From Myxococcota bacterium (GTDB lineage Bacteria > Myxococcota_A > SURF-8): a stretch of 64,000 nt of DNA. The translations under genes and the position numbers were made by a program. Shown one piece after another: positions 1 through 64,000 of the stretch. Each line of letters begins with the position of its first letter. Within the stretch, counting starts at the first letter, position 1. The stretch lies in NCBI GenBank assembly GCA_963674735.2, contig CAXXQS010000002.1, forward strand, positions 64,001 through 128,000. Direction: 5' to 3'. The notes below the pieces were generated by a model. The model was not told where the DNA came from, ran no database searches, and worked only from the letters and a program-made list of their open reading frames with translations.

Positions 1-30
1 ATTCGTTGGATCCTTATTATCGGGGCGATC

Positions 31-492
31 GTGACACTGGCCATGCTGGGAAGCTGCTCGTCCGAATCGGACGCGGACGAAATCGCGAGAGTGTTGGCCG
101 ACCGACTCACGGATAATCTGCGCTTCGAAAACGGCGAACAGGTAGCCGGTGGCCCCCCCGCCTTTCACGAAGGTGAAGACTGGCCGCAGGTTGAATTCGT
201 CAACCCGCCTAATCTCACGGTTACGCTGGGCGATAGCTTCTTCGTGGATGTCAAGGCCGCCTACGATTTCCCCGAAGAGATCGATGGGGCCATGGTTTGG
301 GTACAGGGGGCAACGTCACACATCGATATTCGAGATTCGGTGGATGATGAAAGCCTGATCATGCGCTTGCAAGCCGAGCTTTTGCTTGATAAGGAACTAT
401 CCGGTCAAACCTTCGATCTGTACGTTTCCCTTTACAAAGGGCAAGAAACGGGACTTCACGAAACCTGGCGAATAACCATTCCCGATGAATAA
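31..492 (+). CDS. Hypothetical lipoprotein (true start may lie upstream of the window)
   Basis: 153-aa ORF with hydrophobic N-terminus and lipobox-like LGSC; the frame is open back to base 1. Confidence 0.6.
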   Translation: MTLAMLGSCSSESDADEIARVLADRLTDNLRFENGEQVAGGPPAFHEGEDWPQVEFVNPPNLTVTLGDSFFVDVKAAYDFPEEIDGAMVWVQGATSHIDIRDSVDDESLIMRLQAELLLDKELSGQTFDLYVSLYKGQETGLHETWRITIPDE

Positions 493-500
493 GGCTTCCA

Positions 501-733
501 CGCAGGTTCGAGCAGGTCTCTGACCTGCTCGCATAAGGAGAAAGGCGCAAAGCCTGGAGCCCGTCGGAGACGCGCTCCAACCCGGATGTGCATCCTCCGT
601 CGGAGCAGGGCTCCCGTCCTGCTCTGTTGGTTGTCTTCAAACAAGGCTCTTGCCTTGTTTCCTGCGGGGTCGGTCCGGGTGAAAAGATCAAGACAAACTT
701 GCGGAGCATGACAGAGCCATGCTCCTGCTTAAA
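501..733. repeat. 232-bp multi-hairpin direct repeat, copy 1
   Basis: Near-identical (about 6 differences) to 1321-1552; hairpins GAGCAGGTC-tct-GACCTGCTC, GGAGCAGGG...TCCTGCTCT, AAACAAGGC-tctt-GCCTTGTTT and GAGCATGAC-aga-GCCATGCTC. Confidence 0.95.
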
Positions 734-745
734 GGAGGAATATAC

Positions 746-1216
746 ATGACTTTCATTGGCTTTGTGGGAATGCTAATTTTTTACAACCTAGTATTCATGC
801 TAATTTACATGATATTACAATTTCCAGTAACGTATGTCCTTCTTCCATTGGCAATAAGGATCGGAGAAGATGGATCTGCCAAGCCTAGATCAAAGATATT
901 ATTAAAACTAATTTCCATTTTTAACTTCTTTTACAATACACATATTTTTGGAACATGGGCTGCCTTTCTATGCAGTTTTGTAATAGTGATTACTCGCAGC
1001 GACTCTGTTAGTTTTGATTTACTATATTATGTTATAGGATTTTTCTCTTGCGTTGGTGCACCTGGCTATATGGCATCTAAAGGAGAAAAAGAAGGTAATA
1101 GCTACAGCGAAGTTTGGTGCATTCTTTTCAGTGGCATTTCTTTTATTGTTTTTTCTATATTTCCCCAATATATTTGGATATTTGGGTGGATTTTAAACTA
1201 TACTATTTACAAATAG
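746..1216 (+). CDS. AT-rich hypothetical integral membrane protein (about 4 TM helices)
   Basis: AAGGAGG RBS at 732-738, ATG at 746; strongly hydrophobic segments; far more AT-rich than its flanks. Confidence 0.8.
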   Translation: MTFIGFVGMLIFYNLVFMLIYMILQFPVTYVLLPLAIRIGEDGSAKPRSKILLKLISIFNFFYNTHIFGTWAAFLCSFVIVITRSDSVSFDLLYYVIGFFSCVGAPGYMASKGEKEGNSYSEVWCILFSGISFIVFSIFPQYIWIFGWILNYTIYK

Positions 1217-1235
1217 ATGACGTGCCCTAAGCCAA

Positions 1236-1307
1236 GTAGGTCGGACAAATTCTTTGTCCGACATTATAATCTCCCTTTGTGTCGGACAGAAAATCTGTCC
1301 GACCTAC
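1236..1307. repeat. Inverted pair of GTAG-type REP elements (REPIN-like)
   Basis: GTAGGTCGGACAAA-ttc-TTTGTCCGACA (1236-1263) and the inverted copy TGTCGGACAGA-aaa-TCTGTCCGACCTAC (1280-1307). Confidence 0.8.
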
Positions 1308-1320
1308 AATCCTCGTCAAT

Positions 1321-1552
1321 CGCAGGTTCGAGCAGGTCTCTGACCTGCTCGCATAAGGAGAAAGGCGCAAAGTCTGGAGCCCGTCGGAGACGCGCTCCAA
1401 CCCGGATGTGCATCCTCCGTCGGAGCAGGGCTCCCGTCCTGCTCTGTTGGTTGTCTTCAAACAAGGCTCTTGCCTTGTTTCTTGCAGGGCCGGTCCGGGT
1501 GAAAATTCAAGACAAACTTGCGGAGCATGACAGAGCCATGCTCCTGCTTAAA
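1321..1552. repeat. 232-bp multi-hairpin direct repeat, copy 2
   Basis: Near-identical to 501-733. Confidence 0.95.
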
Positions 1553-1611
1553 ATCTGTCCAACCTACAATACTCGTCAATCATGACCCGGCCCCCCGTCG
1601 GCCTGCCTCAT

Positions 1612-2115
1612 CTACCCGCGTAGAAGTTTGCGGCAGCGGGTGCGTTCCTTGACCAGCAGGTGTTCGAGTTCCTGAATGCGGCTGCGCAAGCTGCGGTTTT
1701 CCTCGTGTAGATCGACCAGGTGTTTCATCAGGCGCAGTTGCAAGGCCTGGGAATCGGCACTCTCGTCCGGCGCGTCGGCGGGCGATTCGGCCAGCAGGGA
1801 CAGCTCGTCCAGAACATCCCCATCCAAAGACGCAGCGCTGGCCTCGCTTTCGTCGAAATCCGATGGTGCAGCGGCGGCAGGCAGGGCGGCCGAGGCTGCG
1901 CGCTTCAACTCCATGGACCCTTCGCCCGTCATCAGCCAGGTGGGATCGATGGCGAATTCCTCGATGATTTTGGTGAGCAGATCGGCGGGCGGGGTGCGTC
2001 CGGCCTTGTAATTCATGTAAGAACGGTAAGGAATGCCCAATTGTTCAGAGAACGCATTCCCTTTTAGGCCGAAATATTCCCGAATGATCTCAAGACGTTC
2101 TGAAAAAGTGCTCAT
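1612..2115 (-). CDS. XRE/CI-like helix-turn-helix transcriptional regulator with C-terminal coiled coil
   Basis: N-terminal FSERLEIIRE...FSEQLGI...NYKAGRTP...IDPTWLMTGEG is a typical XRE/phage-repressor HTH; C-terminal heptad LHEENRSLRSRIQELEHLL. Confidence 0.85.
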   Translation of the reverse strand: MSTFSERLEIIREYFGLKGNAFSEQLGIPYRSYMNYKAGRTPPADLLTKIIEEFAIDPTWLMTGEGSMELKRAASAALPAAAAPSDFDESEASAASLDGDVLDELSLLAESPADAPDESADSQALQLRLMKHLVDLHEENRSLRSRIQELEHLLVKERTRCRKLLRG

Positions 2116-2468
2116 CTATTCTCTTTTTTGCTTGACGACAATGCCTATTCGTGCAACTCTGGGGCTGTGGTTGATTGAAATATTGCATGATTAGGGTGAT
2201 TGCCATGATGTTTAACCGCAAGAACGAGCCAATTCCGCGCCACTTTTCGCCGGTGAAGAGTCCCAATCAGGTTGTATTCAGGCCTGCACATGCGTTCGAC
2301 TCGATTAAAGTGCTCATTCGTTCAATAAAACCGCTTCACATTGTTCCATACCTTCCGCATTTGGTCAACCCAAAGTTTCCGTTTGTGTCGTTTCACGATT
2401 CGATTGTGGCCCATCCGGGGTCAAGCCCGATTTGCATCGGCGGCCCCAACACCCGAAAGGAGGATGCC

Positions 2469-5003
2469 ATGCGTGCATCGAAAACCCTGCCCCGAAGAAG
2501 CAACGTGAGTCTGGCGACCACCGTGGCGTTGTTCGCGGTCCTGTTTATGATGGTGGTGTCCCTGACGATCCTCATCGGCATGCAGGCGGAAGCGGCCGAA
2601 TGGGGCGAAGTCGCCGTCAGTGGCGCGGCGCTGCTCATTCCCAAAAGCGGCGATCCCGCTCCGCGCGGCACGCAGGACGAGCGCAGCCTGTCGCCCTATT
2701 TCGTGGTGTTGGGCGACGACGTGGAAACCGACGCCCTGCCGCTCAAGCACACGGCCGCCGACGTGGTCATCAGCGGCGTCATCGCCGAGGTGACCGTCAC
2801 GCAGCTTTACGCCAACGACGGCGAGCAGACCCTGGAGGCGATTTACGTCTTTCCCGGTTCCACCCGCGCCGCCGTGCAGGCCATGCGCATGACCATCGGC
2901 GAGCGCCGCATCCAGGCGGACATCAAAAAACGCGCCCAGGCACGCCGTGAGTACGAACAGGCGCGGGCGGACGGCAAGACGGCCGCGCTGCTCGAACAGC
3001 AACGCCCCAACGTCTTTCAGATGAACGTGGCCAATATCCTGCCCGGCGATGAAATCAAGGTGGAGATGGTCTACACCGAGTTGCTGGTGCCGGAAGAGGG
3101 TATCTACGAATTCGTGTACCCGACCGTGGTCGGACCGCGCTACCACAACCAAAGCGCCGCCGACTCGGCCGAGAACGATCGCTGGATCGCCAGTCCCTAC
3201 CTGCCGGAAGGCGAGAAGACGCCCACCACCTTTGCGTTGAACGTCGATCTGCGCGCCGGGATGCCCTTGGCGCGACTGGCCTCGCCCAGCCACGACATCG
3301 AAGCGCGTTTCCACGATTCGAACTCGGCCAGTCTCAGCTTGCCGGAGACGGCGGGAGGCGGCAACAAGGATTTCGTGCTGCGTTACATGCTGGCCGGGGA
3401 TGCGATTCAGAGCGGGCTTTTACTCTATCCCGGCGAAAAGGAACATTTCTTCCTGATGATGATGGAGCCGCCCGAGCGGGTGGAGGCACGGGCCATCGTG
3501 CCGCGCGAGTATATCTTCATCATCGACATCAGCGGCTCGATGCACGGTTTCCCGCTCGATACCACCAAGGCGCTGATGCGCGATCTCTTCGGCTCGCTCA
3601 GCTCCCATGATTATTTCAACGTCATGCTGTTTGCCGGAAGCAACAGCGTCATGTCGCCGCATTCGCTCCCGGCCACGCCCGCCAACATCAACAAGGCCAT
3701 CGCCACCGTGGAGAACCAGCGGGGCGGAGGCGGAACCGAGCTGATCCCGGCGCTGAAACGCGCCCTGGCGCTACCGCAGAAGGAGGGCAGTTCGCGCACG
3801 GTGGTGATCGCCACCGATGGCTATGTCAGTGTGGAAAAGGACGCCTTCGAGTTGATCGCCAACAGCCTGGGCAACGCCAATCTGTTCGCCTTCGGCATCG
3901 GGTCGAGCGTCAACCGTTTCCTGATCGAGGGCATAGCGCGCGCCGGTCTGGGCGAACCCTTCGTGGTGCTCAAGCCTGAAGAAGCCAAGCGGCAGGCGGC
4001 GCGTTTCCGCGAGTACATCGCCTCGCCGGTGCTCACCGATATCCGGGTCGCATTCGACGGGGTGGAGGCCTACGACGTCGAGCCGGTGGCCTTGCCGGAT
4101 CTCTTCGCGCGTCGTCCGCTGGTGCTGTTCGGCAAATACAAGGGTGAGGCCGCCGGAACGATCCGCGTCACGGGCAGCACGGCCGACGGGCGTTTCGAAG
4201 CGGAGATGGAGTTGGAACAGGCCGATGCGTCGGTTGACAACCGTGCTTTGCGGCAATTGTGGGCGCGTAAACGCATCGAGCGCCTGGCCGACATGAACAA
4301 GCTGCAGCCCGACGACAAGCGGGTGGAGCAGGTTACCGAACTCGGCTTGGCCTATTCGCTGCTCACCGACTACACCTCTTTCGTGGCGGTCGATTCGGAA
4401 GTGCGCGGCGACGGGACGTTCCAGAGCGTCAAGCAGCCGTTACCCTTGCCGGAAGGCGTATCCAATCATGCCGTCGGCGCGGCGCTGGGACGTGCGAGCG
4501 CGGCTCCGGCGCTGAAAATGCGTGGCCGTAGCGGCGGTGCGGGATATGGCGGCGGTGGTTTGGGGACTGCAGGAGTTGCGCTGGAAGAAGCCGAAAAGAG
4601 CTGCGACGAGCTTTCCCAAACCGGGATGCCGGATAAGAAAGCGGAAGATCGTCGAGCCGTGAGCGAAAGCCGACCCAAGGCGCGTTTGTCGGTGGCGGCT
4701 ATCGAAGGACCGCTTTCGAAAGCGGCGGCGCTGAAGGTTTTGAAAAAGCAGCAGGCCACGCTCATGCGCTTCTATCGGAAAGAGCTGGCCAAGCTGCCGA
4801 ACCTCAAAGGCGACCTTAAGCTGCGTATCACCCTCGACGCCAAGGGCCGGGTGACGGCGGTCGCGCTGCTGAAGGCCGAGCAAAGCTGGCCCGAACTGGA
4901 GCGTTTCGCGATTCAATGGCTGAAGGCCATGCGCTTCCCGGCCGTGAACGCGAAAAGCGCCGCCGTTTCGGTTTTGACCTGCCGGGTGACGCTGAGTCCG
5001 TAA
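2469..5003 (+). CDS. Secreted/membrane-anchored VIT + von Willebrand A protein with C-terminal TonB-C/AgmX-like domain
   Basis: RBS GGAGG before ATG 2469; TM/signal segment; VIT motif (LEAIYVFP...ALLEQQRPNVFQMNVANI); vWA MIDAS DISGSM, GGGTE, TDG; C-terminal FYRKELAKLPNLKGDLKLRITLDAKGRV. Confidence 0.9.
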   Translation: MRASKTLPRRSNVSLATTVALFAVLFMMVVSLTILIGMQAEAAEWGEVAVSGAALLIPKSGDPAPRGTQDERSLSPYFVVLGDDVETDALPLKHTAADVVISGVIAEVTVTQLYANDGEQTLEAIYVFPGSTRAAVQAMRMTIGERRIQADIKKRAQARREYEQARADGKTAALLEQQRPNVFQMNVANILPGDEIKVEMVYTELLVPEEGIYEFVYPTVVGPRYHNQSAADSAENDRWIASPYLPEGEKTPTTFALNVDLRAGMPLARLASPSHDIEARFHDSNSASLSLPETAGGGNKDFVLRYMLAGDAIQSGLLLYPGEKEHFFLMMMEPPERVEARAIVPREYIFIIDISGSMHGFPLDTTKALMRDLFGSLSSHDYFNVMLFAGSNSVMSPHSLPATPANINKAIATVENQRGGGGTELIPALKRALALPQKEGSSRTVVIATDGYVSVEKDAFELIANSLGNANLFAFGIGSSVNRFLIEGIARAGLGEPFVVLKPEEAKRQAARFREYIASPVLTDIRVAFDGVEAYDVEPVALPDLFARRPLVLFGKYKGEAAGTIRVTGSTADGRFEAEMELEQADASVDNRALRQLWARKRIERLADMNKLQPDDKRVEQVTELGLAYSLLTDYTSFVAVDSEVRGDGTFQSVKQPLPLPEGVSNHAVGAALGRASAAPALKMRGRSGGAGYGGGGLGTAGVALEEAEKSCDELSQTGMPDKKAEDRRAVSESRPKARLSVAAIEGPLSKAAALKVLKKQQATLMRFYRKELAKLPNLKGDLKLRITLDAKGRVTAVALLKAEQSWPELERFAIQWLKAMRFPAVNAKSAAVSVLTCRVTLSP

Positions 5004-5087
5004 CCGAGTCGAGGCGCAAACGCGCTTAGCTGACAACTGTGTGATAGGCGGTCCGCCTGGGGGCGGGCCGCCGGAAAGGAGGACGCT

Positions 5088-6536
5088 ATGTCGGACGTCC
5101 AGCGGGAGCTTTATGCCAAATTCGAGGAAAAGAAACAAGCCGCCCGGCGCAAACCATTGCTCTACGACCTGAGCCCGATTCCCCGACAGCCTGTAAAACC
5201 GGACGCCGCGCGCCGCGTTCTGGAAGTCCGCGAAGTTCTGTGGGGCGATACCCTGCTTGATGTGCGCCACTCGCGCCGAACGACGCCCGTCACCTTGGGC
5301 GAAGGGGGCGATTGCACCTTTCGGTTGAGCCACGACGATCTGCCCGGCGACGGCTTTCCGCTCGTCACCCCCGACGGGCCGGGGACGGCCTGGCTGGCCT
5401 TTACGCCGTCCATGCAGGGAGTGGTTTTCGATAACGGGGCCGCCACCGACTTGACTCGTTTCATCGACACCGGCGAAGCGCAGGAATGGCGCGGCTTTTT
5501 CCGTCTGCGCTTGGATGCGTCGCGCGCGGCGCTGCTGCGTTTCGGCGGGTTGCAGTATTACATTCATTTCGTTTCGCCCGAAGCGATCCGGCGCGCGCCG
5601 TTCTGGCAGCGTATCGACGGCGTGATGAGTACTTTGATGGCCTTGTTTATTCTGGGCTATCTGCTGACTGCCACCTATCTGAAAATGCTGCCCGCCCCGG
5701 AAGTGGCGGATATCCTCGACGCCCCGCAGCGCTTTGCGCGGCTGGTCATTACCCCGCGCAGTCTGCCCGAGCCTCCGCCGCCCGAGACGCAACGCTTCGC
5801 CCCGACGCCCGCACCCCGCGCGGCGGGAGAAGAGGGACGCATCGGCGAAGACGACGCCTTGCTCGACAAGGCCGACGGCTCCGCCCGGCGACGGCTGGAG
5901 GACGAAAAGGTCGCCAACCACGCGGGCATCCTCGGTGCGTTGGATATGGGCCTGGAAGCCATGGATCGCCTGTTCGGCGGCGGCGGGCTGGGGGCCGGAC
6001 TCGATAAGGTGCTGGGCGAACTGGGACCGCTGTCGGGTCTCGACCAGCGCGGCGCGGGCGGTTTGGGCAGCCGAGGAGCGGGACAGTACGGCGGCGGCGA
6101 CGCGCTCGGCATCGGTGGCATCGGCACACGTGGACGTGGCGGCAAGCGGCACTCGACCTACGGCATCGAGGCGGCGAAGGATGGCGAGAAGCGGTCCGAT
6201 ATGGTGGTTTTGAAAACCGGCAAGCCCAGCTATGAAGGTTCGCTGGATAAGTCGATCATCGAGCGGGTGATGAAACGCTACTTCAATCAGTACCGCTACT
6301 GCTACCAACGCGAACTGAATAAAAACCCGACTCTTTACGGCAAGGTCACGGTCCGTTTCATCATTGCGCCGGACGGGGCGGTGTCGAGCGCCCGCGCGGC
6401 GGTGGACACGGTGGGCAACAGCCGCGTGAATGCCTGTGTGTTGCGTACCGCCAAACGCATGCTCTTTCCCCATCCCAAAAACGGGGGCCGCGTGGTGGTG
6501 ACCTATCCCTTCATCTTCCGTCCGACCGGTGGTTGA
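5088..6536 (+). CDS. AgmX/PglI C-terminal (TonB-C) domain protein, GltG-like
   Basis: N-terminal LEVREVLWGDTLLDVRH, one TM, Pro- and Gly-rich linker, C-terminal YCYQRELNKNPTLYGKVTVRFIIAPDG...FPHPKNGGRVVVTYPFIF. Confidence 0.85.
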   Translation: MSDVQRELYAKFEEKKQAARRKPLLYDLSPIPRQPVKPDAARRVLEVREVLWGDTLLDVRHSRRTTPVTLGEGGDCTFRLSHDDLPGDGFPLVTPDGPGTAWLAFTPSMQGVVFDNGAATDLTRFIDTGEAQEWRGFFRLRLDASRAALLRFGGLQYYIHFVSPEAIRRAPFWQRIDGVMSTLMALFILGYLLTATYLKMLPAPEVADILDAPQRFARLVITPRSLPEPPPPETQRFAPTPAPRAAGEEGRIGEDDALLDKADGSARRRLEDEKVANHAGILGALDMGLEAMDRLFGGGGLGAGLDKVLGELGPLSGLDQRGAGGLGSRGAGQYGGGDALGIGGIGTRGRGGKRHSTYGIEAAKDGEKRSDMVVLKTGKPSYEGSLDKSIIERVMKRYFNQYRYCYQRELNKNPTLYGKVTVRFIIAPDGAVSSARAAVDTVGNSRVNACVLRTAKRMLFPHPKNGGRVVVTYPFIFRPTGG

Positions 6537-6544
6537 TAGTGAAA

Positions 6545-6580
6545 CGGGGTGCGGCCGGATCGCGGTCGCACCCCGGTTTT
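6545..6580 (+). terminator. Probable intrinsic terminator
   Basis: CGGGGTGCGGCCG-gatcg-CGGTCGCACCCCG followed by GTTTT just after the stop at 6536. Confidence 0.65.
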
Positions 6581-6656
6581 ATCGTGAAAGACGAGAAAGA
6601 AAAAATCACATCGGAGGGTCTCTCCCGACAGTTGTCCCATCGGAAAGAAGCGGGAT

Positions 6657-6905
6657 TCAGCGGCGGCGCATCCGCCAGGCCATCAGCAGGCCGCTGCACG
6701 CCATGAACAGAAATCCCGCAGCCAAGAGCATCCCCACGTAAGGCGCGATGATTTCCCAATTGTGCAGGCCGAGCAGAAATTCCTTGGTGTCTTTTTCATA
6801 ACAGCCGGTTTTGCGAAACAGCAGGAAAAAGCCGGTCACGCCGGTGAGAATGAAAAAGGGAGAGAAAAGCAAACCGATACGCCGATGCCAAAGCCGAATC
6901 AACAT
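6657..6905 (-). CDS. Small PepSY-associated TM helix membrane protein
   Basis: MLIRLWHRRIGL...LTGVTG...LLGLHNW...SGLLM; ATG at 6905 with GGAG upstream. Confidence 0.75.
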   Translation of the reverse strand: MLIRLWHRRIGLLFSPFFILTGVTGFFLLFRKTGCYEKDTKEFLLGLHNWEIIAPYVGMLLAAGFLFMACSGLLMAWRMRRR

Positions 6906-6969
6906 GCCGCATTCCTCCTGGTACGAAATGGATCGAGACCCTAAGTTTAACACGAAACGCGTTCGCCAG

Positions 6970-8385
6970 CTAAAAACCGACGCGTCCCGATTGCAGCGGG
7001 ATTTTCGCAGGCGCGCGGCGCATGGCTGACTCGCTGTCCGCCTCGCCGTCTTCATCTCCGTCGATATCGCCGTCCGTATCGCCATTGCCGTGATCGCAGA
7101 TATAGGTGATGATCATGGTGTGGCAACCCGCATCCTGCCACCAGGAACCGTTGTCGTAAAGCACGCGGTCCACTTCGTAGCCGATTACGCTCACCTCATC
7201 CCATATTTCCAGGCTGCGCACCCAGAATTCCACCTGCTCCGAATAGGGAATGGCGTGTACGTTGATGAACGTGCCCTCGTCGATGTAGCAATTGCGCCAC
7301 CAGGCATAGTGGCCGTCCTGACCGACCGAACAAGCGGGATCGGCGTAATCGCCGCTGGTCACCAGGATGTCCGACATCATCGGCGGTTCGCTGTAGAACC
7401 ACTGGGATCGCACCACGCCGCGGTGGGTGCTGAGCGCCTCCGATTCCAGGGTGATGCGATAGCCGTCCCCCTGCAAGACCGGTTGCGGCATCTCGGGAAT
7501 TCCGTTTTCGCACAGGGGTCGCTCGCGCGTGGCCCGCCCGAACAAGGGCAGGTTTTGCTCGTCGCCGGTGGCCGTTTTCAGCCAGACGGACCCGCGTTCC
7601 TCGCCCTCCGCGGTGGGGTGATAAGCCACGCTGAATTCGAGGAATTGGCTGAAGGCCAGTTGGACGGGCGGGGCGGCGGACAGGTATTCAAGCGCAAAAG
7701 TCGCGGGTGTGTCGTCGCTCAAACCGAGCGAATCGACCATCACCGGCTGCTCGCCGAAATGATAACATGTGACGGGCAGATTGGACGTGTAGCCTTGGAT
7801 GGCGGCGGGAAAGCTCAGGTCGTCCGGGTTGCAGCGCAGCGGCTGCTCGCACGGACCCAAAGCCACAAGCGGAACCGCGATTGTCGGACAATTCCGCATG
7901 CCGCCGAGACGCAGATACAAACGACCGAAGCTGTGACAGCCGCAACCGCTGCCGGTGTCCGGATCCGGCGTGAACTGCAAGGTGGCGGCGATTTGCGCTC
8001 CCGCCTCCAATACCTGGCCGTCCAGATTTTCGAGCAATGAAAAGGTGCCGCAACGGTTATCTTCGGTTTCGACGAAAGCCTGGTCGATAAGGGCATCCGC
8101 CGTGCCGGGGTTGAGCAACTGCAATTGCAGGCTCCGGTCGCCATCCCGTGGATCGGTCGGGCTGAAATCGACTTTCTGCGGTTCCGCCTGCAGATCGATG
8201 GCGCAGACGTCGTCGGATTGGCAGACGCCGTCCACTTCATCGTAGCCGTCGTCGCACACGCACACGCCGCTTTCATCCGCGTGGCGGTTGGCCCCGCAGC
8301 CCGCATCGGGAACACCGCCGCAGGCCGACAGAAACGAAAAGGCGCTAAGCCATAGCAGCAGGGAGTTGGAAAAAGGCGAAATCAT
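6970..8385 (-). CDS. Cys-rich lipoprotein with EGF-like module and two Ig-like (choice-of-anchor D/ASH-like) domains
   Basis: Lipobox LSAC; CVCDDGY...C; two Ig-like repeats; acidic GDTDGDIDGDEDGE stretch near the C-terminus. Confidence 0.7.
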   Translation of the reverse strand: MISPFSNSLLLWLSAFSFLSACGGVPDAGCGANRHADESGVCVCDDGYDEVDGVCQSDDVCAIDLQAEPQKVDFSPTDPRDGDRSLQLQLLNPGTADALIDQAFVETEDNRCGTFSLLENLDGQVLEAGAQIAATLQFTPDPDTGSGCGCHSFGRLYLRLGGMRNCPTIAVPLVALGPCEQPLRCNPDDLSFPAAIQGYTSNLPVTCYHFGEQPVMVDSLGLSDDTPATFALEYLSAAPPVQLAFSQFLEFSVAYHPTAEGEERGSVWLKTATGDEQNLPLFGRATRERPLCENGIPEMPQPVLQGDGYRITLESEALSTHRGVVRSQWFYSEPPMMSDILVTSGDYADPACSVGQDGHYAWWRNCYIDEGTFINVHAIPYSEQVEFWVRSLEIWDEVSVIGYEVDRVLYDNGSWWQDAGCHTMIITYICDHGNGDTDGDIDGDEDGEADSESAMRRAPAKIPLQSGRVGF

Positions 8386-8453
8386 GACGACCTTGACTTC
8401 AAATGTTCAAGAATTATATATAACTCTAATGAAACAAAATGCAAGGTAAAGCT

Positions 8454-9512
8454 TCAGCGCAGATCCTCGACCACCGTGACCGGCTGGCCGTCCACCAGGC
8501 TGCGCTGCCCCATAACCACCAGGCGGTCGCCGGGCGCCAACCCCTCGGTAATGACGACCCGCGAGCCTTCCACCACGCCCAAGGCGACCTCGCGCCGCCG
8601 GGCCAAACCGTCGCGTTCGATGAAGACGCAGCGCATGCCTGTTTCCTCGATCACCACCTCTTGCGGAACGACGATCACGCCGTGGTGGGTTTTGACCACC
8701 AGACGCAGGACGGCCGCCATGCCCACCAGAATGCGGCGGTCGGCGTTTTTCACTTTCACCCGCAATTTAAAGGTGCGCGTCACCGGCTCGGAGGCGGGCA
8801 ACACCACTTCCACCTCGCCGGGAAAGGTTTCGCCCAGCGCCGGAATCAGCACCGATACCGGATCGCCTTTGCGAACGCGGTCCACCTGGCTTTCGGCCAA
8901 CTCGGCTTCGACGATGATGCGGCGGTAATCCACCACCTGGACGATCGGCGTTCCCGGTCCCAGATACTCGCCTTCTTCAACGAACTTCCGCGCGACCACT
9001 CCGCCGTTGGCGGCGCGCACCACGCTTTTGTTGAGATTGGCGCGGGCGATTTTAAGTTGGGATTCGGCTTGAATCACCTGCGCCTCGACTTCATCGATCT
9101 GCTGCTGGCTGATCAATTCTTCGCTGCGCAGGGTTTGCAGGCGAGCGAAGGTTTTTTGGGCGAGATTGAAAGCGGCTTGCGCCTGTTCAGACTGGGCTTT
9201 CAACATCTCGTAGTCGATGCGCGCCAGCACCTGACCGGCCTTCACCTCGTCGCCGAGATCGACGGCCAGCCGCTCCAGTTTGCCCGCCAGCTCGGCGCTG
9301 TAACGGATATCCATATCCGCCAACGTCCCTCCGCTGAGCGTGATCGTTTCGTCGAAATCGATGGCGGCGAGGGTTTGCACCTTCACGTTGATGGACTTCT
9401 TTTCCGCATCCGCGGCCGGTGCGGGCGGACTTTCCGAGTGGGCCGGATTGTCGCAGCCGCCCCCAACGTGTAAAAACAAGATAAACAGACTGATGAGTAC
9501 TATCCTGCGCAT
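8454..9512 (-). CDS. RND efflux periplasmic adaptor (membrane fusion protein)
   Basis: Lipoyl halves GDEVKAGQVLARID and GGVVARKFVEEGEY; PVTRTFKLRV; GLAPGDRLVVMG. Confidence 0.93.
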   Translation of the reverse strand: MRRIVLISLFILFLHVGGGCDNPAHSESPPAPAADAEKKSINVKVQTLAAIDFDETITLSGGTLADMDIRYSAELAGKLERLAVDLGDEVKAGQVLARIDYEMLKAQSEQAQAAFNLAQKTFARLQTLRSEELISQQQIDEVEAQVIQAESQLKIARANLNKSVVRAANGGVVARKFVEEGEYLGPGTPIVQVVDYRRIIVEAELAESQVDRVRKGDPVSVLIPALGETFPGEVEVVLPASEPVTRTFKLRVKVKNADRRILVGMAAVLRLVVKTHHGVIVVPQEVVIEETGMRCVFIERDGLARRREVALGVVEGSRVVITEGLAPGDRLVVMGQRSLVDGQPVTVVEDLR

Positions 9513-9720
9513 GGTGTAACTCCCGCCGTCGCGTTGCGGCTCTTGAAACCGGCTGTCTTTTCGATGGGGCAGACAACCGGTCTGTCGAACGATCGCCGTC
9601 CTTGTCCGGACCCTTTTTTGAAGCGTGAAGCATCCCCCGCACTCGACCGGATGTCAAGTAAGAAATCGGTTGGCAGGCAGAAGACGAAAGACCGCACCAT
9701 GCATCTATTTAACCATATTA

Positions 9721-9737
9721 TGATTACATTGTAGTCA
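9721..9737. promoter_or_regulatory. Palindromic operator-like site upstream of the efflux adaptor
   Basis: TGATTACA-T-TGTAGTCA, one mismatch in an 8-bp inverted repeat. Confidence 0.4.
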
Positions 9738-9834
9738 CGGCGACTCGGTCTCGGTTGGTCCTTCGAATTTCCTCCATCCGGCCGGAATCGGTGCCTGTTT
9801 TCCGGCCAGCACGCTCGCTCTGACATCCGTATCC

Positions 9835-10290
9835 TGTTGATATTACGAGGTTATCCACCTGTTTTGATGGCCGTTTGCCGCCCTATTTCGACTCCAGCCA
9901 GCCGAAATCGAAAAAGTGTTGTCATATCAATGAGATAAGGGTGCAACTCTTAAATATCTTCTATATAATATATTAAATATAATTAAATTGGACACTCTGA
10001 AGACGCGTATCTCCCTTCGTTAGAACGAAAAATCGCGCTCAGGCGGTCAGCGGACGGAAGGTCTAACGTGTTGGTATTGAAAAACTATTTTTATTTTTAC
10101 GTTTATCGAACCCGCAGCGGGACGCAATGCGCCGCAGGCCGTCTGACACACTTTCCCTCTCGCCGGTGTGACGTATTACGGCAATCCTTGTTATCCGATA
10201 GGAATTGTACTTTACCCCCCGGCGCGCGGCCGAAAAACCCAATGATTTCGCGAAAACGAAAAAAGGGCTCCTGAAAACGGCGCAACGGAC
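9835..10290. repeat. Dispersed roughly 450-bp non-coding element, copy A
   Basis: Ungapped match to 52343-52800 at offset 42,508: 62/80 identity over 9901-9980 and 65/90 over 10161-10250 (hand count), including identical GGTGTGACGTATTACGGCAA. Confidence 0.85.
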
Positions 10291-10456
10291 GCATCGAGGT
10301 CATTTCAGGTATTCCGGCAAAAATCGACCTGCTCAGCCGTTTTCGTCGTTTTGGCGTTTTTCGTCCGTCGCGGCAACAGGACGAAACGGCGCAGCCAGCG
10401 CCCCAGTCGGTTCGGTGCGTTCGCGCCGGGCATTTGGCTGCACGTGTTTGTGAACA

Positions 10457-10485
10457 TTGCTCTTCCCCCGCAAACTTGCTAGAGT
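10457..10485 (+). promoter_or_regulatory. Putative sigma70 promoter for the 10521 operon
   Basis: TTGCTC-17 bp-TAGAGT with an extended TG. Confidence 0.45.
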
Positions 10486-10520
10486 GATGCAATCGGTACC
10501 GAAACGGAGAGCACGCCCCC

Positions 10521-11546
10521 ATGGCCGAGACGCCTTATATCGCCTGCCCGATTTGCAAGGGCCACACCCGATGTCGCGGGGAGCGCTACGTGAATCGACA
10601 GCCCCACGCGGCTTGTTTCACGCCCGACGATCACGTGGATATCCCCTTCCAGCTTCGCCACCTGCGGCGGCTGGCGGCGCTGGCCGGAGTGGAAACAGCT
10701 TTCGGCGACGCTTACTGGAGCCTGCTTACGGAACCGCTCGACTGGGCCCAGGGCCGTTCGTCGCGCCCCATCGAATACTCCATGAGTTTCACTCCCGACC
10801 GCGTGTCCGCCTTCCGTTTCTCGCTCGCGTATTTCGACCATCAGCCGCTTCTATTGCGCCAGGATGCCCGGCACCTGCTGGAACTGATCGCCAACGCCGC
10901 GCCCGAGCTGGCCGCCGTGGCCGAGCGCACGCTCGACGGCATCCATTCGCGGGTCGTTAAGCAGCTTCTTTACGGCGTCGATTGGCGGGCCGACGGGGGC
11001 GGCCGCCACAAATTCTACCTGCGCTTGTCCGACCGTTACCCGCAGCAGAAAGAATCCATGCTGCGTCAATTGCATCCTCTATTAGCCGATATCCCATTCA
11101 CGCGCGAACCCTTTTCGCGTACGCGTCTGGTAGGCTTCGATCTTCATGGGGACGCTCGTCCGCCCGATATCAAGCTGTATTGCCAGTACGAGACGGTGAA
11201 TATCGACGCGGCGCTGGACTTGACGAAACGACATCCGTTCATCGCCTACCTGAAACCGATGCGCCCGCTTTTGCGCGAGCTGCTGACCATCTTTCGTCTG
11301 CGCCCGGATACGCCGCCCGACCCGACCGATCCGGACGAGGTCGATTTGCACATGCTGTTCAACCGGCTTGAAACGCGCGACATCCTGCGTTTTGTGAAAC
11401 AAGCGCAACTGGCGTTTCCCCTGCGGTCGTTTATCGACCTCACCCACGACAGCGTGATCGTGCCGACCTCCGTCACCTTTCCGCGCGCGCCGCTTGCGAA
11501 AATGAATCTGTACTACCTCGCCGTGGAGCCGCGCCGTGCCGGTTGA
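10521..11546 (+). CDS. LynF/TruF/PatF-like (ABBA-fold) prenyltransferase homolog with N-terminal CxxC extension
   Basis: LLYGVDWR...HKFYLRL..YPQQ and LVGFDL.G....IKLY resemble the GxDxR...K.....YP and GFDF..G...IELY strands of cyanobactin F proteins (recalled, not searched). Confidence 0.55.
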   Translation: MAETPYIACPICKGHTRCRGERYVNRQPHAACFTPDDHVDIPFQLRHLRRLAALAGVETAFGDAYWSLLTEPLDWAQGRSSRPIEYSMSFTPDRVSAFRFSLAYFDHQPLLLRQDARHLLELIANAAPELAAVAERTLDGIHSRVVKQLLYGVDWRADGGGRHKFYLRLSDRYPQQKESMLRQLHPLLADIPFTREPFSRTRLVGFDLHGDARPPDIKLYCQYETVNIDAALDLTKRHPFIAYLKPMRPLLRELLTIFRLRPDTPPDPTDPDEVDLHMLFNRLETRDILRFVKQAQLAFPLRSFIDLTHDSVIVPTSVTFPRAPLAKMNLYYLAVEPRRAG

Positions 11547-12984
11547 CGATCTGAAAAACGGCGTCGCCCGCCGCATCGTTCTGGTCAATCCGCCGGTGGT
11601 CGCCGTCGATCGCGTGCAGCTCGATTACTATGCCGACGCCCAGCCCTACGGCCTCTTTCAACTGGCCGACTGGCTGGAAAGCCTAGGGCACGAAACCGCC
11701 CTGGTCGATCTGATGGCCTACGGCAAACACAGCCGGGGCTGGGACGATCTGCTTTCCACCGGTGAATTGACGCCTATCGCTCCTCTTGAAAGCGGCGTCG
11801 CCGGATTGAAGCTCGACGCTTGGCGCTACGGCTACGGCCTCAAACGCCTGGCCGCCTTTTTCGATGCCTATCCCGGCGAACCGGACGAAGTGTGGGTCAG
11901 CTGCTCGATGCTATTTAACGCATATTTAGCTCATGAGGCGTCATCCTATATCAAACGTCGTTACCCGAAAACGCGCCTTCGCATGGGCGGCGGCTATGCG
12001 TCGCTTTCCCCGGAACACGCGCAACAGAACGGAGCCGACGAAGTGTCGACCGGGCGTCTGCTCGACGCCGATCGCCGCCAACCCGGTACGCAGCATCTGC
12101 AACGCGACCAGCATTTCACCTTGTTTCGCTTGACTTGCGGCTGCCCGAACCACTGCGCCTTCTGCATCAACGGACGTCAGCCGCTGCACCGCTTTTCCAT
12201 CGACGATGTGTTGAACTATATCGAACGCGCGCATCGCGAAACCGGGATTCGACACTTCAACAACTGGGATCCCAACGTGCTGCGCTTCAAGCCGCACCTC
12301 AAGCGTTTTTTGCAACGCATGGCCGAACGCGATCTGGATGTGTCGCTGCGCTTCGATATGGGCTTCGAACCCGATCTGATCGACGACGAGTTGATTACCC
12401 TCTTAAAACAGGGGGGCGTCGAAGCCTTCACCATCCCGCTCGAATCCACCGATCCGCTGTTCGCCGAGTTTTTCGAGAAACCCTACACCATCGTGTCGTC
12501 GATTCGGGCGCTCGAAAAATTGAAGACGGCGGGGGTCGATCTTTCGGCTTCGCACGGCAGTTCCATTATCGGCTACCCGGAAGAAAAGCTGCGCGACCTC
12601 TTCACCCTGTATCACGTGGCGCGCCATTACCGCCTGATCTCCACGCCCTTTCCCATCGTCGTGTTGCCCCACTCCCCGGTATTCGAACGCTACCGCCGCA
12701 TCATGGAACCGCGCCCTTTCCGACGCTACAACGGACACCTCTTCCCGTTGATCGACGATAAACAGCGCCTGGGGCTCTACCGCCGCCTGATTTTATTGCT
12801 TACCGCCTCCAGCCTGGACGTTTCCGACCGGCTGATCGAGCGCTTTCCCGATGCGGTGCAGGCCGATTACGCCGCCGGAAAAACACGCGCCGAAGGCTTG
12901 ATCGAGCAGGCCTTGTCGCGTCCCCAAGCGGACAGCCTGGACTTGCTGGATGCCATTTACCGGGATCTGGATGGGGGGAGATAA
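11536..12984 (+). CDS. Cobalamin-binding radical SAM protein
   Basis: N-terminal IVLVNPP...PYGL..LA..L...GH...GGGYAS B12-binding-type domain; CPNHCAFC motif; IIGYPEE; overlaps the upstream stop. Confidence 0.88.
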   Translation: MPVDDLKNGVARRIVLVNPPVVAVDRVQLDYYADAQPYGLFQLADWLESLGHETALVDLMAYGKHSRGWDDLLSTGELTPIAPLESGVAGLKLDAWRYGYGLKRLAAFFDAYPGEPDEVWVSCSMLFNAYLAHEASSYIKRRYPKTRLRMGGGYASLSPEHAQQNGADEVSTGRLLDADRRQPGTQHLQRDQHFTLFRLTCGCPNHCAFCINGRQPLHRFSIDDVLNYIERAHRETGIRHFNNWDPNVLRFKPHLKRFLQRMAERDLDVSLRFDMGFEPDLIDDELITLLKQGGVEAFTIPLESTDPLFAEFFEKPYTIVSSIRALEKLKTAGVDLSASHGSSIIGYPEEKLRDLFTLYHVARHYRLISTPFPIVVLPHSPVFERYRRIMEPRPFRRYNGHLFPLIDDKQRLGLYRRLILLLTASSLDVSDRLIERFPDAVQADYAAGKTRAEGLIEQALSRPQADSLDLLDAIYRDLDGGR

Positions 12985-13070
12985 GCGGAGAGATGGCTCA
13001 GTTACTCCGGTGTTGGCGCGCGGCTCTCCAGGGCTAGCCCTTGACCCCTCTTGCCCTTTGCTCTTTTTGT

Positions 13071-13136
13071 TCCGCCATTCCCGCGAAGGCGGGAATCCAG
13101 GGCATGGATCCCCGGGTCAAGCCCGAAGATGACGGA
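13071..13136. repeat. Inverted pair of CGTC-type REP-like elements
   Basis: CGCCATTCCCGCGAAGGCGGGAATCCA (ATTCCC-N8-GGGAAT) and inverted CGTCATCTTCGGGCTTGACCCGGGGATCCA between convergent genes. Confidence 0.75.
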
Positions 13137-13195
13137 GGTGGCCGCAGTGGAACGCAGGGAGCGGCCCTTCGAGTCGAAAACCGCTTTTCGGCGCA

Positions 13196-13669
13196 CTATC
13201 CTTGCCTGCTTGCCAGACGTTTCTCTAATTTGACGCGCCACTCGTCGGGGATATCGGCTTTGCGGCCCCGCTCGTAATCGTAGCTGACCACCAGTGCGTC
13301 GCCGACAGCCGCGACTTTCCCTTGTTTTTCACTCACCACGATGTTTTCCATCAGAAAACGGTCCCGTTCCAGGCTGATTACGCGGGTTCCCACCCAGGCG
13401 GTATCGGGATAGGTCAGCGGAAATTTGAAGCGGCAGGACGTCCCGGCCAGGATCGGCCCGATTTTCCCGAGGCTTCCATCGCGCGTGATGGCAAGAGACT
13501 CGAAAAATGCGATGCGGGCGCTTTCGGTGTAGCGAAAATAGAGAACATTGTTGACGTGCCGGAAGGCATCCATGTCGCCCCACGCAATCGGAACCGGTAA
13601 AACGGTATCGTAATCCTGCAAGACTTCTTTCACGGAATCCGGCATCGTCGCTTGAAGCATGTCGTTCAC
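13196..13669 (-). CDS. Acyl-CoA thioesterase (YbgC/4HBT hot-dog family)
   Basis: WGDMDAFRHVNNVLYFRYTESAR motif; FKFPLTYPD. Confidence 0.93.
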   Translation of the reverse strand: MNDMLQATMPDSVKEVLQDYDTVLPVPIAWGDMDAFRHVNNVLYFRYTESARIAFFESLAITRDGSLGKIGPILAGTSCRFKFPLTYPDTAWVGTRVISLERDRFLMENIVVSEKQGKVAAVGDALVVSYDYERGRKADIPDEWRVKLEKRLASRQG

Positions 13670-15240
13670 TTTCTCTCCTCATCCTCCGAGGGTGCGGATT
13701 GCTCGTTATTTAGGCAATAATCATCCAACTCGGCCTTGTTGAAAGGCATCGAGCCGCAGGGTCGGTAGTGCGCCGCCAACCCTGCACGGACACGCGCCAC
13801 GAGTCCCGGCCGATACTGCTGAACGCGCACCGTCTCCAGAATGCGCACGCGCGTATGATTGCCGCAGGCGGCCAGCAGCTCTTCCGGTGAAGCCGAAAGC
13901 CCAACCGCGGCCACCGCGAAATGTCCTTCGGGATCGTAATAGCGCAGCAGCACCTGGGCGTGCTCGTAGAAAATCAGCGGACGATCGCCGGGCTGCGCCG
14001 TATCGGACAGGTATTTCACCGCCGCCCGCATATCCACTTTGGCGTAGCGATCTTGACTATAATGGTTGACCAACGACCAGCCGAGAACAAGCATCATTCC
14101 CAGCGCCACCCCAAACGCGACCCGACGCGGAAGCCGAACGAACGCCCCCGCCGCCAGCAACCAGAAAAACGGCAGGCCCACCAGCGCATAGCGCAGATTG
14201 AAGGGCACACTGGGAAGCAGCAGCGCGGCCAGATAGGTCAGACCCAGCGGCACAACCGCCAACAACACGGCCAAACGTAGGACGGGTTGTTTACGTTCAC
14301 GCCACGCCCAGACCGCCATGATCGCCAGCAACACAGCCAGCAGCAGTCCCGCCGCCACAAGCGCCGGACCATCCGTCTCGAAAAGACGCAGGATCGCTCC
14401 GTTGCCCAAAGAGGCCCGCAACTGACGGATTTCGGTCACGGGCGGACCGAGGGACGTCCCGACGGCGAAACTGTAAAGCGCGAAGGCGAGATCGGAGAGC
14501 CCGGTGGGCCGAACGCTGCCGATACCCATCTCGGTTTTGTTCAGAAACGCCAGCACCCGTGGCATGAAACCGACCCCGACAAACAGAAACGAAAGCGTGA
14601 AGGGAAGCCAGCGATCGAAGCGACGTCGTCCTTCCAATAAAAGGAACAGCCCGAAAGCCGCGAATAAAAACACGGAATTGAGGTAGGTCCACAAAGCGGC
14701 GCCGGCCAACACCGCCATCAAAGCCCAGTCGCGCCGACGGTTCGATTGGACCGCCACCCAGAAAGCATGGGCACTCGCCACCCCGAGCAACACCCAGAGC
14801 GCATACATGCGGGCTTCCTGGGAATACCAGATATGCAGCGGCGAAACCGCCAACAGCAACGCGGCGGCGCGAGCGGTCGGACGATCGAAGAGGCGCAAGG
14901 CAAAGAAAAACAGCATTCCCACACACAACGCGCCGAAAAGCGCCGACGGAAAACGCAAGGCCCATTCGGAGGTTCCCGCCAAACCGCAAAAGCCGTAGAG
15001 CAGCACGTGATAGAAGGGACCGATGTGGCCTTCCACCGCCCGCACGACCGCCCCCACGGAATCGGCTGAAATCTGATTGTAGATCGCGGCTTCATCCAAC
15101 CACAGGCTCTGACGGTCCAAGCCGACCAAACGGATGACCAAAGCGAACGCGCTCCAAACGCCGAACTCGATCCAGTCGGACCGTCCGTTACGTCGATTCG
15201 GGCTTTCTCCGAGCGCCAATATTTCGTCGTTTTTTTTCAC
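13666..15240 (-). CDS. GT-C glycosyltransferase family 39 (PMT/ArnT-like)
   Basis: SLWLDEA, H.GPFY, LRFPSALFG, SPLHIWYSQEARMYAL; many TM helices. Confidence 0.9.
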   Translation of the reverse strand: MKKNDEILALGESPNRRNGRSDWIEFGVWSAFALVIRLVGLDRQSLWLDEAAIYNQISADSVGAVVRAVEGHIGPFYHVLLYGFCGLAGTSEWALRFPSALFGALCVGMLFFFALRLFDRPTARAAALLLAVSPLHIWYSQEARMYALWVLLGVASAHAFWVAVQSNRRRDWALMAVLAGAALWTYLNSVFLFAAFGLFLLLEGRRRFDRWLPFTLSFLFVGVGFMPRVLAFLNKTEMGIGSVRPTGLSDLAFALYSFAVGTSLGPPVTEIRQLRASLGNGAILRLFETDGPALVAAGLLLAVLLAIMAVWAWRERKQPVLRLAVLLAVVPLGLTYLAALLLPSVPFNLRYALVGLPFFWLLAAGAFVRLPRRVAFGVALGMMLVLGWSLVNHYSQDRYAKVDMRAAVKYLSDTAQPGDRPLIFYEHAQVLLRYYDPEGHFAVAAVGLSASPEELLAACGNHTRVRILETVRVQQYRPGLVARVRAGLAAHYRPCGSMPFNKAELDDYCLNNEQSAPSEDEERK

Positions 15241-15459
15241 GTTTTTTACATTTCCATGTCAAAAAGTGCACGCAATTCGGGAAACAGCCCGTATTTTACT
15301 AAGAAAGTGGCTTCAGTGTATCCATTCCATCCATTTCCGGCCAGTCAAAAATCATGTAAAAAAGGCTTGTCAAGTTGATTTAAGCATGTTACCGTAATTT
15401 CGGCGGTTACAGAAAGTTTAGAAGTCGAGCTTTCTCCGGTAGCAAACAGGGAGTCCGTT

Positions 15460-16020
15460 GTGGCGCAATCAACAGCATCGAACAAAAAAGTCTTTACGAC
15501 GGGAGCCATCGCGCGCCTGTTCGGAATCAACATCAACACCGTCATCAAGTGGTTCGATGAAGGTAAGCTCGAAGGATTCCGGCTTCCCATCAGCAACGAC
15601 CGACGCATCCCGCTCGGCAGCCTGCGCAAATTCATGACAACGCATCAAATTCCGATGGACCTGCTCGACGATTCCACTCAGGCCCGCCGCATGTATACCC
15701 GTATCCCGATTTCCAGCCAAATCACGTTCACCGCCCAAAACGGCCACACTTACGGGCCGTACGAAGGTCATTTAAGCGATCTATCGCAAGGCGGCGCCCG
15801 TATTCTGGCGGGAGGGATCGAAGCTTTTTCCATTCCGTCGCAACAGTTCGGAATGATGATCACCGTCAAAGACGGTCCCCTGGCGGATAGTTCTTTCTCC
15901 GGCCAGGTCGTACATCTGCAACCGATGGAAGATGAACTTGCCATCGGTATGAAATTCGCCGATATCGATGCTCCCAACCAAGGCAGACTGCTGTCTTACC
16001 TCAACTCTCAGTTAAGCTGA
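15460..16020 (+). CDS. Excisionase/MerR-like HTH fused to a PilZ domain
   Basis: FTTGAIARLFGININTVIKWFDEGKL..FRLP...RRIP (HTH_17); PilZ motifs RMYTR (RxxxR) and DLSQGG. Confidence 0.88.
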   Translation: MAQSTASNKKVFTTGAIARLFGININTVIKWFDEGKLEGFRLPISNDRRIPLGSLRKFMTTHQIPMDLLDDSTQARRMYTRIPISSQITFTAQNGHTYGPYEGHLSDLSQGGARILAGGIEAFSIPSQQFGMMITVKDGPLADSSFSGQVVHLQPMEDELAIGMKFADIDAPNQGRLLSYLNSQLS

Positions 16021-16192
16021 ACCGCCCGCGCGCCCTCTCACACACTGTTTTTTATCGATAAGCTCCTTGCTGTAAGGGACTTTGGAATACTACGCCCACC
16101 AAACCGATCCATAGACATGTGAGAACAACGTGTCATGTTTGGGTGGGGTCAGGTTCCGGTCAAAAAAAAGTAGCTGACAAGCTAGGTTTTTC

Positions 16193-16220
16193 TTGACAAA
16201 TTTAGGAACGTATATAGAAT
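16193..16220 (+). promoter_or_regulatory. Putative sigma70 promoter
   Basis: TTGACA-16 bp-TAGAAT upstream of ATG 16265. Confidence 0.6.
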
Positions 16221-16264
16221 AACCACTAGATGGAAAATATAGAACCATTAGAAGGGAGTCGGAC

Positions 16265-18523
16265 ATGACACGACGAGTGATGGGATTGGCGATATTGGCG
16301 GCGGTGGCTTTCGCCCTACCGGCCTATGCCAACGTCATGAACGAAACCGCACAGGTCTGTTTTACCGATACGGACCAGGATGGGTTCAGCGAGACCCTGA
16401 CGATGGATCCTCAGCAGCATCAGATCCTCAATGCCTATCCGGACGATCCGCTCAACGATTTCAACGGATTCGACCAGGGCTGCCAGCTTCCCAAAAGCTA
16501 TGCGGAGTATCCGACTCTGAGCCTCACGGGCGAAGTTCTCTATTCGACCGATCCGCAAGTCGATCCGTGCATGAACGGCGAGCTGGAGCTTGAAAAAGAG
16601 GAGTACGAGGACGGCTACAAGCTGTTCCTGCTCGACTCGGCCACCTGCCAATACCGCATGGCGATGGAAATGGATGTTATCATTTGTATGGCGCAGTTGC
16701 AGAACTGGTGCCCTGTTTCCAAATTCGCCTTCGAGTTCACCAACGCGGAAATCGACAACTTCATCGGTTCGCCCCTGCTCGACTACTATGCCGCACAGCC
16801 GGAAACGCCCTGGAGCTGGGCTTCCGTCACCATGACGTCGACTGAAACCGCCGACTTCGGCGCTTCGATTCAAATCGGTGAGGAATTCTGCGCCGATGCC
16901 GAAATCGCCCAGTTCCCCGGCGAAGAGTGCGACGGCTGCGACGATTGCGGGATCGAGTCCAATGGCCGCATGATGACGCAGTTGGCCAAACGCCATTACC
17001 TGCGCGGTCAGGCGGCGGTATGCTCCGATCCTTCCGGTGAAGGCGTCCTGTGCGACCGTCCCATGATGCTGGCCTCGACCGACATGGCGAGCAGCAAGCT
17101 GAACCTGGCGACACTGCTTCCCGATTACGAAGCCCTCGGCCTGCAGGCGGTCCCGACCTCCCCCAGCGATCTGATCGACATCACCAACGCCAACGACGTT
17201 ATCGCGATGGATCACTTCAAGGACGGCGTGGTCAGCGGCGCAATCCTGTTGGTCGAATCGGAAGACAAAGTTTACGAACATACCAAAATCATCTGCGACC
17301 GCTTCGCCGGTCAGGTGCTCGAACTGGTCACCGATGTACGCGTCAACGACTGGACCTTCCCGATCGCCGTTTTGGCCGATCTCAACGAAGACAAACGGTC
17401 CTTCGCCGTGAGCTTCGCGGTTGCCGACAACACCGTCTTCGCCCGTTGGCTGGTTCAGGACTACCCCGAGCTTCAAGGCCGCACCGTTTATAACATCCAG
17501 CTCTGGTCCTGCTCGCTGGCGGAAACCGTTCGCCTGCTCAAGGCCGAACTGGCCCGCCTGGACGCCGTCTTCGGTTCCGTCGCCAACGGCGACGCGCCCT
17601 TCTCCAGCCGGACCCCCGAAGCCTACTTCATGGCCGCCGAAAAACGCGGGACCGACACCCTGTATATGCTCGCCGGACGTGACCGCAACGACCTGAAAGT
17701 CGAAGTGAGCTACTATCCGGAAACCGGCGACGGCAATCCGCATTTCACCACCTTGGACGTCCCGGCCGAAACCGGTCGCATCCAAGACAGCCTGCCGCCG
17801 TTCTTCGACGCCATGGCCGACCTGGTGAAGCCCGATGGAACCGTGGTCGACACCGTCTACATCGCCGACGGCGCCTTCGCCGCCTTCGACGACACCGAGT
17901 TCGGCGGTTCCTCGCTTCTGTCCTCGACCGTCAACCAGGGCTGCCAACGCGACAGCGACACGCGCCCCGGCGACTTCGTCATCACCGGCTGCGCCCAATC
18001 GCAGGGCATGGTCGACAAGTACGGCGTCATCGTCCGCGTAATGGAAGGTCCGGCCGCCCCGTACGACTTCAGCGACTACCAGGCGATCAGCTTCAGCTAT
18101 CGTTCCGACACCGAACTGGTGTTGTGCATGGAATCCAAAAGGCTCTACGGCCAGTCGCAGTCCTGCATCAACCTGCCGCCAACCGATGGCTTGAAGAAGA
18201 CCTGGATTCCCCTGGATCAGTTCCGCATCTACGGCACGGCCGACGATCCGGCGGTTCTCGACGACATCGTGGCCTTCAGTTGGAACATCTGGAACATGGA
18301 CACGATCATGGGCGGACCTCTCGCCTCCGACTTTGCGGTTGAAGGCGTCACCATGCGGGCGTCCTCGACTCCGGCGGTGGATTACAATTTCGTGAGTGAA
18401 CTGGCCAAGCCCGAAACCTTCGTGGGCTGCCAGAATAGCGATACCCCTTCTGCTTTGGCCGGTTTGCTGCTGCTGGTTCTGTTGGCGGCGCTGCGCTTTT
18501 GCAGAAAGGAGTCGGTGCGCTAA
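16265..18523 (+). CDS. Secreted acidic Cys-rich surface protein with CBM11/CIA30-like domain and MYXO-CTERM-like anchor
   Basis: Signal peptide ending AYA; DFSDYQAISFSYRS...WIPLDQF; C-terminal GCQ...LAGLLLLVLLAALRFCRK. Confidence 0.65.
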   Translation: MTRRVMGLAILAAVAFALPAYANVMNETAQVCFTDTDQDGFSETLTMDPQQHQILNAYPDDPLNDFNGFDQGCQLPKSYAEYPTLSLTGEVLYSTDPQVDPCMNGELELEKEEYEDGYKLFLLDSATCQYRMAMEMDVIICMAQLQNWCPVSKFAFEFTNAEIDNFIGSPLLDYYAAQPETPWSWASVTMTSTETADFGASIQIGEEFCADAEIAQFPGEECDGCDDCGIESNGRMMTQLAKRHYLRGQAAVCSDPSGEGVLCDRPMMLASTDMASSKLNLATLLPDYEALGLQAVPTSPSDLIDITNANDVIAMDHFKDGVVSGAILLVESEDKVYEHTKIICDRFAGQVLELVTDVRVNDWTFPIAVLADLNEDKRSFAVSFAVADNTVFARWLVQDYPELQGRTVYNIQLWSCSLAETVRLLKAELARLDAVFGSVANGDAPFSSRTPEAYFMAAEKRGTDTLYMLAGRDRNDLKVEVSYYPETGDGNPHFTTLDVPAETGRIQDSLPPFFDAMADLVKPDGTVVDTVYIADGAFAAFDDTEFGGSSLLSSTVNQGCQRDSDTRPGDFVITGCAQSQGMVDKYGVIVRVMEGPAAPYDFSDYQAISFSYRSDTELVLCMESKRLYGQSQSCINLPPTDGLKKTWIPLDQFRIYGTADDPAVLDDIVAFSWNIWNMDTIMGGPLASDFAVEGVTMRASSTPAVDYNFVSELAKPETFVGCQNSDTPSALAGLLLLVLLAALRFCRKESVR

Positions 18524-18771
18524 GCGCTAAGCCGCTCCACCGGCTTTGTACTGACAACTTTAATTTCAGGGCAAGGGAAAACTCCTTGCCCTCTCTTTAT
18601 TGGACTGGGTCGTACGCCAAAACAGCCGTTAGGGGGCAACAATGCGGTGGGGAACCCGCAAGGGGGTACGTTATGCCGTTTGGAAAAATTTTGGAAAACA
18701 GTATGGTTATGGAATACAATCAGAACGCGCGAGTTGAAGAATTCTGGTCCACACCACCTGGAGTAAATGGA

Positions 18772-21700
18772 ATGAATGGACGGGTGTACATTGCCGTCGA
18801 TAAAAAACAACATGCCGATCTTTATCAAGATCTGTCTGCGTCCGTTAAAAACCAGCAGAAAAAATGGGAAAACGCATCGATCAAACCCACGCTCTACCCC
18901 TCCAATACCGATCTGTTCACGGCATTGAAGGAAGGCCTTCACCATCCACAACCGGTTCCCGTTTGCGTGCTGGACGACGATCCGGCCATGGCGGCCGAAA
19001 TCAAGCACTTCGATCCGCATGTGCAGATCATTCTGCTTAGCGACGCCCCGGACGATCGCCCGTCACTCGACAGCGACGGGATTTACAACGTTCGTTCAAC
19101 CCACGACTTCGGCGAGCTGCTTCCGCTCGTCCACTCGCTGATCGCCAACTGGAACCTCACAAAGGGAAATGCCGCCAGCGCCATCAGCACGCGAGAAAAG
19201 ACCGGCCGCTTTCAACGCTTGGTGGAACAAATGGGAGAAGGTTTGTGCGTCATCGACCGGCAAGCCCACATCTCCTTCATCAACGCATCCGGAGCGGCCA
19301 TGCTCGGGCTATCCAAGGAGGCCCTCCATAAGCGTAGTTTCATCGATTTCATCGATTCAGCCAGCGAGCTGGACCGTGAAGAAGCCCGTTTGGCCATCCA
19401 AAGCGCCGTTCAAAACGGTCAGGATTTTTCAAGCGACGGCTTTCTCCTGCGGCGGGAAGGCACTTCCGATCCCTTCACGGCCAAGATTACACTCAGCCCC
19501 CTGCAATCGCCCTGGGACGACGACCATTGCGTCATGGTTTTCCAGGATATCACCGCCAGCAAACGGATGGACCACATCGTCCGCACATCCCGTGAAAAGC
19601 TGTTCACCATCCTCGACAGCCTGGATGCCGCGGTATACGTGGCCGACATGGAAACACACGAAATCCTGTTCGCCAACAAGCTGCTCTGGGATGCGCGCGG
19701 CAACGTCATCGGCAAACCTTGTTACGAAGTCATTTCCTCCGGTCGCACCGGTCCCTGTCCCAGCTGTAACAACCACAAATTGGTGGACGAAAACGGCAAT
19801 CCGGCCGGAATCCTCGAATGGGAGCATCAAAACTCCGAAACCGGCAAGTGGTACGCCATCCGCGATCAGGCCATTCCCTGGTACGACGGCCGCAACGTGC
19901 GACTCGAAATTTCGGTCGACATCACCCGGATGAAGCAGGTTGAAAAGCAGCTGTCCGTCACCAAGATTCTGGCCGAAAAGGAGCGGGACAAGCTGCGCTC
20001 CATGATCGAAGGCATGGAAGAAGGCATCATCGTCGCCAACGAGGTCGATGTCATCACCGAAGTGAACAGCTGGCTGTTGAAAACCTGGTCGACGCAACGC
20101 GAAGACCTGATCGGCAAGCGCCTGTGGGATCTGGATGTCGAACACATCACCGCGCGCCTCAAGCCGGTTCTGGCTCAGTTCAAATCGGGCATCATCCGCA
20201 AAGCCTTATCCATCAACACGGAAATGGCCGGTTTGCAGATTTCCCTGCGGGTCCAACCCATTTTCCGACGGGACAAATTCGCGGGGATGATCCTGAACTT
20301 CCTGAACGTCACCGATCTGGTCATGGCGCGCCATGCGGCCGAAAAGGCGAATCTCGCCAAGAGCGAATTCCTGGCCAACATCAGCCACGAAATCCGCACC
20401 CCGATCAACGGGGTTCTCGGCATGTCCTCGCTCGTGCTGGGCACGGAGCTGAGCAGCGAGCAGCGGGAATATGCCAGTACGATTTACAGCAGCGCCGACC
20501 ACCTCCTCGAATTGGTAAACGGCATTCTCGATTTCTCGAAAATCGAGGCCGGGGATTTCGAAGTCGAGGATATCGATTTCAACCTGAAACCCACCCTGCA
20601 CGAAGCGGTCAACATGCTGGCCGCCAAGGCCGAAGAAAAAGGCCTCGAGATGATCCTGCATGTCGCGCCCGACGTTCCGGACGCGCTGATCGGAGATCCT
20701 TACCGCCTGCGCCAGGTGATCTTGAATCTGCTGAGCAACGCCATCAAGTTCTCCGACCGCGGCGAAGTGATTACCGAAGTGGCCGTCAAGCAATTCACGG
20801 ATCACGAAGTCGAATTGCTGGTTTCCGTCACCGATCCGGGCATCGGCATCGCCCCCGAAAAGCAACTCGATATTTTCAACGCGTTTTACCAGGCCGACAG
20901 TTCCATCACGCGTCAATACGGCGGAACCGGTTTGGGCCTGACGATCTCCGCCCGCATCGTCGAATTGATGGGCGGCTATATCTGGGTTGAAAGCGAAATC
21001 GGCAAAGGCAGCACCTTCTTTTTCAAAATCAAACTCGGCGTCCAGCAAAAGCCGAATGAAGAAAACGCCTTTATCGGAAAGGCCATCTCGCCGGGTTTGC
21101 GTACCCTCGTCGTCGACGACATCTCGACCAACCGGCGCATTCTGGAAGAGATGCTGTCCCAGTGGGATGTCAAAACCACCACCTTGAGCAGTGCGGCGGA
21201 AGCACTCGGCGAACTGACGCGCGCGGAAGCCGAAGGAGAGCCCTACCGGCTGGTCATCATCGACGCTCAGATGCCGAAGATGGATGGATTCGCCCTGGCC
21301 GAGCGCATCAAACAAAATCCCGCTCTGGTCCAAAGCACCGTCATGATGCTTTCCTCGGGCGACACCGTCGGTGCCAGTTCACGCTGCAAGAAACTCGGGC
21401 TCTCGTCCTACCTGATCAAGCCGGTCAAACAGGAAGACCTGCTGAAAAGCATCCTGCTGGCTCTCGGTCAGAAAGAAAAGGAATCGCAACAGCAAGACGA
21501 GCCGCCCGCCGCCTCGGCAACCAAGCCGCCGGTGCGCATGCGGATCCTGCTGGCGGAAGACAACATCATCAACCAGAAAATCGTCGCAACCGCCTTGAAA
21601 AAGCGCGGCCACGACGTGGTGACCGTGATGAACGGGCAGGAAGCGCTCGAAATCTGGAGCAAACAACCTTTCGACATCATCCTGATGGATGTCCAGATGC

Positions 21701-22290
21701 CGATTATCGACGGATTTTCCGCCACGCGCAAAATCCGGAAGGCCGAAAAAGAAACCGGGGGCCGTATCCCCATCATTGCCCTGACGGCCCATGCCCTCAA
21801 GGGCGACCGGGAGCGCTGCATCGAAGTCGGTATGGATGATTACATCACCAAGCCGATCGACCCGAATGCCCTCGTCGAATTATTGGAAAACTTCGAGCCG
21901 GCCCCGCCGCCTGAAGACCCGAGCGACGAACAAAGCCCGTTCGACAGTGAACGGCTGTTGCACCGCATCGAAGGCGATTGGTCGATTGCCGCCGAATTGG
22001 TAAAGCTTTATTTGGAGGATACGGAAAATCAGTTGCAGGAACTCGGTAAAGCCATCACCGCCGCTCAGCTCGACCGTGTGCAGCAGATTTCACATCTACT
22101 GAAGGGTTCCTCGCTGAGCATCGGGGCCGAGCAATTTGCCACAGACGTGCAAAAAATCTGGCAAGCCGCCGTTAACGGCAAAATGGACGTCGTCACACGT
22201 CTTTCGGAATCGGCGACAACCGATTTCAAAGGCCTTCGCAGCACAATGGAAGAATTCATCGTCATGGTGAAAAATCGCGTTTTTAATTGA
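18772..22290 (+). CDS. Hybrid sensor histidine kinase (3 PAS, HisKA, HATPase, 2 REC, Hpt)
   Basis: H-box [12 protein letters not shown]; NLLSNAIKF; GGTGLGL; receivers VVDD...IIDAQMP and AEDN...LMDVQMP; Hpt HLLKGSS; ATG 18772 with GGAG. Confidence 0.95.
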
Positions 22291-22345
22291 TGGCGCACGC
22301 AGGATCACGTTGCCAGGAAAAGATCCTGGCTATAGGGAGCGATAG

Positions 22346-22696
22346 ATGAACATCGAGAAAAGCAAACAAGAACCCATCACCATCATCCGGCTTCAAGAAG
22401 CCCGTATCGATGCGGGAAACGCGCCGGATCTGAAATCATTTTTGCTCAACATCATCGAAGAAGAACGCCCGTTACTGGGTCTGGACTTATCGGCCGTCCG
22501 CTTTATCGACAGTTCGGGCTTGGGTGCGCTGGTTACGGTTCTCAAACAGATCGGTCAAAATGGAGCCATGGGTTTGTGGGGACTCAACCGCGAAGTACGC
22601 GCGCTTTTCGAACTGACGCAGCTCTATAAAGTATTTGATATTTTCGAAACGGAACGGGATGCCCTGCTCAAATTGCAACAGCATGTCCCTGCGTAA
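22346..22696 (+). CDS. STAS-domain anti-sigma factor antagonist (RsbV/SpoIIAA-like)
   Basis: LDLSAVRFIDSSGLGALV with the phospho-acceptor Ser. Confidence 0.95.
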   Translation: MNIEKSKQEPITIIRLQEARIDAGNAPDLKSFLLNIIEEERPLLGLDLSAVRFIDSSGLGALVTVLKQIGQNGAMGLWGLNREVRALFELTQLYKVFDIFETERDALLKLQQHVPA

Positions 22697-23096
22697 GTCC
22701 ATCGAGCTTGCGCCGCAAGTGGAAAAGGTACGGGAAATCAGCGAAGCCATGGTCGCCGATGTGGCGGCCGTCTCCGACGACCCGAACCTGTTGTTCCGCA
22801 TCAATATCGGGCTTACCGAAGCCTTGACCAACAGCATTGTGCACGGCTGCAAAACCCCGTCGGAATCGGTCTCGCTGATTTACCAAATCAACAAAGACGA
22901 CCACATCTTCCACATCCACGATCCGGGCACCGGCCCCACCGAAGGTCAACTCACCGATCCGAAAGTGGACGACGATCTGTTAAGCGATCACCACCGGGGG
23001 CAGGTGATCATTCATTGGGCGGCGGATGAGGTGAGTTATTCCGCGTCGGAAAACGGATTCGATCTGATCTTGTTGTTCAGATCCCGAGACGAGTAA
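22683..23096 (+). CDS. RsbW-like anti-sigma factor Ser/Thr kinase (HATPase_c_2)
   Basis: LTEALTNSIVHG, IHDPGTG, HRGQVII; overlaps the STAS gene. Confidence 0.88.
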   Translation: MSLRKSIELAPQVEKVREISEAMVADVAAVSDDPNLLFRINIGLTEALTNSIVHGCKTPSESVSLIYQINKDDHIFHIHDPGTGPTEGQLTDPKVDDDLLSDHHRGQVIIHWAADEVSYSASENGFDLILLFRSRDE

Positions 23097-23102
23097 TCCA
23101 GG

Positions 23103-24572
23103 CTAGAGACCGACGAATCGCTTGGTTCGACGTTTGCCCCATAGCGGCTTGACCAACTGCCCCACGACAATCTTCGCATCCATCAACAGGCTTCGCTTTT
23201 TGGCGTAAACCGTTTCGAGAATACGCTTTTCCAGTTCATCGTCACCGAGATTTCCCACTTCGATCCACCCCGGAGACAAGCGATAGCGTTCCAACATCCA
23301 TTCCTCGCAGGCCTGGAGGCTTTCTTCGGCCGTTAACGGCGAGGGACCGACCAGCCGCATATCGCCTTTCAGGACATTGATCAAAGCCGGCCAGCGAGCC
23401 AAAAGGGAACCTTCGCGCCGCAGATGAAGCATCTGAAAACGCGGCAGATACGTGAGATCGTCGGGAGTTTCGACCACGCCTTTCCCAAGGACCTCTTTCC
23501 CGATCACCGACGACTCGTTGTTCTTACGCTGTATCAGAGAGGCCGCAACACCCAGCGGCGCCATTCCGACCAACAATCCCATTGCCATTCCGCGCTGGAT
23601 CAGCGACTCCATCCAATCGCTCAAGACCGAGCGGCTCATGCTGCCGAGCAAGAACGAATCGGTAATCAGGACACGCGTACCGAAATCGAAGGTGAACAAC
23701 ATATTCTCGGCGACAAAAGCACGCGACACGCGGGTCATCTCGCCGATATAGGAGTGGGAAGCCACGACGCTGTTGGTGATTTTGGCACGACGCGCTACAA
23801 CCGTATCGTCGCCGATCACCGCGTTGGGTCCCACCTCCGCTTCCGCGATCACCTGTGTATGGTGACCGATCAACACCGGTGGCACCAACCGCGCCTTGGG
23901 GTGAACATCCGCCAAGCGCCCCACAAACACGCCCGGCCGCTCTTCCACGTAGGTGCTGTGAGCCGCCAGATCGGGTTGGCGCAGCAGCCGCAAATTGAGG
24001 TCCAGCAGGCCCGTCAACCCCTCGCCCGCCATCGCCGGATCATCGACCTCGATGATGCCGGTCGATGAAGACGATTCGGCGTCCATCGCCAAGGTTTCGA
24101 ACAGCGGCCCCTGCGCGCCATCCAGCAGGCGATCGGAAGCCGGACTTAGAATCACGGCCACGATCCGGCCGTTTTGTCGCTCGCGAATCAGACTGATGGG
24201 ACGCTGCGCCCGGGCATGCCGATCGGCCAGCTTGGCGTAATTCAGCTTCGCCATCACCAGACCGGCAACGACAACCAGGGTTTCATCGAATAAAAATCGA
24301 TGTTTGAGCAGGCTCTCGCATTCATCGCCGGAACGCGCACCGATCAACACGGCCAGATTGACGCCGAAGCGCACGCCGTCATGGAAATAGGTATTGACGT
24401 CGTTGAGTCCATCGCTCACGATCAACGCCACATCGCGCAGATTGTGCTGATAGGCCTGCTCGATCTGGTGCTGAGCGATCGGCTTGTTTTGAACCGGCAA
24501 CAGCGCCGGAAAAACCGATTTGGCCAGAGACCCGAAAGGGTCGCTACGGGTATGTAGAAGAACCAATTTCAT
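23103..24572 (-). CDS. Degenerate NTP-transferase + left-handed beta-helix + degenerate sugar transferase (PGT) fusion
   Basis: ALLPVQNKPI; hexapeptide repeats (PVLIG...VGPNAVIGDDTVV); NVLKGDMRLVGPSP. Confidence 0.8.
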   Translation of the reverse strand: MKLVLLHTRSDPFGSLAKSVFPALLPVQNKPIAQHQIEQAYQHNLRDVALIVSDGLNDVNTYFHDGVRFGVNLAVLIGARSGDECESLLKHRFLFDETLVVVAGLVMAKLNYAKLADRHARAQRPISLIRERQNGRIVAVILSPASDRLLDGAQGPLFETLAMDAESSSSTGIIEVDDPAMAGEGLTGLLDLNLRLLRQPDLAAHSTYVEERPGVFVGRLADVHPKARLVPPVLIGHHTQVIAEAEVGPNAVIGDDTVVARRAKITNSVVASHSYIGEMTRVSRAFVAENMLFTFDFGTRVLITDSFLLGSMSRSVLSDWMESLIQRGMAMGLLVGMAPLGVAASLIQRKNNESSVIGKEVLGKGVVETPDDLTYLPRFQMLHLRREGSLLARWPALINVLKGDMRLVGPSPLTAEESLQACEEWMLERYRLSPGWIEVGNLGDDELEKRILETVYAKKRSLLMDAKIVVGQLVKPLWGKRRTKRFVGL

Positions 24573-24607
24573 GATTTACTCACCAGCCGGGACGTTCCTG
24601 GGGGAGA

Positions 24608-26665
24608 TCAAAATGCGCCTCGGCCGCCCATTACAGCCGGAATCGTTCTTAAAATCAATCGGATGTCGCCCCAGAAACTCTGGTTGCGCATGTACTCCCG
24701 ATCCAGCAGCACCTGCCGATCGAAACCGAGCAGGCTACGGCCGCTGACCTGCCACAAACAGGTCAACCCCGGCATGATCTCCAGACGATCCCGATCCGAT
24801 ACGGCGTACTCGCGAACCTCATCCTGAGTCGGGGGTCGAGGCCCGACCAGCGACATATCGCCGAGAAAAACATTGAACAGCTGGGGAAGTTCATCGATGG
24901 ACAAACGCCGGATCAGGCGGCCGACCTTCGTAATCCGGGGGTCGCGCGCCATCTTGAAGATCACCCCTGCATCCGATTCATTCAGATCCAGCATTTCTTT
25001 CTTCAGCGCATCCGCGTTCACCACCATGGACCTGAATTTATACATCTTGAAGACGCGGCCATGACGCCCCACCCGATTCTGCCCGAAGAAAACCGGGCCT
25101 TCCGCATCCTCGATCTTGATGGCCAGAGCCGTTGCCAGAAACAGCGGCGATAAAAGCGCCAGTCCGCTCGTGGCCCCGATGATATCCAGCAGACGCTTCG
25201 CTTTCAGGCTGCCTTCGGTTGCGGCAAACCAGAGGAAGCGCGTTACCTGATAACGCAATTCGGCACGGTACCGCTGGCTGGGCACATCGATATCGCTGAA
25301 CCGCTTGATCAATTGCGTGCGCGCCTGCGACACATACCAGCGCCAGACGCCCCACAAGAACTGCGGATTGCCTACCAGGTAGCGTCTGAACATGCGGCGC
25401 GGTTCCTGGCCGAAACGCCACAGCCACTCGAATCCCAGTTCGCGCACCCAGATCGGCGCACGCGGGATGCGTCCCGAGTAGAAATCGAACAGCCCGCCAA
25501 CCCCCATCGCCACGCCGACGTTCAGACGAGGCAGGTTTCGCTCGATCCATTTTTCCTGCGTCGGTACGCCACGCGCGACCAACAGCAGATCCGGCCGCAT
25601 GTGATTGATTGCGGAGATGATCTGCTCTTCCTCTTCGGTGCCCTCTTCGAAGAAACCGTGCCAGGCTCCGAGAATCTTGAGATCCGGGAAGAGCGCCAAC
25701 ACGCGTTTTTTCGCCACTTCCGAGACACCGGGCGCCGCACCCAGCAAAAACAGACTCTTGCCCGCTTGCTGAGCCCGATCGCAGAGGATGGGAAACAGGT
25801 CGGTGCCGTTGACGTTCTCGCGAACCTCGGCTCCGATCATCGAACCGGCCAGTCGCACGCCCACGCCGTCCGGAAACACCGCATCGGCCCGCTTGAGAAT
25901 CGACTGGTAATCGGCGTCTTTCGCCGCCACGTTGAAACAATGCGGATTGACAAACGTGATATGCTTGCGCCTCTTTTCCGATAGCGCGAGAATGTGCTCG
26001 ACGGCCTGCCGCAGGGTCAGATTCGACACTTCCACATCACGCAGGACGAAGGAATTGACATTCACCGGCGTCGAGCCGCCCATGATCAAAGTCGGAATGG
26101 TGCGGGCCAGAATCGCCAGATCCTTTTTCACCGATCGTTCGGCCAGATAGGCGCGCTCCGGCGTGCGGCGACCATCGAAGGCGATGTTCATGCGTTTGCG
26201 GATGCGATACGGATCCGAAAGTCCCGGACGCACCGCCAGGCGAATGCGGTCGTGCTCTTCGAGCTTCGCAGTTTCTTCCGGCGAGAGGGCCTCCGGTCCG
26301 ACAAACGCCATCTCGCCTTTGATGATGTTCAACAGAACCGGAACATCGTAGGCATGGGTTCGCTTCAGCAGTTCCATCAGCCAGCCGAGACGCTTGATGC
26401 GCGCCGGTTTTTTAAAACGCAGCCGGGTAAAGAGACGTGCGTCACGGCCCACCAGCTGCTCGCGCTCGAATATCTGCGGCTCGCCGTTGGCGATCAAGGC
26501 CGCAGCGACAACGGCGGAAATCGCCATCCCGCTCGGGGCTCCCGTCGCGGCAAGCGCCAGATCCAGAAGCCGACGCCGGGCGTCGATACGTCGTTTGAAC
26601 GCGTTGAGCGTCCCGGACCCGGAGGTTTCCGGTGCGCGTTTCGCTTCGTTGGACTTACGTTTCAT
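24608..26665 (-). CDS. PGT-like + WecG/TagA/CpsF glycosyltransferase + active phosphoglycosyl transferase fusion
   Basis: WecG motifs FPDGVGV, ENVNGTDL, GVGGLFDFYSG, EWLWR..QEP.R; C-terminal PGT KFRSM...DPRIT...SIDELPQ...GDMSLVGPRP. Confidence 0.92.
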   Translation of the reverse strand: MKRKSNEAKRAPETSGSGTLNAFKRRIDARRRLLDLALAATGAPSGMAISAVVAAALIANGEPQIFEREQLVGRDARLFTRLRFKKPARIKRLGWLMELLKRTHAYDVPVLLNIIKGEMAFVGPEALSPEETAKLEEHDRIRLAVRPGLSDPYRIRKRMNIAFDGRRTPERAYLAERSVKKDLAILARTIPTLIMGGSTPVNVNSFVLRDVEVSNLTLRQAVEHILALSEKRRKHITFVNPHCFNVAAKDADYQSILKRADAVFPDGVGVRLAGSMIGAEVRENVNGTDLFPILCDRAQQAGKSLFLLGAAPGVSEVAKKRVLALFPDLKILGAWHGFFEEGTEEEEQIISAINHMRPDLLLVARGVPTQEKWIERNLPRLNVGVAMGVGGLFDFYSGRIPRAPIWVRELGFEWLWRFGQEPRRMFRRYLVGNPQFLWGVWRWYVSQARTQLIKRFSDIDVPSQRYRAELRYQVTRFLWFAATEGSLKAKRLLDIIGATSGLALLSPLFLATALAIKIEDAEGPVFFGQNRVGRHGRVFKMYKFRSMVVNADALKKEMLDLNESDAGVIFKMARDPRITKVGRLIRRLSIDELPQLFNVFLGDMSLVGPRPPTQDEVREYAVSDRDRLEIMPGLTCLWQVSGRSLLGFDRQVLLDREYMRNQSFWGDIRLILRTIPAVMGGRGAF

Positions 26666-26667
26666 CG

Positions 26668-27615
26668 CTAGAACACACTCTCCGGTACGTAAACGATGTC
26701 GTTGGGCTCCAGTACGAAATCGACGCCTTTGCCTTCCAGAATATCATCCATATCGACTTCGAAAACTTCCGGTTTGGTTACGGCATTGCGCACGATCCGC
26801 ACCCGACTCGTGCGGGCGGCCGGCAAGAACCCACCGCTGACCGCAATCGCCTTGGTCAGGGTCATCGGGCGCAGCAACGGAACCACCGAGGGAGACCGCA
26901 CGGCCCCCAGAATCAGAATCTCGCGGCTTGTCGAAACGGGAATGTAAAGAATATCCCTGGGGCGAACGCGAATGTTGTAGCGCATGTCGCCGGAGACGAT
27001 CAACGACGGAAAATCAATGGGCAGCACTTCGCCGTTTCGCGACAGATACGAACGCTGTAAATCGGCTCCCGGCAATTCAAGCTCATTGACCGTAACCGTG
27101 CGCAGACCGCCCGCCATGGCAATGGCCTTCAGAATGCGGATCTCACCGGTAATCTGATGAATGCCCGGCTTCTTGACACCATCGCCCAAAATAACGAAAT
27201 CATTGCTCGAAAACTCGTTGATGATGATATCCGTCTTGGCACCCTTCAGGTAGGTATTGAGACGAACATCCAGTTCTTCGATGATTTCCGCCACGCGCCG
27301 ATTTTTCGCGATCACCTCGCCTACCAGCGGGAAAGTGAAATTGCCGTTCGGCTCGATCGTGACGGTACGGGTCAGGCTCTCTTCTCCATACACGTAAATC
27401 GTGATGGTGTCGCCCGGCCCGAGACGGTAGGAACTCGTTTCTTCCTCTTCCATCGCCATCATCTCCTCGAAGGTGATGCTCGATTTCGGAGGCGCGAACC
27501 CCAGCGCGGGATCCATGGTATCCGCCGGATTGGGAAGCCGTTTGGTCCCGCCGCAGGCCCACAGGCTTGCGATTAAAACCACCGACACGACAAGAAACAG
27601 GATTCGTTGGCTCAT
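26668..27615 (-). CDS. wza: Polysaccharide export outer-membrane lipoprotein (OPX)
   Basis: Lipobox LWAC; YRLGPGDTI...GNFTFPLVGEV; two SLBB repeats. Confidence 0.92.
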   Translation of the reverse strand: MSQRILFLVVSVVLIASLWACGGTKRLPNPADTMDPALGFAPPKSSITFEEMMAMEEEETSSYRLGPGDTITIYVYGEESLTRTVTIEPNGNFTFPLVGEVIAKNRRVAEIIEELDVRLNTYLKGAKTDIIINEFSSNDFVILGDGVKKPGIHQITGEIRILKAIAMAGGLRTVTVNELELPGADLQRSYLSRNGEVLPIDFPSLIVSGDMRYNIRVRPRDILYIPVSTSREILILGAVRSPSVVPLLRPMTLTKAIAVSGGFLPAARTSRVRIVRNAVTKPEVFEVDMDDILEGKGVDFVLEPNDIVYVPESVF

Positions 27616-29639
27616 GATATTAGCTTCTTCAAAATAAGGTTTTCCACGGCGTCACGGCCCAGCGCAACCTTGCGGTAGGCACTCGTCGTGAGTCTTTCCT
27701 GATGGCGAGCCATAAACGGCTCGGCATCCGTGATAAAGGCTCCGAGGATGGGAGTTCCAAGCCCTCCCAACTGACGCAGCACTCTTTCGACATGATCTTT
27801 CTTCGTCACACCCGCCCGCACGACCAGAACGATCGCATCCAGTTGCGGGACCAGTTCCATCACCTGCACGTAATCGAAGGCCGGGGGCGCATCGATCAGA
27901 ATCAGGTCGTAGCGATCCTTCAACTGGCGGAAAATCTTGGCCAATCGTTCGCTACCCAGAAAATCGAGATCGCCCGGCCGCTTGAAGCGCGCCTGGAAGC
28001 GATCGGGAAGTCCCTCTTCGGTTTTATCGATCGGACCCTCGAAGGCTTCTTCCCCCGCCAAACGACGCTCGGTAATCTGGTCTTCGGGAAGCTCGGGGAA
28101 AAGATCGGCTCCGATATACAACACCCGCTTACCGCGAGCAGCCATGACATTGGCCAGATTTTCGGTGACGGTCGTCAACCCGTTCCCGTCGGTGGTGGAA
28201 AAGAAACCGACCACCTTTTTCCCGGCCAGCTTGTTTTCGACCAACAAACTCGAAACCGTCGGCTTGTAAAGATCCGGCTCCAACAGGGGAATATCATCCC
28301 GCGCATCGGCATCATGCAGATGCTGCCCGAGAACCGGCAAACCGAAGATGCCGAAAACTTCCTTGGCCGACATCAAAACCGAGTTGAAGAACTCCAGCAG
28401 TAAAATCAGAACGATAAAAAACGCGGTGCCGCCGACCGGAATCGCCACGGCCGCAAGTTTGGCCAGCGAGCTTTCGGGTCGCGTGGGGGGACTGGCCCGC
28501 TCGATAATGCGGAATTCACCATGCGTGTCCCGCGCCGTCGCCGCCGCTTCTTCACGCCGCGACATCAAATCTCTCAGCGCCTGTTTGGAGAAGAGGTACC
28601 GCTGCTGAATCGCCGAAAACGCCTTCTCGTTGTCGGTGAAATTCTTCAGGCGCTCCTCCAGCTCTTTCTTCTGGCCGGTCAACGAATTGATGCGCCCGTA
28701 GATGGTGGCGCGCCTGACCTCGGACCGGCCCCGCTCGTCGCTGGCGACGGTCTTCAGCATGGCCTGCAGTTCTTCATTTTTCTTCTGAATACGCGGATTT
28801 TCTTCCGTGTAACGGCTCCGCAACTGATCGAGCTCTTTCCGCAGCGATTCGATCCGCTTGAGCCCCGCGCTATCGAGCCCGGCCGCACCGCCGAAAGATT
28901 TTTGACCCAGATTGTTGATTTGCCGATTGACGGCACCCAGTTCGATCTTGGCTTCTTCGATCTGGGCCTTGATTTCCGCCACCTTTTCAAGGGACAACTC
29001 GGTTTCCACATCCATCAGGACAATGCCGTGTTCTTTGCGAAACTCCGTCACCTCATCCGAGGCCGCCGCAAATTTTTCTTCGGCATCCTTAACCAGGTAG
29101 TCCAGTTTATCCAAGGCCTTCTGGGCTTCCGCACGGCGCAACTCCAACAGGTATTTCACGAACACGTCAGCCGCCAGATTCGCCACATCCATCGCTTCCT
29201 TCGGATCGGACCCGATACCGGAAATCGCGATCAGATTGGAATTCATGGCGCGCTTGAGCGTAATACGTCCGGCCAGACTTTCGAGCTCGATGTCTTCGCC
29301 GAGTTGCTCTCGGACGGATTCGAGGTTGGAGGGCAACTTGATCGTGTCGACCAAGGTATCGATATTCATGCGTGGCAGTTCGAAATGGCTGCCTTCGCCG
29401 ATCACCACCCCTTTTGGGGGCTCGATGCGCAAGACAACCGAGGTGGCCACGTACGACTGACCGCGAAGAAACAGGCCCGTTCCGACCCCTAAAGCGGCAA
29501 GCAACATAAATAAAAGCAGAAGAATGCGCCAGCGCCGTACGACGGCCAGCACATAGCGACGCCAATCCAACCGTTTGAAAAGGTCGTCCTCTTCCGAATT
29601 CCCACCATTACGCGTATCAGGCAGATACGATTCCGCCAT
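27612..29639 (-). CDS. wzc: Polysaccharide co-polymerase (Wzc/GumC) with degenerate BY-kinase domain
   Basis: Two TMs flanking a long coiled coil; GLPVLG; Walker B YDLILIDAPP; Walker A degenerate (DGNGLTT). Confidence 0.85.
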   Translation of the reverse strand: MAESYLPDTRNGGNSEEDDLFKRLDWRRYVLAVVRRWRILLLLFMLLAALGVGTGLFLRGQSYVATSVVLRIEPPKGVVIGEGSHFELPRMNIDTLVDTIKLPSNLESVREQLGEDIELESLAGRITLKRAMNSNLIAISGIGSDPKEAMDVANLAADVFVKYLLELRRAEAQKALDKLDYLVKDAEEKFAAASDEVTEFRKEHGIVLMDVETELSLEKVAEIKAQIEEAKIELGAVNRQINNLGQKSFGGAAGLDSAGLKRIESLRKELDQLRSRYTEENPRIQKKNEELQAMLKTVASDERGRSEVRRATIYGRINSLTGQKKELEERLKNFTDNEKAFSAIQQRYLFSKQALRDLMSRREEAAATARDTHGEFRIIERASPPTRPESSLAKLAAVAIPVGGTAFFIVLILLLEFFNSVLMSAKEVFGIFGLPVLGQHLHDADARDDIPLLEPDLYKPTVSSLLVENKLAGKKVVGFFSTTDGNGLTTVTENLANVMAARGKRVLYIGADLFPELPEDQITERRLAGEEAFEGPIDKTEEGLPDRFQARFKRPGDLDFLGSERLAKIFRQLKDRYDLILIDAPPAFDYVQVMELVPQLDAIVLVVRAGVTKKDHVERVLRQLGGLGTPILGAFITDAEPFMARHQERLTTSAYRKVALGRDAVENLILKKLIS

Positions 29640-30792
29640 GCTTCCTCACTTCGCCAGTCAAAGCCGATCGAGCCACTTTTTCCGCCGCCGCTTCCCATGA
29701 AAACAGCGCCGCCCGCCTTTTTCCTTCGGCGACCGATGCGTCCCTGAATGCTTGGTCGAATAGCCCCGTTTTCAAGGCGGTTAACATACTGTTAGTGTCG
29801 TCCGGGTCGAATAATATTCCCGCTTTACCCACGATCTCCGGCAGCGATGAACGGTTCGCGGCCACCACCGGCAAGCCGCAACTCATCGCTTCGATAGCCG
29901 GAATGCCAAACCCTTCGAAACGCGATGGAAATACAAATAAATCCGCCGAGTTATAGAAATATTGTAGCAGATTTTCATCGACAAAACCAGTAAAATGGAC
30001 GCGGTCGCTGATTTTTAGCCGCTCCACTTCTGCATAAATCGCCTCACAGCCGCTCCACTCTCCGCCGCAAAAAACCAGTCGCTGAGCCAGTTCGGGGCTT
30101 TCGGCGAGCAGCGCCGCATACGCACGTAAAAGACCGACGTGGTTCTTGCCGGGATGCTCCAGCCGCGCCACGTAAAGAATGAACGGATCGCCAAACGGAA
30201 GGGAGCCTTTCAGTCGACGACGCGCCTGTTGCTTGTCCATCGGGAAAAAGCCGTCCGCCTCGACACCGTTCCAGACAACCGTCACCCGCGCCGGATCGAC
30301 CCCGGTGGTGAGGACCATATCGGCAGCCGTCGCCTGGCTGACGGCGATCAGTTGCGGGGTTCGCCGCCACAAAAGCGGCAGCACGCGCGTGACGTAAGCC
30401 GTCCGGAAGCGGTCGTATTTATTCGGCATATGGAAAGGCGCCAGGTCGTGCACCGTAGCCATGACACGCCCCGCCCCGCGTGGCGGCAAAAGGGTCATGC
30501 GGCGGTTTCCCGCCGGTAAAAACAGGCGGTCCAAACGGTGCCGTAGAGCCAGCAGAGGAAGCACGGACAGATGCCAGACCAGGTTGGTCGGAACAGACGC
30601 CCAGCGAGAATGAATCGGTACGAACTCGCCTCCGGGCCCAAGATCCAGCAGTTTGCGCTCTTCTTCGAACCCGAAGACAATCAGGTGCAAATCCGTACGA
30701 CGCGACAGATAGAACACCATTTTACGAATATAAACGCCGATGCCCGATTGGCCTCGTTCAAGCGGCATCGCCGACATGCCGACACGCATCAT
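29617..30792 (-). CDS. Glycosyltransferase family 4
   Basis: TVHDL; FPSRFEGFGIPAIEAMSCG. Confidence 0.95.
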   Translation of the reverse strand: MMRVGMSAMPLERGQSGIGVYIRKMVFYLSRRTDLHLIVFGFEEERKLLDLGPGGEFVPIHSRWASVPTNLVWHLSVLPLLALRHRLDRLFLPAGNRRMTLLPPRGAGRVMATVHDLAPFHMPNKYDRFRTAYVTRVLPLLWRRTPQLIAVSQATAADMVLTTGVDPARVTVVWNGVEADGFFPMDKQQARRRLKGSLPFGDPFILYVARLEHPGKNHVGLLRAYAALLAESPELAQRLVFCGGEWSGCEAIYAEVERLKISDRVHFTGFVDENLLQYFYNSADLFVFPSRFEGFGIPAIEAMSCGLPVVAANRSSLPEIVGKAGILFDPDDTNSMLTALKTGLFDQAFRDASVAEGKRRAALFSWEAAAEKVARSALTGEVRKHGGIVSA

Positions 30793-31997
30793 GATGGGCC
30801 TCCTTTGGGTTCGCCGCCGGATGAACGGCCCGCCATCCGGTTGAACAGGCGAATGAAGGCGCTTGCGTAATCCTCAAAACGGTAGTGTTTTTCCAAGAGT
30901 CTCCGCCCGTTGCGGCCCAGATCATGGGCCAGGCGAGGGTCTGCCAACAAGCGGTCGAGTTGCTCGGCCAAGGCGGACACCGAAGCAGGCGGAACACCCA
31001 GGCCATTCACGCCGTGCCACAACCAGTCGCGTATGCCGCCGACCGAAAAACCGACCACCGGTCGAGCCGCCGCCATGGCTTCCAGGCCCACCATGCCGAA
31101 AGGCTCGGGCCAGCGCGACGGCACCGCCACCACGGCGGCCTGTCGATAAAGGTCCAATACTTCCCCATGGGAAAGCTTCCCGAGGAACACCACCCGCTCT
31201 TCCAGCTTGAGCGTGGCGCAGAGCTTTTCAAGTTCCGGGCGCAAATTGCCCTCCCCGGCGATCAGAAGCCGCCAGGGACGCGCCAGACGGCTCAACGCTC
31301 GGATCAGAAGATCGGGGCCTTTGCCGCGTATCAACTGACCGACGAACAGCACGGTGGTCGTTTCAGCCAAGGTCGAGGGAGAAGTCACGGCCAAGTCGCC
31401 GGGTAAAGGCGGCAAAATGTGAATCGATGCAGGCGGCAGCCCATTGGCGACCAGTTCATCCCGCATGAAACGACTGGCGACCACCAGCGCATCCGCATTC
31501 AGATGGTCGTCCACATCCCGCTTTCTCTCCGCCAGACTCAAAAGCCGCACCCGTCCCGCGGCATCCTTGCCCAGCAGACACCCATGCATCACGCAGGCGG
31601 CACCGAACGGCCGCGTGCAAATCCGATGGGAGAGCGGGTAGTATTTATGGCGGCGCGGACACACCAGGTCGTGGTCGTGCACGACGCGGATAACCGGAGC
31701 GAAACGCTTCCAGTCGACGATACGCAGACCGCCGAAGGGGCGTTGAATCACGATGACGTCCGGGCGCGGCAGATCGGCGGCAAGCCGTTCAAGATCCTGC
31801 AGGCCCCCCAGTTGAACCCGATAGTCGAACGCACGGCCGAACTCGGGATCGACTTCTTCGCCTGAGGCGGTCAAGACGATCTGGCGCAGCCCCCCCTCGG
31901 CCAGCCCACGCGCCAACGCCACGGTATTGCGCTCGATCCCGCCGACCAGACGCGCATGCTCGCTGACATGCCAGACGGTGAAAGGCAAAGCCGTCAT
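30789..31997 (-). CDS. Glycosyltransferase family 4
   Basis: PSRWPEPFGMVGLEAMAA. Confidence 0.95.
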   Translation of the reverse strand: MTALPFTVWHVSEHARLVGGIERNTVALARGLAEGGLRQIVLTASGEEVDPEFGRAFDYRVQLGGLQDLERLAADLPRPDVIVIQRPFGGLRIVDWKRFAPVIRVVHDHDLVCPRRHKYYPLSHRICTRPFGAACVMHGCLLGKDAAGRVRLLSLAERKRDVDDHLNADALVVASRFMRDELVANGLPPASIHILPPLPGDLAVTSPSTLAETTTVLFVGQLIRGKGPDLLIRALSRLARPWRLLIAGEGNLRPELEKLCATLKLEERVVFLGKLSHGEVLDLYRQAAVVAVPSRWPEPFGMVGLEAMAAARPVVGFSVGGIRDWLWHGVNGLGVPPASVSALAEQLDRLLADPRLAHDLGRNGRRLLEKHYRFEDYASAFIRLFNRMAGRSSGGEPKGGPS

Positions 31998-33235
31998 CGA
32001 TGCGCCTCGATCACGTCCTGATAAACGTCCGTCAGACGCTGCACGATGGCCTCCCAGCGGTAAGTTTCTCGCACTTTCGCATGTCCCGCCTCGGCCAGAC
32101 GCGCGGCCAGTTGCTTCTCGTCCAGGAGACGTCTCAAAGCCGCCGCCAAAGCCGCCGGGTCGTTCTCGGGAACCAACAGGCCGTCCTGTTCGTCATCGAT
32201 CAAATGCGCCAATCCCCCCACCCGCGTCGCGACCACCGGCGTTCCGGCGCTCCAGGCCTCCAGCACCACAATGCCGAAAGGCTCATGACGCGAAGCCAAG
32301 GCGAACACGTCCAACGCCGCGTAGGCATCGGCCAACTCGCGGCCGCCGAACGCCAGAGGCGGTTGAATGGTCACGCGCTCCGCCAATCCAAGCGTCTTCG
32401 CCCGCGCCGCCAGTTCCGCCGCGTAAGCGGGGACGGTTTGCGGGCCGACCAGCAGCAGGCGCGCGTTGTAACGCAACGGATCGAGCCGCGCAAACGCACG
32501 CAGCAGATTCATCTGGTTCTTCTGCGGGTCGATGCGACTGATGCAACCGATCAGAATTTCGTCGTTCTTGAAACCGTGTTCGCGACGAAAACGCGCTCCG
32601 TCGCCATTTTCGAAGTCCTCCGCATGAACGCCATTGGGCAGATGTTCCACGCGCGTCCCCGGCAACGTCGCTTTCAAAGGCGCAACCTCGGCCGGATTGA
32701 CGCAGAATACGGCATCGGCGCGTTTCAGCAGCGAACGCGATCCCAAAACGGCGCCGATAACTTTTCCCCATTCCAACCGGCCGATCAGCGGCCTGGCCAG
32801 ATCGAGTTGCTCCTCGGCAGGAATGATCAAATAGCCTCCGTGCAAGGTGACGACGTAGGGCTTTCTGCGCCAACGCGCAGCCAGGGCCGCCTGTGCGCCC
32901 AGCCGCTTGATGGCATGCAGATGATAGATATCCACATTGGAGCGCGCCACCAGCGCCGCCATCATCGGCCACGACACCAGGTTCCCGCCCTTTTTGTCCA
33001 GGGCCAGACGCGATTCGCCATCGAGCCCGAGCACCGGATAGTGATACCCGAAGCGCTTCACCGCCACCCCCGCCACCCAGTCGTCGCCGGGCTGCGAAAG
33101 CGCCGAGGAGGCCCAGACTTCCGTATCGTGCCCCATCTTCACCAGACGTTGCGACATCTCGGCGATGACGGTTTCCGTCCCACCCCATTCATCGGCCACG
33201 AAACGGCGGGCGATTTGTAAAACACGCATATTCAA
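31994..33235 (-). CDS. Glycosyltransferase family 4
   Basis: SRHEPFGIVVLEAWSAG. Confidence 0.95.
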   Translation of the reverse strand: MNMRVLQIARRFVADEWGGTETVIAEMSQRLVKMGHDTEVWASSALSQPGDDWVAGVAVKRFGYHYPVLGLDGESRLALDKKGGNLVSWPMMAALVARSNVDIYHLHAIKRLGAQAALAARWRRKPYVVTLHGGYLIIPAEEQLDLARPLIGRLEWGKVIGAVLGSRSLLKRADAVFCVNPAEVAPLKATLPGTRVEHLPNGVHAEDFENGDGARFRREHGFKNDEILIGCISRIDPQKNQMNLLRAFARLDPLRYNARLLLVGPQTVPAYAAELAARAKTLGLAERVTIQPPLAFGGRELADAYAALDVFALASRHEPFGIVVLEAWSAGTPVVATRVGGLAHLIDDEQDGLLVPENDPAALAAALRRLLDEKQLAARLAEAGHAKVRETYRWEAIVQRLTDVYQDVIEAHR

Positions 33236-34464
33236 TTCCTCCCCGGCCGAGCGGCGCTAACCGCTTCACCCAGCCAGGCTTCGAGATCATCCACATAGCG
33301 ATCCATGTTGAAGCGCCGCCGCACGTCGTCCAGCGCACTTTGCGCCAATTCGCGCCGTTCGGAATCGTGGTCGCTCAACCACCGTAAACGCGCCGCCAAG
33401 CCCGCCGCATCACCCGCGTTGAACGTAAGGGCGTTGCGGCCCTCCGCGATCAGCTCGGCCGTGCCGCCACGCGTGGTGCTCACCACCGGCGTTCCGCTGG
33501 CCATCGCCTCCAGGTGCGTCAAACCGAACGGCTCTTCCCAGTCGGACGGGAAGACGAAGAGATCGGCCTCGCGATACAGGCCCGGCAGTTTTTCGCTTTT
33601 CACCCGACCCTGGAATAGCACCTTTTCCGCCACGCCGAGATCGCGCGCCAGCGTTTTCAATCGTGCAAGATAATCCGGCTCGCCCCCGCCGACGATAGAC
33701 AAATTCATCCGGCGGCCCTCGGCCGTCAACAACCCCAAGGCCTCGACCACCGTGTGCACCCCTTTGTAGTCGTGCACCTGCCCCGCGTACAGCAGCCGTA
33801 GCGGATCATGCAAAGCACCGGGGTCGGACTTGGCGGGAAAGCGTTCGAGGGGAATGGCCTGATAAATCACCCGTGCCCCTTCAACCGGAACGCCTTGGGC
33901 GATCAACCCGGTCTGCAAGGCGCGGCTGATCGTGGTGACCCGAGAGAAATCCAGCCCCTTCCAGGTCAGTCCTTTCAACGCGCTGCGATCGAGCGCCCAG
34001 GATGCCAGCTTGCGCGGTCGTATCTCAAACGGCGCGGGCCGATAATAGGCCAGATAGTCGTCGTTCAAGGTCAACGCGCAGGGAATGCCCCGTTCCGTCG
34101 CCGCCCGCCAGGTCCCCAACGACAAGCGCCGCTGGCTCCAGAAAAAAACCACGTCGGGCTTGAAAGCGGCGAGTCTGCGAGCGGTTGCCGCGCGATTGCG
34201 CCGGAAAACGTTTAAATGTTGCACCCGCGCACGCCCCAGCGGCTTCCCGAAAGGAACGATCAAGTTCAAGTCGCGCCACACGTTTCCAAACGGTTTCGCT
34301 CCGTCCGACATCGCGGCCGACGGTCCATCGGGACGGAAATCGCTGGTCAACACGGCCACAGCATGACCGCGCGCGGCCAATCGTTCCGCCACCTGGGCGC
34401 ACAAGATCTCGTAGCCGCCCAGCACCGCAGGCGGGTAGAGGTTGGAAACTATCAGGATACGCAT
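33232..34464 (-). CDS. Glycosyltransferase family 4
   Basis: YPPAVLGGYE; PSDWEEPFGLTHLEAMASG. Confidence 0.95.
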   Translation of the reverse strand: MRILIVSNLYPPAVLGGYEILCAQVAERLAARGHAVAVLTSDFRPDGPSAAMSDGAKPFGNVWRDLNLIVPFGKPLGRARVQHLNVFRRNRAATARRLAAFKPDVVFFWSQRRLSLGTWRAATERGIPCALTLNDDYLAYYRPAPFEIRPRKLASWALDRSALKGLTWKGLDFSRVTTISRALQTGLIAQGVPVEGARVIYQAIPLERFPAKSDPGALHDPLRLLYAGQVHDYKGVHTVVEALGLLTAEGRRMNLSIVGGGEPDYLARLKTLARDLGVAEKVLFQGRVKSEKLPGLYREADLFVFPSDWEEPFGLTHLEAMASGTPVVSTTRGGTAELIAEGRNALTFNAGDAAGLAARLRWLSDHDSERRELAQSALDDVRRRFNMDRYVDDLEAWLGEAVSAARPGRN

Positions 34465-34470
34465 GACCCC

Positions 34471-35643
34471 CTACGCGGCGTCGCCCACTTTACCCTTGAG
34501 GGGACGCACCATTAGTTTATACATATCGGCAATATGCCCGATTTCGGTCCCGATTTCACGATTCGACATCAAGGCCGCCGTCGAACTCGGTGCATCGGGA
34601 TGATACCCATGCATACCGGCGATCGGACGCTCCCCCATGAAACTCGGAACGATCAGATGCCCCTCGTCCAACAAAAAGAACAATTCGCCGTATTTATTGT
34701 GCGGAAAAACCGATCCAAACGTCTTCAGGTCGTCCCGGCTTAATATTTTACCATAGGATTGTTCCTTGAGCAACGCGGAGATCCCGTGGCGGGCGTCGTC
34801 GTTCATAAACCAGAAACGCGCCATGGTCGAATCGTACACCACGGCATAGTCGCGCCCGAAGCGGTAGGGCAAGCGCTTGACTTCGCCCCACAGGTCGTGC
34901 CAGTCGGTGACCTCGGCCATGCAATGATCGGAAAAGACGTACAGATCCACCTGCTCGTAGTTGGCTTCGGCCGCCTCGAACACCTCCTGAAGGCGCGTTT
35001 TATAGTGCGCGATTTTGGCGCGCGCCGCATCGCTGTCGGGACCGTGAATGTGCATGATGCCGTCCAGGTCGGCGTTGTAATTGAAGGCCCAGCGAATTTG
35101 TCCCGCACGGATATCCTCCAGCAAGGCCTGGTGGTTGCGTTCTTCCCCCACCCGCCAGTCGGACACGTGCATGGGGGTGCCGGTCAAGCGCGCCAGCGAA
35201 AACGCATTGTCCCCCGCCAGAATGCCGTCCGAGGCGAACAAGTCCTTCTTCTCGCAGTAATCGAACAGGTGCATGTAGTTGAACGGCATGTTGTAAATCT
35301 GAAAATACCCGCTGTAGCCGTACAGCTTTTTCAACGCCTGCGACAGCTTGTTGCGCACCCGTGCACGGGAGCTGATGAACTTCGGAATCAAGGCCAGGGG
35401 ACGCAAGGGCTTGAAGGGCGACTTCTCGGGTTGGAAGTAGTAGAACGAAAAATGCCCGTGTTCCTGGGGCATCCGGCCGGTTAAAATGGTGGGAACGGCG
35501 GTGGAACTGTAACCGAAAACCGACTTGAGCGGCTTGCGGTGCGGCAGCTTCTCGGTGAAAAAATCGGCTCCTTGAACGAGATCCCAACCGAAGGCGTCGA
35601 TAAAGATAAACAGGGATAAGGTTTTGTCGGATTTCATGATCAA
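34471..35643 (-). CDS. Alkaline phosphatase superfamily (nucleotide pyrophosphatase/phosphodiesterase-like) protein
   Basis: FIDAFG, YSSTAVPTILTG, DLDGIMH, FSDH, GMHGY metal and nucleophile motifs; no signal peptide. Confidence 0.88.
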   Translation of the reverse strand: MIMKSDKTLSLFIFIDAFGWDLVQGADFFTEKLPHRKPLKSVFGYSSTAVPTILTGRMPQEHGHFSFYYFQPEKSPFKPLRPLALIPKFISSRARVRNKLSQALKKLYGYSGYFQIYNMPFNYMHLFDYCEKKDLFASDGILAGDNAFSLARLTGTPMHVSDWRVGEERNHQALLEDIRAGQIRWAFNYNADLDGIMHIHGPDSDAARAKIAHYKTRLQEVFEAAEANYEQVDLYVFSDHCMAEVTDWHDLWGEVKRLPYRFGRDYAVVYDSTMARFWFMNDDARHGISALLKEQSYGKILSRDDLKTFGSVFPHNKYGELFFLLDEGHLIVPSFMGERPIAGMHGYHPDAPSSTAALMSNREIGTEIGHIADMYKLMVRPLKGKVGDAA

Positions 35644-37715
35644 TTCACCTCCTTCCAGAGGTGCAGCAGGCGTTCTTCCAGTTGCTGCGGGGCTCGTTCA
35701 TCCGGGGGAGCCGCCAACAAACCCGCCAACGTTTCGGCGGCTCCGTTGAACGCTCCGTTTCCGGTGATGTCCAGATGGTAGAGAAATTCCGGGACAGCCG
35801 CCCGCACACGATATTGCGGATGCGCCAGGTAGCGACGCAGGTCTTGACCGTCACTGGGCCAGCGACCCAGCCTCCGCCGGTTCTGCACGGCATTCACCAC
35901 GACTTGCGCCGATCGCACATGGGGCGATAGAAGTTTTTCGCCGTAATCCTCCCAGGTCGAAGCGCCGCGCGTCACTTGAATGAACCAACGGTGCGCTTCA
36001 TGGAAGAGGTCGCGCGCCTGCGTCCAAAACGCCTCCAGTTGGGCGTAGGTCGTGTTTTCGAACGCTGGATAAAAGCGATACTGCATGGCGGCGCGATAGG
36101 CGGCCTTGATGTCGTCGAAGCGCAACGGCGATTCCAGCTCCAACGCTTCCAGACGCGCCAGACGTTCCCGGTAGCTGTAGTGGTACAGCCCCAAACGCAA
36201 CAACACCACATCCCCGCCAGCCAGCAAGGCCTTGTATATATTGCGGGTGATGAAATCGAGGTCGTCGAGCGGCAGGGAATCGTTCGTCGTGCGAAAGGCA
36301 TCCAGATGACGACGCGCGTAGATCATGCCGATGGCGCGATTCATGAGCAGCCGTTCGCCCTCGTCGCTGGGAATCTCCGATCCGCGAACATCCGGCAGAA
36401 TGTCCATCGCCCGGCCCGATCCGATAAGCACCCGATTGCCGCGCCGTAACTCATACCACTCGATGCGCGGCGGCGCATTGCGCAGCTTACGCTCGCACAC
36501 GACCGCCACATCCACATCGAGACCCATCTCAGCCGTCGCTTCTTCCGCCATCGCCTCGATCGCGTGCCGGATCTTGGACATCTTCCAGGGCGGAGCGTCT
36601 TCGTAAAGCGCGTAGAGATCGTAATCGTTGTAGGGCTGCCAATGACCGTCCACCTTCCAGGCTCCCCCTTCGCGCCGTCCGTATCCGCCCCCCAACACCA
36701 AGGCTTTCGGCGGCTCGGGAAGCGCGGCGAAGCGTTCGGCCAGTCGCGCCATATCACGGTCCAAACGCGCTTCAAGCTCCGGCAAAGGATCGACCGTATA
36801 CTTGCCGCGCGTCGGCATGGCCACATCCGGGGCCGGTCGATACGCCGCGGCCAGGCTGTCTTTCAGACCGTCGCGCACGCCCAGCCAGCGGCCCAGCCCT
36901 TGCGCCACACGCAAACCCGGCGATTGCCAGATCGCCCGGGGTTCCTTTTCATCGACGGCAAAGGCGATATCGCGCACGACTTCCATGGCGGCCGGCAACA
37001 AAGCCTGACGCAGGAAACCGGCCTGCCCGGCTTTCAGGTGGAACATCCAGGGGATGGCGCTGCCTTCGGCGCGATGACGCTTCAAACTCTGGCGAAAGGT
37101 GTAATTATGCGAATGCACGGCAATGGAATCGGGCACATACACGATCCGCTTTCCCTGCAAACGGGCGCGGTAGGTCCACTCGCCGTCTTCCGTGGAGGTG
37201 ATGGCATCGTGGAAGGGATCCCGCTCCCACCAGGAGCGGCGAATCGCGCTGGCGGCCATGGAAAAGAAATGCGGCCAGGCGGCATGTCCCCGGCCGTCGC
37301 CGAAGGCGCGCTGGTAGTCCTTGCGAAACAAAGGCAGGGCGTCGTCGCGCGGAATCTGCTGTGAAAACGAAGCCACGACTTCCTCATCTTCCACCAGCGG
37401 AGCCAATAAACGCGACAACCAGTCCCGTCCGACCGGGGTGGCGTCGGCGTTGAGGAAGGTCACCCATTCGTCCTCACAAAGCCGCATCCCGAGATTGATC
37501 ACCCGTCCCGGGATGTATTCACCGGCATTGATATGATAAAAGGTTCCGCCCTTTTCCTGTAACACCTGCTGCGTTCCATCGGTGGAGTTGTCGATATGGA
37601 TCAAGGTCCACTCCACACCTTCCTGGCGGCTCAACGCTTCGAGCGTCTGCTCGACAATGCGCGGGCCATCGTTGAAGGAACGCATCACGATCGTCGTTTT
37701 AACAGTCATTTCCAC
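35640..37715 (-). CDS. GT2 (rhamnosyltransferase-like) fused to a Pol-beta-type nucleotidyltransferase-like domain
   Basis: GT2: FLNADA, TEDGEW, AVHSH; NTase: LVLGGGYGRREG...NDYDLY...DVDV. Confidence 0.8.
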   Translation of the reverse strand: MEMTVKTTIVMRSFNDGPRIVEQTLEALSRQEGVEWTLIHIDNSTDGTQQVLQEKGGTFYHINAGEYIPGRVINLGMRLCEDEWVTFLNADATPVGRDWLSRLLAPLVEDEEVVASFSQQIPRDDALPLFRKDYQRAFGDGRGHAAWPHFFSMAASAIRRSWWERDPFHDAITSTEDGEWTYRARLQGKRIVYVPDSIAVHSHNYTFRQSLKRHRAEGSAIPWMFHLKAGQAGFLRQALLPAAMEVVRDIAFAVDEKEPRAIWQSPGLRVAQGLGRWLGVRDGLKDSLAAAYRPAPDVAMPTRGKYTVDPLPELEARLDRDMARLAERFAALPEPPKALVLGGGYGRREGGAWKVDGHWQPYNDYDLYALYEDAPPWKMSKIRHAIEAMAEEATAEMGLDVDVAVVCERKLRNAPPRIEWYELRRGNRVLIGSGRAMDILPDVRGSEIPSDEGERLLMNRAIGMIYARRHLDAFRTTNDSLPLDDLDFITRNIYKALLAGGDVVLLRLGLYHYSYRERLARLEALELESPLRFDDIKAAYRAAMQYRFYPAFENTTYAQLEAFWTQARDLFHEAHRWFIQVTRGASTWEDYGEKLLSPHVRSAQVVVNAVQNRRRLGRWPSDGQDLRRYLAHPQYRVRAAVPEFLYHLDITGNGAFNGAAETLAGLLAAPPDERAPQQLEERLLHLWKEVN

Positions 37716-38019
37716 TCTTTCAGTTATTCGCCCTTCGATCGTTACGGTTGCGGGAAACGATCATTCATTTATACCGAAAAGTTCATCCCCTCCGAAAAAG
37801 CCGTCATTCCCCCTGAAAAATCCTCGTCATAACTGATGATAGAATGCCAAATATGTGCTGGCATTCCCGAAATCACGGTCAAATACAAGAATTCCGTTGC
37901 AGCTCATTCACCGTTTGGTTATTATCCTACGAATTGGAGTCATTTCGCAAGCCTTCAAAACGACGGGGCGACGTATACGGCCCCTTCGACGTTTGTAGAA
38001 ACGCCGTAAGGATTTTTCT

Positions 38020-39183
38020 GTGCGAGTTCTGATTGCTGAAGACGACGGAGTCATGCGCCGTATGCTCGAGGTGGCCTTGGGTCGCTGGGGCTATGACTAT
38101 GCCAGCGCCAAAGATGGCGATGAAGCCTGGTCGTTGTATCGTTCGGGCGACTACGACATGGTCGTCACCGATTGGATGATGCCCGGCCTGACCGGCCTCG
38201 ATTTCTGCAAAAGAATCCGGGAATACAACAAAGATCAATACACCTACATCATCTTGCTCACCTCCCTGGACGCCAAAGAGCATCTGGCCCAGGGAATCGA
38301 GCAAGGCGCAGACGATTTCGTCGAAAAGCCCTTCGAACCCACCGAGTTACGCGCCCGACTCAAAGCCGGAGCCCGTATCGTGGAGCTCGAACGCAACTTG
38401 GCGGCCTCGAATGTGAAAATGACTCGCGATCTGCAAAAAGCCGCCGCCACCCTCGAAAGCCTTCTACCTCAGAAAAAAGACCTCTTTGCCGGTTTGCAGA
38501 TCGAATGGTACTTCCGTCCCAGCACCTTCATCGGGGGTGATTTCTTCAACGTTCTCAAACTGGACGAAGACCACATCGGCTTCTACATGGTCGATGTTTC
38601 CGGGCACGGCGTTTCCGCCGCGCTGCTGGCCGCGACGTTGAGCCACCTGTTGCGTCCCATGCAGGAGCAAGGAGGCATCCTGAATCAGATCACCGACAAC
38701 GGCGAAGAAATTCTGCTGTACCCGCGCGACGTGGCGGCCAAGTTGAACCGGCGTTTTCCCTTCGATATGGAAATGGGCACCTTCTTCACGTTTTTCTACG
38801 GCATCATCAACCGACCCAAGCGCCGACTGCGCTGGGTGCGCTGCGGACATCCGAAACCCGTTCTGCTGCATCAGTGTGGATTGCTGGCCCTGGAACACGG
38901 CAACCCGCCCATCGGCATTTTGGACGGCCACGCGTTTGAAGATTTCGAAGTGGAATTAGAGCCGGGGGACAAGCTGTTCATCTGTTCGGATGGCCTGCTC
39001 GAATCCGCCAATCCGCAAGGCGAACCGTTCGGCGACGCGCTGCTGCACGACGCCATCCGCAAGCGTCACGGTCACCCGGTCTCATCCATCGTCGCGGCGA
39101 TCATGCATGACTTCAACGCCCACCTGGGTCCGGCGATTCCCGAGGACGACATCACCCTTTTAGCTCTTGAAATCACCGATTGA
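38020..39183 (+). CDS. Response regulator with PP2C/SpoIIE phosphatase (RsbU/RsbP-like)
   Basis: REC AEDD...TDWMMP; PP2C GGDFF, DVSGHGVSAA, SDGLLE, DDITLL. Confidence 0.95.
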   Translation: MRVLIAEDDGVMRRMLEVALGRWGYDYASAKDGDEAWSLYRSGDYDMVVTDWMMPGLTGLDFCKRIREYNKDQYTYIILLTSLDAKEHLAQGIEQGADDFVEKPFEPTELRARLKAGARIVELERNLAASNVKMTRDLQKAAATLESLLPQKKDLFAGLQIEWYFRPSTFIGGDFFNVLKLDEDHIGFYMVDVSGHGVSAALLAATLSHLLRPMQEQGGILNQITDNGEEILLYPRDVAAKLNRRFPFDMEMGTFFTFFYGIINRPKRRLRWVRCGHPKPVLLHQCGLLALEHGNPPIGILDGHAFEDFEVELEPGDKLFICSDGLLESANPQGEPFGDALLHDAIRKRHGHPVSSIVAAIMHDFNAHLGPAIPEDDITLLALEITD

Positions 39184-41544
39184 TCAACGAAGCGGGCCTT
39201 CGCTTCGGTTTTTCTTGCGCCATTGAACCAAGCGCCACAAGGCGGCTTTGGGGCCTTTCAACGCCATCTCGATTTGGTAGATCGGGGCCTGTTCCGTCGC
39301 CCAATCGGCCTTCCAGTCCGAGCCTTCCCCGCCCATTTCCACCAGACGGTCACCCGCTTCGTGGCAGTCGGAAAGGAAGCGATGAATCACCAGTTGGCCG
39401 ACGCCGAAGCGGGAAAACTCCCGGTCGTACACCGTCAGCAGGCCATATGTACGCCCCCCGGCGACGATCCCCGCCGAACCGGCCACGGCGCGTCCTTCGA
39501 TGCGCAGCAGCGTCAGGTGCAACCAGCCACGTTCCGCCCAATGCCGGGCCGCCTCGCGGTAATGCTTCATCACGCGTTCGGCCTGCCCCTCGCTCTGCTT
39601 GTCCGCCTCTTCAACCTGCCAGCTCTTGCCCCGCAACGCCTCGAATTCGTCCCATAAAGACGCCATCTCGGGATGATCCAAAGGCTTCCCGCGAAGGCTG
39701 ACGAATTCCGGCGTTTCTTCCCGTTCACGTTCGATACGGCGCAAACGATAGCGCAAAGACTTTCTTATATTGCGGCTCAAACCCTTGAAATAATTTTCAA
39801 AATCGTCATCGAAGCGCGCGCGCTGACTTTGGGTGAACACGCGCATTTGATATGAAATGCCGCGCCGTGAAAGCTCGCGCATCCAAGCCTCCGCCCGTTC
39901 GCCATCCAGCCGATAGCTGTTCAGCATGTCCGCGCCGGTTCGTTGGGCGATGGTAGGGAGCGCGTCGGCCATGGCGTGACAAGCCAGTGTTTCCAGATCG
40001 CAATCCGCCAAAAACGGAACGATGCCCATGGACATGCCATCCAGACTGCGCAGAGTCTTCATGTTCAGGCCGCCGCGTTTGACCGTTTCCTCGCGCCAGA
40101 TTGCGGCAGCCAGCATCCCGCGCTGTCGTCCGGCAGGCATCGGCAACGCCACATACCAGCAACGGGTTCCATTCAGAAACGTTTTCCAGAGGCTGAACGC
40201 GTGTTCCCATAGATGCCAGGGATTGGGTCGGCTGTGTTTTTCAAGTCCTTCGAAATCCTTGCGAACGGCCAGCCAGTCGGCCTCCGTTTCGAGCGCCTGC
40301 ACCACCAGACCGCGATCCAAGCGGTCGGCCTCGGCTTGCGGATCCGGCTTGTGGGGCTTGTCTTCGCCGGAGGTCGCTTGCTTGAATTCATTCCGGTTAT
40401 GGACGCGGTGTAAACGCTCCAACGGAATCCCATCGATCGGATTGCGACACCATTGGCGCAGGTTCCACAGACGTCCTTTGACTCCTGTAAGCCCGGCCTC
40501 GATCATCAAGACCGGTTCCTCATGCGTGGACCAGCGACGCTTCCAGGCAATCGCTTCCCCACCGAAATCGAGCGCACGGTCTCCTCGCTCGGAGCTATCG
40601 AGAATCATCCGCAACAGGTTGCTGGACCCCACTCCGTAATCTTCGAACTCGCGATCGAAAAAGGTTTGCAACAGCCAGACATAACCGTCGACGGCCAGGT
40701 TGAGATAGACCGCCGCCAGTTTGTCCCCCAACAGATAGGCGCACAGATCCAGCCAGCCCTTTCGGCTCCATGATTCCAGCGCTTTTTCCATGTACAGGCA
40801 GGATGGATCCGCGTGCACGGTGCCCAGGCGGGTCTGGTATTGGGTTTGCCAGGACGCCTCATGCAGACGGTTGAACTGTTCCCACAGACCGCTGTCTTTC
40901 AAGGTCGTCATCACATCGCCCCGGTGGCGGACGAACCGCGCCTCCAGCGCCAACTCGCTTTGCAGTTTTTTCTCGAAACGCCGCATGTTCTGACGGCGCT
41001 TTTTGATATTGGTTTTCTCCACCCAGCGGGCGACCTCGATCACCTGTGAAAAGCTGATGCTGCGCTGGGAATGGATCCGTCCGGCCGCTTGCAAAGCGGC
41101 GATATAGCCTTCGCCATCACGGCGCATGACCTGGGAATGACACAGCAAATGGCAGCCGGTCACCCTTCCCAGTTCGGGCAGACATTCGGCCAGCCGTTCG
41201 GCGGCCTCATTCTCCCGACCCGCCACCGCCCAGACCGGCGGCAGACTGCCGCTGAGCCAGTCCAACGAGCGCAACACGGCCATATGGCCCAGTTTGGAGG
41301 CCCGCCTGTCGCAGCGATAAACGCAAGCGGCAAAGGGAACGCCTTGATCCTTGAACAGCAGCAACCAGAAGGGGTCGTGGGGAAAAGCCAGTTCGCGGAC
41401 AAGTTTCACGTGCTTCCAACTCGTCCAGGGCTGTGGCGGCATCTGTGTTTCCAGTTGCAGCAACCGCTCTCGGCACACACGCCAATCCGCCTCGCTCTCA
41501 AGCGCTCGAATCTCCAAATCGTGACGATTGACCCGTTCCGACAT
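39184..41544 (-). CDS. Tandem-duplicated GNAT (CelD/BcsL-like, Acetyltransf_6) protein
   Basis: Two roughly 380-aa halves, each starting ALE(S/T)EADW and ending DREF...GVG...GDR....GGE...WK..W. Confidence 0.85.
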   Translation of the reverse strand: MSERVNRHDLEIRALESEADWRVCRERLLQLETQMPPQPWTSWKHVKLVRELAFPHDPFWLLLFKDQGVPFAACVYRCDRRASKLGHMAVLRSLDWLSGSLPPVWAVAGRENEAAERLAECLPELGRVTGCHLLCHSQVMRRDGEGYIAALQAAGRIHSQRSISFSQVIEVARWVEKTNIKKRRQNMRRFEKKLQSELALEARFVRHRGDVMTTLKDSGLWEQFNRLHEASWQTQYQTRLGTVHADPSCLYMEKALESWSRKGWLDLCAYLLGDKLAAVYLNLAVDGYVWLLQTFFDREFEDYGVGSSNLLRMILDSSERGDRALDFGGEAIAWKRRWSTHEEPVLMIEAGLTGVKGRLWNLRQWCRNPIDGIPLERLHRVHNRNEFKQATSGEDKPHKPDPQAEADRLDRGLVVQALETEADWLAVRKDFEGLEKHSRPNPWHLWEHAFSLWKTFLNGTRCWYVALPMPAGRQRGMLAAAIWREETVKRGGLNMKTLRSLDGMSMGIVPFLADCDLETLACHAMADALPTIAQRTGADMLNSYRLDGERAEAWMRELSRRGISYQMRVFTQSQRARFDDDFENYFKGLSRNIRKSLRYRLRRIEREREETPEFVSLRGKPLDHPEMASLWDEFEALRGKSWQVEEADKQSEGQAERVMKHYREAARHWAERGWLHLTLLRIEGRAVAGSAGIVAGGRTYGLLTVYDREFSRFGVGQLVIHRFLSDCHEAGDRLVEMGGEGSDWKADWATEQAPIYQIEMALKGPKAALWRLVQWRKKNRSEGPLR

Positions 41545-41591
41545 GATTATCCTGTTCGTTAATCCCTTCCAATCCCCTAAAGGCGGCTGCT

Positions 41592-43235
41592 TTAGAGAAA
41601 CCGCCGTTGCACGCGTTTCAGCATGCGACCGGCCTGCAGCCGTTCATCTTTGGGGGCGGAAAATCCGAAATAGAGAAGCATATAAATCACGCCCCCGACG
41701 ACGCCGGCCAGAACCGAGGCCACCAGCCACATGCGTCCGGCGGCCCACTGCCGGGTTATCAAGCCATTGAGTCCGAAACCAACCGCCATGCTGACCACAA
41801 ACGGAATCAGGTGGGGCCAGTAAGCCAGGCGCACCCAGCGATCCAGGCGCACGTCCAGCTTGATGCACAAGCGCAACAAGAACAGGGGAAGCATGAGAAA
41901 CAGATTGACGGACAATCCGGCGGCCGCGACTCCGGCCGGTCCCCACAACTCGCCGCATGAAAAGGCCAGCGGCAAATAGACGGCCATCAGGCCCATGGAG
42001 GTCAAGTTGCTCCAACGATGGTCGCCCGAAAGCGCCAGGGTATTCGCAGTGGTCATGGTCGGCGCGTTGAGAAAGGTTCCCAAAGCCAGAATCAACAGCG
42101 GCAGCTCGGCCATGGGGGCCATTTCGCCCCCCACCCATCCGACCAAAAAGGTGCCGCCCAGCGGAATCGCCATCGCGGCCAGAGGTCCGCTCAGCAGCAT
42201 GGCGCGTCGACCGAGTGTGAGGGTCAACCAGCCCGCCTCCAAACGTTGTTCGTCCGATCCGGCCGCCAACTTGGCCACCTTGGGCCCCCCGGCAAAGGTC
42301 ACCTGCGCCGCCAGTTCGGCGCTGATGGCGGTCAGGCGGGCCGCCAATCCGAAACCGCCGGTGGCGATCAATCCGGAGGTGACCTGCACGATCAAGACGC
42401 TGGCCCGCTGTAAAATCACCGTAACTACCTGCCCGAGCCAGGCGAACATGGCGAATTCCAACAGGTTGGGAATCAGGCTGCGGTCGAAATATTTCAGACG
42501 ATAGGACGAGAGCGGGATAACGGCCCGCGCCATGATCAGATAAAGGGCGTGTTCGACCAACATCGTCGCCAGATAGGCCAGCGCCAAGCCTTCCAGTCCC
42601 CAACCCGCCAGAAGCGTCGCCAAACCGGTTCCAAAGTACAAAAGATTGGAAAAGCCCTGGGTGAAATGCGCCCTGGCCATGTAACGTTGCGAAATCAGAA
42701 CCGAACTGAAATTGCGCAACGGAACCGACAGGGCCAGCCGCCATACGAAAATCCCCACCACCAGCCCGGCCTCCGCGCGGATGCGCTCGGGGACGTCCAA
42801 AAGCACCCCGATGGGGCCGGAAAGCGGCAATCCCACGATCAACACCAACAAGCCGACAGCCACCGTCACCCAGAAAGAGGTGCAGGCCATTCGACGCATC
42901 ATGTCGGGATCACTACGAAAATCGATGGAAGAAAGGTGGCGGTTGGTGCTTTGCACGAGCCCGAGTTCGAAAAAACTCAAAATGCCCATAACGGCCATCG
43001 CCAGCGTCCAGACTCCGTAACGCTCTTCCCCGACATAGCCGATAATGATGGGAACCAGCACCATCATGGCCGCCAGTTGCGAACCCATCCGGAAAATCCC
43101 GGTGACCGCGTGCAGCGTCAGCCAATGATCCGAAACGGATTTCGGCGACTCGTTTTCGGGTGTCGGCTCGGCGGCCGGATCCGGCTGTTCGGTCGGTTGA
43201 GCGGGGGGCGGTGTATCGTTATTTGAATGAGTCAT
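41592..43235 (-). CDS. Wzx-type oligosaccharide flippase
   Basis: About 12-14 TMs; G.ERYGVW.L...FFELGL signature; polysaccharide locus context. Confidence 0.88.
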   Translation of the reverse strand: MTHSNNDTPPPAQPTEQPDPAAEPTPENESPKSVSDHWLTLHAVTGIFRMGSQLAAMMVLVPIIIGYVGEERYGVWTLAMAVMGILSFFELGLVQSTNRHLSSIDFRSDPDMMRRMACTSFWVTVAVGLLVLIVGLPLSGPIGVLLDVPERIRAEAGLVVGIFVWRLALSVPLRNFSSVLISQRYMARAHFTQGFSNLLYFGTGLATLLAGWGLEGLALAYLATMLVEHALYLIMARAVIPLSSYRLKYFDRSLIPNLLEFAMFAWLGQVVTVILQRASVLIVQVTSGLIATGGFGLAARLTAISAELAAQVTFAGGPKVAKLAAGSDEQRLEAGWLTLTLGRRAMLLSGPLAAMAIPLGGTFLVGWVGGEMAPMAELPLLILALGTFLNAPTMTTANTLALSGDHRWSNLTSMGLMAVYLPLAFSCGELWGPAGVAAAGLSVNLFLMLPLFLLRLCIKLDVRLDRWVRLAYWPHLIPFVVSMAVGFGLNGLITRQWAAGRMWLVASVLAGVVGGVIYMLLYFGFSAPKDERLQAGRMLKRVQRRFL

Positions 43236-43351
43236 CTTTTTCCCGGCATTGCTCGAAACTCATGATGCATTTTCGGAACCTGCGAATGTCTGAGCCTCTG
43301 AAGCGCCCCTCCTATTCCTGCAATTCCATGGCGCGTCTTTGGCGGTTGCAC

Positions 43352-45370
43352 TCAGTCGGACGAAGCACCCAAGGACTCCAGAATCCGTTTTAAGGAGCCG
43401 GACAGCCAATGTTCGCGGCAGGTCAACCGACGAAGAAAGCCCATCTTCCAGTAGCTCTGCAAATAGACCCGTCGCAAGCGCTTGACATTCAGACTTTCAC
43501 GCCAAGCGGGCGGACGGGCAAAATACCCGGATTCTTCAACATGATCAAATGAATCGACATGCTGCAGGTCGCCGATCTTGACCGCATCGAGACAACTGGG
43601 CTGCGCCACCACTTGACGCACGGCCGCGAAAGCCAATTCCGGCGATAGAGCCAACCAGGGATAATCCCGCCGGACTTCCAGGAAATCCGTCATGAAATCC
43701 AACGCACCGGTCTGCACGTCTTCGGCCAGTCGATTCTGTTGCGGAATGAAATTCGGTTCGAAGTCGGGCTGAACCTCGCCCTCCACATCGCGGTATCCCC
43801 GCACGCTTCCATGAGGAGCCGTATGCAGAAATTCGTAAAACGGCACGCATTGCAAAATGGCCTGATGGTGGGTGGGAGGTTCGCTGAACTGACAAAGAAA
43901 GCCCTTCATCCGATCGCTTCGCTGACCCAGCCGAAGCGCTTCGGCAAAGGTCGCCAGGTAGTAACCGGAGATGAGGGTGGGCCAGTTCAAACGGGCGAGC
44001 AAGCGATCCAAGGTATATTGCATACTCCCCTGCCAGCCGATATCCACCAGGGCCACTTTTCCACCCACCTCGAATTCCAGTTCCTTAAGATAGGTCAGCA
44101 GCCGTATTCGCTGTTTTTCCACCGCTTCCAGAATCGGTTCTTTGAGCAGGTGCACGAGGTGCCGCAAGGCCGCTTCGGAGCGCAAAGGCCGCAGCAGTTC
44201 CGTCGGACCCGCGAACCCGGCCTTGCGAATCTCGTCCCCGTAACGCCCGGCATCGAGACCCAACCGCCCCAACAGATGCCGCACCTGGATGGCGTGCGAT
44301 TGCCGCAGGAAGAAGTCGAGTTCGCCGTTGTCGAAATTTTCGAGCGCGGCAAAACGCAAGGCCCGGCGTGACGCGTAGAGATAGGCGGACGGCGGCAGCT
44401 CGCGGTGACTCTCCCGCAGGCGCTGGTAAGCCTTTTCCATGATATAGCCATCGCGGGAGAGAAAATAGACCTTGCGAATCCCGTCTTTTTTCACGGCGTC
44501 GGCCAGCCACAAGGCGAATCCGGTATAGAGCGGACCGACATTTGCGTACCCGAGACGATACCAGTAATCCTCCTCGACTCGCCGCTTGTTCATCGGGCGC
44601 GCCGCCAGAAGCGAGTTGGTTACCAAGCCTTTCACCACCCCGCTTTCGGCCGTCCCGGCGTCCCATTCACCCACGTCCGGCAGGTACGTTTCCGCGAGCA
44701 AAGCCGGACGTTTGTAGTGGTAGGTCCGCAAGCCCCGGCGACGCGCCATCTTGATATCCGACAGCCAATCATCGCCGATGTGCAAAACCCGTTTGGGCGC
44801 TGCATCGATCTGCTGGCACACATGTTTGAAGAGATCGCCTTCACGTTTACGCAAGCCGACTTCGTTCGAAACGAACAGGTGCCGATAACGGGTGTACCCG
44901 CTCCGGTCCAGCATCTGGGCCAGAACGTCTTCCGGCAGATACATATCGGAAATAAAGAGAACGATTTTTCCGCGCGCCAGTGCCAGACGATACGCTTCGT
45001 GAATGAAAGGATTGCGGGTGGCGAGGTTGAGCTCGACCCCGATTTCGATTTCCATCAGTTGCCGGGCCACCGACGGACCGATTTCCGGCCGATTTTCCAG
45101 CTCTTTGTAGATATCGGTCAATGACAGGAAAGCCAATCTCCCGCTTTGTTCCAAACGATGGCGCGCGTCCCGCTCTGCCTCCGAACGCAGATCGACGAAG
45201 TCGAAATCCGGGCGTCCCAGCCGCAAACGGGCCTCGATTTCCACGATCGCGAAAACATCGTGCGGCGAACCGACCTTGCGCAGAATGGCCGTATCGAAAA
45301 TGTCGAAAGACACCCAGCGGGCCGCTTCAATGGCGCGAGTCAAGATGGGGTCATGTAGGGCCGATTCCAT
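43352..45370 (-). CDS. HAD-superfamily hydrolase of polysaccharide loci
   Basis: SFDIFDT, ISDMYL, HIGDDWLSD, FLSRDG, VDIGWQGS; ATG 45370 with RBS. Confidence 0.88.
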   Translation of the reverse strand: MESALHDPILTRAIEAARWVSFDIFDTAILRKVGSPHDVFAIVEIEARLRLGRPDFDFVDLRSEAERDARHRLEQSGRLAFLSLTDIYKELENRPEIGPSVARQLMEIEIGVELNLATRNPFIHEAYRLALARGKIVLFISDMYLPEDVLAQMLDRSGYTRYRHLFVSNEVGLRKREGDLFKHVCQQIDAAPKRVLHIGDDWLSDIKMARRRGLRTYHYKRPALLAETYLPDVGEWDAGTAESGVVKGLVTNSLLAARPMNKRRVEEDYWYRLGYANVGPLYTGFALWLADAVKKDGIRKVYFLSRDGYIMEKAYQRLRESHRELPPSAYLYASRRALRFAALENFDNGELDFFLRQSHAIQVRHLLGRLGLDAGRYGDEIRKAGFAGPTELLRPLRSEAALRHLVHLLKEPILEAVEKQRIRLLTYLKELEFEVGGKVALVDIGWQGSMQYTLDRLLARLNWPTLISGYYLATFAEALRLGQRSDRMKGFLCQFSEPPTHHQAILQCVPFYEFLHTAPHGSVRGYRDVEGEVQPDFEPNFIPQQNRLAEDVQTGALDFMTDFLEVRRDYPWLALSPELAFAAVRQVVAQPSCLDAVKIGDLQHVDSFDHVEESGYFARPPAWRESLNVKRLRRVYLQSYWKMGFLRRLTCREHWLSGSLKRILESLGASSD

Positions 45371-45394
45371 CAAGTTCCTTCCAAACAAACGAGC

Positions 45395-46636
45395 TTAATT
45401 CACCTTTTCCATCACGTAACGCCCAACCACCAGCGCCTGCAGCACAACCCAGAGCCAATAGAGGCGTTTGTTTTGAATGCGATCGGCCAAAGCCAGCCAC
45501 AAAACCGGCACCACCGCCAGATAATAGCGTTCCCATACATGCGGAACAAACAGCAGAATGCCCACATGCGCCAGCGCGATCAGCACATAGCGCTGACGGA
45601 TATGGCTGACGAAGAACCAGGCGATGCCGAAACCCGCCCACCAGGCGACGGTTTGCACGATGTGCAAACCCAGCACCGGAATCCCGATCTGTTTCAGCAT
45701 CAACAGGGCTTTGGGAATCACGCCGGTTACCGTATTACCGGCCAGCCCCACCGCCGCCGGATCCGCCATGTAAAGCGGTCCGGCCAGCATGTGCAGGGCC
45801 AGAAACGCGCCCAGCAACAACCACCATTTGGGCAGGTTGGTCAGGTTGTCGAGAAAGACCGGTAGAAACCACAAACCCAGGAAAATGAAAGCGAAATCCA
45901 CCTGCATCAGGTTGAGGCCGCGACTGGCGTTCCCGGCATAACCCGGCGGCGTCGTTCCGCCCCAAACCCAAATTAAAACCGCCAGCGCCGCCAACGGCAG
46001 TACGACGGCCACCCCACGCAGCCAGACACGTTTATGCGACCGGCGCGATCCGAACCGCTCCAAGAGAAAAGAAGCGGCAATCCCGACGGCGTAAGACAGG
46101 TAAAACTGGCGGCTCCAGATGGCCAGCGCCGCCGCAGCTGCATAAACCCCGAGCCACAGCGCCGAGGCACGTTCATCGCGAGAACGATCATAGGCAACCA
46201 GCGCCAGAAGTCCAAAAAAGAATGCGGGAACAAGGGTATAGAGAGAAAAAGCGCGCGCGATGAAATAGGGTTGCAGCACCATGAGCAAGAACAACAACGT
46301 GCGCCGATCCGGGGTTTCGCGCCGTGCAAGCAGCGCCAGCAACAGCACGCAAGCCGAGGCCAACAGAAGAGTCAGGAGTCGAAAGGCTACCAGGGAATCC
46401 CCGACCCACTTGCCCCAGCCCGCCCATAACCAATAGGGCACCGGTCCCGACGCCGACTCATAGCCGCTTAACGGCATACTCGGCCAATCTTTCATAAACA
46501 ACCGGATACTCGGCAAGTGATGGTGGATTTCGTCGTAATCGACCGGCTGATCCAGCCCGGTCCACCACGCCATGGCCGCCAGCAAGGCTATCAGCAAAAC
46601 CGCGGCCGCGATATGTACAAAACGTCCCCGCATCAT
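45395..46636 (-). CDS. GT-C-fold integral membrane glycosyltransferase (ALG10/PMT-like)
   Basis: YDEIHHH in the first loop, FRLL, RQ motif, ERYY; about 11 TMs. Confidence 0.7.
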   Translation of the reverse strand: MMRGRFVHIAAAVLLIALLAAMAWWTGLDQPVDYDEIHHHLPSIRLFMKDWPSMPLSGYESASGPVPYWLWAGWGKWVGDSLVAFRLLTLLLASACVLLLALLARRETPDRRTLLFLLMVLQPYFIARAFSLYTLVPAFFFGLLALVAYDRSRDERASALWLGVYAAAAALAIWSRQFYLSYAVGIAASFLLERFGSRRSHKRVWLRGVAVVLPLAALAVLIWVWGGTTPPGYAGNASRGLNLMQVDFAFIFLGLWFLPVFLDNLTNLPKWWLLLGAFLALHMLAGPLYMADPAAVGLAGNTVTGVIPKALLMLKQIGIPVLGLHIVQTVAWWAGFGIAWFFVSHIRQRYVLIALAHVGILLFVPHVWERYYLAVVPVLWLALADRIQNKRLYWLWVVLQALVVGRYVMEKVN

Positions 46637-46674
46637 TCTTCACCGAAACTCCTGAAAACACGTGAGAATATAGT

Positions 46675-46703
46675 ATTTTAGCGCATATAGCGTCCGTCGT
46701 CAA
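46675..46703 (-). promoter_or_regulatory. Putative sigma70 promoter of the 46636-39184 operon
   Basis: Minus strand TTGACG-17 bp-TAAAAT. Confidence 0.6.
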
Positions 46704-46901
46704 CTTCCAGTCAAACCTTGCGTTTGGCCGATTAGAAGGTTTTCGCAGGCTTTCTGTTCCACCATTTACTCCCTTTTCGTCGAAAAGCCCGACATAAAAT
46801 CGGAATCTGCGCTATCCTATATCGCAACAACCAATCAGGGTAATGGGACATGACGTTGAGCCAGCAGGGCAATCAACCGGCATAACGACAGGGTAAACGC
46901 G

Positions 46902-49496
46902 ATGAAACGACCTCAAGATAGTCTCTGGGTATTCCAATCGGGCTTCTCTTTTCTCGTCCTTGTTCTCGCCCTCATCGGACTCCCTCAACCCCTCGCCGCT
47001 CAGAACGACTTACCGCAGCTGGCGCCGTTGGGAGGGCCGCAAGCCCTGTCGGCGAAGGTCGAAAGTACCACTTCCAGCAGCGTGAAACTATCCTGGGACG
47101 CGATCGCCGACGCACGCGAAATCCGGGTTTCGTTCGGGCCCGAACCTTCCGATATGCCCAACACGGCCCTGCCGCTGGCGAGCAAACCGCAGAAGCTTGG
47201 CGGCCGCACCACCCAGATGACGTTGACCGGACTGGCGGCGGCCGTCGATGTGTTCATTCGCATCGAAGCCGACACCCCCAAGGGCGTCAAGTCGGCCAAC
47301 CTGCATGCGCGCACCCTGGGCGGACCCCGCGCGAAATTGGACAACGCCCTGCGCGAAGCGCACCTGATGGGGCCCTCCATTTTGATGCTGACCCTGGCCA
47401 ACGGAAAAGGCGAAAGCTGGCAAAAGGCAAACTGGTCGCTCACCCGTCTGGACGGCCGCCCCCTGCCGATTCGCCAAATCCATCGCCGCTCGATCCCGGT
47501 CGGCGCGCCCGGCTACCAGATCGGTCCCAATAAACCCACCGATGACGCACGCATGGATGTGGACCACCAGCTTTTTTTCATGCTGAGCGAGCCGGTGGGT
47601 GAAAAGGACATCCTGACGATCAAAGGTCCGCAAGGCTTACGGATTACCCTGCCCTTCTCCGACCGCTACCTGGAAACACCGGTTATCCAGGTCAACCAGG
47701 TGGGCTACAATCCGCGCGCCAAACAACGTTATGCCTATGTTTACGGGTATCTGGGCGATGGCGGGAAACTGTCGCTGAACGACTTCCCGGCGGTGGCCGA
47801 GGTGCTGGCGGAAGGAGCCAACCCCTTGTTTCCGCGCCAAGCCACACTGTCGGGCGCGCCCATCCGCCACCGCGCCACCAACGACTGGGACGCCGGAGGC
47901 GACGTCCGCGAGATCGACCTGCACAACGTCCCGGCCGCCGAGACCGTCCGCTATCGGATCCGCATTCCGGGTATCGGCGTTTCCTGGCCTACGGCTGTCA
48001 GTGAGTTGGCCGTCTTCAAAGCCTTCTACATCGCCGCACGCGGACTCTTTCACAATCGCTGGGGCGCGGAACTGACCCCCGAGGCCACCTTCTGGGCGCG
48101 TCCGGCCGCGCATACCGAGGCCTACACCGGCACGCAGACCGACTTTAACCGCATGCACCCGCCCAACACACCGAAAACCGGCAAACGACCGTTGACCGGC
48201 GGCTACCACGACGCCGGGGATTACGATCAGCGGCCGATGCACACGGTCATTCCCATGCTGCTGATGAGCGCCTACGAGCTGAATCCCTTCAAATTCACCG
48301 ACGGCCAGCTGACGCTCCCCGAAAGCGGCAACGGCATTCCCGATCTGCTGGACGAAGCCCTGTGGGGCGTCAAAGGCTGGGAGGCCCTGCAAGAACCCGA
48401 TGGCGGCGTGCGCATCGGCGTGGAATCCTACAAACACCCCTACGGAATCTATCTGGCCAACGAAGACCCGCTGCCTTACTGGACCTACGGCGTCCATCCC
48501 AACATCACCGCACGGGCGGCGGGACTCTTCGCCCAGGCGGCGCGTCTCCTGCGCAAATTCGATCCCCAACGAACGAAAGAGCTGACCGAGAAAGCGGTGA
48601 AGGCCTTCAATTACGCCCGACGCAATCAAGCGGCCCCGGCGGATATGCTGTACGCCACCGGCGAATTGCTGTTGCTTACCGGCCAGACGCCCTACCGCAG
48701 CGAATTCGATAAAGCCTGGACGACCATGGGGCCCTACGGCGCTTTCAACAAGCTGGCCCTGTTTCATCAACCGACCCCCAATGCCGTGGCGCACGCCATG
48801 GAAAACCGCAACGAGGCCTTCGCCCACGCGGATTACTTGACCGCCTACCTGGCTAGTCCCGCAGCCAGCCCCCACATCCGGGAGATCGTCCAACGCTGGA
48901 TGCCGCAGTTCATCAAGGGGATGATCGAGACGATTGCCAAGTCCCACGCCCACCGCAACGGACGGCGCTTCAAAGATCCCGTCACCTGGGGAAAAGGCGC
49001 CACCATGGGGCGTTACTCCGATACGGCCATCTTCGCCATGCGTTCCATCGGGATCGATTCGAAAACGAAACAGGATCTGTTCGACGCCATGAGCCTGAAC
49101 GCCGATTACATTCTCGGCTGCAATCCTCTGGGCATGGTGTTTTACACCGGACTCGGCAGTCGTCATCCCGAAGAACCGCTGCACCTCGATTCGTTGGCCT
49201 GGATCAAAAAAGGGAAAGGAGCGGTTCCGGGCATTCCCGTCTTCGGCCCGGTCGACGGTCCCCCGCGCGCACCCTGGTCCAAAGCGGCGGTGGATACGTT
49301 TTATCCGCCGATGCAGGAGCAACCGCTGGCGCTGCGCTACGGCGATGTGCGCACGCTGGTGCCCTGCAACGAATCGACGGTCTGGGGCGACTACGCGCCC
49401 AATATCAAGCTGTTTGCGGCGTTGATCAACTACAATATGAAGCCGCCCGATTCGTGGAAACCCGGTGGAGCCGATCAGGCCAACCCTCTCCCCTGA
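46902..49496 (+). CDS. Secreted glycoside hydrolase family 9 with CelD-type Ig domain
   Basis: Signal peptide; IQVNQVGY; GGYHDAGDY; PESGNGIPDLLDE; LGCNPLG..FYTGLG; C-terminal NEST. Confidence 0.88.
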   Translation: MKRPQDSLWVFQSGFSFLVLVLALIGLPQPLAAQNDLPQLAPLGGPQALSAKVESTTSSSVKLSWDAIADAREIRVSFGPEPSDMPNTALPLASKPQKLGGRTTQMTLTGLAAAVDVFIRIEADTPKGVKSANLHARTLGGPRAKLDNALREAHLMGPSILMLTLANGKGESWQKANWSLTRLDGRPLPIRQIHRRSIPVGAPGYQIGPNKPTDDARMDVDHQLFFMLSEPVGEKDILTIKGPQGLRITLPFSDRYLETPVIQVNQVGYNPRAKQRYAYVYGYLGDGGKLSLNDFPAVAEVLAEGANPLFPRQATLSGAPIRHRATNDWDAGGDVREIDLHNVPAAETVRYRIRIPGIGVSWPTAVSELAVFKAFYIAARGLFHNRWGAELTPEATFWARPAAHTEAYTGTQTDFNRMHPPNTPKTGKRPLTGGYHDAGDYDQRPMHTVIPMLLMSAYELNPFKFTDGQLTLPESGNGIPDLLDEALWGVKGWEALQEPDGGVRIGVESYKHPYGIYLANEDPLPYWTYGVHPNITARAAGLFAQAARLLRKFDPQRTKELTEKAVKAFNYARRNQAAPADMLYATGELLLLTGQTPYRSEFDKAWTTMGPYGAFNKLALFHQPTPNAVAHAMENRNEAFAHADYLTAYLASPAASPHIREIVQRWMPQFIKGMIETIAKSHAHRNGRRFKDPVTWGKGATMGRYSDTAIFAMRSIGIDSKTKQDLFDAMSLNADYILGCNPLGMVFYTGLGSRHPEEPLHLDSLAWIKKGKGAVPGIPVFGPVDGPPRAPWSKAAVDTFYPPMQEQPLALRYGDVRTLVPCNESTVWGDYAPNIKLFAALINYNMKPPDSWKPGGADQANPLP

Positions 49497-49617
49497 AACG
49501 GGCGACGCAAGCCGGTTGGCGCACGAGCGCAAGGTCTGCTAGGATAACGACGTTCGGAAGAAGGCGGCCGACACGCCGCTTTGATGGGAAAGTGAAAACA
49601 GGGAGCAGGTTGAGCGC

Positions 49618-50919
49618 ATGAAGATCGCGGCGTTTCTTATGGCCTTGACAATCGGTGTGCCACTGGGCGCCCTGTTTGTCCGCATGTCCCACCGTTGGGC
49701 GCGCGTGATCTTTTTCTTTATGGTACTGGTTCCGGCCCATTCCTTCAACATCAAATTCATGGCCATCGACACCTACCGCGGCGATGCACGCGGTTTCGAA
49801 GTGGATCTGGCGAACCTGCTGGCGCTGACTCTGATCGTCGGAATGGCGCTTGGCCGCCGCCGTTACGGCCGCCTGGTGTGGGTGCCCAAAGCGGCACGAC
49901 CCTTTTGGCTGTTCATCCTGATCGCCGTCATCTCCATCATCCAGTCGGAAATCCCCCTTTACGGAGTCTTCACCCTCTATCAAATCCTGTTGGGTTATCT
50001 GGCTTTCGTGGCGGCCTACAACTTCCTGCGATACCGCCCCGAAGAGATCCGGCTGGCGGTCACGGCACTGGCGGTCGCGGTGGTCGTACAGGCCTTGGAG
50101 GTGTTTTACGCCAAGTACCTGGGCGGCATCTATCGGGCGGTGGGAACCTTCTACCATCCCAACACCTTATCGCTCTACCTGGAACTGCTGGTGCCCATCC
50201 TGCTGGCGATGATCCTGCATCGCAAGACCAAGCTCAACGGGCTTTACTGGTTGGCGGTGGTGGGGGGATTGTTCGCCGTGATTTCCACCTTTTCGCGCGG
50301 CGGGCTGGCCGTTTTGGGCGGCGCGCTGGGACTGGTGCTGATGCTGTCGCTCTATCAGCGGGCCAGCGGACGCAAGGCCGCGCTTCTGGTGGTGCTGACG
50401 CTCGTGGGCTTGTTGGGCATGATCAAGGCCAGCGACACCATTATCCAGCGCTTCGAACTGGCTCCCGAATCCTCGGGGGAGGCGCGGAGCTATTTCAACG
50501 CCGCCGCGCAGGCCATCGCCAACAGCCATCCGGTGGGTTGCGGCCTCAACCACTATTCACACACGATCGGGAAACCCGAATACCAACCGTATTTCGAACG
50601 CGGCGCCGACCGATCGGGCGTGTGTCATCACATCTACTGGCTGACGGCGGCCGAAACCGGCTACGTGGGGCTGGCGGCGTTTCTCCTGTTTCTGGCCAGT
50701 TTCTATCGGGTGGCCTGGCGGCTGACCCGGGCGCGTCCCCCCAGCGATTTCAACGCCCTGGGCATGGGTATTCTGGCGGGTCTGACCGCTTTGCACCTGC
50801 ATGGTTTTTTGGAATGGATTCTGCGCCAAGGCCCTATCTGGTTGATCTTTTTCACCATCAGCGGCCTGCTGCTGGCGGCGGAGGAACACGAAAAGAAACG
50901 GAAGCAAGCGCTTCGTTAA
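49618..50919 (+). CDS. Wzy polymerase / O-antigen ligase family protein
   Basis: GTFYHPN, TFSRGG, HPVGCGLN, HHIYWLTAAETG; many TMs. Confidence 0.88.
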   Translation: MKIAAFLMALTIGVPLGALFVRMSHRWARVIFFFMVLVPAHSFNIKFMAIDTYRGDARGFEVDLANLLALTLIVGMALGRRRYGRLVWVPKAARPFWLFILIAVISIIQSEIPLYGVFTLYQILLGYLAFVAAYNFLRYRPEEIRLAVTALAVAVVVQALEVFYAKYLGGIYRAVGTFYHPNTLSLYLELLVPILLAMILHRKTKLNGLYWLAVVGGLFAVISTFSRGGLAVLGGALGLVLMLSLYQRASGRKAALLVVLTLVGLLGMIKASDTIIQRFELAPESSGEARSYFNAAAQAIANSHPVGCGLNHYSHTIGKPEYQPYFERGADRSGVCHHIYWLTAAETGYVGLAAFLLFLASFYRVAWRLTRARPPSDFNALGMGILAGLTALHLHGFLEWILRQGPIWLIFFTISGLLLAAEEHEKKRKQALR

Positions 50920-50926
50920 TTCCCCC

Positions 50927-52072
50927 TCACTCAGGCAAGAAAAAGTCGGCGCGAAGGGCGGCGTGGTCCGAATCGCCCAGGTAGATCTGGCCATCCTTGA
51001 CGACCTGCGCACTTCCGGCGATATACGCACCGCCCGCCTGTTGTCCCCAGAAAAGATGATCGATCGCCTGCGGATCTCCGCGATACGAATACGTCGCGTC
51101 CCGATCCTGGGTGAGTTCGTCGGCCACCCGCTTGAGAGCATCACCGGTTTCGAGCGCAGCGAGAGGCGGCGAGCCGGGGGTGTCGTTGAGATCGCCTCCC
51201 ATCACCACCAACGCATGAGGATAACGCCCGGCCACCGCGCTGACGATGCGGTAGGCACCTTGCGCTTCGGCCAGCCGCTGGGCGGGATCGTCGCTGGCTT
51301 TGCTTTTGAAATGCGCCGGGAAAACGATCACGCGCGTGCCGTCGAAATCGAGGTGGACTTCGGGAAACTCACGCAGAAAAGTAGTCGATCCGCCGCCGGA
51401 CAACGGCAGGCTTTCATCCCCGTGATCGATGACCGAAACCAGCTCACCGCCGCTTAAAACGGCCACGTCGAGCGACGCATCGTAGCCGGTTTCGCCGAGC
51501 ACCACCACCGGGTAACGCGGTTCGAGCCAATTGGACAGATCCTCGGCGCAACCGCGCGTCTCGATCTCCTGCAGCAGCATGATATCCGCGTTGATTATCG
51601 ATAGAGCCCCGGAAATCGCCGTGAGTCGGTCGTTGTATGCGGCGGCGCTGACCAGCGGCTCCCATTCGTCCTCGCCGCAATGGCCGCTGTCGCAGGTGGT
51701 ATTGAAAAAGCGCTTCACGTTGTAGGTTCCGATACGGATGCGTTTTTGTTCGCCATCTTGATCGCCATCGGGAACATCACCGTCGGGATCGTCGCCGTCG
51801 GGATCGTCGCCATCGGGATTATCGCCATCGGGGCTGTCGCCGTCGGGATTATCGCCGTCGGGATTATCGCCATCGGGGCTGTCGCCGTCACCGGGTAACC
51901 ACCAATCGAAATCGGAGTCGCCATCGGGAACGCTCTCGTCCAGATCGCTCTCCTGATCGCCATCGTCCCGATCCCGATCGTCGTCCTCGACGGTCGCGCT
52001 TTGTTCACACCCGCTCGAAAAAACGGCAAACAGAAGAAGTAGAGACAAAATTCGAATGAGTCGCGCTTGCAT
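50927..52072 (-). CDS. Endonuclease/exonuclease/phosphatase family lipoprotein with acidic PDGD repeat linker
   Basis: Lipobox SSGC; TYNV, LQEIE, HFKSK, GDLND, IDH, SDH; ATG 52072 with GGAGG. Confidence 0.9.
   Translation of the reverse strand: MQARLIRILSLLLLFAVFSSGCEQSATVEDDDRDRDDGDQESDLDESVPDGDSDFDWWLPGDGDSPDGDNPDGDNPDGDSPDGDNPDGDDPDGDDPDGDVPDGDQDGEQKRIRIGTYNVKRFFNTTCDSGHCGEDEWEPLVSAAAYNDRLTAISGALSIINADIMLLQEIETRGCAEDLSNWLEPRYPVVVLGETGYDASLDVAVLSGGELVSVIDHGDESLPLSGGGSTTFLREFPEVHLDFDGTRVIVFPAHFKSKASDDPAQRLAEAQGAYRIVSAVAGRYPHALVVMGGDLNDTPGSPPLAALETGDALKRVADELTQDRDATYSYRGDPQAIDHLFWGQQAGGAYIAGSAQVVKDGQIYLGDSDHAALRADFFLPE
51761..51890 (-). repeat. Coding 15-bp tandem repeat (8 x PDGD[N/S/D/V/Q])
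   Basis: Units of TCGCC[AG]TCGGG plus 4 nt inside the 50927-52072 CDS. Confidence 0.9.
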
Positions 52073-52342
52073 CAATCCTCCACTAGTATCACTTGAACCG
52101 CAGCTTCTCCGACCTTTCGCAGGAAGGTCCGGGAACCGCAAGGTATGCCGGAATACGTCGCGCCCCCGCAAGGGGTATGACGTATTTTAGCACACGCGTC
52201 AACCCGAAACCATGGCTTTCATGGAGCTGAAAAACGACGCCGAAACGGCGACACGCGTCAGCCGATCGGCCCTCGGTGCCGGATAAAGACACGGAATCCA
52301 CGGCCGGACAAGCGTAAAATCGTATCCCTATGGTCTGGAAGC

Positions 52343-52800
52343 ACGTGTTATCACAGGATAAACTTCCTGTTTGCAGGTCGTTTTCCGGCAGCCTTTCGAG
52401 GTCGAAACGCCGAAACGGGAAAAGGCCTGTGATATCAACGAACTAAGGGTGCCACATTGAAATATCTTTTATATATTATATTTAGTATATTATATAGAAT
52501 CGATTATACGACCGCTTTCGCTCGTGCGTTCACGGGAATTTAAGTTCCCGGCGCTTGTGGCTACAGCCGTCTATGCACCCGGAATAACAAACTATTTTAT
52601 GCAGGCCGGCTCGCGCCTGCCGCCGTTTGCAGCAAAGGCGCTTTCGTCCTCGGCCAGTTTATGCCGCGAACAGGTGTGACGTATTACGGCAAACCCGGAA
52701 AGTCGGTAGGAAATCGACCTGACCCCCCGATTTGACGCCGAAAAACGTAATGATTTCAACAAAGGCATCTGAAAGCGACGAAAAACGGCCGAAATGGACC
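52343..52800. repeat. Dispersed roughly 450-bp non-coding element, copy B
   Basis: Same orientation and block spacing as 9835-10290. Confidence 0.85.
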
Positions 52801-53086
52801 GTTTTCAGGTCGATGGCGCATGATTGATTCAATGTTTCCCGCTCGTCAGAATTCGCCTTTCGGTGATTTCCGGTGGCTGGCCGGATCGCCTCCCGCCGGA
52901 GGCGAAGTAGCCAGCACACCCGCCGAAACGTGAAGGCGGACCCGTATTCCGATAGGAAAATGGCATCTGTCCCATATCGTCCGCCCCCGTTTCATCGACC
53001 GGGAATCGCCACAAATTCGGTTGACAAAGTCGGGACTCCGAAGCGAGAATGGGCCCTCATTTTCACGAATCTCAGGAGGAATCACA

Positions 53087-53632
53087 ATGCGGCGCACACT
53101 CTCATGGCTTATCATCCTCAGCGGACTTTTTCTTCTACAGGCCTGCGGCTCGGATAGCAGCGACACAACCGACGGCGATTCGCCTGATGGCGATTCGGGC
53201 GACAACCCCCTGATTACGGGTGAGGCTTACCTGTCATTCAAAGCCGACGGGGCCGACGTTTCCTTCGGGCCGGACGATTTCGACGTACACTACTATCCGG
53301 AAAGGGACGAAACCAATCTGATCGGACCGGATGGCGGAAGTGCTTTCATGCTGACCTTCCCAGGCGCTGCTGCCGACTCGTTCACTGAAGCCGACGTTTT
53401 TCTGACCTACGATATCGACCCCGCGCAGGGTTTCCCCTGGGGCTATGTGGCTGGCAGCGCCTATGACGGCAGCAGTCTGGATCTGACGATCACGGCTTAC
53501 GGCGAAGAAGACGATTGGATCACCGGAACCTTTTCCGGAACCTTTGTCGAAATGCACGATTCGGATGCCACCGGAAACAGCCTTTCCGTGACGGAAGGCG
53601 AATTCGCGCTTCTGCGCGGCAACGATCGTTGA
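53087..53632 (+). CDS. Hypothetical acidic lipoprotein with DGD linker
   Basis: AGGAGG RBS; lipobox LQAC; TDGDSPDGDSGD; ITGTFSG beta-rich domain. Confidence 0.8.
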   Translation: MRRTLSWLIILSGLFLLQACGSDSSDTTDGDSPDGDSGDNPLITGEAYLSFKADGADVSFGPDDFDVHYYPERDETNLIGPDGGSAFMLTFPGAAADSFTEADVFLTYDIDPAQGFPWGYVAGSAYDGSSLDLTITAYGEEDDWITGTFSGTFVEMHDSDATGNSLSVTEGEFALLRGNDR

Positions 53633-53825
53633 GTCGGCGTTTACGGGTTAGACCGCAGGGCACCACCGTGTCTCCGACCGTCGGGCCTGTCGGGTGAAAA
53701 ATCACCCGGCTCACCCACTCACCGTGTCCAAAACTAGCCTGCGAGAGGGAACCGCGCCGCGCTGCTTTATCCGGCTTTAAAAAAACGCCATTCAACCGGA
53801 AGCGATAGTTACAGATGGAGCGACC

Positions 53826-54698
53826 GTGATGAAGATATCTCATGAGTGCCTGCCGTGTTTTTTGAATCAGGCGTTATCCACATCCAAACGGCTGGGGCTA
53901 GCACCGGACCTCATCCATACAGTGATGATGCGCACCGTAAAAGAGCTGCAAAACGTCGAATCGTATCCGGGAACCACGCATTTCGCCCGTCGCATTCAAG
54001 GCCTGTTGAAGGAAGCCGCCCACGCGACGGATCTTTTCGAAAAAGAGAAGAGGCAAGCCAACGAATGGATGCTGCGCCTGTTGGAGGAAGAAGCCGAGCA
54101 GCTCGCCCCCCGAGACATCTCCCAGGCCATTCGCCTGGCCGTGGCGGGAAACATCATCGATTTGGGCGCAAACCCCGACCTCGATTCGCAGGAGGTCTTG
54201 CGCATCATTCAGAATGTGAAACAGGCGTCTTTTCATATCGATCACAGCCGAAACCTGTTGACGGCCATCGCAAAGGCGCAGAACATTCTTTATGTCGGCG
54301 ACAACGCCGGTGAAATCGTTTTCGATAAAATCCTGGTGTCCATGATGCCGCCGGGAAAGGTGACATTCATGGTAAGAGGGGGACCGATTCTGAACGACGC
54401 CACGCGAGCCGACGCGGAATTCGTCGGCATGACGGATCTCGTTCCGGTGATCGATAGCGGTTCGGATCTGCCCGGGCTGCGCCTGGATGAATGCTCCGAA
54501 GCTTGTTCCGAAGCTTGGGCGCGCGCCGACCTCGTCATCGCCAAGGGGCAGGGAAATTTCGAATCCCTGTGCGAGGATTCAAGCGGCAAAACCGTCTTTT
54601 TCCTGTTCATGGCCAAATGTCGCAAGGTGGCCGACATGATCGGCGGCCAGGTCGGCGATTATAACATCTTGGATAAACGGGAAATCGTTCAGCGTTGA
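53826..54698 (+). CDS. DUF89/ARMT1-like damage-control phosphatase
   Basis: ECLPC, AGNIIDLG, DNAGE, ILNDAT, KGQGNFE, KC. Confidence 0.92.
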   Translation: MMKISHECLPCFLNQALSTSKRLGLAPDLIHTVMMRTVKELQNVESYPGTTHFARRIQGLLKEAAHATDLFEKEKRQANEWMLRLLEEEAEQLAPRDISQAIRLAVAGNIIDLGANPDLDSQEVLRIIQNVKQASFHIDHSRNLLTAIAKAQNILYVGDNAGEIVFDKILVSMMPPGKVTFMVRGGPILNDATRADAEFVGMTDLVPVIDSGSDLPGLRLDECSEACSEAWARADLVIAKGQGNFESLCEDSSGKTVFFLFMAKCRKVADMIGGQVGDYNILDKREIVQR

Positions 54699-55218
54699 CA
54701 CGCCGAGACAGACCTCCGAAAAGAGCCCTAACCGCCATCGCAACGGCTTGGTGTTTTCGGCAGTCCGGCGTGCCTGTCGAACCTGCCGGACGAATGTAGC
54801 GCCCACTGCCACCGTCACAAAAAACGGGCACCCGCCCGTCGGCAACAAAGCCAAAGCAGAGCGGGTGTCGGACAATTTAACCAAATTGGGATGTCTTGCC
54901 TCATCGGATGTGATCAGAGTCCTAACGCATTCGATATCGTCGTGTGCCTGTCGGCCACATGCGGTTTCAACGCATCGCTTGCAGCACTGACGGAGTTGGC
55001 AAAGTCGCTGGAGCTCCCGAGAAATGTGGGGGGGCTTCTTTCAGGCTCCGACCCTGTCACATATGGCGCGATCAATTCATGGTAGACGTCGATTTTGGCA
55101 TTGACGAAATCGATTTCAAAGCCTGTTTCGAGAGCAGAGGCCGAGTGTGCCTTATAGATCGTTCTGTATGTGAATCATCAATACAGAGCCCCCTTTCGCT
55201 GGGATATTCTCGAAAAGC

Positions 55219-55995
55219 TCAATCGGATTGCTGTTTTAGCAATGAATCGATTTTGCTCGCCGCCATTTTTCCGGACTCATATCCAAGCTGAAAGATATCG
55301 AGCATCTCGGTTGTTTGGAAAACGCCGTACCGCTCGATGCCCGGCGGAGTAATCAACAGGTCACAATACCGGCTCTTCTCATCCTGATCCGCATGGTATC
55401 GAAGATCCATGACCCGCTCGATGATGCCGCGGATCGATTCAAGATCTTCTCTGAATGCCTCGTGATGAGGATCGACGTTGACCCCGATGACGAAGTCGCA
55501 GTTTTGCCGCAAAGATTCAACCGGGAAGTTATCGATAATACCACCATCCATATACAACTCTCCTTCCCATTCGACCGGACTGAAAACAATGGGGAAGGCG
55601 GCGGAAGCGAGTACTATCGGCCAGAGCGGACCCGAGTCAAAGATCCTGAATTTCCCGCTGAGCATGGCGGTAACTCCGATATACAGGCGGTGCTGTAGAT
55701 CCTCAAAGGTGTCCACATGGACGAACTGCTTGATCGGTTCGATGTAATTAAGCGTGCTGAAAAACGAAGGTTCTCCCAGCGCCACATTTCGGATACTGAG
55801 GGGGTCCGTTTCCGTCCAGAAATCGAGCATTTCCTTCGTGCTGCAACCGGCAGCGGCCATCACGCCGACAAGACCTCCCGCACTAACACCGCTGAAAGCC
55901 TCGACCTCAATGCCCCGTTCTCGCAATGCCTGGATAACGCCGATATGCGCCAATCCCCTCACGCCCCCACCGGACATAGCCAAACCGATCCGCAT
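55219..55995 (-). CDS. Patatin-like phospholipase
   Basis: SGGGVRG, GVSAG, DGG; ATG 55995 with GGAGG. Confidence 0.93.
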   Translation of the reverse strand: MRIGLAMSGGGVRGLAHIGVIQALRERGIEVEAFSGVSAGGLVGVMAAAGCSTKEMLDFWTETDPLSIRNVALGEPSFFSTLNYIEPIKQFVHVDTFEDLQHRLYIGVTAMLSGKFRIFDSGPLWPIVLASAAFPIVFSPVEWEGELYMDGGIIDNFPVESLRQNCDFVIGVNVDPHHEAFREDLESIRGIIERVMDLRYHADQDEKSRYCDLLITPPGIERYGVFQTTEMLDIFQLGYESGKMAASKIDSLLKQQSD

Positions 55996-56120
55996 GTGCC
56001 ACCTCCGCTTTGTCACGAACCATTTGTAATCTTACAAACTTACGACCGAGCGTCAACACCGAAACGGCGTTTCAATTCTAAGCTTTTCACCGTTTTCCAC
56101 CTACTATAATTCGGCTTAGG

Positions 56121-56196
56121 GGGTGCCATGGGCCAAGCCTTTGGCTTGCCCATGCTGTTTTCACGGGCAAACCTGACGGTTTAGCCCGTGCCACCC
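56121..56196. repeat. Inverted pair of GGTG-type REP-like hairpins
   Basis: GGGTGCCATGGGCCAAGCC-ttt-GGCTTGCCCATG and inverted GGGTGGCACGGGCTAAACC-gtca-GGTTTGCCCGTG. Confidence 0.7.
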
Positions 56197-56486
56197 ATCA
56201 CCAATCGAAGATAATTCGAGACTCAATCAGAATTGAAACGCCCTACAACACCGAAACAGCACCGACCCAATGACCATCTTTCGCTCCCGCTTCTTTTTTC
56301 AATACCTGCTCGGTGTGATGCCTGCAAAAGAAAGAAGTCGATGCCCGCCAGGTTGATGCAGTCGGCGTTAGTCAGATGAAATAGTCAGGATCATCCCGTT
56401 TGATTCAAATATCCGTACAAGTTGTTTTTCACGCTTGGACTCATTCATATCCGCCATTTTCTCGGATCCAAATAACGATGAACAAT

Positions 56487-56721
56487 TGACCTGCTACCCT
56501 GAACCGAATCCAGTTTTTGAGTTAGATTTTTACTGGTTTGGCCTGCTCCCCATTTTACGGAGGATTTCTGCAACAGGAACACCACTTTCAACTTGCCTCA
56601 AGGCAAACGCAATCTGCTCCTCGCTGTATCGCTTCTTCTTCATCTTGTCTCCTTTCCTCATCGATCCAGTATACCGCAAATTATGTGAGTCGCACTGGAT
56701 CGGGATTCGGGGAGAAGACCA
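56487..56721 (-). mobile_element. Internally deleted IS3-family element (235 bp) retaining both ends
   Basis: Ends TGGTCTTCTCCCCGAATCCCGATCCAGT (minus strand from 56721) and TGACCTGCTACCCTGAACCGAATCCAGT (plus strand from 56487); contains the orfA start. Confidence 0.8.
56530..56643 (-). pseudogene. Truncated IS3 transposase OrfA
   Basis: AAGGAG RBS then MKKKRYSEEQIAFALRQVESGVPVAEILRKMGSRPNQ*, a typical IS3/IS407-group OrfA N-terminus. Confidence 0.85.
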
Positions 56722-56919
56722 CCTTCAATATTTCGCTTCAATCCACCCGATTTCATCTTCCATCAAACCGCCGAAGCCACCCGGATGAAGTTTTCGGGAC
56801 ACACGGGGAAAGTCCATCGAATTAATTCCAAGAAACAGAATTGAAACGCCCTGTATCGATGGATTTCCGGCTTGACCCCGGCGTGTTCTCATGCATAGTG
56901 GTGGAGATACCCGAGGAGA

Positions 56920-57909
56920 ATGAATGCAACGGACATCCATGCAACGAAGAACGCCGGAAGCCTGCGGGGCCGCTTCATGAGCGACGCCCCGACGACCGTC
57001 ATCATCAACGCATCCTGCCGCAGCCTGCGCAACGCGCGGGCCTACCGGCGAGTTGTTGCGCTGTTGGAGCGCGCTTTGCCCGACTGCCGCATCGAATCGA
57101 CCGCTGCAAGCGGCGATGCCGCCCGCCTGACACGCGCGGCGCTGCATAAGGGATCAGACCGTATCGTCGCTGTAGGAGGCGACGGCACGCTCGGCGAAGC
57201 CGTCGACGGCTTTTTCGAAGACGGTGTACCGATCGCACCCGATTCGGCTTTCTCGTATATCATGTGCGGGACGGGAAACGATTTCATGAAAACGCTCGGG
57301 GGCGCGCACGATGGGGATGCTTTCGTCGCCGCCATGGCAAAACCGCGCGAAAAGCAGATCGATGTCGGAAGGCTCACGTATGTCGATTTTCACGGCGCAA
57401 CCCGCAGCCGCCATTTTTTGAACATCGCGAGTTTCGGTATGAGCGGGGCAGTCGACCGGCAAGTCAACCGCATGCGCTTCAAGGGGCTGTTCGGCGGAAG
57501 GCTCACCTTTCTTCTGGCGACGGCGCGGGTGCTGCTCGGTTTCCGAAATCCGAGCGTGCGCTTTCTCGTAGACGGCATGGAGGCCGCCGAGCGGCGCATA
57601 CGGCTGGTCATCGTGGCGAACGGACGGTATGCCGGGGGCGGGATGCTGTTCGCTCCCGATGCTCTGCTCGACGACGGCCTGTTCGACGTCGTGACCTTCG
57701 GGGACCTTTCATCCACTCGTATTCTGCGCCACATGAATGATATTTACAAGGGTGAGCATCTCAACCACGAAGGAATCGAACATTTCCGCTGTAGGCGAGT
57801 CGATGCATTTTCGAACGAGGAGGTGCTGCTCGACGTGGATGGCGAAGCGCTGGGAAAGCTGCCCGCGAGCTTTGAAATCGTACCGAACGTACTTCGCGTG
57901 CTCTACTGA
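56920..57909 (+). CDS. Diacylglycerol/lipid kinase family protein (YegS/DagK-like; alternative start 56977)
   Basis: VGGDGTLGE, GTGNDF, NGRYAGGGM, DDGLFDV, DVDGE. Confidence 0.93.
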   Translation: MNATDIHATKNAGSLRGRFMSDAPTTVIINASCRSLRNARAYRRVVALLERALPDCRIESTAASGDAARLTRAALHKGSDRIVAVGGDGTLGEAVDGFFEDGVPIAPDSAFSYIMCGTGNDFMKTLGGAHDGDAFVAAMAKPREKQIDVGRLTYVDFHGATRSRHFLNIASFGMSGAVDRQVNRMRFKGLFGGRLTFLLATARVLLGFRNPSVRFLVDGMEAAERRIRLVIVANGRYAGGGMLFAPDALLDDGLFDVVTFGDLSSTRILRHMNDIYKGEHLNHEGIEHFRCRRVDAFSNEEVLLDVDGEALGKLPASFEIVPNVLRVLY

Positions 57910-57920
57910 AACTTATCCTT

Positions 57921-58838
57921 TTATCCGACAATTTCGAAATCACCTAAACAGGCCTCGCAGGCCGCGATTTCCTCCGCCGTCATAAAGCGGGTGAAGGGAA
58001 ATTCCAAGGGCTGGCCGAGCGACGCAGCCTTGTCCGGCCACGTGGGATTGTATGGCAGCAGGGCGACTCTCGAAAAGCCATGGCGCTTCAGCCAGTCGGC
58101 AATGCCTTTCAGATTCGCGGACGTTGCCGTCACCTCGGGTACGAGCGGGATCCGTGGCAACAGTTCAAGCACCCGGCTCTGCGAAATCTCCCACAGACGC
58201 AGTATATTCGCCAGAATCGTCTCGTTGCCTCGCCCGCAATACCGGCGGTGCTCGTCCGGATCGATCAGTTTAAGATCCACGTACACCGCGTCGAGCCAGG
58301 GCAGCATCAGGCGCTCGAATCGTTCGAAGTCGAAGCTTCCGCAGGTTTCGAGCAGGGTATGGATACCGGCCTCCTTACTCGCGCGGAGTAGCCGATTGCA
58401 GAACTCGGGGTACAAGGTCGCCTCTCCGCCGCTCAACGTCAGGCCGCCGCCGGAATTCGCAAAGAAAGGCCGATCGCGCACAAGCGTGGTCACAATATCA
58501 TCCACCGGGAGAGCGGCACCGTAGCGTTTCATCGACAGGGTGGGGCAGGCGTCCGAGCAGAGAAAGCAGCGTGTGCAGGCCGTGCGGTCGATGAAGCGAT
58601 CTTCGTCTGGACGGATGGCGCCTTCCGGGCACGCATTCAGGCAGGCCAGACAGCGGATGCAGGTCTGCGCGTCGTGCGCTAGTTCAGCCTGTGCGGATTT
58701 GGATTCAGGGTTGTGACACCAGGTGCAGGAAAGTGGGCAGCCCTTGAAAAACACGGTCGTGCGGATGCCGGGCCCGTCGTCCAGGCTGTTGCGTTTGACC
58801 GCCAGGATCAGAGGCGTCTTACCGGTTGCTCGATCCAT
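57921..58838 (-). CDS. Glycyl-radical enzyme activating enzyme with ferredoxin insert
   Basis: DGPGIRTTVFFKGCPLSCTWCHNPE; two CxxCxxCxxxC motifs; SGGE. Confidence 0.95.
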   Translation of the reverse strand: MDRATGKTPLILAVKRNSLDDGPGIRTTVFFKGCPLSCTWCHNPESKSAQAELAHDAQTCIRCLACLNACPEGAIRPDEDRFIDRTACTRCFLCSDACPTLSMKRYGAALPVDDIVTTLVRDRPFFANSGGGLTLSGGEATLYPEFCNRLLRASKEAGIHTLLETCGSFDFERFERLMLPWLDAVYVDLKLIDPDEHRRYCGRGNETILANILRLWEISQSRVLELLPRIPLVPEVTATSANLKGIADWLKRHGFSRVALLPYNPTWPDKAASLGQPLEFPFTRFMTAEEIAACEACLGDFEIVG

Positions 58839-58841
58839 CGT

Positions 58842-61799
58842 TCACACTCCATATTCGGCGCGCTCGATGAGTTCAAGCTGCATGTCCCGGTTCAACGTCA
58901 CGAAGTAGGCGTTGTAGCCGGAGATGCGCACCAGCAGGTGCGGATAGTTCTCCGGATGAGCCATGGCGTCGCGCAAGGTATCCGAGGTGACGATGTTGAA
59001 CTGCATCTGCATGCCGCCCAGATCGAAATAGCTTTTCGCATACGCCCTGATGCGGTCGATGGTGGCGCGATGACCGTCCTTGGCGTCGGGCATGATTTTG
59101 ACGTTGAAGGCGATGTTGTTGGGCATATGGTGGGGATTCAGGGACGCCACGTCGCGAATCGGATCCAGCAGGGTGTCCGAAGCTTCGGGGCGCGGAGTCA
59201 GTCCGGGCGTGAAGGATTTGCCCGCCAGTCTTCCGGAGGGGAGCGCCCCGGCTAAACAGCCGAATGCGACGTGATTGGACATCGACCAGAACCCGGCCGT
59301 ATAGGGTCCGCCGCGAAAATTCGTATGGCCGCGCAGGCAGTCGTTGGTGAAGCCGGTCAGGCGGTTTGCAATAGCCAACGCCTCCACATCGCCGGAGCCG
59401 AATTTCGGCAGCCGGTTCAAAATGCGGGCGTGCAGGGCGGGATCGTCGGCGAAGTTCGTATCGATCGCTCTTTTAAACGCGGAAAAGGTGAGTTCCCGGG
59501 TTTCGAAAACGAGTTTTTTGATCGCGAGCAGGGAGTCGGTAACATCGGCCAGGCCGATGCATGCCATGCCCGTCGTGTTGTAGGTCGCGCCACCCGCAGT
59601 GACGTCCTTGCCGGATTCGAGGGTTCCTTCGATCATGGACGAAAGTAACGGCGTTGGGCGAATCAGGGCGTGCGCCTCGCTCAGATAATAGTTGTACTCG
59701 CAGACCTGATCGATGAGGAAGCCGTACTGCGCGGTGAAGGCGTCGAAGAAGTCCTCGAAGGTCGCGAACGCGTCTCGTTCGAGGTTGCCGGTTTCCGGAC
59801 CGATCTTCCAGTCCATGAGCGGATGTTTGCCGTTGTTGAGCGCCATCTCCAGCGCGGCCACCATGTTCATCATGATGTTGCCGGTGTGGCCCATGTGTCT
59901 GCCGGAAATCGTTGGTTCCACGCAGCCGGTCGCCGCCCAGTCGCGGCGGTGTTCGTCCGGGTAGCCGAAGCTTTCAAGCGCCGTCAGCACCGCTTCGTCG
60001 TTGTGCATCGATGGCGTGGCCGCGGTAAGCAGGTTCACTTCGCACAGCCGCTGCAGATAGGTTTCCGAGTTGACCCCGCGATGGAAGCGGGCGTTGACGT
60101 TCGGATCGCGGATCGCGAGCAGTTCGGTTACCTTAAGGAACACATACGTCATGTCGTTGACCGCGCTCGATCCGTCCGGCTTCACGCCTCCCAGAGTGAT
60201 CGCTTGGTCGGATGAGCTTCCCCCGAACAGAAAATTGCCGATATCCGGGATCAGCGGCAGATGATCCGTGCAGCGCATGTAGAAACAGCCGACCAGCTCC
60301 ACAACCCGCTCGATGTATCGCCGCCTCTCCTCGGCCGACTGCAGGGCTTCAATTTCCGCATGGAAATAGGGCTGCAACCACTGGTCCATTCGCCCAAGTG
60401 ACAAGCCCGCGTTGGTGTTTTCCATATGCAGCGCCACCCACACGATCCATATCGCGTTGAGCGCTTCATGCAGCGTTCGTGCCGGATGCCGTGGGGCGTG
60501 GCGACAGAAACTCGCCAACTCGTTCAGTTCGCCCGCCCGTTCGGCGTCCGCTTCGATCTCGGCCAGTCTCGCCACCTCGCTTGCCAAATTATCCGCGTAG
60601 ACTTCCACGCCTTCCAGGCAACGCAGCATGGCGCGAAGCACGTTGCGCCTGCTACGCTCCTTCTCGTCCATCTTCGACAGTTCCCGCTCTATCTCGGCCG
60701 CCATGCCGCTCGTGCCGAGCCGAAGCAGCTTGGGGAAATCGGCGATCGTGTGGGAGATCGCGACCGTTTTCCAGATGAAATACACAGCGAAGCGCTCGTC
60801 GAGCTGCTGGCACAAGGGTTCCCCGTGCTTGCGGCGCACCCATTCGCGAATGTTCCGCTTCTCCCAGAAGGGGAAAACGTCGTGATGCAGGACGCGGCGG
60901 GTATCTTCCGACACGTCGTAGGGATTCAACTCCCGCTCGTGGGCCGAGAACAGCTCGCCCCAGATCGTGGTCGCATGTGTGTCGGGATAAAGAACTACGC
61001 CGATCTCCTCGGTGGTCGTGGTTCCGGCCAGCAGGTCGTTTTCACGGATGATCGGTTTTTTGTTCGCCAGAAGGTGGTGGAGCAGCTCCGCCTGCCGAAG
61101 TTCCGGGACCCACGCGTTTCCTTCGCTATCCGTTTCGAACCCATGTCGCCTGCACCAGTCGGTGACCAGTGCAGCGCGCTCGTGACAGATCACGGGCTTT
61201 TTCGTGAAGTGGATGTCGCGAAAAGCGGCCAGGCGCGGAAAGTCGCTCAGCGAATACGCGGAGAGGTAGGGATCGTCGAGGTGCGGCGCGTCCTGGTCGA
61301 ATTCGCCGTGCAAGCGTTCGCGCCGGATCGGCTGTGGTCGGGACGACTTGCCGTTCTCCTTCGACGAGCCGTTCGCGAACGGTTTTGCTGCGAGCTTTTT
61401 CCGTCGCATGCGGCTGTGCTTGTTCTTCAGCAGCACGGCCAAAAGGAAATTGAACTTGTTCATGGTGGCCAGGTTGCCGCTGATGCGCAGTTTGTTCTGC
61501 AGCATCAGGTCCATGACCTCCTCGGGCGTGACCGAAAGCATGTCTTTCAGAACCGTCAGGTCCTTGAAGGTCATGACGGTGTCCACCGCTTCGGGAATGT
61601 CGCGAAGAGGTCGAACGACGCCCCTTTCAACCCGAACCCCAAGGCGGACCGCATCGTCCACCGTCCGCAATCCGATGGAGAAGTCCATCCACCCATCGAG
61701 GTCACGGAGATAGTGACGGTTGGACGGGCGTACGCGATACAGGACACCCATCAAGCGCAGTAGGTTGTAAACAACCGCTTCCGACATACGTGCGTTCAT
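58842..61799 (-). CDS. Glycyl radical enzyme (PFL2/eliminase-like) with N-terminal SCP2-like extension
   Basis: GRMDQ, TGCVEP Cys loop, QMQFNIV, LVRISGY Gly loop; about 200-aa N-terminal extension; ATG 61799 with GGAGG. Confidence 0.9.
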   Translation of the reverse strand: MNARMSEAVVYNLLRLMGVLYRVRPSNRHYLRDLDGWMDFSIGLRTVDDAVRLGVRVERGVVRPLRDIPEAVDTVMTFKDLTVLKDMLSVTPEEVMDLMLQNKLRISGNLATMNKFNFLLAVLLKNKHSRMRRKKLAAKPFANGSSKENGKSSRPQPIRRERLHGEFDQDAPHLDDPYLSAYSLSDFPRLAAFRDIHFTKKPVICHERAALVTDWCRRHGFETDSEGNAWVPELRQAELLHHLLANKKPIIRENDLLAGTTTTEEIGVVLYPDTHATTIWGELFSAHERELNPYDVSEDTRRVLHHDVFPFWEKRNIREWVRRKHGEPLCQQLDERFAVYFIWKTVAISHTIADFPKLLRLGTSGMAAEIERELSKMDEKERSRRNVLRAMLRCLEGVEVYADNLASEVARLAEIEADAERAGELNELASFCRHAPRHPARTLHEALNAIWIVWVALHMENTNAGLSLGRMDQWLQPYFHAEIEALQSAEERRRYIERVVELVGCFYMRCTDHLPLIPDIGNFLFGGSSSDQAITLGGVKPDGSSAVNDMTYVFLKVTELLAIRDPNVNARFHRGVNSETYLQRLCEVNLLTAATPSMHNDEAVLTALESFGYPDEHRRDWAATGCVEPTISGRHMGHTGNIMMNMVAALEMALNNGKHPLMDWKIGPETGNLERDAFATFEDFFDAFTAQYGFLIDQVCEYNYYLSEAHALIRPTPLLSSMIEGTLESGKDVTAGGATYNTTGMACIGLADVTDSLLAIKKLVFETRELTFSAFKRAIDTNFADDPALHARILNRLPKFGSGDVEALAIANRLTGFTNDCLRGHTNFRGGPYTAGFWSMSNHVAFGCLAGALPSGRLAGKSFTPGLTPRPEASDTLLDPIRDVASLNPHHMPNNIAFNVKIMPDAKDGHRATIDRIRAYAKSYFDLGGMQMQFNIVTSDTLRDAMAHPENYPHLLVRISGYNAYFVTLNRDMQLELIERAEYGV

Positions 61800-62012
61800 C
61801 GTGCCTCCGCCCGGCGCCCAGCATCGGCGGTTGTCCGACGGCTTGCGCGGGTTCGATGCGTTCAGGTACATATACGAGCGTGATTATAAGAGAAAACGGA
61901 AGTTTCCACAAACCGATAGCGCATAATCCGCATCGCATGGGTCCGGATGGGGTTGCGACGCACGGCGGTGACGAAACCTTTGACGGATTTCGCCGCCAAG
62001 CGGCTCACGATC

Positions 62013-62049
62013 TCTCATAACAATTGGGGGCACTGTCGGGGGCAGGTCA
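62013..62049. mobile_element. Solitary IS3-like terminal repeat
   Basis: CTCATAACAATTGGGGGCACTGTCGGGGGCAGGTCA; its reverse complement begins TGACCTGC like the end at 56487. Confidence 0.45.
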
Positions 62050-62179
62050 TCTCAGATCCGTAAATGGCCGGGTAGATCCTTGGCTCAATAACCACTGTTA
62101 AGCATTCTCACGTGGTTCTCTTTCCGGTCGGGATCTTCAAACTGTGATAGGATAGAGCATCGTCGCGAATTTGAAAAGG

Positions 62180-62935
62180 ATGAATAGCATGGTCAATGTC
62201 GGAACACTTGCTTTCGTTGCTGGAGCCACCGGCTATGTCGGCCAGTACGTGGTCCAACAACTGTCCAAACAGGAGATTTCCGTCGTGGCTCACATTCGTC
62301 CCGATTCCAAACGGTTGGATGAATGGTGCAAACGCTTGGAAATTCAAAACGTTCGGATCGATACCACCGTGTGGAGCGTGAAAGCCATGGCTGAAACCTT
62401 TCGCCGTCTACAGCCATCGGTCATCTTTTGCTTGATCGGCACCACACGCTCCCGAATGTCGAACTATCGCAAAGAAGGCCAGCCTGCAACTGAAGCATCT
62501 TATGAGGCCATCGATTATGGACTCACGCAGATCCTTATCGATGCTGCTCAGCAAGCGGATATACAACCGCAATTTGTCTATCTCTCCGCAATGGGAACCA
62601 GTCCCCAGGCCAAAGGGGCATACATGAAGGCCCGTTACAAGGCCGAGCAGGCAGTAATTTATAGCGATCTACCATATACGATCCTTCGTCCAGCCATCAT
62701 TACTGGTTCGGATCGCGAGGAATCCCGCTTGGCCGAACAATGGGGTGGAAAGATTCTGGACGGAATCCTCACTATCGGGAAGGTTTTGGGGTTCCGTTCA
62801 GCAGCGAACTATCGTTCCATCAGTGGAAAAGGTCTGGCGGACGTGTTGGTACAGGTAGTGCTGGATTCAGAGTTGGAGAATCGTATCATCGAGCGACAGG
62901 AGTTTGAAGGAGCGCGTTCAGCAGAATCCAAATGA
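62180..62935 (+). CDS. NAD(P)H-binding atypical SDR protein
   Basis: GATGYVG, CLIGTT, YMKARYKAE, LRPAII. Confidence 0.88.
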   Translation: MNSMVNVGTLAFVAGATGYVGQYVVQQLSKQEISVVAHIRPDSKRLDEWCKRLEIQNVRIDTTVWSVKAMAETFRRLQPSVIFCLIGTTRSRMSNYRKEGQPATEASYEAIDYGLTQILIDAAQQADIQPQFVYLSAMGTSPQAKGAYMKARYKAEQAVIYSDLPYTILRPAIITGSDREESRLAEQWGGKILDGILTIGKVLGFRSAANYRSISGKGLADVLVQVVLDSELENRIIERQEFEGARSAESK

Positions 62936-62992
62936 AGGGGAGTCTCATCATGCTCGATATTATTTGCAAACGCCGTTTTCATTCTGAATCAC

Positions 62993-63190
62993 ATGTTGTA
63001 TCGAGGCTTCGATCTGCCTTCTGAGCGGCAATCGGAAATCGCGAACGCCAACCCGTATTTTCTGGAGCGGGCCGAACGGTGTCGAAAGGAAACGGGAAGC
63101 CTGCCCAACTTCGTGATCGTGGATTTCTATTTCATCGGCGACGTGTTTGATGTGGTGGATAGTCTTAGCGGAATCGCCTCGGCGAAGTGA
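62993..63190 (+). pseudogene. C-terminal fragment of a PI-PLC X-like phosphodiesterase
   Basis: AERC......PNFVIVDFY..GDVFDVVDSL resembles the C-terminus of PI-PLC-like proteins; the N-terminal part is absent. Confidence 0.5.
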
Positions 63191-63213
63191 TCGGCAATTG
63201 AGAAGGAGAAAAC

Positions 63214-64000
63214 ATGCGTAAGTTCTGTGTCTTATTTCTCGTTATCTCTTGGGTCATCATGTTGCTTCCCGCATGTTCGGATGAATCCGACACGTCATCC
63301 GATCTCGATGGCGATACAGATTCGGAGTTTTTGGAGATGGAAGAAGAGTTCGAGAACGGAATCTCGGACGGGAATGAGATCGATGGAGATGAAGACTTCA
63401 CCGAGACAGAGACCGACATTTCAAGCGGAGAGTTTGGTTTATTGACCTACAACGTGGCGGGTCTTCCGGAAGGATTATCGTCCTCGAATCCGGAAGTCAA
63501 TATTCCCCAGATCAGCCCGATGCTCAATGCCTATGATATCGTTTTGGTTCAAGAAGACTTCTGGTATCATGAATTATTAATACAAGACCTGTCCCATCCC
63601 TACCAGTCGGAGCCGATGTGGGAGGAACCAGATTGGCTGAACATGGGGGATGGCTTGAACCGGTTTTCGATTTTCGAGTTCGGTGAGGTGTCTAGAGTAA
63701 CATGGGTCGAATGCAACGGGGATCTTGATTGCGCCAGCGACTGTATGACGACAAAGGGCTTCTCTATGGCGCGGACAAAGTTCCCCGGCGGTCTCACTGT
63801 AGACATCTACAATCTCCACATGGACGCCGGTCGCTGTGATGGCGATTATCTCGCCCGCGACAAAGGTATGGATCAGATGATCGACTACATCAAAGACTTT
63901 TCCGAAGGCAACGCGCTTCTGGTGGCAGGAGATTTCAACTTGCATTCAGACAATGATGCGGATGTAGAGTTATTGGAACGACTTATGGAGTCGTCAGATT
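63214..64000 (+). CDS. Endonuclease/exonuclease/phosphatase (sphingomyelinase-like) lipoprotein, runs off the window
   Basis: AAGGAG RBS; MRKFCVLFL...LPAC lipobox; acidic DGD linker; LTYNVAGLP, VQEDF, GDGL, KGF, YNLHMDAG, AGDFN; absent from the ORF track because there is no stop in the window. Confidence 0.88.
   Translation, partial: MRKFCVLFLVISWVIMLLPACSDESDTSSDLDGDTDSEFLEMEEEFENGISDGNEIDGDEDFTETETDISSGEFGLLTYNVAGLPEGLSSSNPEVNIPQISPMLNAYDIVLVQEDFWYHELLIQDLSHPYQSEPMWEEPDWLNMGDGLNRFSIFEFGEVSRVTWVECNGDLDCASDCMTTKGFSMARTKFPGGLTVDIYNLHMDAGRCDGDYLARDKGMDQMIDYIKDFSEGNALLVAGDFNLHSDNDADVELLERLMESSD

Follow-up and report, generated by a model that had tools for sequence, protein, structure and literature searches.

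An intergenic element with two conserved arms around a fixed-length, sequence-free spacer in a Myxococcota genome: a possible multi-site protein-docking module

The intergenic regions of the Myxococcota genome analysed contain 39 copies and one fragment of an element of about 600 bp, in which two conserved arms enclose a spacer. Each locus has kept the arms and the length of the spacer while the spacer sequence has been randomised, and the only changes in spacer length that are tolerated correspond to about one or two helical turns. From these sequence features we infer that the family may be a phase-locked, multi-site protein-docking DNA module retained by selection at each locus, a reading to which a probability of about 0.45 is assigned. 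The search with nhmmer recovered 38 full-length copies and a sequence-only model 39. Two members are located in the window, which is the whole stretch of 64,000 nucleotides that was analysed; the first-pass annotation had described them as a two-copy element of about 450 bp, and both the copy number and the length, actually about 580-600 bp (roughly 9820-10400 for copy 1), have had to be revised.

The two window copies (9835-10290 and 52343-52798) align without gaps at an offset of 42,508 bp, as originally noticed, with 250/456 identical positions, whereas 2876 control offsets of the same stretch gave a mean identity of 24.7% and a maximum of 31.8%. Identity between them is 63/83 in block 1 (9900-9982), 69/180 in the middle (9985-10164) and 66/90 in block 2 (10165-10254). 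The 20-mer that opens block 2 is identical in both; the palindrome previously assigned to it is exact for CGTA-T-TACG only. The motif TAAGGGTGC is found at 9936 and 52444, and the equal distance of 229 bp to the 20-mer, also reported before, can be read off directly with it. Both copies lie between divergent genes, with a minus-strand gene upstream (HlyD-family for one copy, Exo_endo_phos for the other) and plus-strand ORFs downstream.

Copy 1 (9820-10400, plus strand; nhmmer full-length hit C2:73826-74308, with hits to blocks L, B1, B2 and T) includes a left arm, a variable middle, a right arm and a canonical tail, and its likeness to other copies spans -291 to +261 relative to the 20-mer. 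The left edge of family conservation is formed by motif M1 (block L, 9824-9846, plus strand), ..TATCC-N3-TTGATATTAC, an inverted-repeat arm that resembles an IHF site on the opposite strand; a weight matrix built from this site finds the motif again elsewhere in the element. Block 1 (9898-9950, plus strand), GCCGAAA..TGTCATATCAATGAGATAAGGGTGC, contains M2, the inverted partner of M1, and is followed by an AT-rich box (9953-9987, 83% A+T) with a near-palindrome (family consensus ATATATT-T-AATATAT) that carries the highest information content of the left arm. The variable middle (9988-10164) contains, at about 10063-10085, a weak M-like site in forward orientation and has no match elsewhere in the genome. 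Block 2 (10165-10254, plus strand) comprises the 20-mer (10165-10184), TCCGATAGGA (10194-10203), a C-run, GCCGAAAAAC and AATGATTTC. In the tail (10255-10400, plus strand), the repeat map, the tail alignment and the T-block hit revealed AAACGGCGCA at 10275 and 10384, 9-bp units of the GCGCATCGA type and a short hairpin ahead of the second AAACGGCGCA.

Copy 2 (52328-52870, plus strand; nhmmer hit C2:116334-116796, with L, B1 and B2 hits) shares the arms and spacing of copy 1, and its tail is a subfamily variant with no canonical T hit; its likeness to the copy at C2:357428 reaches +197. Its M1 core, TGTTATCACAGG (52346-52357, plus strand), is 92% complementary to 52426-52437. Alignment, inverted pair and spacing place block 1, with M2 at 52426-52445, and the AT box at 52406-52495 (plus strand), and the alignment places block 2, with the identical 20-mer (52673-52692), at 52673-52762 (plus strand). 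Within the variable middle (52496-52672), 45 nt match C1:45057 at 82%, the sole middle-to-middle likeness of the family. Each left arm thus holds an inverted pair (9824-9846 with 9921-9943 in copy 1; 52346-52357 with 52426-52437 in copy 2), so that the earlier statement that inverted repeats are missing holds for the termini of the element and fails inside the left arm.

The same architecture was observed in the whole family. With up to 3 mismatches, the 20-mer occurs 34 times in the genome, 33 of them within elements, versus 1 occurrence for a control pattern. The left arm consists of two inverted motifs of about 22 bp and the AT palindrome, and the right arm of the 20-mer together with small palindromes and repeats of 9 bp. 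In pairwise comparisons of the copies, identity averages 0.857 in the 20-mer and 0.553 in block 2, in which every copy pair is at most 92% identical. In the middle it is 0.283 in register vs 0.250 out of register, and 0.553 vs 0.544 for shuffled partners when gaps are allowed; this random-level similarity bears out the free middle between conserved blocks that the two window copies had suggested. A possible function of the middles as guides or antisense sequences was rejected, as blastn of 38 middles against the genome produced chance-level matches only.

The AT box and the 20-mer are separated by 199-204 bp in 33 of the 38 copies (204 bp in 15, 203 in 7, 202 in 7, 201 in 2, 200 in 1 and 199 in 1). 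In the other five the distance is 192, 191 and, in three cases, 182 bp, that is, about 11-12 or 21-22 bp less, equivalent to one or two helical turns; if the three 182-bp copies derive from a single deletion, as they may, no more than 3-4 of the length changes are independent. In a subfamily, M2 and the AT box are set further apart by an insertion of 11 bp (250-254 bp in 10 copies vs 241-243 bp in 17), and the 20-mer is separated from CCGAAAAAC by 65 bp in 27/28 copies. The conserved block spacing proposed from two copies therefore extends to 38, with rare changes of about 11 or 22 bp, and this spacing, together with a random-level middle beside a 20-mer averaging 86% identity, supports the original suggestion of a protein-DNA scaffold under selection rather than a decaying duplicate, selection being deduced here from paralogues within one genome.

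The M matrix derived from the left-end site gave 97 matches, compared with 12.3 +/- 4.9 in shuffled sequences, and these gather on the reverse strand in block 1 (31/38 copies) and on the forward strand at -110 (11/38). The IHF consensus is WATCARNNNNTTR; exact matches to it number 9 in 38 copies vs 1.5 +/- 1.2 in shuffles, and the left end of 22/38 copies fits 8-9 of its 9 specified positions. The motif of about 22 bp resembles an IHF-type site in this loose sense, and the likeness to the IHF consensus pointed out in the first-pass annotation extends to a recurring motif, always by consensus matching.

The module (about 600 bp, about 39 copies, lineage-restricted and non-coding) would be an ordered array of short motifs of protein-binding type: four IHF-like motifs of about 22 bp, the AT-rich palindrome, the almost invariant 20-mer, a TCC-N4-GGA palindrome and the 9-bp iterated units, set in two arms that flank a spacer whose length is fixed and whose sequence is free. 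The arms may be read jointly on one face of the helix by one or more sequence-specific proteins, perhaps aided by an IHF-type bender, that assemble a nucleoprotein complex in which the DNA is looped or wrapped. More speculatively, this complex may work at the level of the chromosome, where it could form a topological or domain barrier or an anchoring site, instead of regulating neighbouring genes.

A chromosome-level role is proposed because neighbouring copies are always separated by 35 kb or more over the entire chromosome, irrespective of the genes nearby. The smallest gap between neighbouring elements is 35.3 kb, a value reached by 0/20,000 random placements under two null models, and the gaps have a CV of 0.64 (P 0.002-0.004); four other repeat families of the same genome are clustered, with CV values of 1.35-1.44 and 30-44% of gaps below 35 kb. 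One copy is located on the separate 198-kb contig C3. Elements occur in both orientations genome-wide, and no fixed relation between orientation and replichore was seen. The flanking genes are diverse housekeeping genes. According to gene contexts obtained partly with a crude custom gene caller and partly with Pfam, the downstream gene is convergent in 25/39 copies; Pfam confirmed an opposite-strand downstream gene at 16 of the 29 loci checked and showed four contexts convergent on both sides. Neither a fixed orientation nor a fixed distance to the downstream gene, as expected of a promoter or 5' leader, was found among the 39 copies. The functions considered previously as an origin, a packaging site or a complex promoter have gained no specific support, and 25 of the 39 copies face a convergent gene from its 3' side.

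The density of other repeats around the elements is about three times that elsewhere (18.1% vs 5.6% of intergenic bases). Of the REP-like palindromes, 29/40 are no more than 10 kb away from an element, as are 20 of their 28 clusters (0/20,000 simulations), and 7/8 identical IS110-family copies lie within 8 kb; among protein families shared by element neighbourhoods, the IS110-family transposase alone stood out. Published studies describe REPs as insertion targets of IS110-type elements (PMC2817692, PMC1525189, PMC3333891). Given this repeat density, the elements could merely sit in insertion-tolerant zones. It is conceivable, although doubtful, that the 39 modules act as chromosome-wide phase-locked nucleoprotein 'staples', built by a lineage-specific DNA-binding protein and an IHF-type bender, which, as topological or interaction-domain barriers, would partition the 5-Mb chromosome into domains no shorter than 35 kb and, as a side effect, would turn their surroundings into hot spots for the IS110-family element and for REP-like repeats.

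The even spacing could alternatively reflect target immunity, a feature of Tn7, Mu and Tn3, of a lost transposon. The family would then be an old non-autonomous mobile element, MITE-like or a mini-transposon, whose arms are the binding ends of a transposase or recombinase and whose middle is dispensable cargo. This origin agrees with the dispersed, intergenic location in both orientations within a single lineage, with two conserved arms bearing repeated motifs and IHF-like sites, with the lack of any copy pair closer than 35 kb, with the copy on contig C3 and with the other mobile DNA in the neighbourhoods, but it appears rather improbable. Terminal inverted repeats are absent, the sole inverted pair (M1/M2, about 74 nt apart) being internal to the left arm. 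No target duplications were detected, the longest flank match averaging 5.82 within copies vs 5.83 in mismatched pairs, in a test that very short duplications could escape given the fuzzy element ends. Hits of L, B1, B2 and T fall almost all inside the 39 elements, the few strays being isolated L or T fragments; no block hit flanks a gene, no copy carries cargo, and an autonomous partner sharing the element ends was not found in this genome. The genome has no Tn3-type transposase, only rve-type ORFs of 307-375 aa far from the elements. Over block 2 all copy pairs stay at or below 92% identity, and divergence of the middles has reached saturation. A selfish insert should decay evenly, so that arms kept and middle randomised at 38 loci call for selection at each locus.

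An independent transcription unit, with the AT box as promoter and either a transcript whose 5' part is specific to each copy and whose 3' part (block 2 and tail) is common, or a short peptide read from the conserved ATG of AATGATTTC, is quite unlikely. TATAAT-like hexamers are present within the AT box, and copy 2 has one sigma-70-like site, GTGCCA-17-TATATT (9 of 12); however, copy 1 lacks a promoter-like site and the -35 region is not conserved in the family. The elements are separate from neighbouring genes, and MISRKAK..KRR.ERIERI can be read from the ATG in several copies, but frames from this ATG stop after 6 to 100 codons and are inconsistent among copies, the ORF map of the elements showed no consistent ORF, and the ATGATTTC motif that holds the ATG is missing in 11/38 copies, with GTG replacing ATG in 7 of the other 27. 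The 11- and 22-bp indels and the +/-1-2 bp jitter are unlike codons or an RNA fold, and RNA genes are not expected to be evenly spaced on the chromosome. No terminator pattern, RNA structure or covariation was found: the window had no Rfam match at the gathering threshold, a relaxed threshold gave one chance-level match (E = 0.41), RNAalifold on three segments and both strands returned an empty consensus structure, and mean folding-energy z-scores of the same segments and strands ranged from -0.64 to +0.41. Only short local palindromes are present, and complementarity (956 within copies vs 920 across copies) included nothing long-range and copy-specific. The non-coding RNA initially considered is not supported by these results, although a transcript that is unstructured or driven by an alternative sigma factor is possible. 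A complementarity of 29 nt in copy 2 was rejected as an RNA fold, since it is absent from the rest of the family.

The clustering of REP-like palindromes and IS110-family copies described above, and a XerC/D-like integrase gene located 90 bp from one copy, would also fit an att-like site for recombination or integration, or an element that passively marks plastic zones attracting those repeats, with an excisable 42.5-kb segment in the window; this is very unlikely, as only 1 of 11 integrase-family (Phage_integrase) hits adjoins an element, neighbourhood G+C is 57.9%, not below the 56.0% of the genome, composition changes across elements by a median step of 0.026, similar to the 0.019 of controls, and the longest identical stretch among direct-orientation copies is 20 bp. 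The bracketing of a polysaccharide locus by the window pair, taken earlier as a hint of an excised circle, is incidental: the interval holds ordinary regulatory and polysaccharide genes, and its 42.5 kb is only the fourth-smallest of 36 within-contig neighbour gaps in a family found in both orientations. Against a plasmid- or phage-type origin or packaging site, blastn gave AT-tract matches only (E = 0.05) with 50,697 phage records and nothing with 72,556 plasmid records, and no replicon similarity or linkage to rep or terminase genes was found.

The family is restricted to this lineage in all the collections searched. It was not found by blastn in 30 relatives, nor by the sequence model R1 in the remaining 9 genomes of the order, which make up the rest of the class, or in 150 other genomes of the phylum. 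The exact 18-mer gave 10 single chance matches in species-representative genomes, the 17-mer 4 chance matches in viral contigs, and a composite pattern 0 matches in metagenomes. The 16S sequence of the genome appears to be of a deltaproteobacterial or Desulfobacterota type, and no SusD was found. In a search for an empty site, the NDK and radical-SAM genes on either side of one copy proved not to be neighbours in the other genera of the taxonomic family, where protein identities are only 53-77%.

Four features are combined in the element: long composite arms at about 39 loci, a spacer conserved in length and not in sequence with steps of about 11 bp, mutual avoidance, and nearby attraction of other repeats. 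In literature searches at abstract level, no description of this combination was found. If these are chromosome-structuring protein-docking sites, they would offer access, through a defined sequence, to the way in which bacterial chromosomes set their domains, and, if the 'staples' exist, a dedicated, sequence-defined domain-boundary element in a bacterium; if they are instead transposon relics with target immunity, they would constitute an unusually clear genomic footprint of that immunity.

Most dispersed repeats of bacterial intergenic DNA are either short hairpins or mobile elements in decay. BIME and RIP (REP-IHF) sequences of enterobacteria are thought to affect DNA topology or nucleoid structure. 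They are, like the element, intergenic, multi-copy mosaics of short motifs that include an IHF-type site, but BIMEs are arrays of 40-300 bp of GC-rich hairpin units in hundreds of copies, whereas the element shows no hairpin signal, its z-scores (-0.64 to +0.41) not indicating palindromic units that fold into stable hairpins. The element also differs in its length of about 600 bp, its spacer of about 200 bp with fixed length and free sequence, and its approximately 39 copies that repel each other along the chromosome, and a separate REP-like family of this genome behaves unlike it. Correia elements of Neisseria, some of which carry a functional IHF site, and other MITEs are likewise dispersed intergenic repeats, but MITEs are marked by terminal inverted repeats, target duplications and a nearly uniform divergence, and none of the three was seen here. 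The lambda attP intasome, the fim switch, the Mu and Tn7 ends and looped operators (lac, ara) may be analogous, in that several sites and IHF-type bends act in a helical-phase-dependent manner; the periodicity of looping in vivo, about 11 bp, agrees with the 11- and 22-bp length classes of the element. Those assemblies are single loci tied to a recombinase or operon, whereas the element has 39 copies and no associated gene. The sites of matS/MatP, parS/ParB, Noc and SlmA are, like the element, sequence-specific, repeated on the chromosome and independent of local genes, but they are palindromes of 13-16 bp confined to or excluded from one chromosomal region, whereas the element is a composite of 600 bp that occurs throughout the chromosome and on one additional contig.

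The two copies of the intergenic element, at about 9820-10400 and 52328-52870 of the window, were aligned without gaps at an offset of 42,508 (9835-10290 against 52343-52798), with 250 of 456 positions identical (63/83 in block 1 of the left arm, 69/180 in the middle and 66/90 in block 2 of the right arm). When the copy-1 stretch was placed at 2876 other offsets, identity averaged 24.7% and did not exceed 31.8%, which bears out the gap-free pairing reported in the first-pass annotation. Its other observations on the pair were also reproduced: the two copies have the same 20-mer GGTGTGACGTATTACGGCAA, which TAAGGGTGC precedes by 229 bp in each, and both copies are flanked by divergent genes, with an HlyD-family gene (copy 1) or an Exo_endo_phos gene (copy 2) upstream on the minus strand and, downstream on the plus strand, a 341-aa ORF and then a B12-radical-SAM gene (copy 1) or a lipoprotein-like ORF and then an ARMT1-like gene (copy 2).

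The 341-aa ORF (without Pfam match) is located directly 3' of copy 1 and overlaps the start of the B12-binding radical-SAM gene; both (window 10521-12984) may form an uncharacterised two-gene unit. A 39-nt stretch with 74% identity is found in a 752-aa ORF without Pfam match (17700-17738) and in the lipoprotein-like ORF that follows copy 2 (53280-53318), possibly as a shared protein motif. About ten tandem 15-bp units of the GTCGCCATCGGGATT type (51746-51947) are present in the minus-strand ORF 50927-52171, which encodes the N-terminal region of a protein of the Exo_endo_phos family, and are therefore a coding pentapeptide repeat.

A search of the window's own genome (5.26 Mb in three contigs, C1 to C3, the window being part of C2) for the 20-mer with up to 3 mismatches has revealed 34 sites, versus 1 for the reversed control, and 33 of them were within the same larger element; the exception (C1:1069821) was left out of profile building. 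The whole-element profile gave 38 matches that each spanned over 400 of the 490 model positions, besides a degraded copy (C1:2111354) and a fragment (C1:1571763), and a sequence-only block-2 model gave 39 matches. The element, initially counted as two copies, is thus a 39-copy family; most statistics refer to the 38 copies with a recognisable 20-mer and those on placement to 39. Outside this genome, where the annotation had proposed to look, the element was found neither by blastn in 30 relatives nor with the block-2 model in the nine other genomes of the order (which is the whole class) or, under stricter filters, in 150 genomes of the phylum, and species representatives, metagenome contigs and viral contigs gave only chance single words. 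For two flanking genes, protein identity with the nearest available genera is only 53-77%, and synteny is lost, so that this absence places the origin of the family no more precisely than inside the lineage of this genus; at such distance neutral DNA would be saturated anyway.

Conservation extends from about -345 to about +250/+260 relative to the 20-mer start (0), and to +298 in a three-copy subfamily. The left arm consists of motif L (consensus CTnTGTAAC-N3/4-TTGnTATCACA), block 1 (GCCGAAA...cTGTnATATCAACGAGATAAG) and then an AT box that contains the near-palindrome ATATATT-T-AATATAT. It is followed by a middle of about 180 bp without alignable sequence except a weak motif near -103, and by a right arm in the order 20-mer, TCCGATnGGA, CTTTACCCCCCG, GGCCGAAAAACCCAATGATTTC, AAACGGCGCA and 2-5 9-bp units of the GCGCATCGA type, with a short hairpin and a second GACGAAACGGCGCA at +215 to +250 in about 23 copies. 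A weight matrix built from 22 L sites gave 97 matches in element copies, versus 12.3 +/- 4.9 in dinucleotide shuffles, including the reverse strand in block 1 (31/38 copies), the forward strand near -110 (11/38) and, weakly, the reverse strand near +70 (4/38). A single motif of about 22 bp is therefore present up to four times per element, in two facing pairs. The IHF consensus is WATCARNNNNTTR, which the L motif resembles on the opposite strand, and exact matches numbered 9 in 38 copies versus 1.5 +/- 1.2 in shuffles; the IHF likeness noted earlier extends to a recurring motif, as a consensus resemblance that is not evidence of binding.

Mean pairwise identity was 0.857 in the 20-mer and 0.553 in the first 100 bp of block 2. 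The middles showed an ungapped identity of 0.283 in register and 0.250 out of register, a gapped identity of 0.553 versus 0.544 with shuffled partners, and no matches beyond chance in the rest of the genome. Nevertheless, the spacing between a fixed AT-box column and the 20-mer stayed within 6 bp in 33/38 copies (204 bp in 15, 203 in 7, 202 in 7, 201 in 2, and a single copy at each of 200 and 199), in agreement with the proposal of a fixed spacing around a free middle under selection. The five outliers (192, 191 and, in three copies that may derive from a single ancestral deletion, 182 bp) are shorter by about 11-12 or 21-22 bp. In addition, 11 bp are inserted between block 1 and the AT box in a subfamily: TATCAAC precedes the 20-mer by 250-254 bp in 10 copies, as against 241-243 bp in 17. 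The 20-mer is followed by CCGAAAAAC at 65 bp in 27/28 copies. In DNA-looping work, one and two helix turns in vivo correspond to about 11 and 22 bp, and the length steps equal these values. Arms and spacer length are thus kept per locus across the family, and length changes in helical-turn steps. A selfish copy, once inserted, decays evenly; arms kept beside a randomised middle therefore argue for purifying selection at each of the 38 loci, acting on arms and length and not on the middle. These patterns suggest that the two arms would be bound jointly, on the same helical face, in a looped or wrapped nucleoprotein complex.

The placement of the copies bears on a first alternative, a relic transposon with target immunity. 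GC skew showed one switch per contig in C1 and C2, which therefore look like the halves of one chromosome of about 5.07 Mb, with its origin at about C2:1.10-1.15 Mb and its terminus at about C1:1.35-1.40 Mb; no correspondence was seen between element orientation and replichore. Copies avoid one another along this chromosome: the five smallest neighbour gaps were 35.3, 38.2, 39.6, 42.5 and 47.7 kb, the minimum was reached in 0/20,000 random placements whether positions were uniform or restricted to intergenic gaps of at least 600 bp, the gap CV was 0.64 (P 0.002-0.004), and no gap was below 35 kb (0%, expected 23%). Four other repeat families of the genome were clustered (CV 1.35-1.44, 30-44% of gaps below 35 kb). 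The 42.5-kb interval of the window, which holds a polysaccharide locus (glycosyltransferases, Wzy, Poly_export), is an ordinary inter-element gap, so the bracketing of that locus remarked on earlier is incidental. Target immunity would fit the avoidance; a classical mobile element was rejected, with no terminal inverted repeats, no target duplications around copies, and no cargo-bearing or autonomous version or Tn3-type transposase in the genome. The rve-type ORFs are small and away from elements, and phage and plasmid records had no likeness beyond AT tracts. A relic is accordingly a possible but unlikely explanation. All 12 rve-type (integrase-core) transposase matches were confined to C1:0.89-2.04 Mb.

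An unstructured transcript or a peptide gene appears still less probable. The ncRNA considered in the annotation was ruled out as a structured RNA by the lack of an Rfam match, of an RNAalifold consensus structure in three segments on either strand and of copy-specific long-range complementarity within the element, and by folding energies close to shuffles (mean z -0.64 to +0.41). A protein-coding element was discarded because the ORF map had no recurring ORF, frames from the conserved ATG stop after 6 to 100 codons, and the ATG-bearing ATGATTTC motif is absent in 11/38 copies and has GTG in 7/27 others. Given a spacing jitter of +/-1-2 bp, the 11/22-bp steps do not suit codons, and they are likewise unsuited to an RNA fold. 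A leader or promoter of a neighbour gene was excluded by unrelated flanking genes, without common theme, and by convergent downstream genes (25/39 copies with a crude own gene caller; once one over-extended ORF had been reclassified, the contexts were 15 convergent, 6 divergent, 8 co-directional and 10 anti-directional). With Pfam, the downstream gene was on the opposite strand in 16/29 loci tested, and four contexts were convergent on both sides.

In the 10-kb zones around elements, equal to 15.2% of the genome, other repeats occupied 18.1% of the intergenic bases (elements excluded), versus 5.6% elsewhere. The REP-like palindrome ATGGGCAAC-NN-GTTGCCCAT had 40 sites (0 for the control; for example C1:44529-44595 and C2:1074221-1074279, none seen in the window), of which 29 were less than 10 kb from an element, as were 20 of 28 site clusters (0/20,000 simulations). 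These palindromes, often paired about 47 bp apart, flank all eight identical copies of an IS110-family element of about 1.19 kb (DEDD_Tnp_IS110 plus Transposase_20; 311-aa transposases, 100% identical), and 7/8 of these copies are less than 8 kb from a 600-bp element. Insertion into REPs is described as IS110-type behaviour in PMC1525189. Neighbourhood G+C was 57.9% versus 56.0% for the genome, with a composition step across elements close to controls, and therefore these are not AT-rich foreign islands. The elements may create repeat hot spots, or they may simply share tolerant zones; a recombination or hot-spot site, which this enrichment would fit, is improbable, with only 1/11 integrase matches adjoining an element.

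Direct repeats of 233 nt, 97% identical and 820 bp apart, occur in the window (501-733 and 1321-1552); this family has 22 genome-wide blastn matches at 1e-8 and 37 at 1e-6, 31 of the 37 less than 10 kb from a 600-bp element. A MITE-like repeat rich in hairpins, about 130-180 bp long and listed as families X and Y (one sequence in opposite orientations), has about 50 copies with 85-96% identity, 24/51 matches being less than 10 kb from an element and one (C2:2081034-2081216) directly after an element's tail. Repeat family Z has 14-17 copies.

The element thus has no RNA, ORF or mobile-element hallmarks, its copies avoid one another and other repeats are enriched nearby. The looped or wrapped nucleoprotein complex might, speculatively, serve chromosome structure or topology. 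No description of a like element was found in the literature searched, which is weak evidence of novelty. Compared with known systems, the element lacks those defining features that were tested for MITEs, REP/BIMEs, structured RNAs, gene leaders and att sites, and it is filed as a variant within the broad class of dispersed intergenic mosaic repeats.
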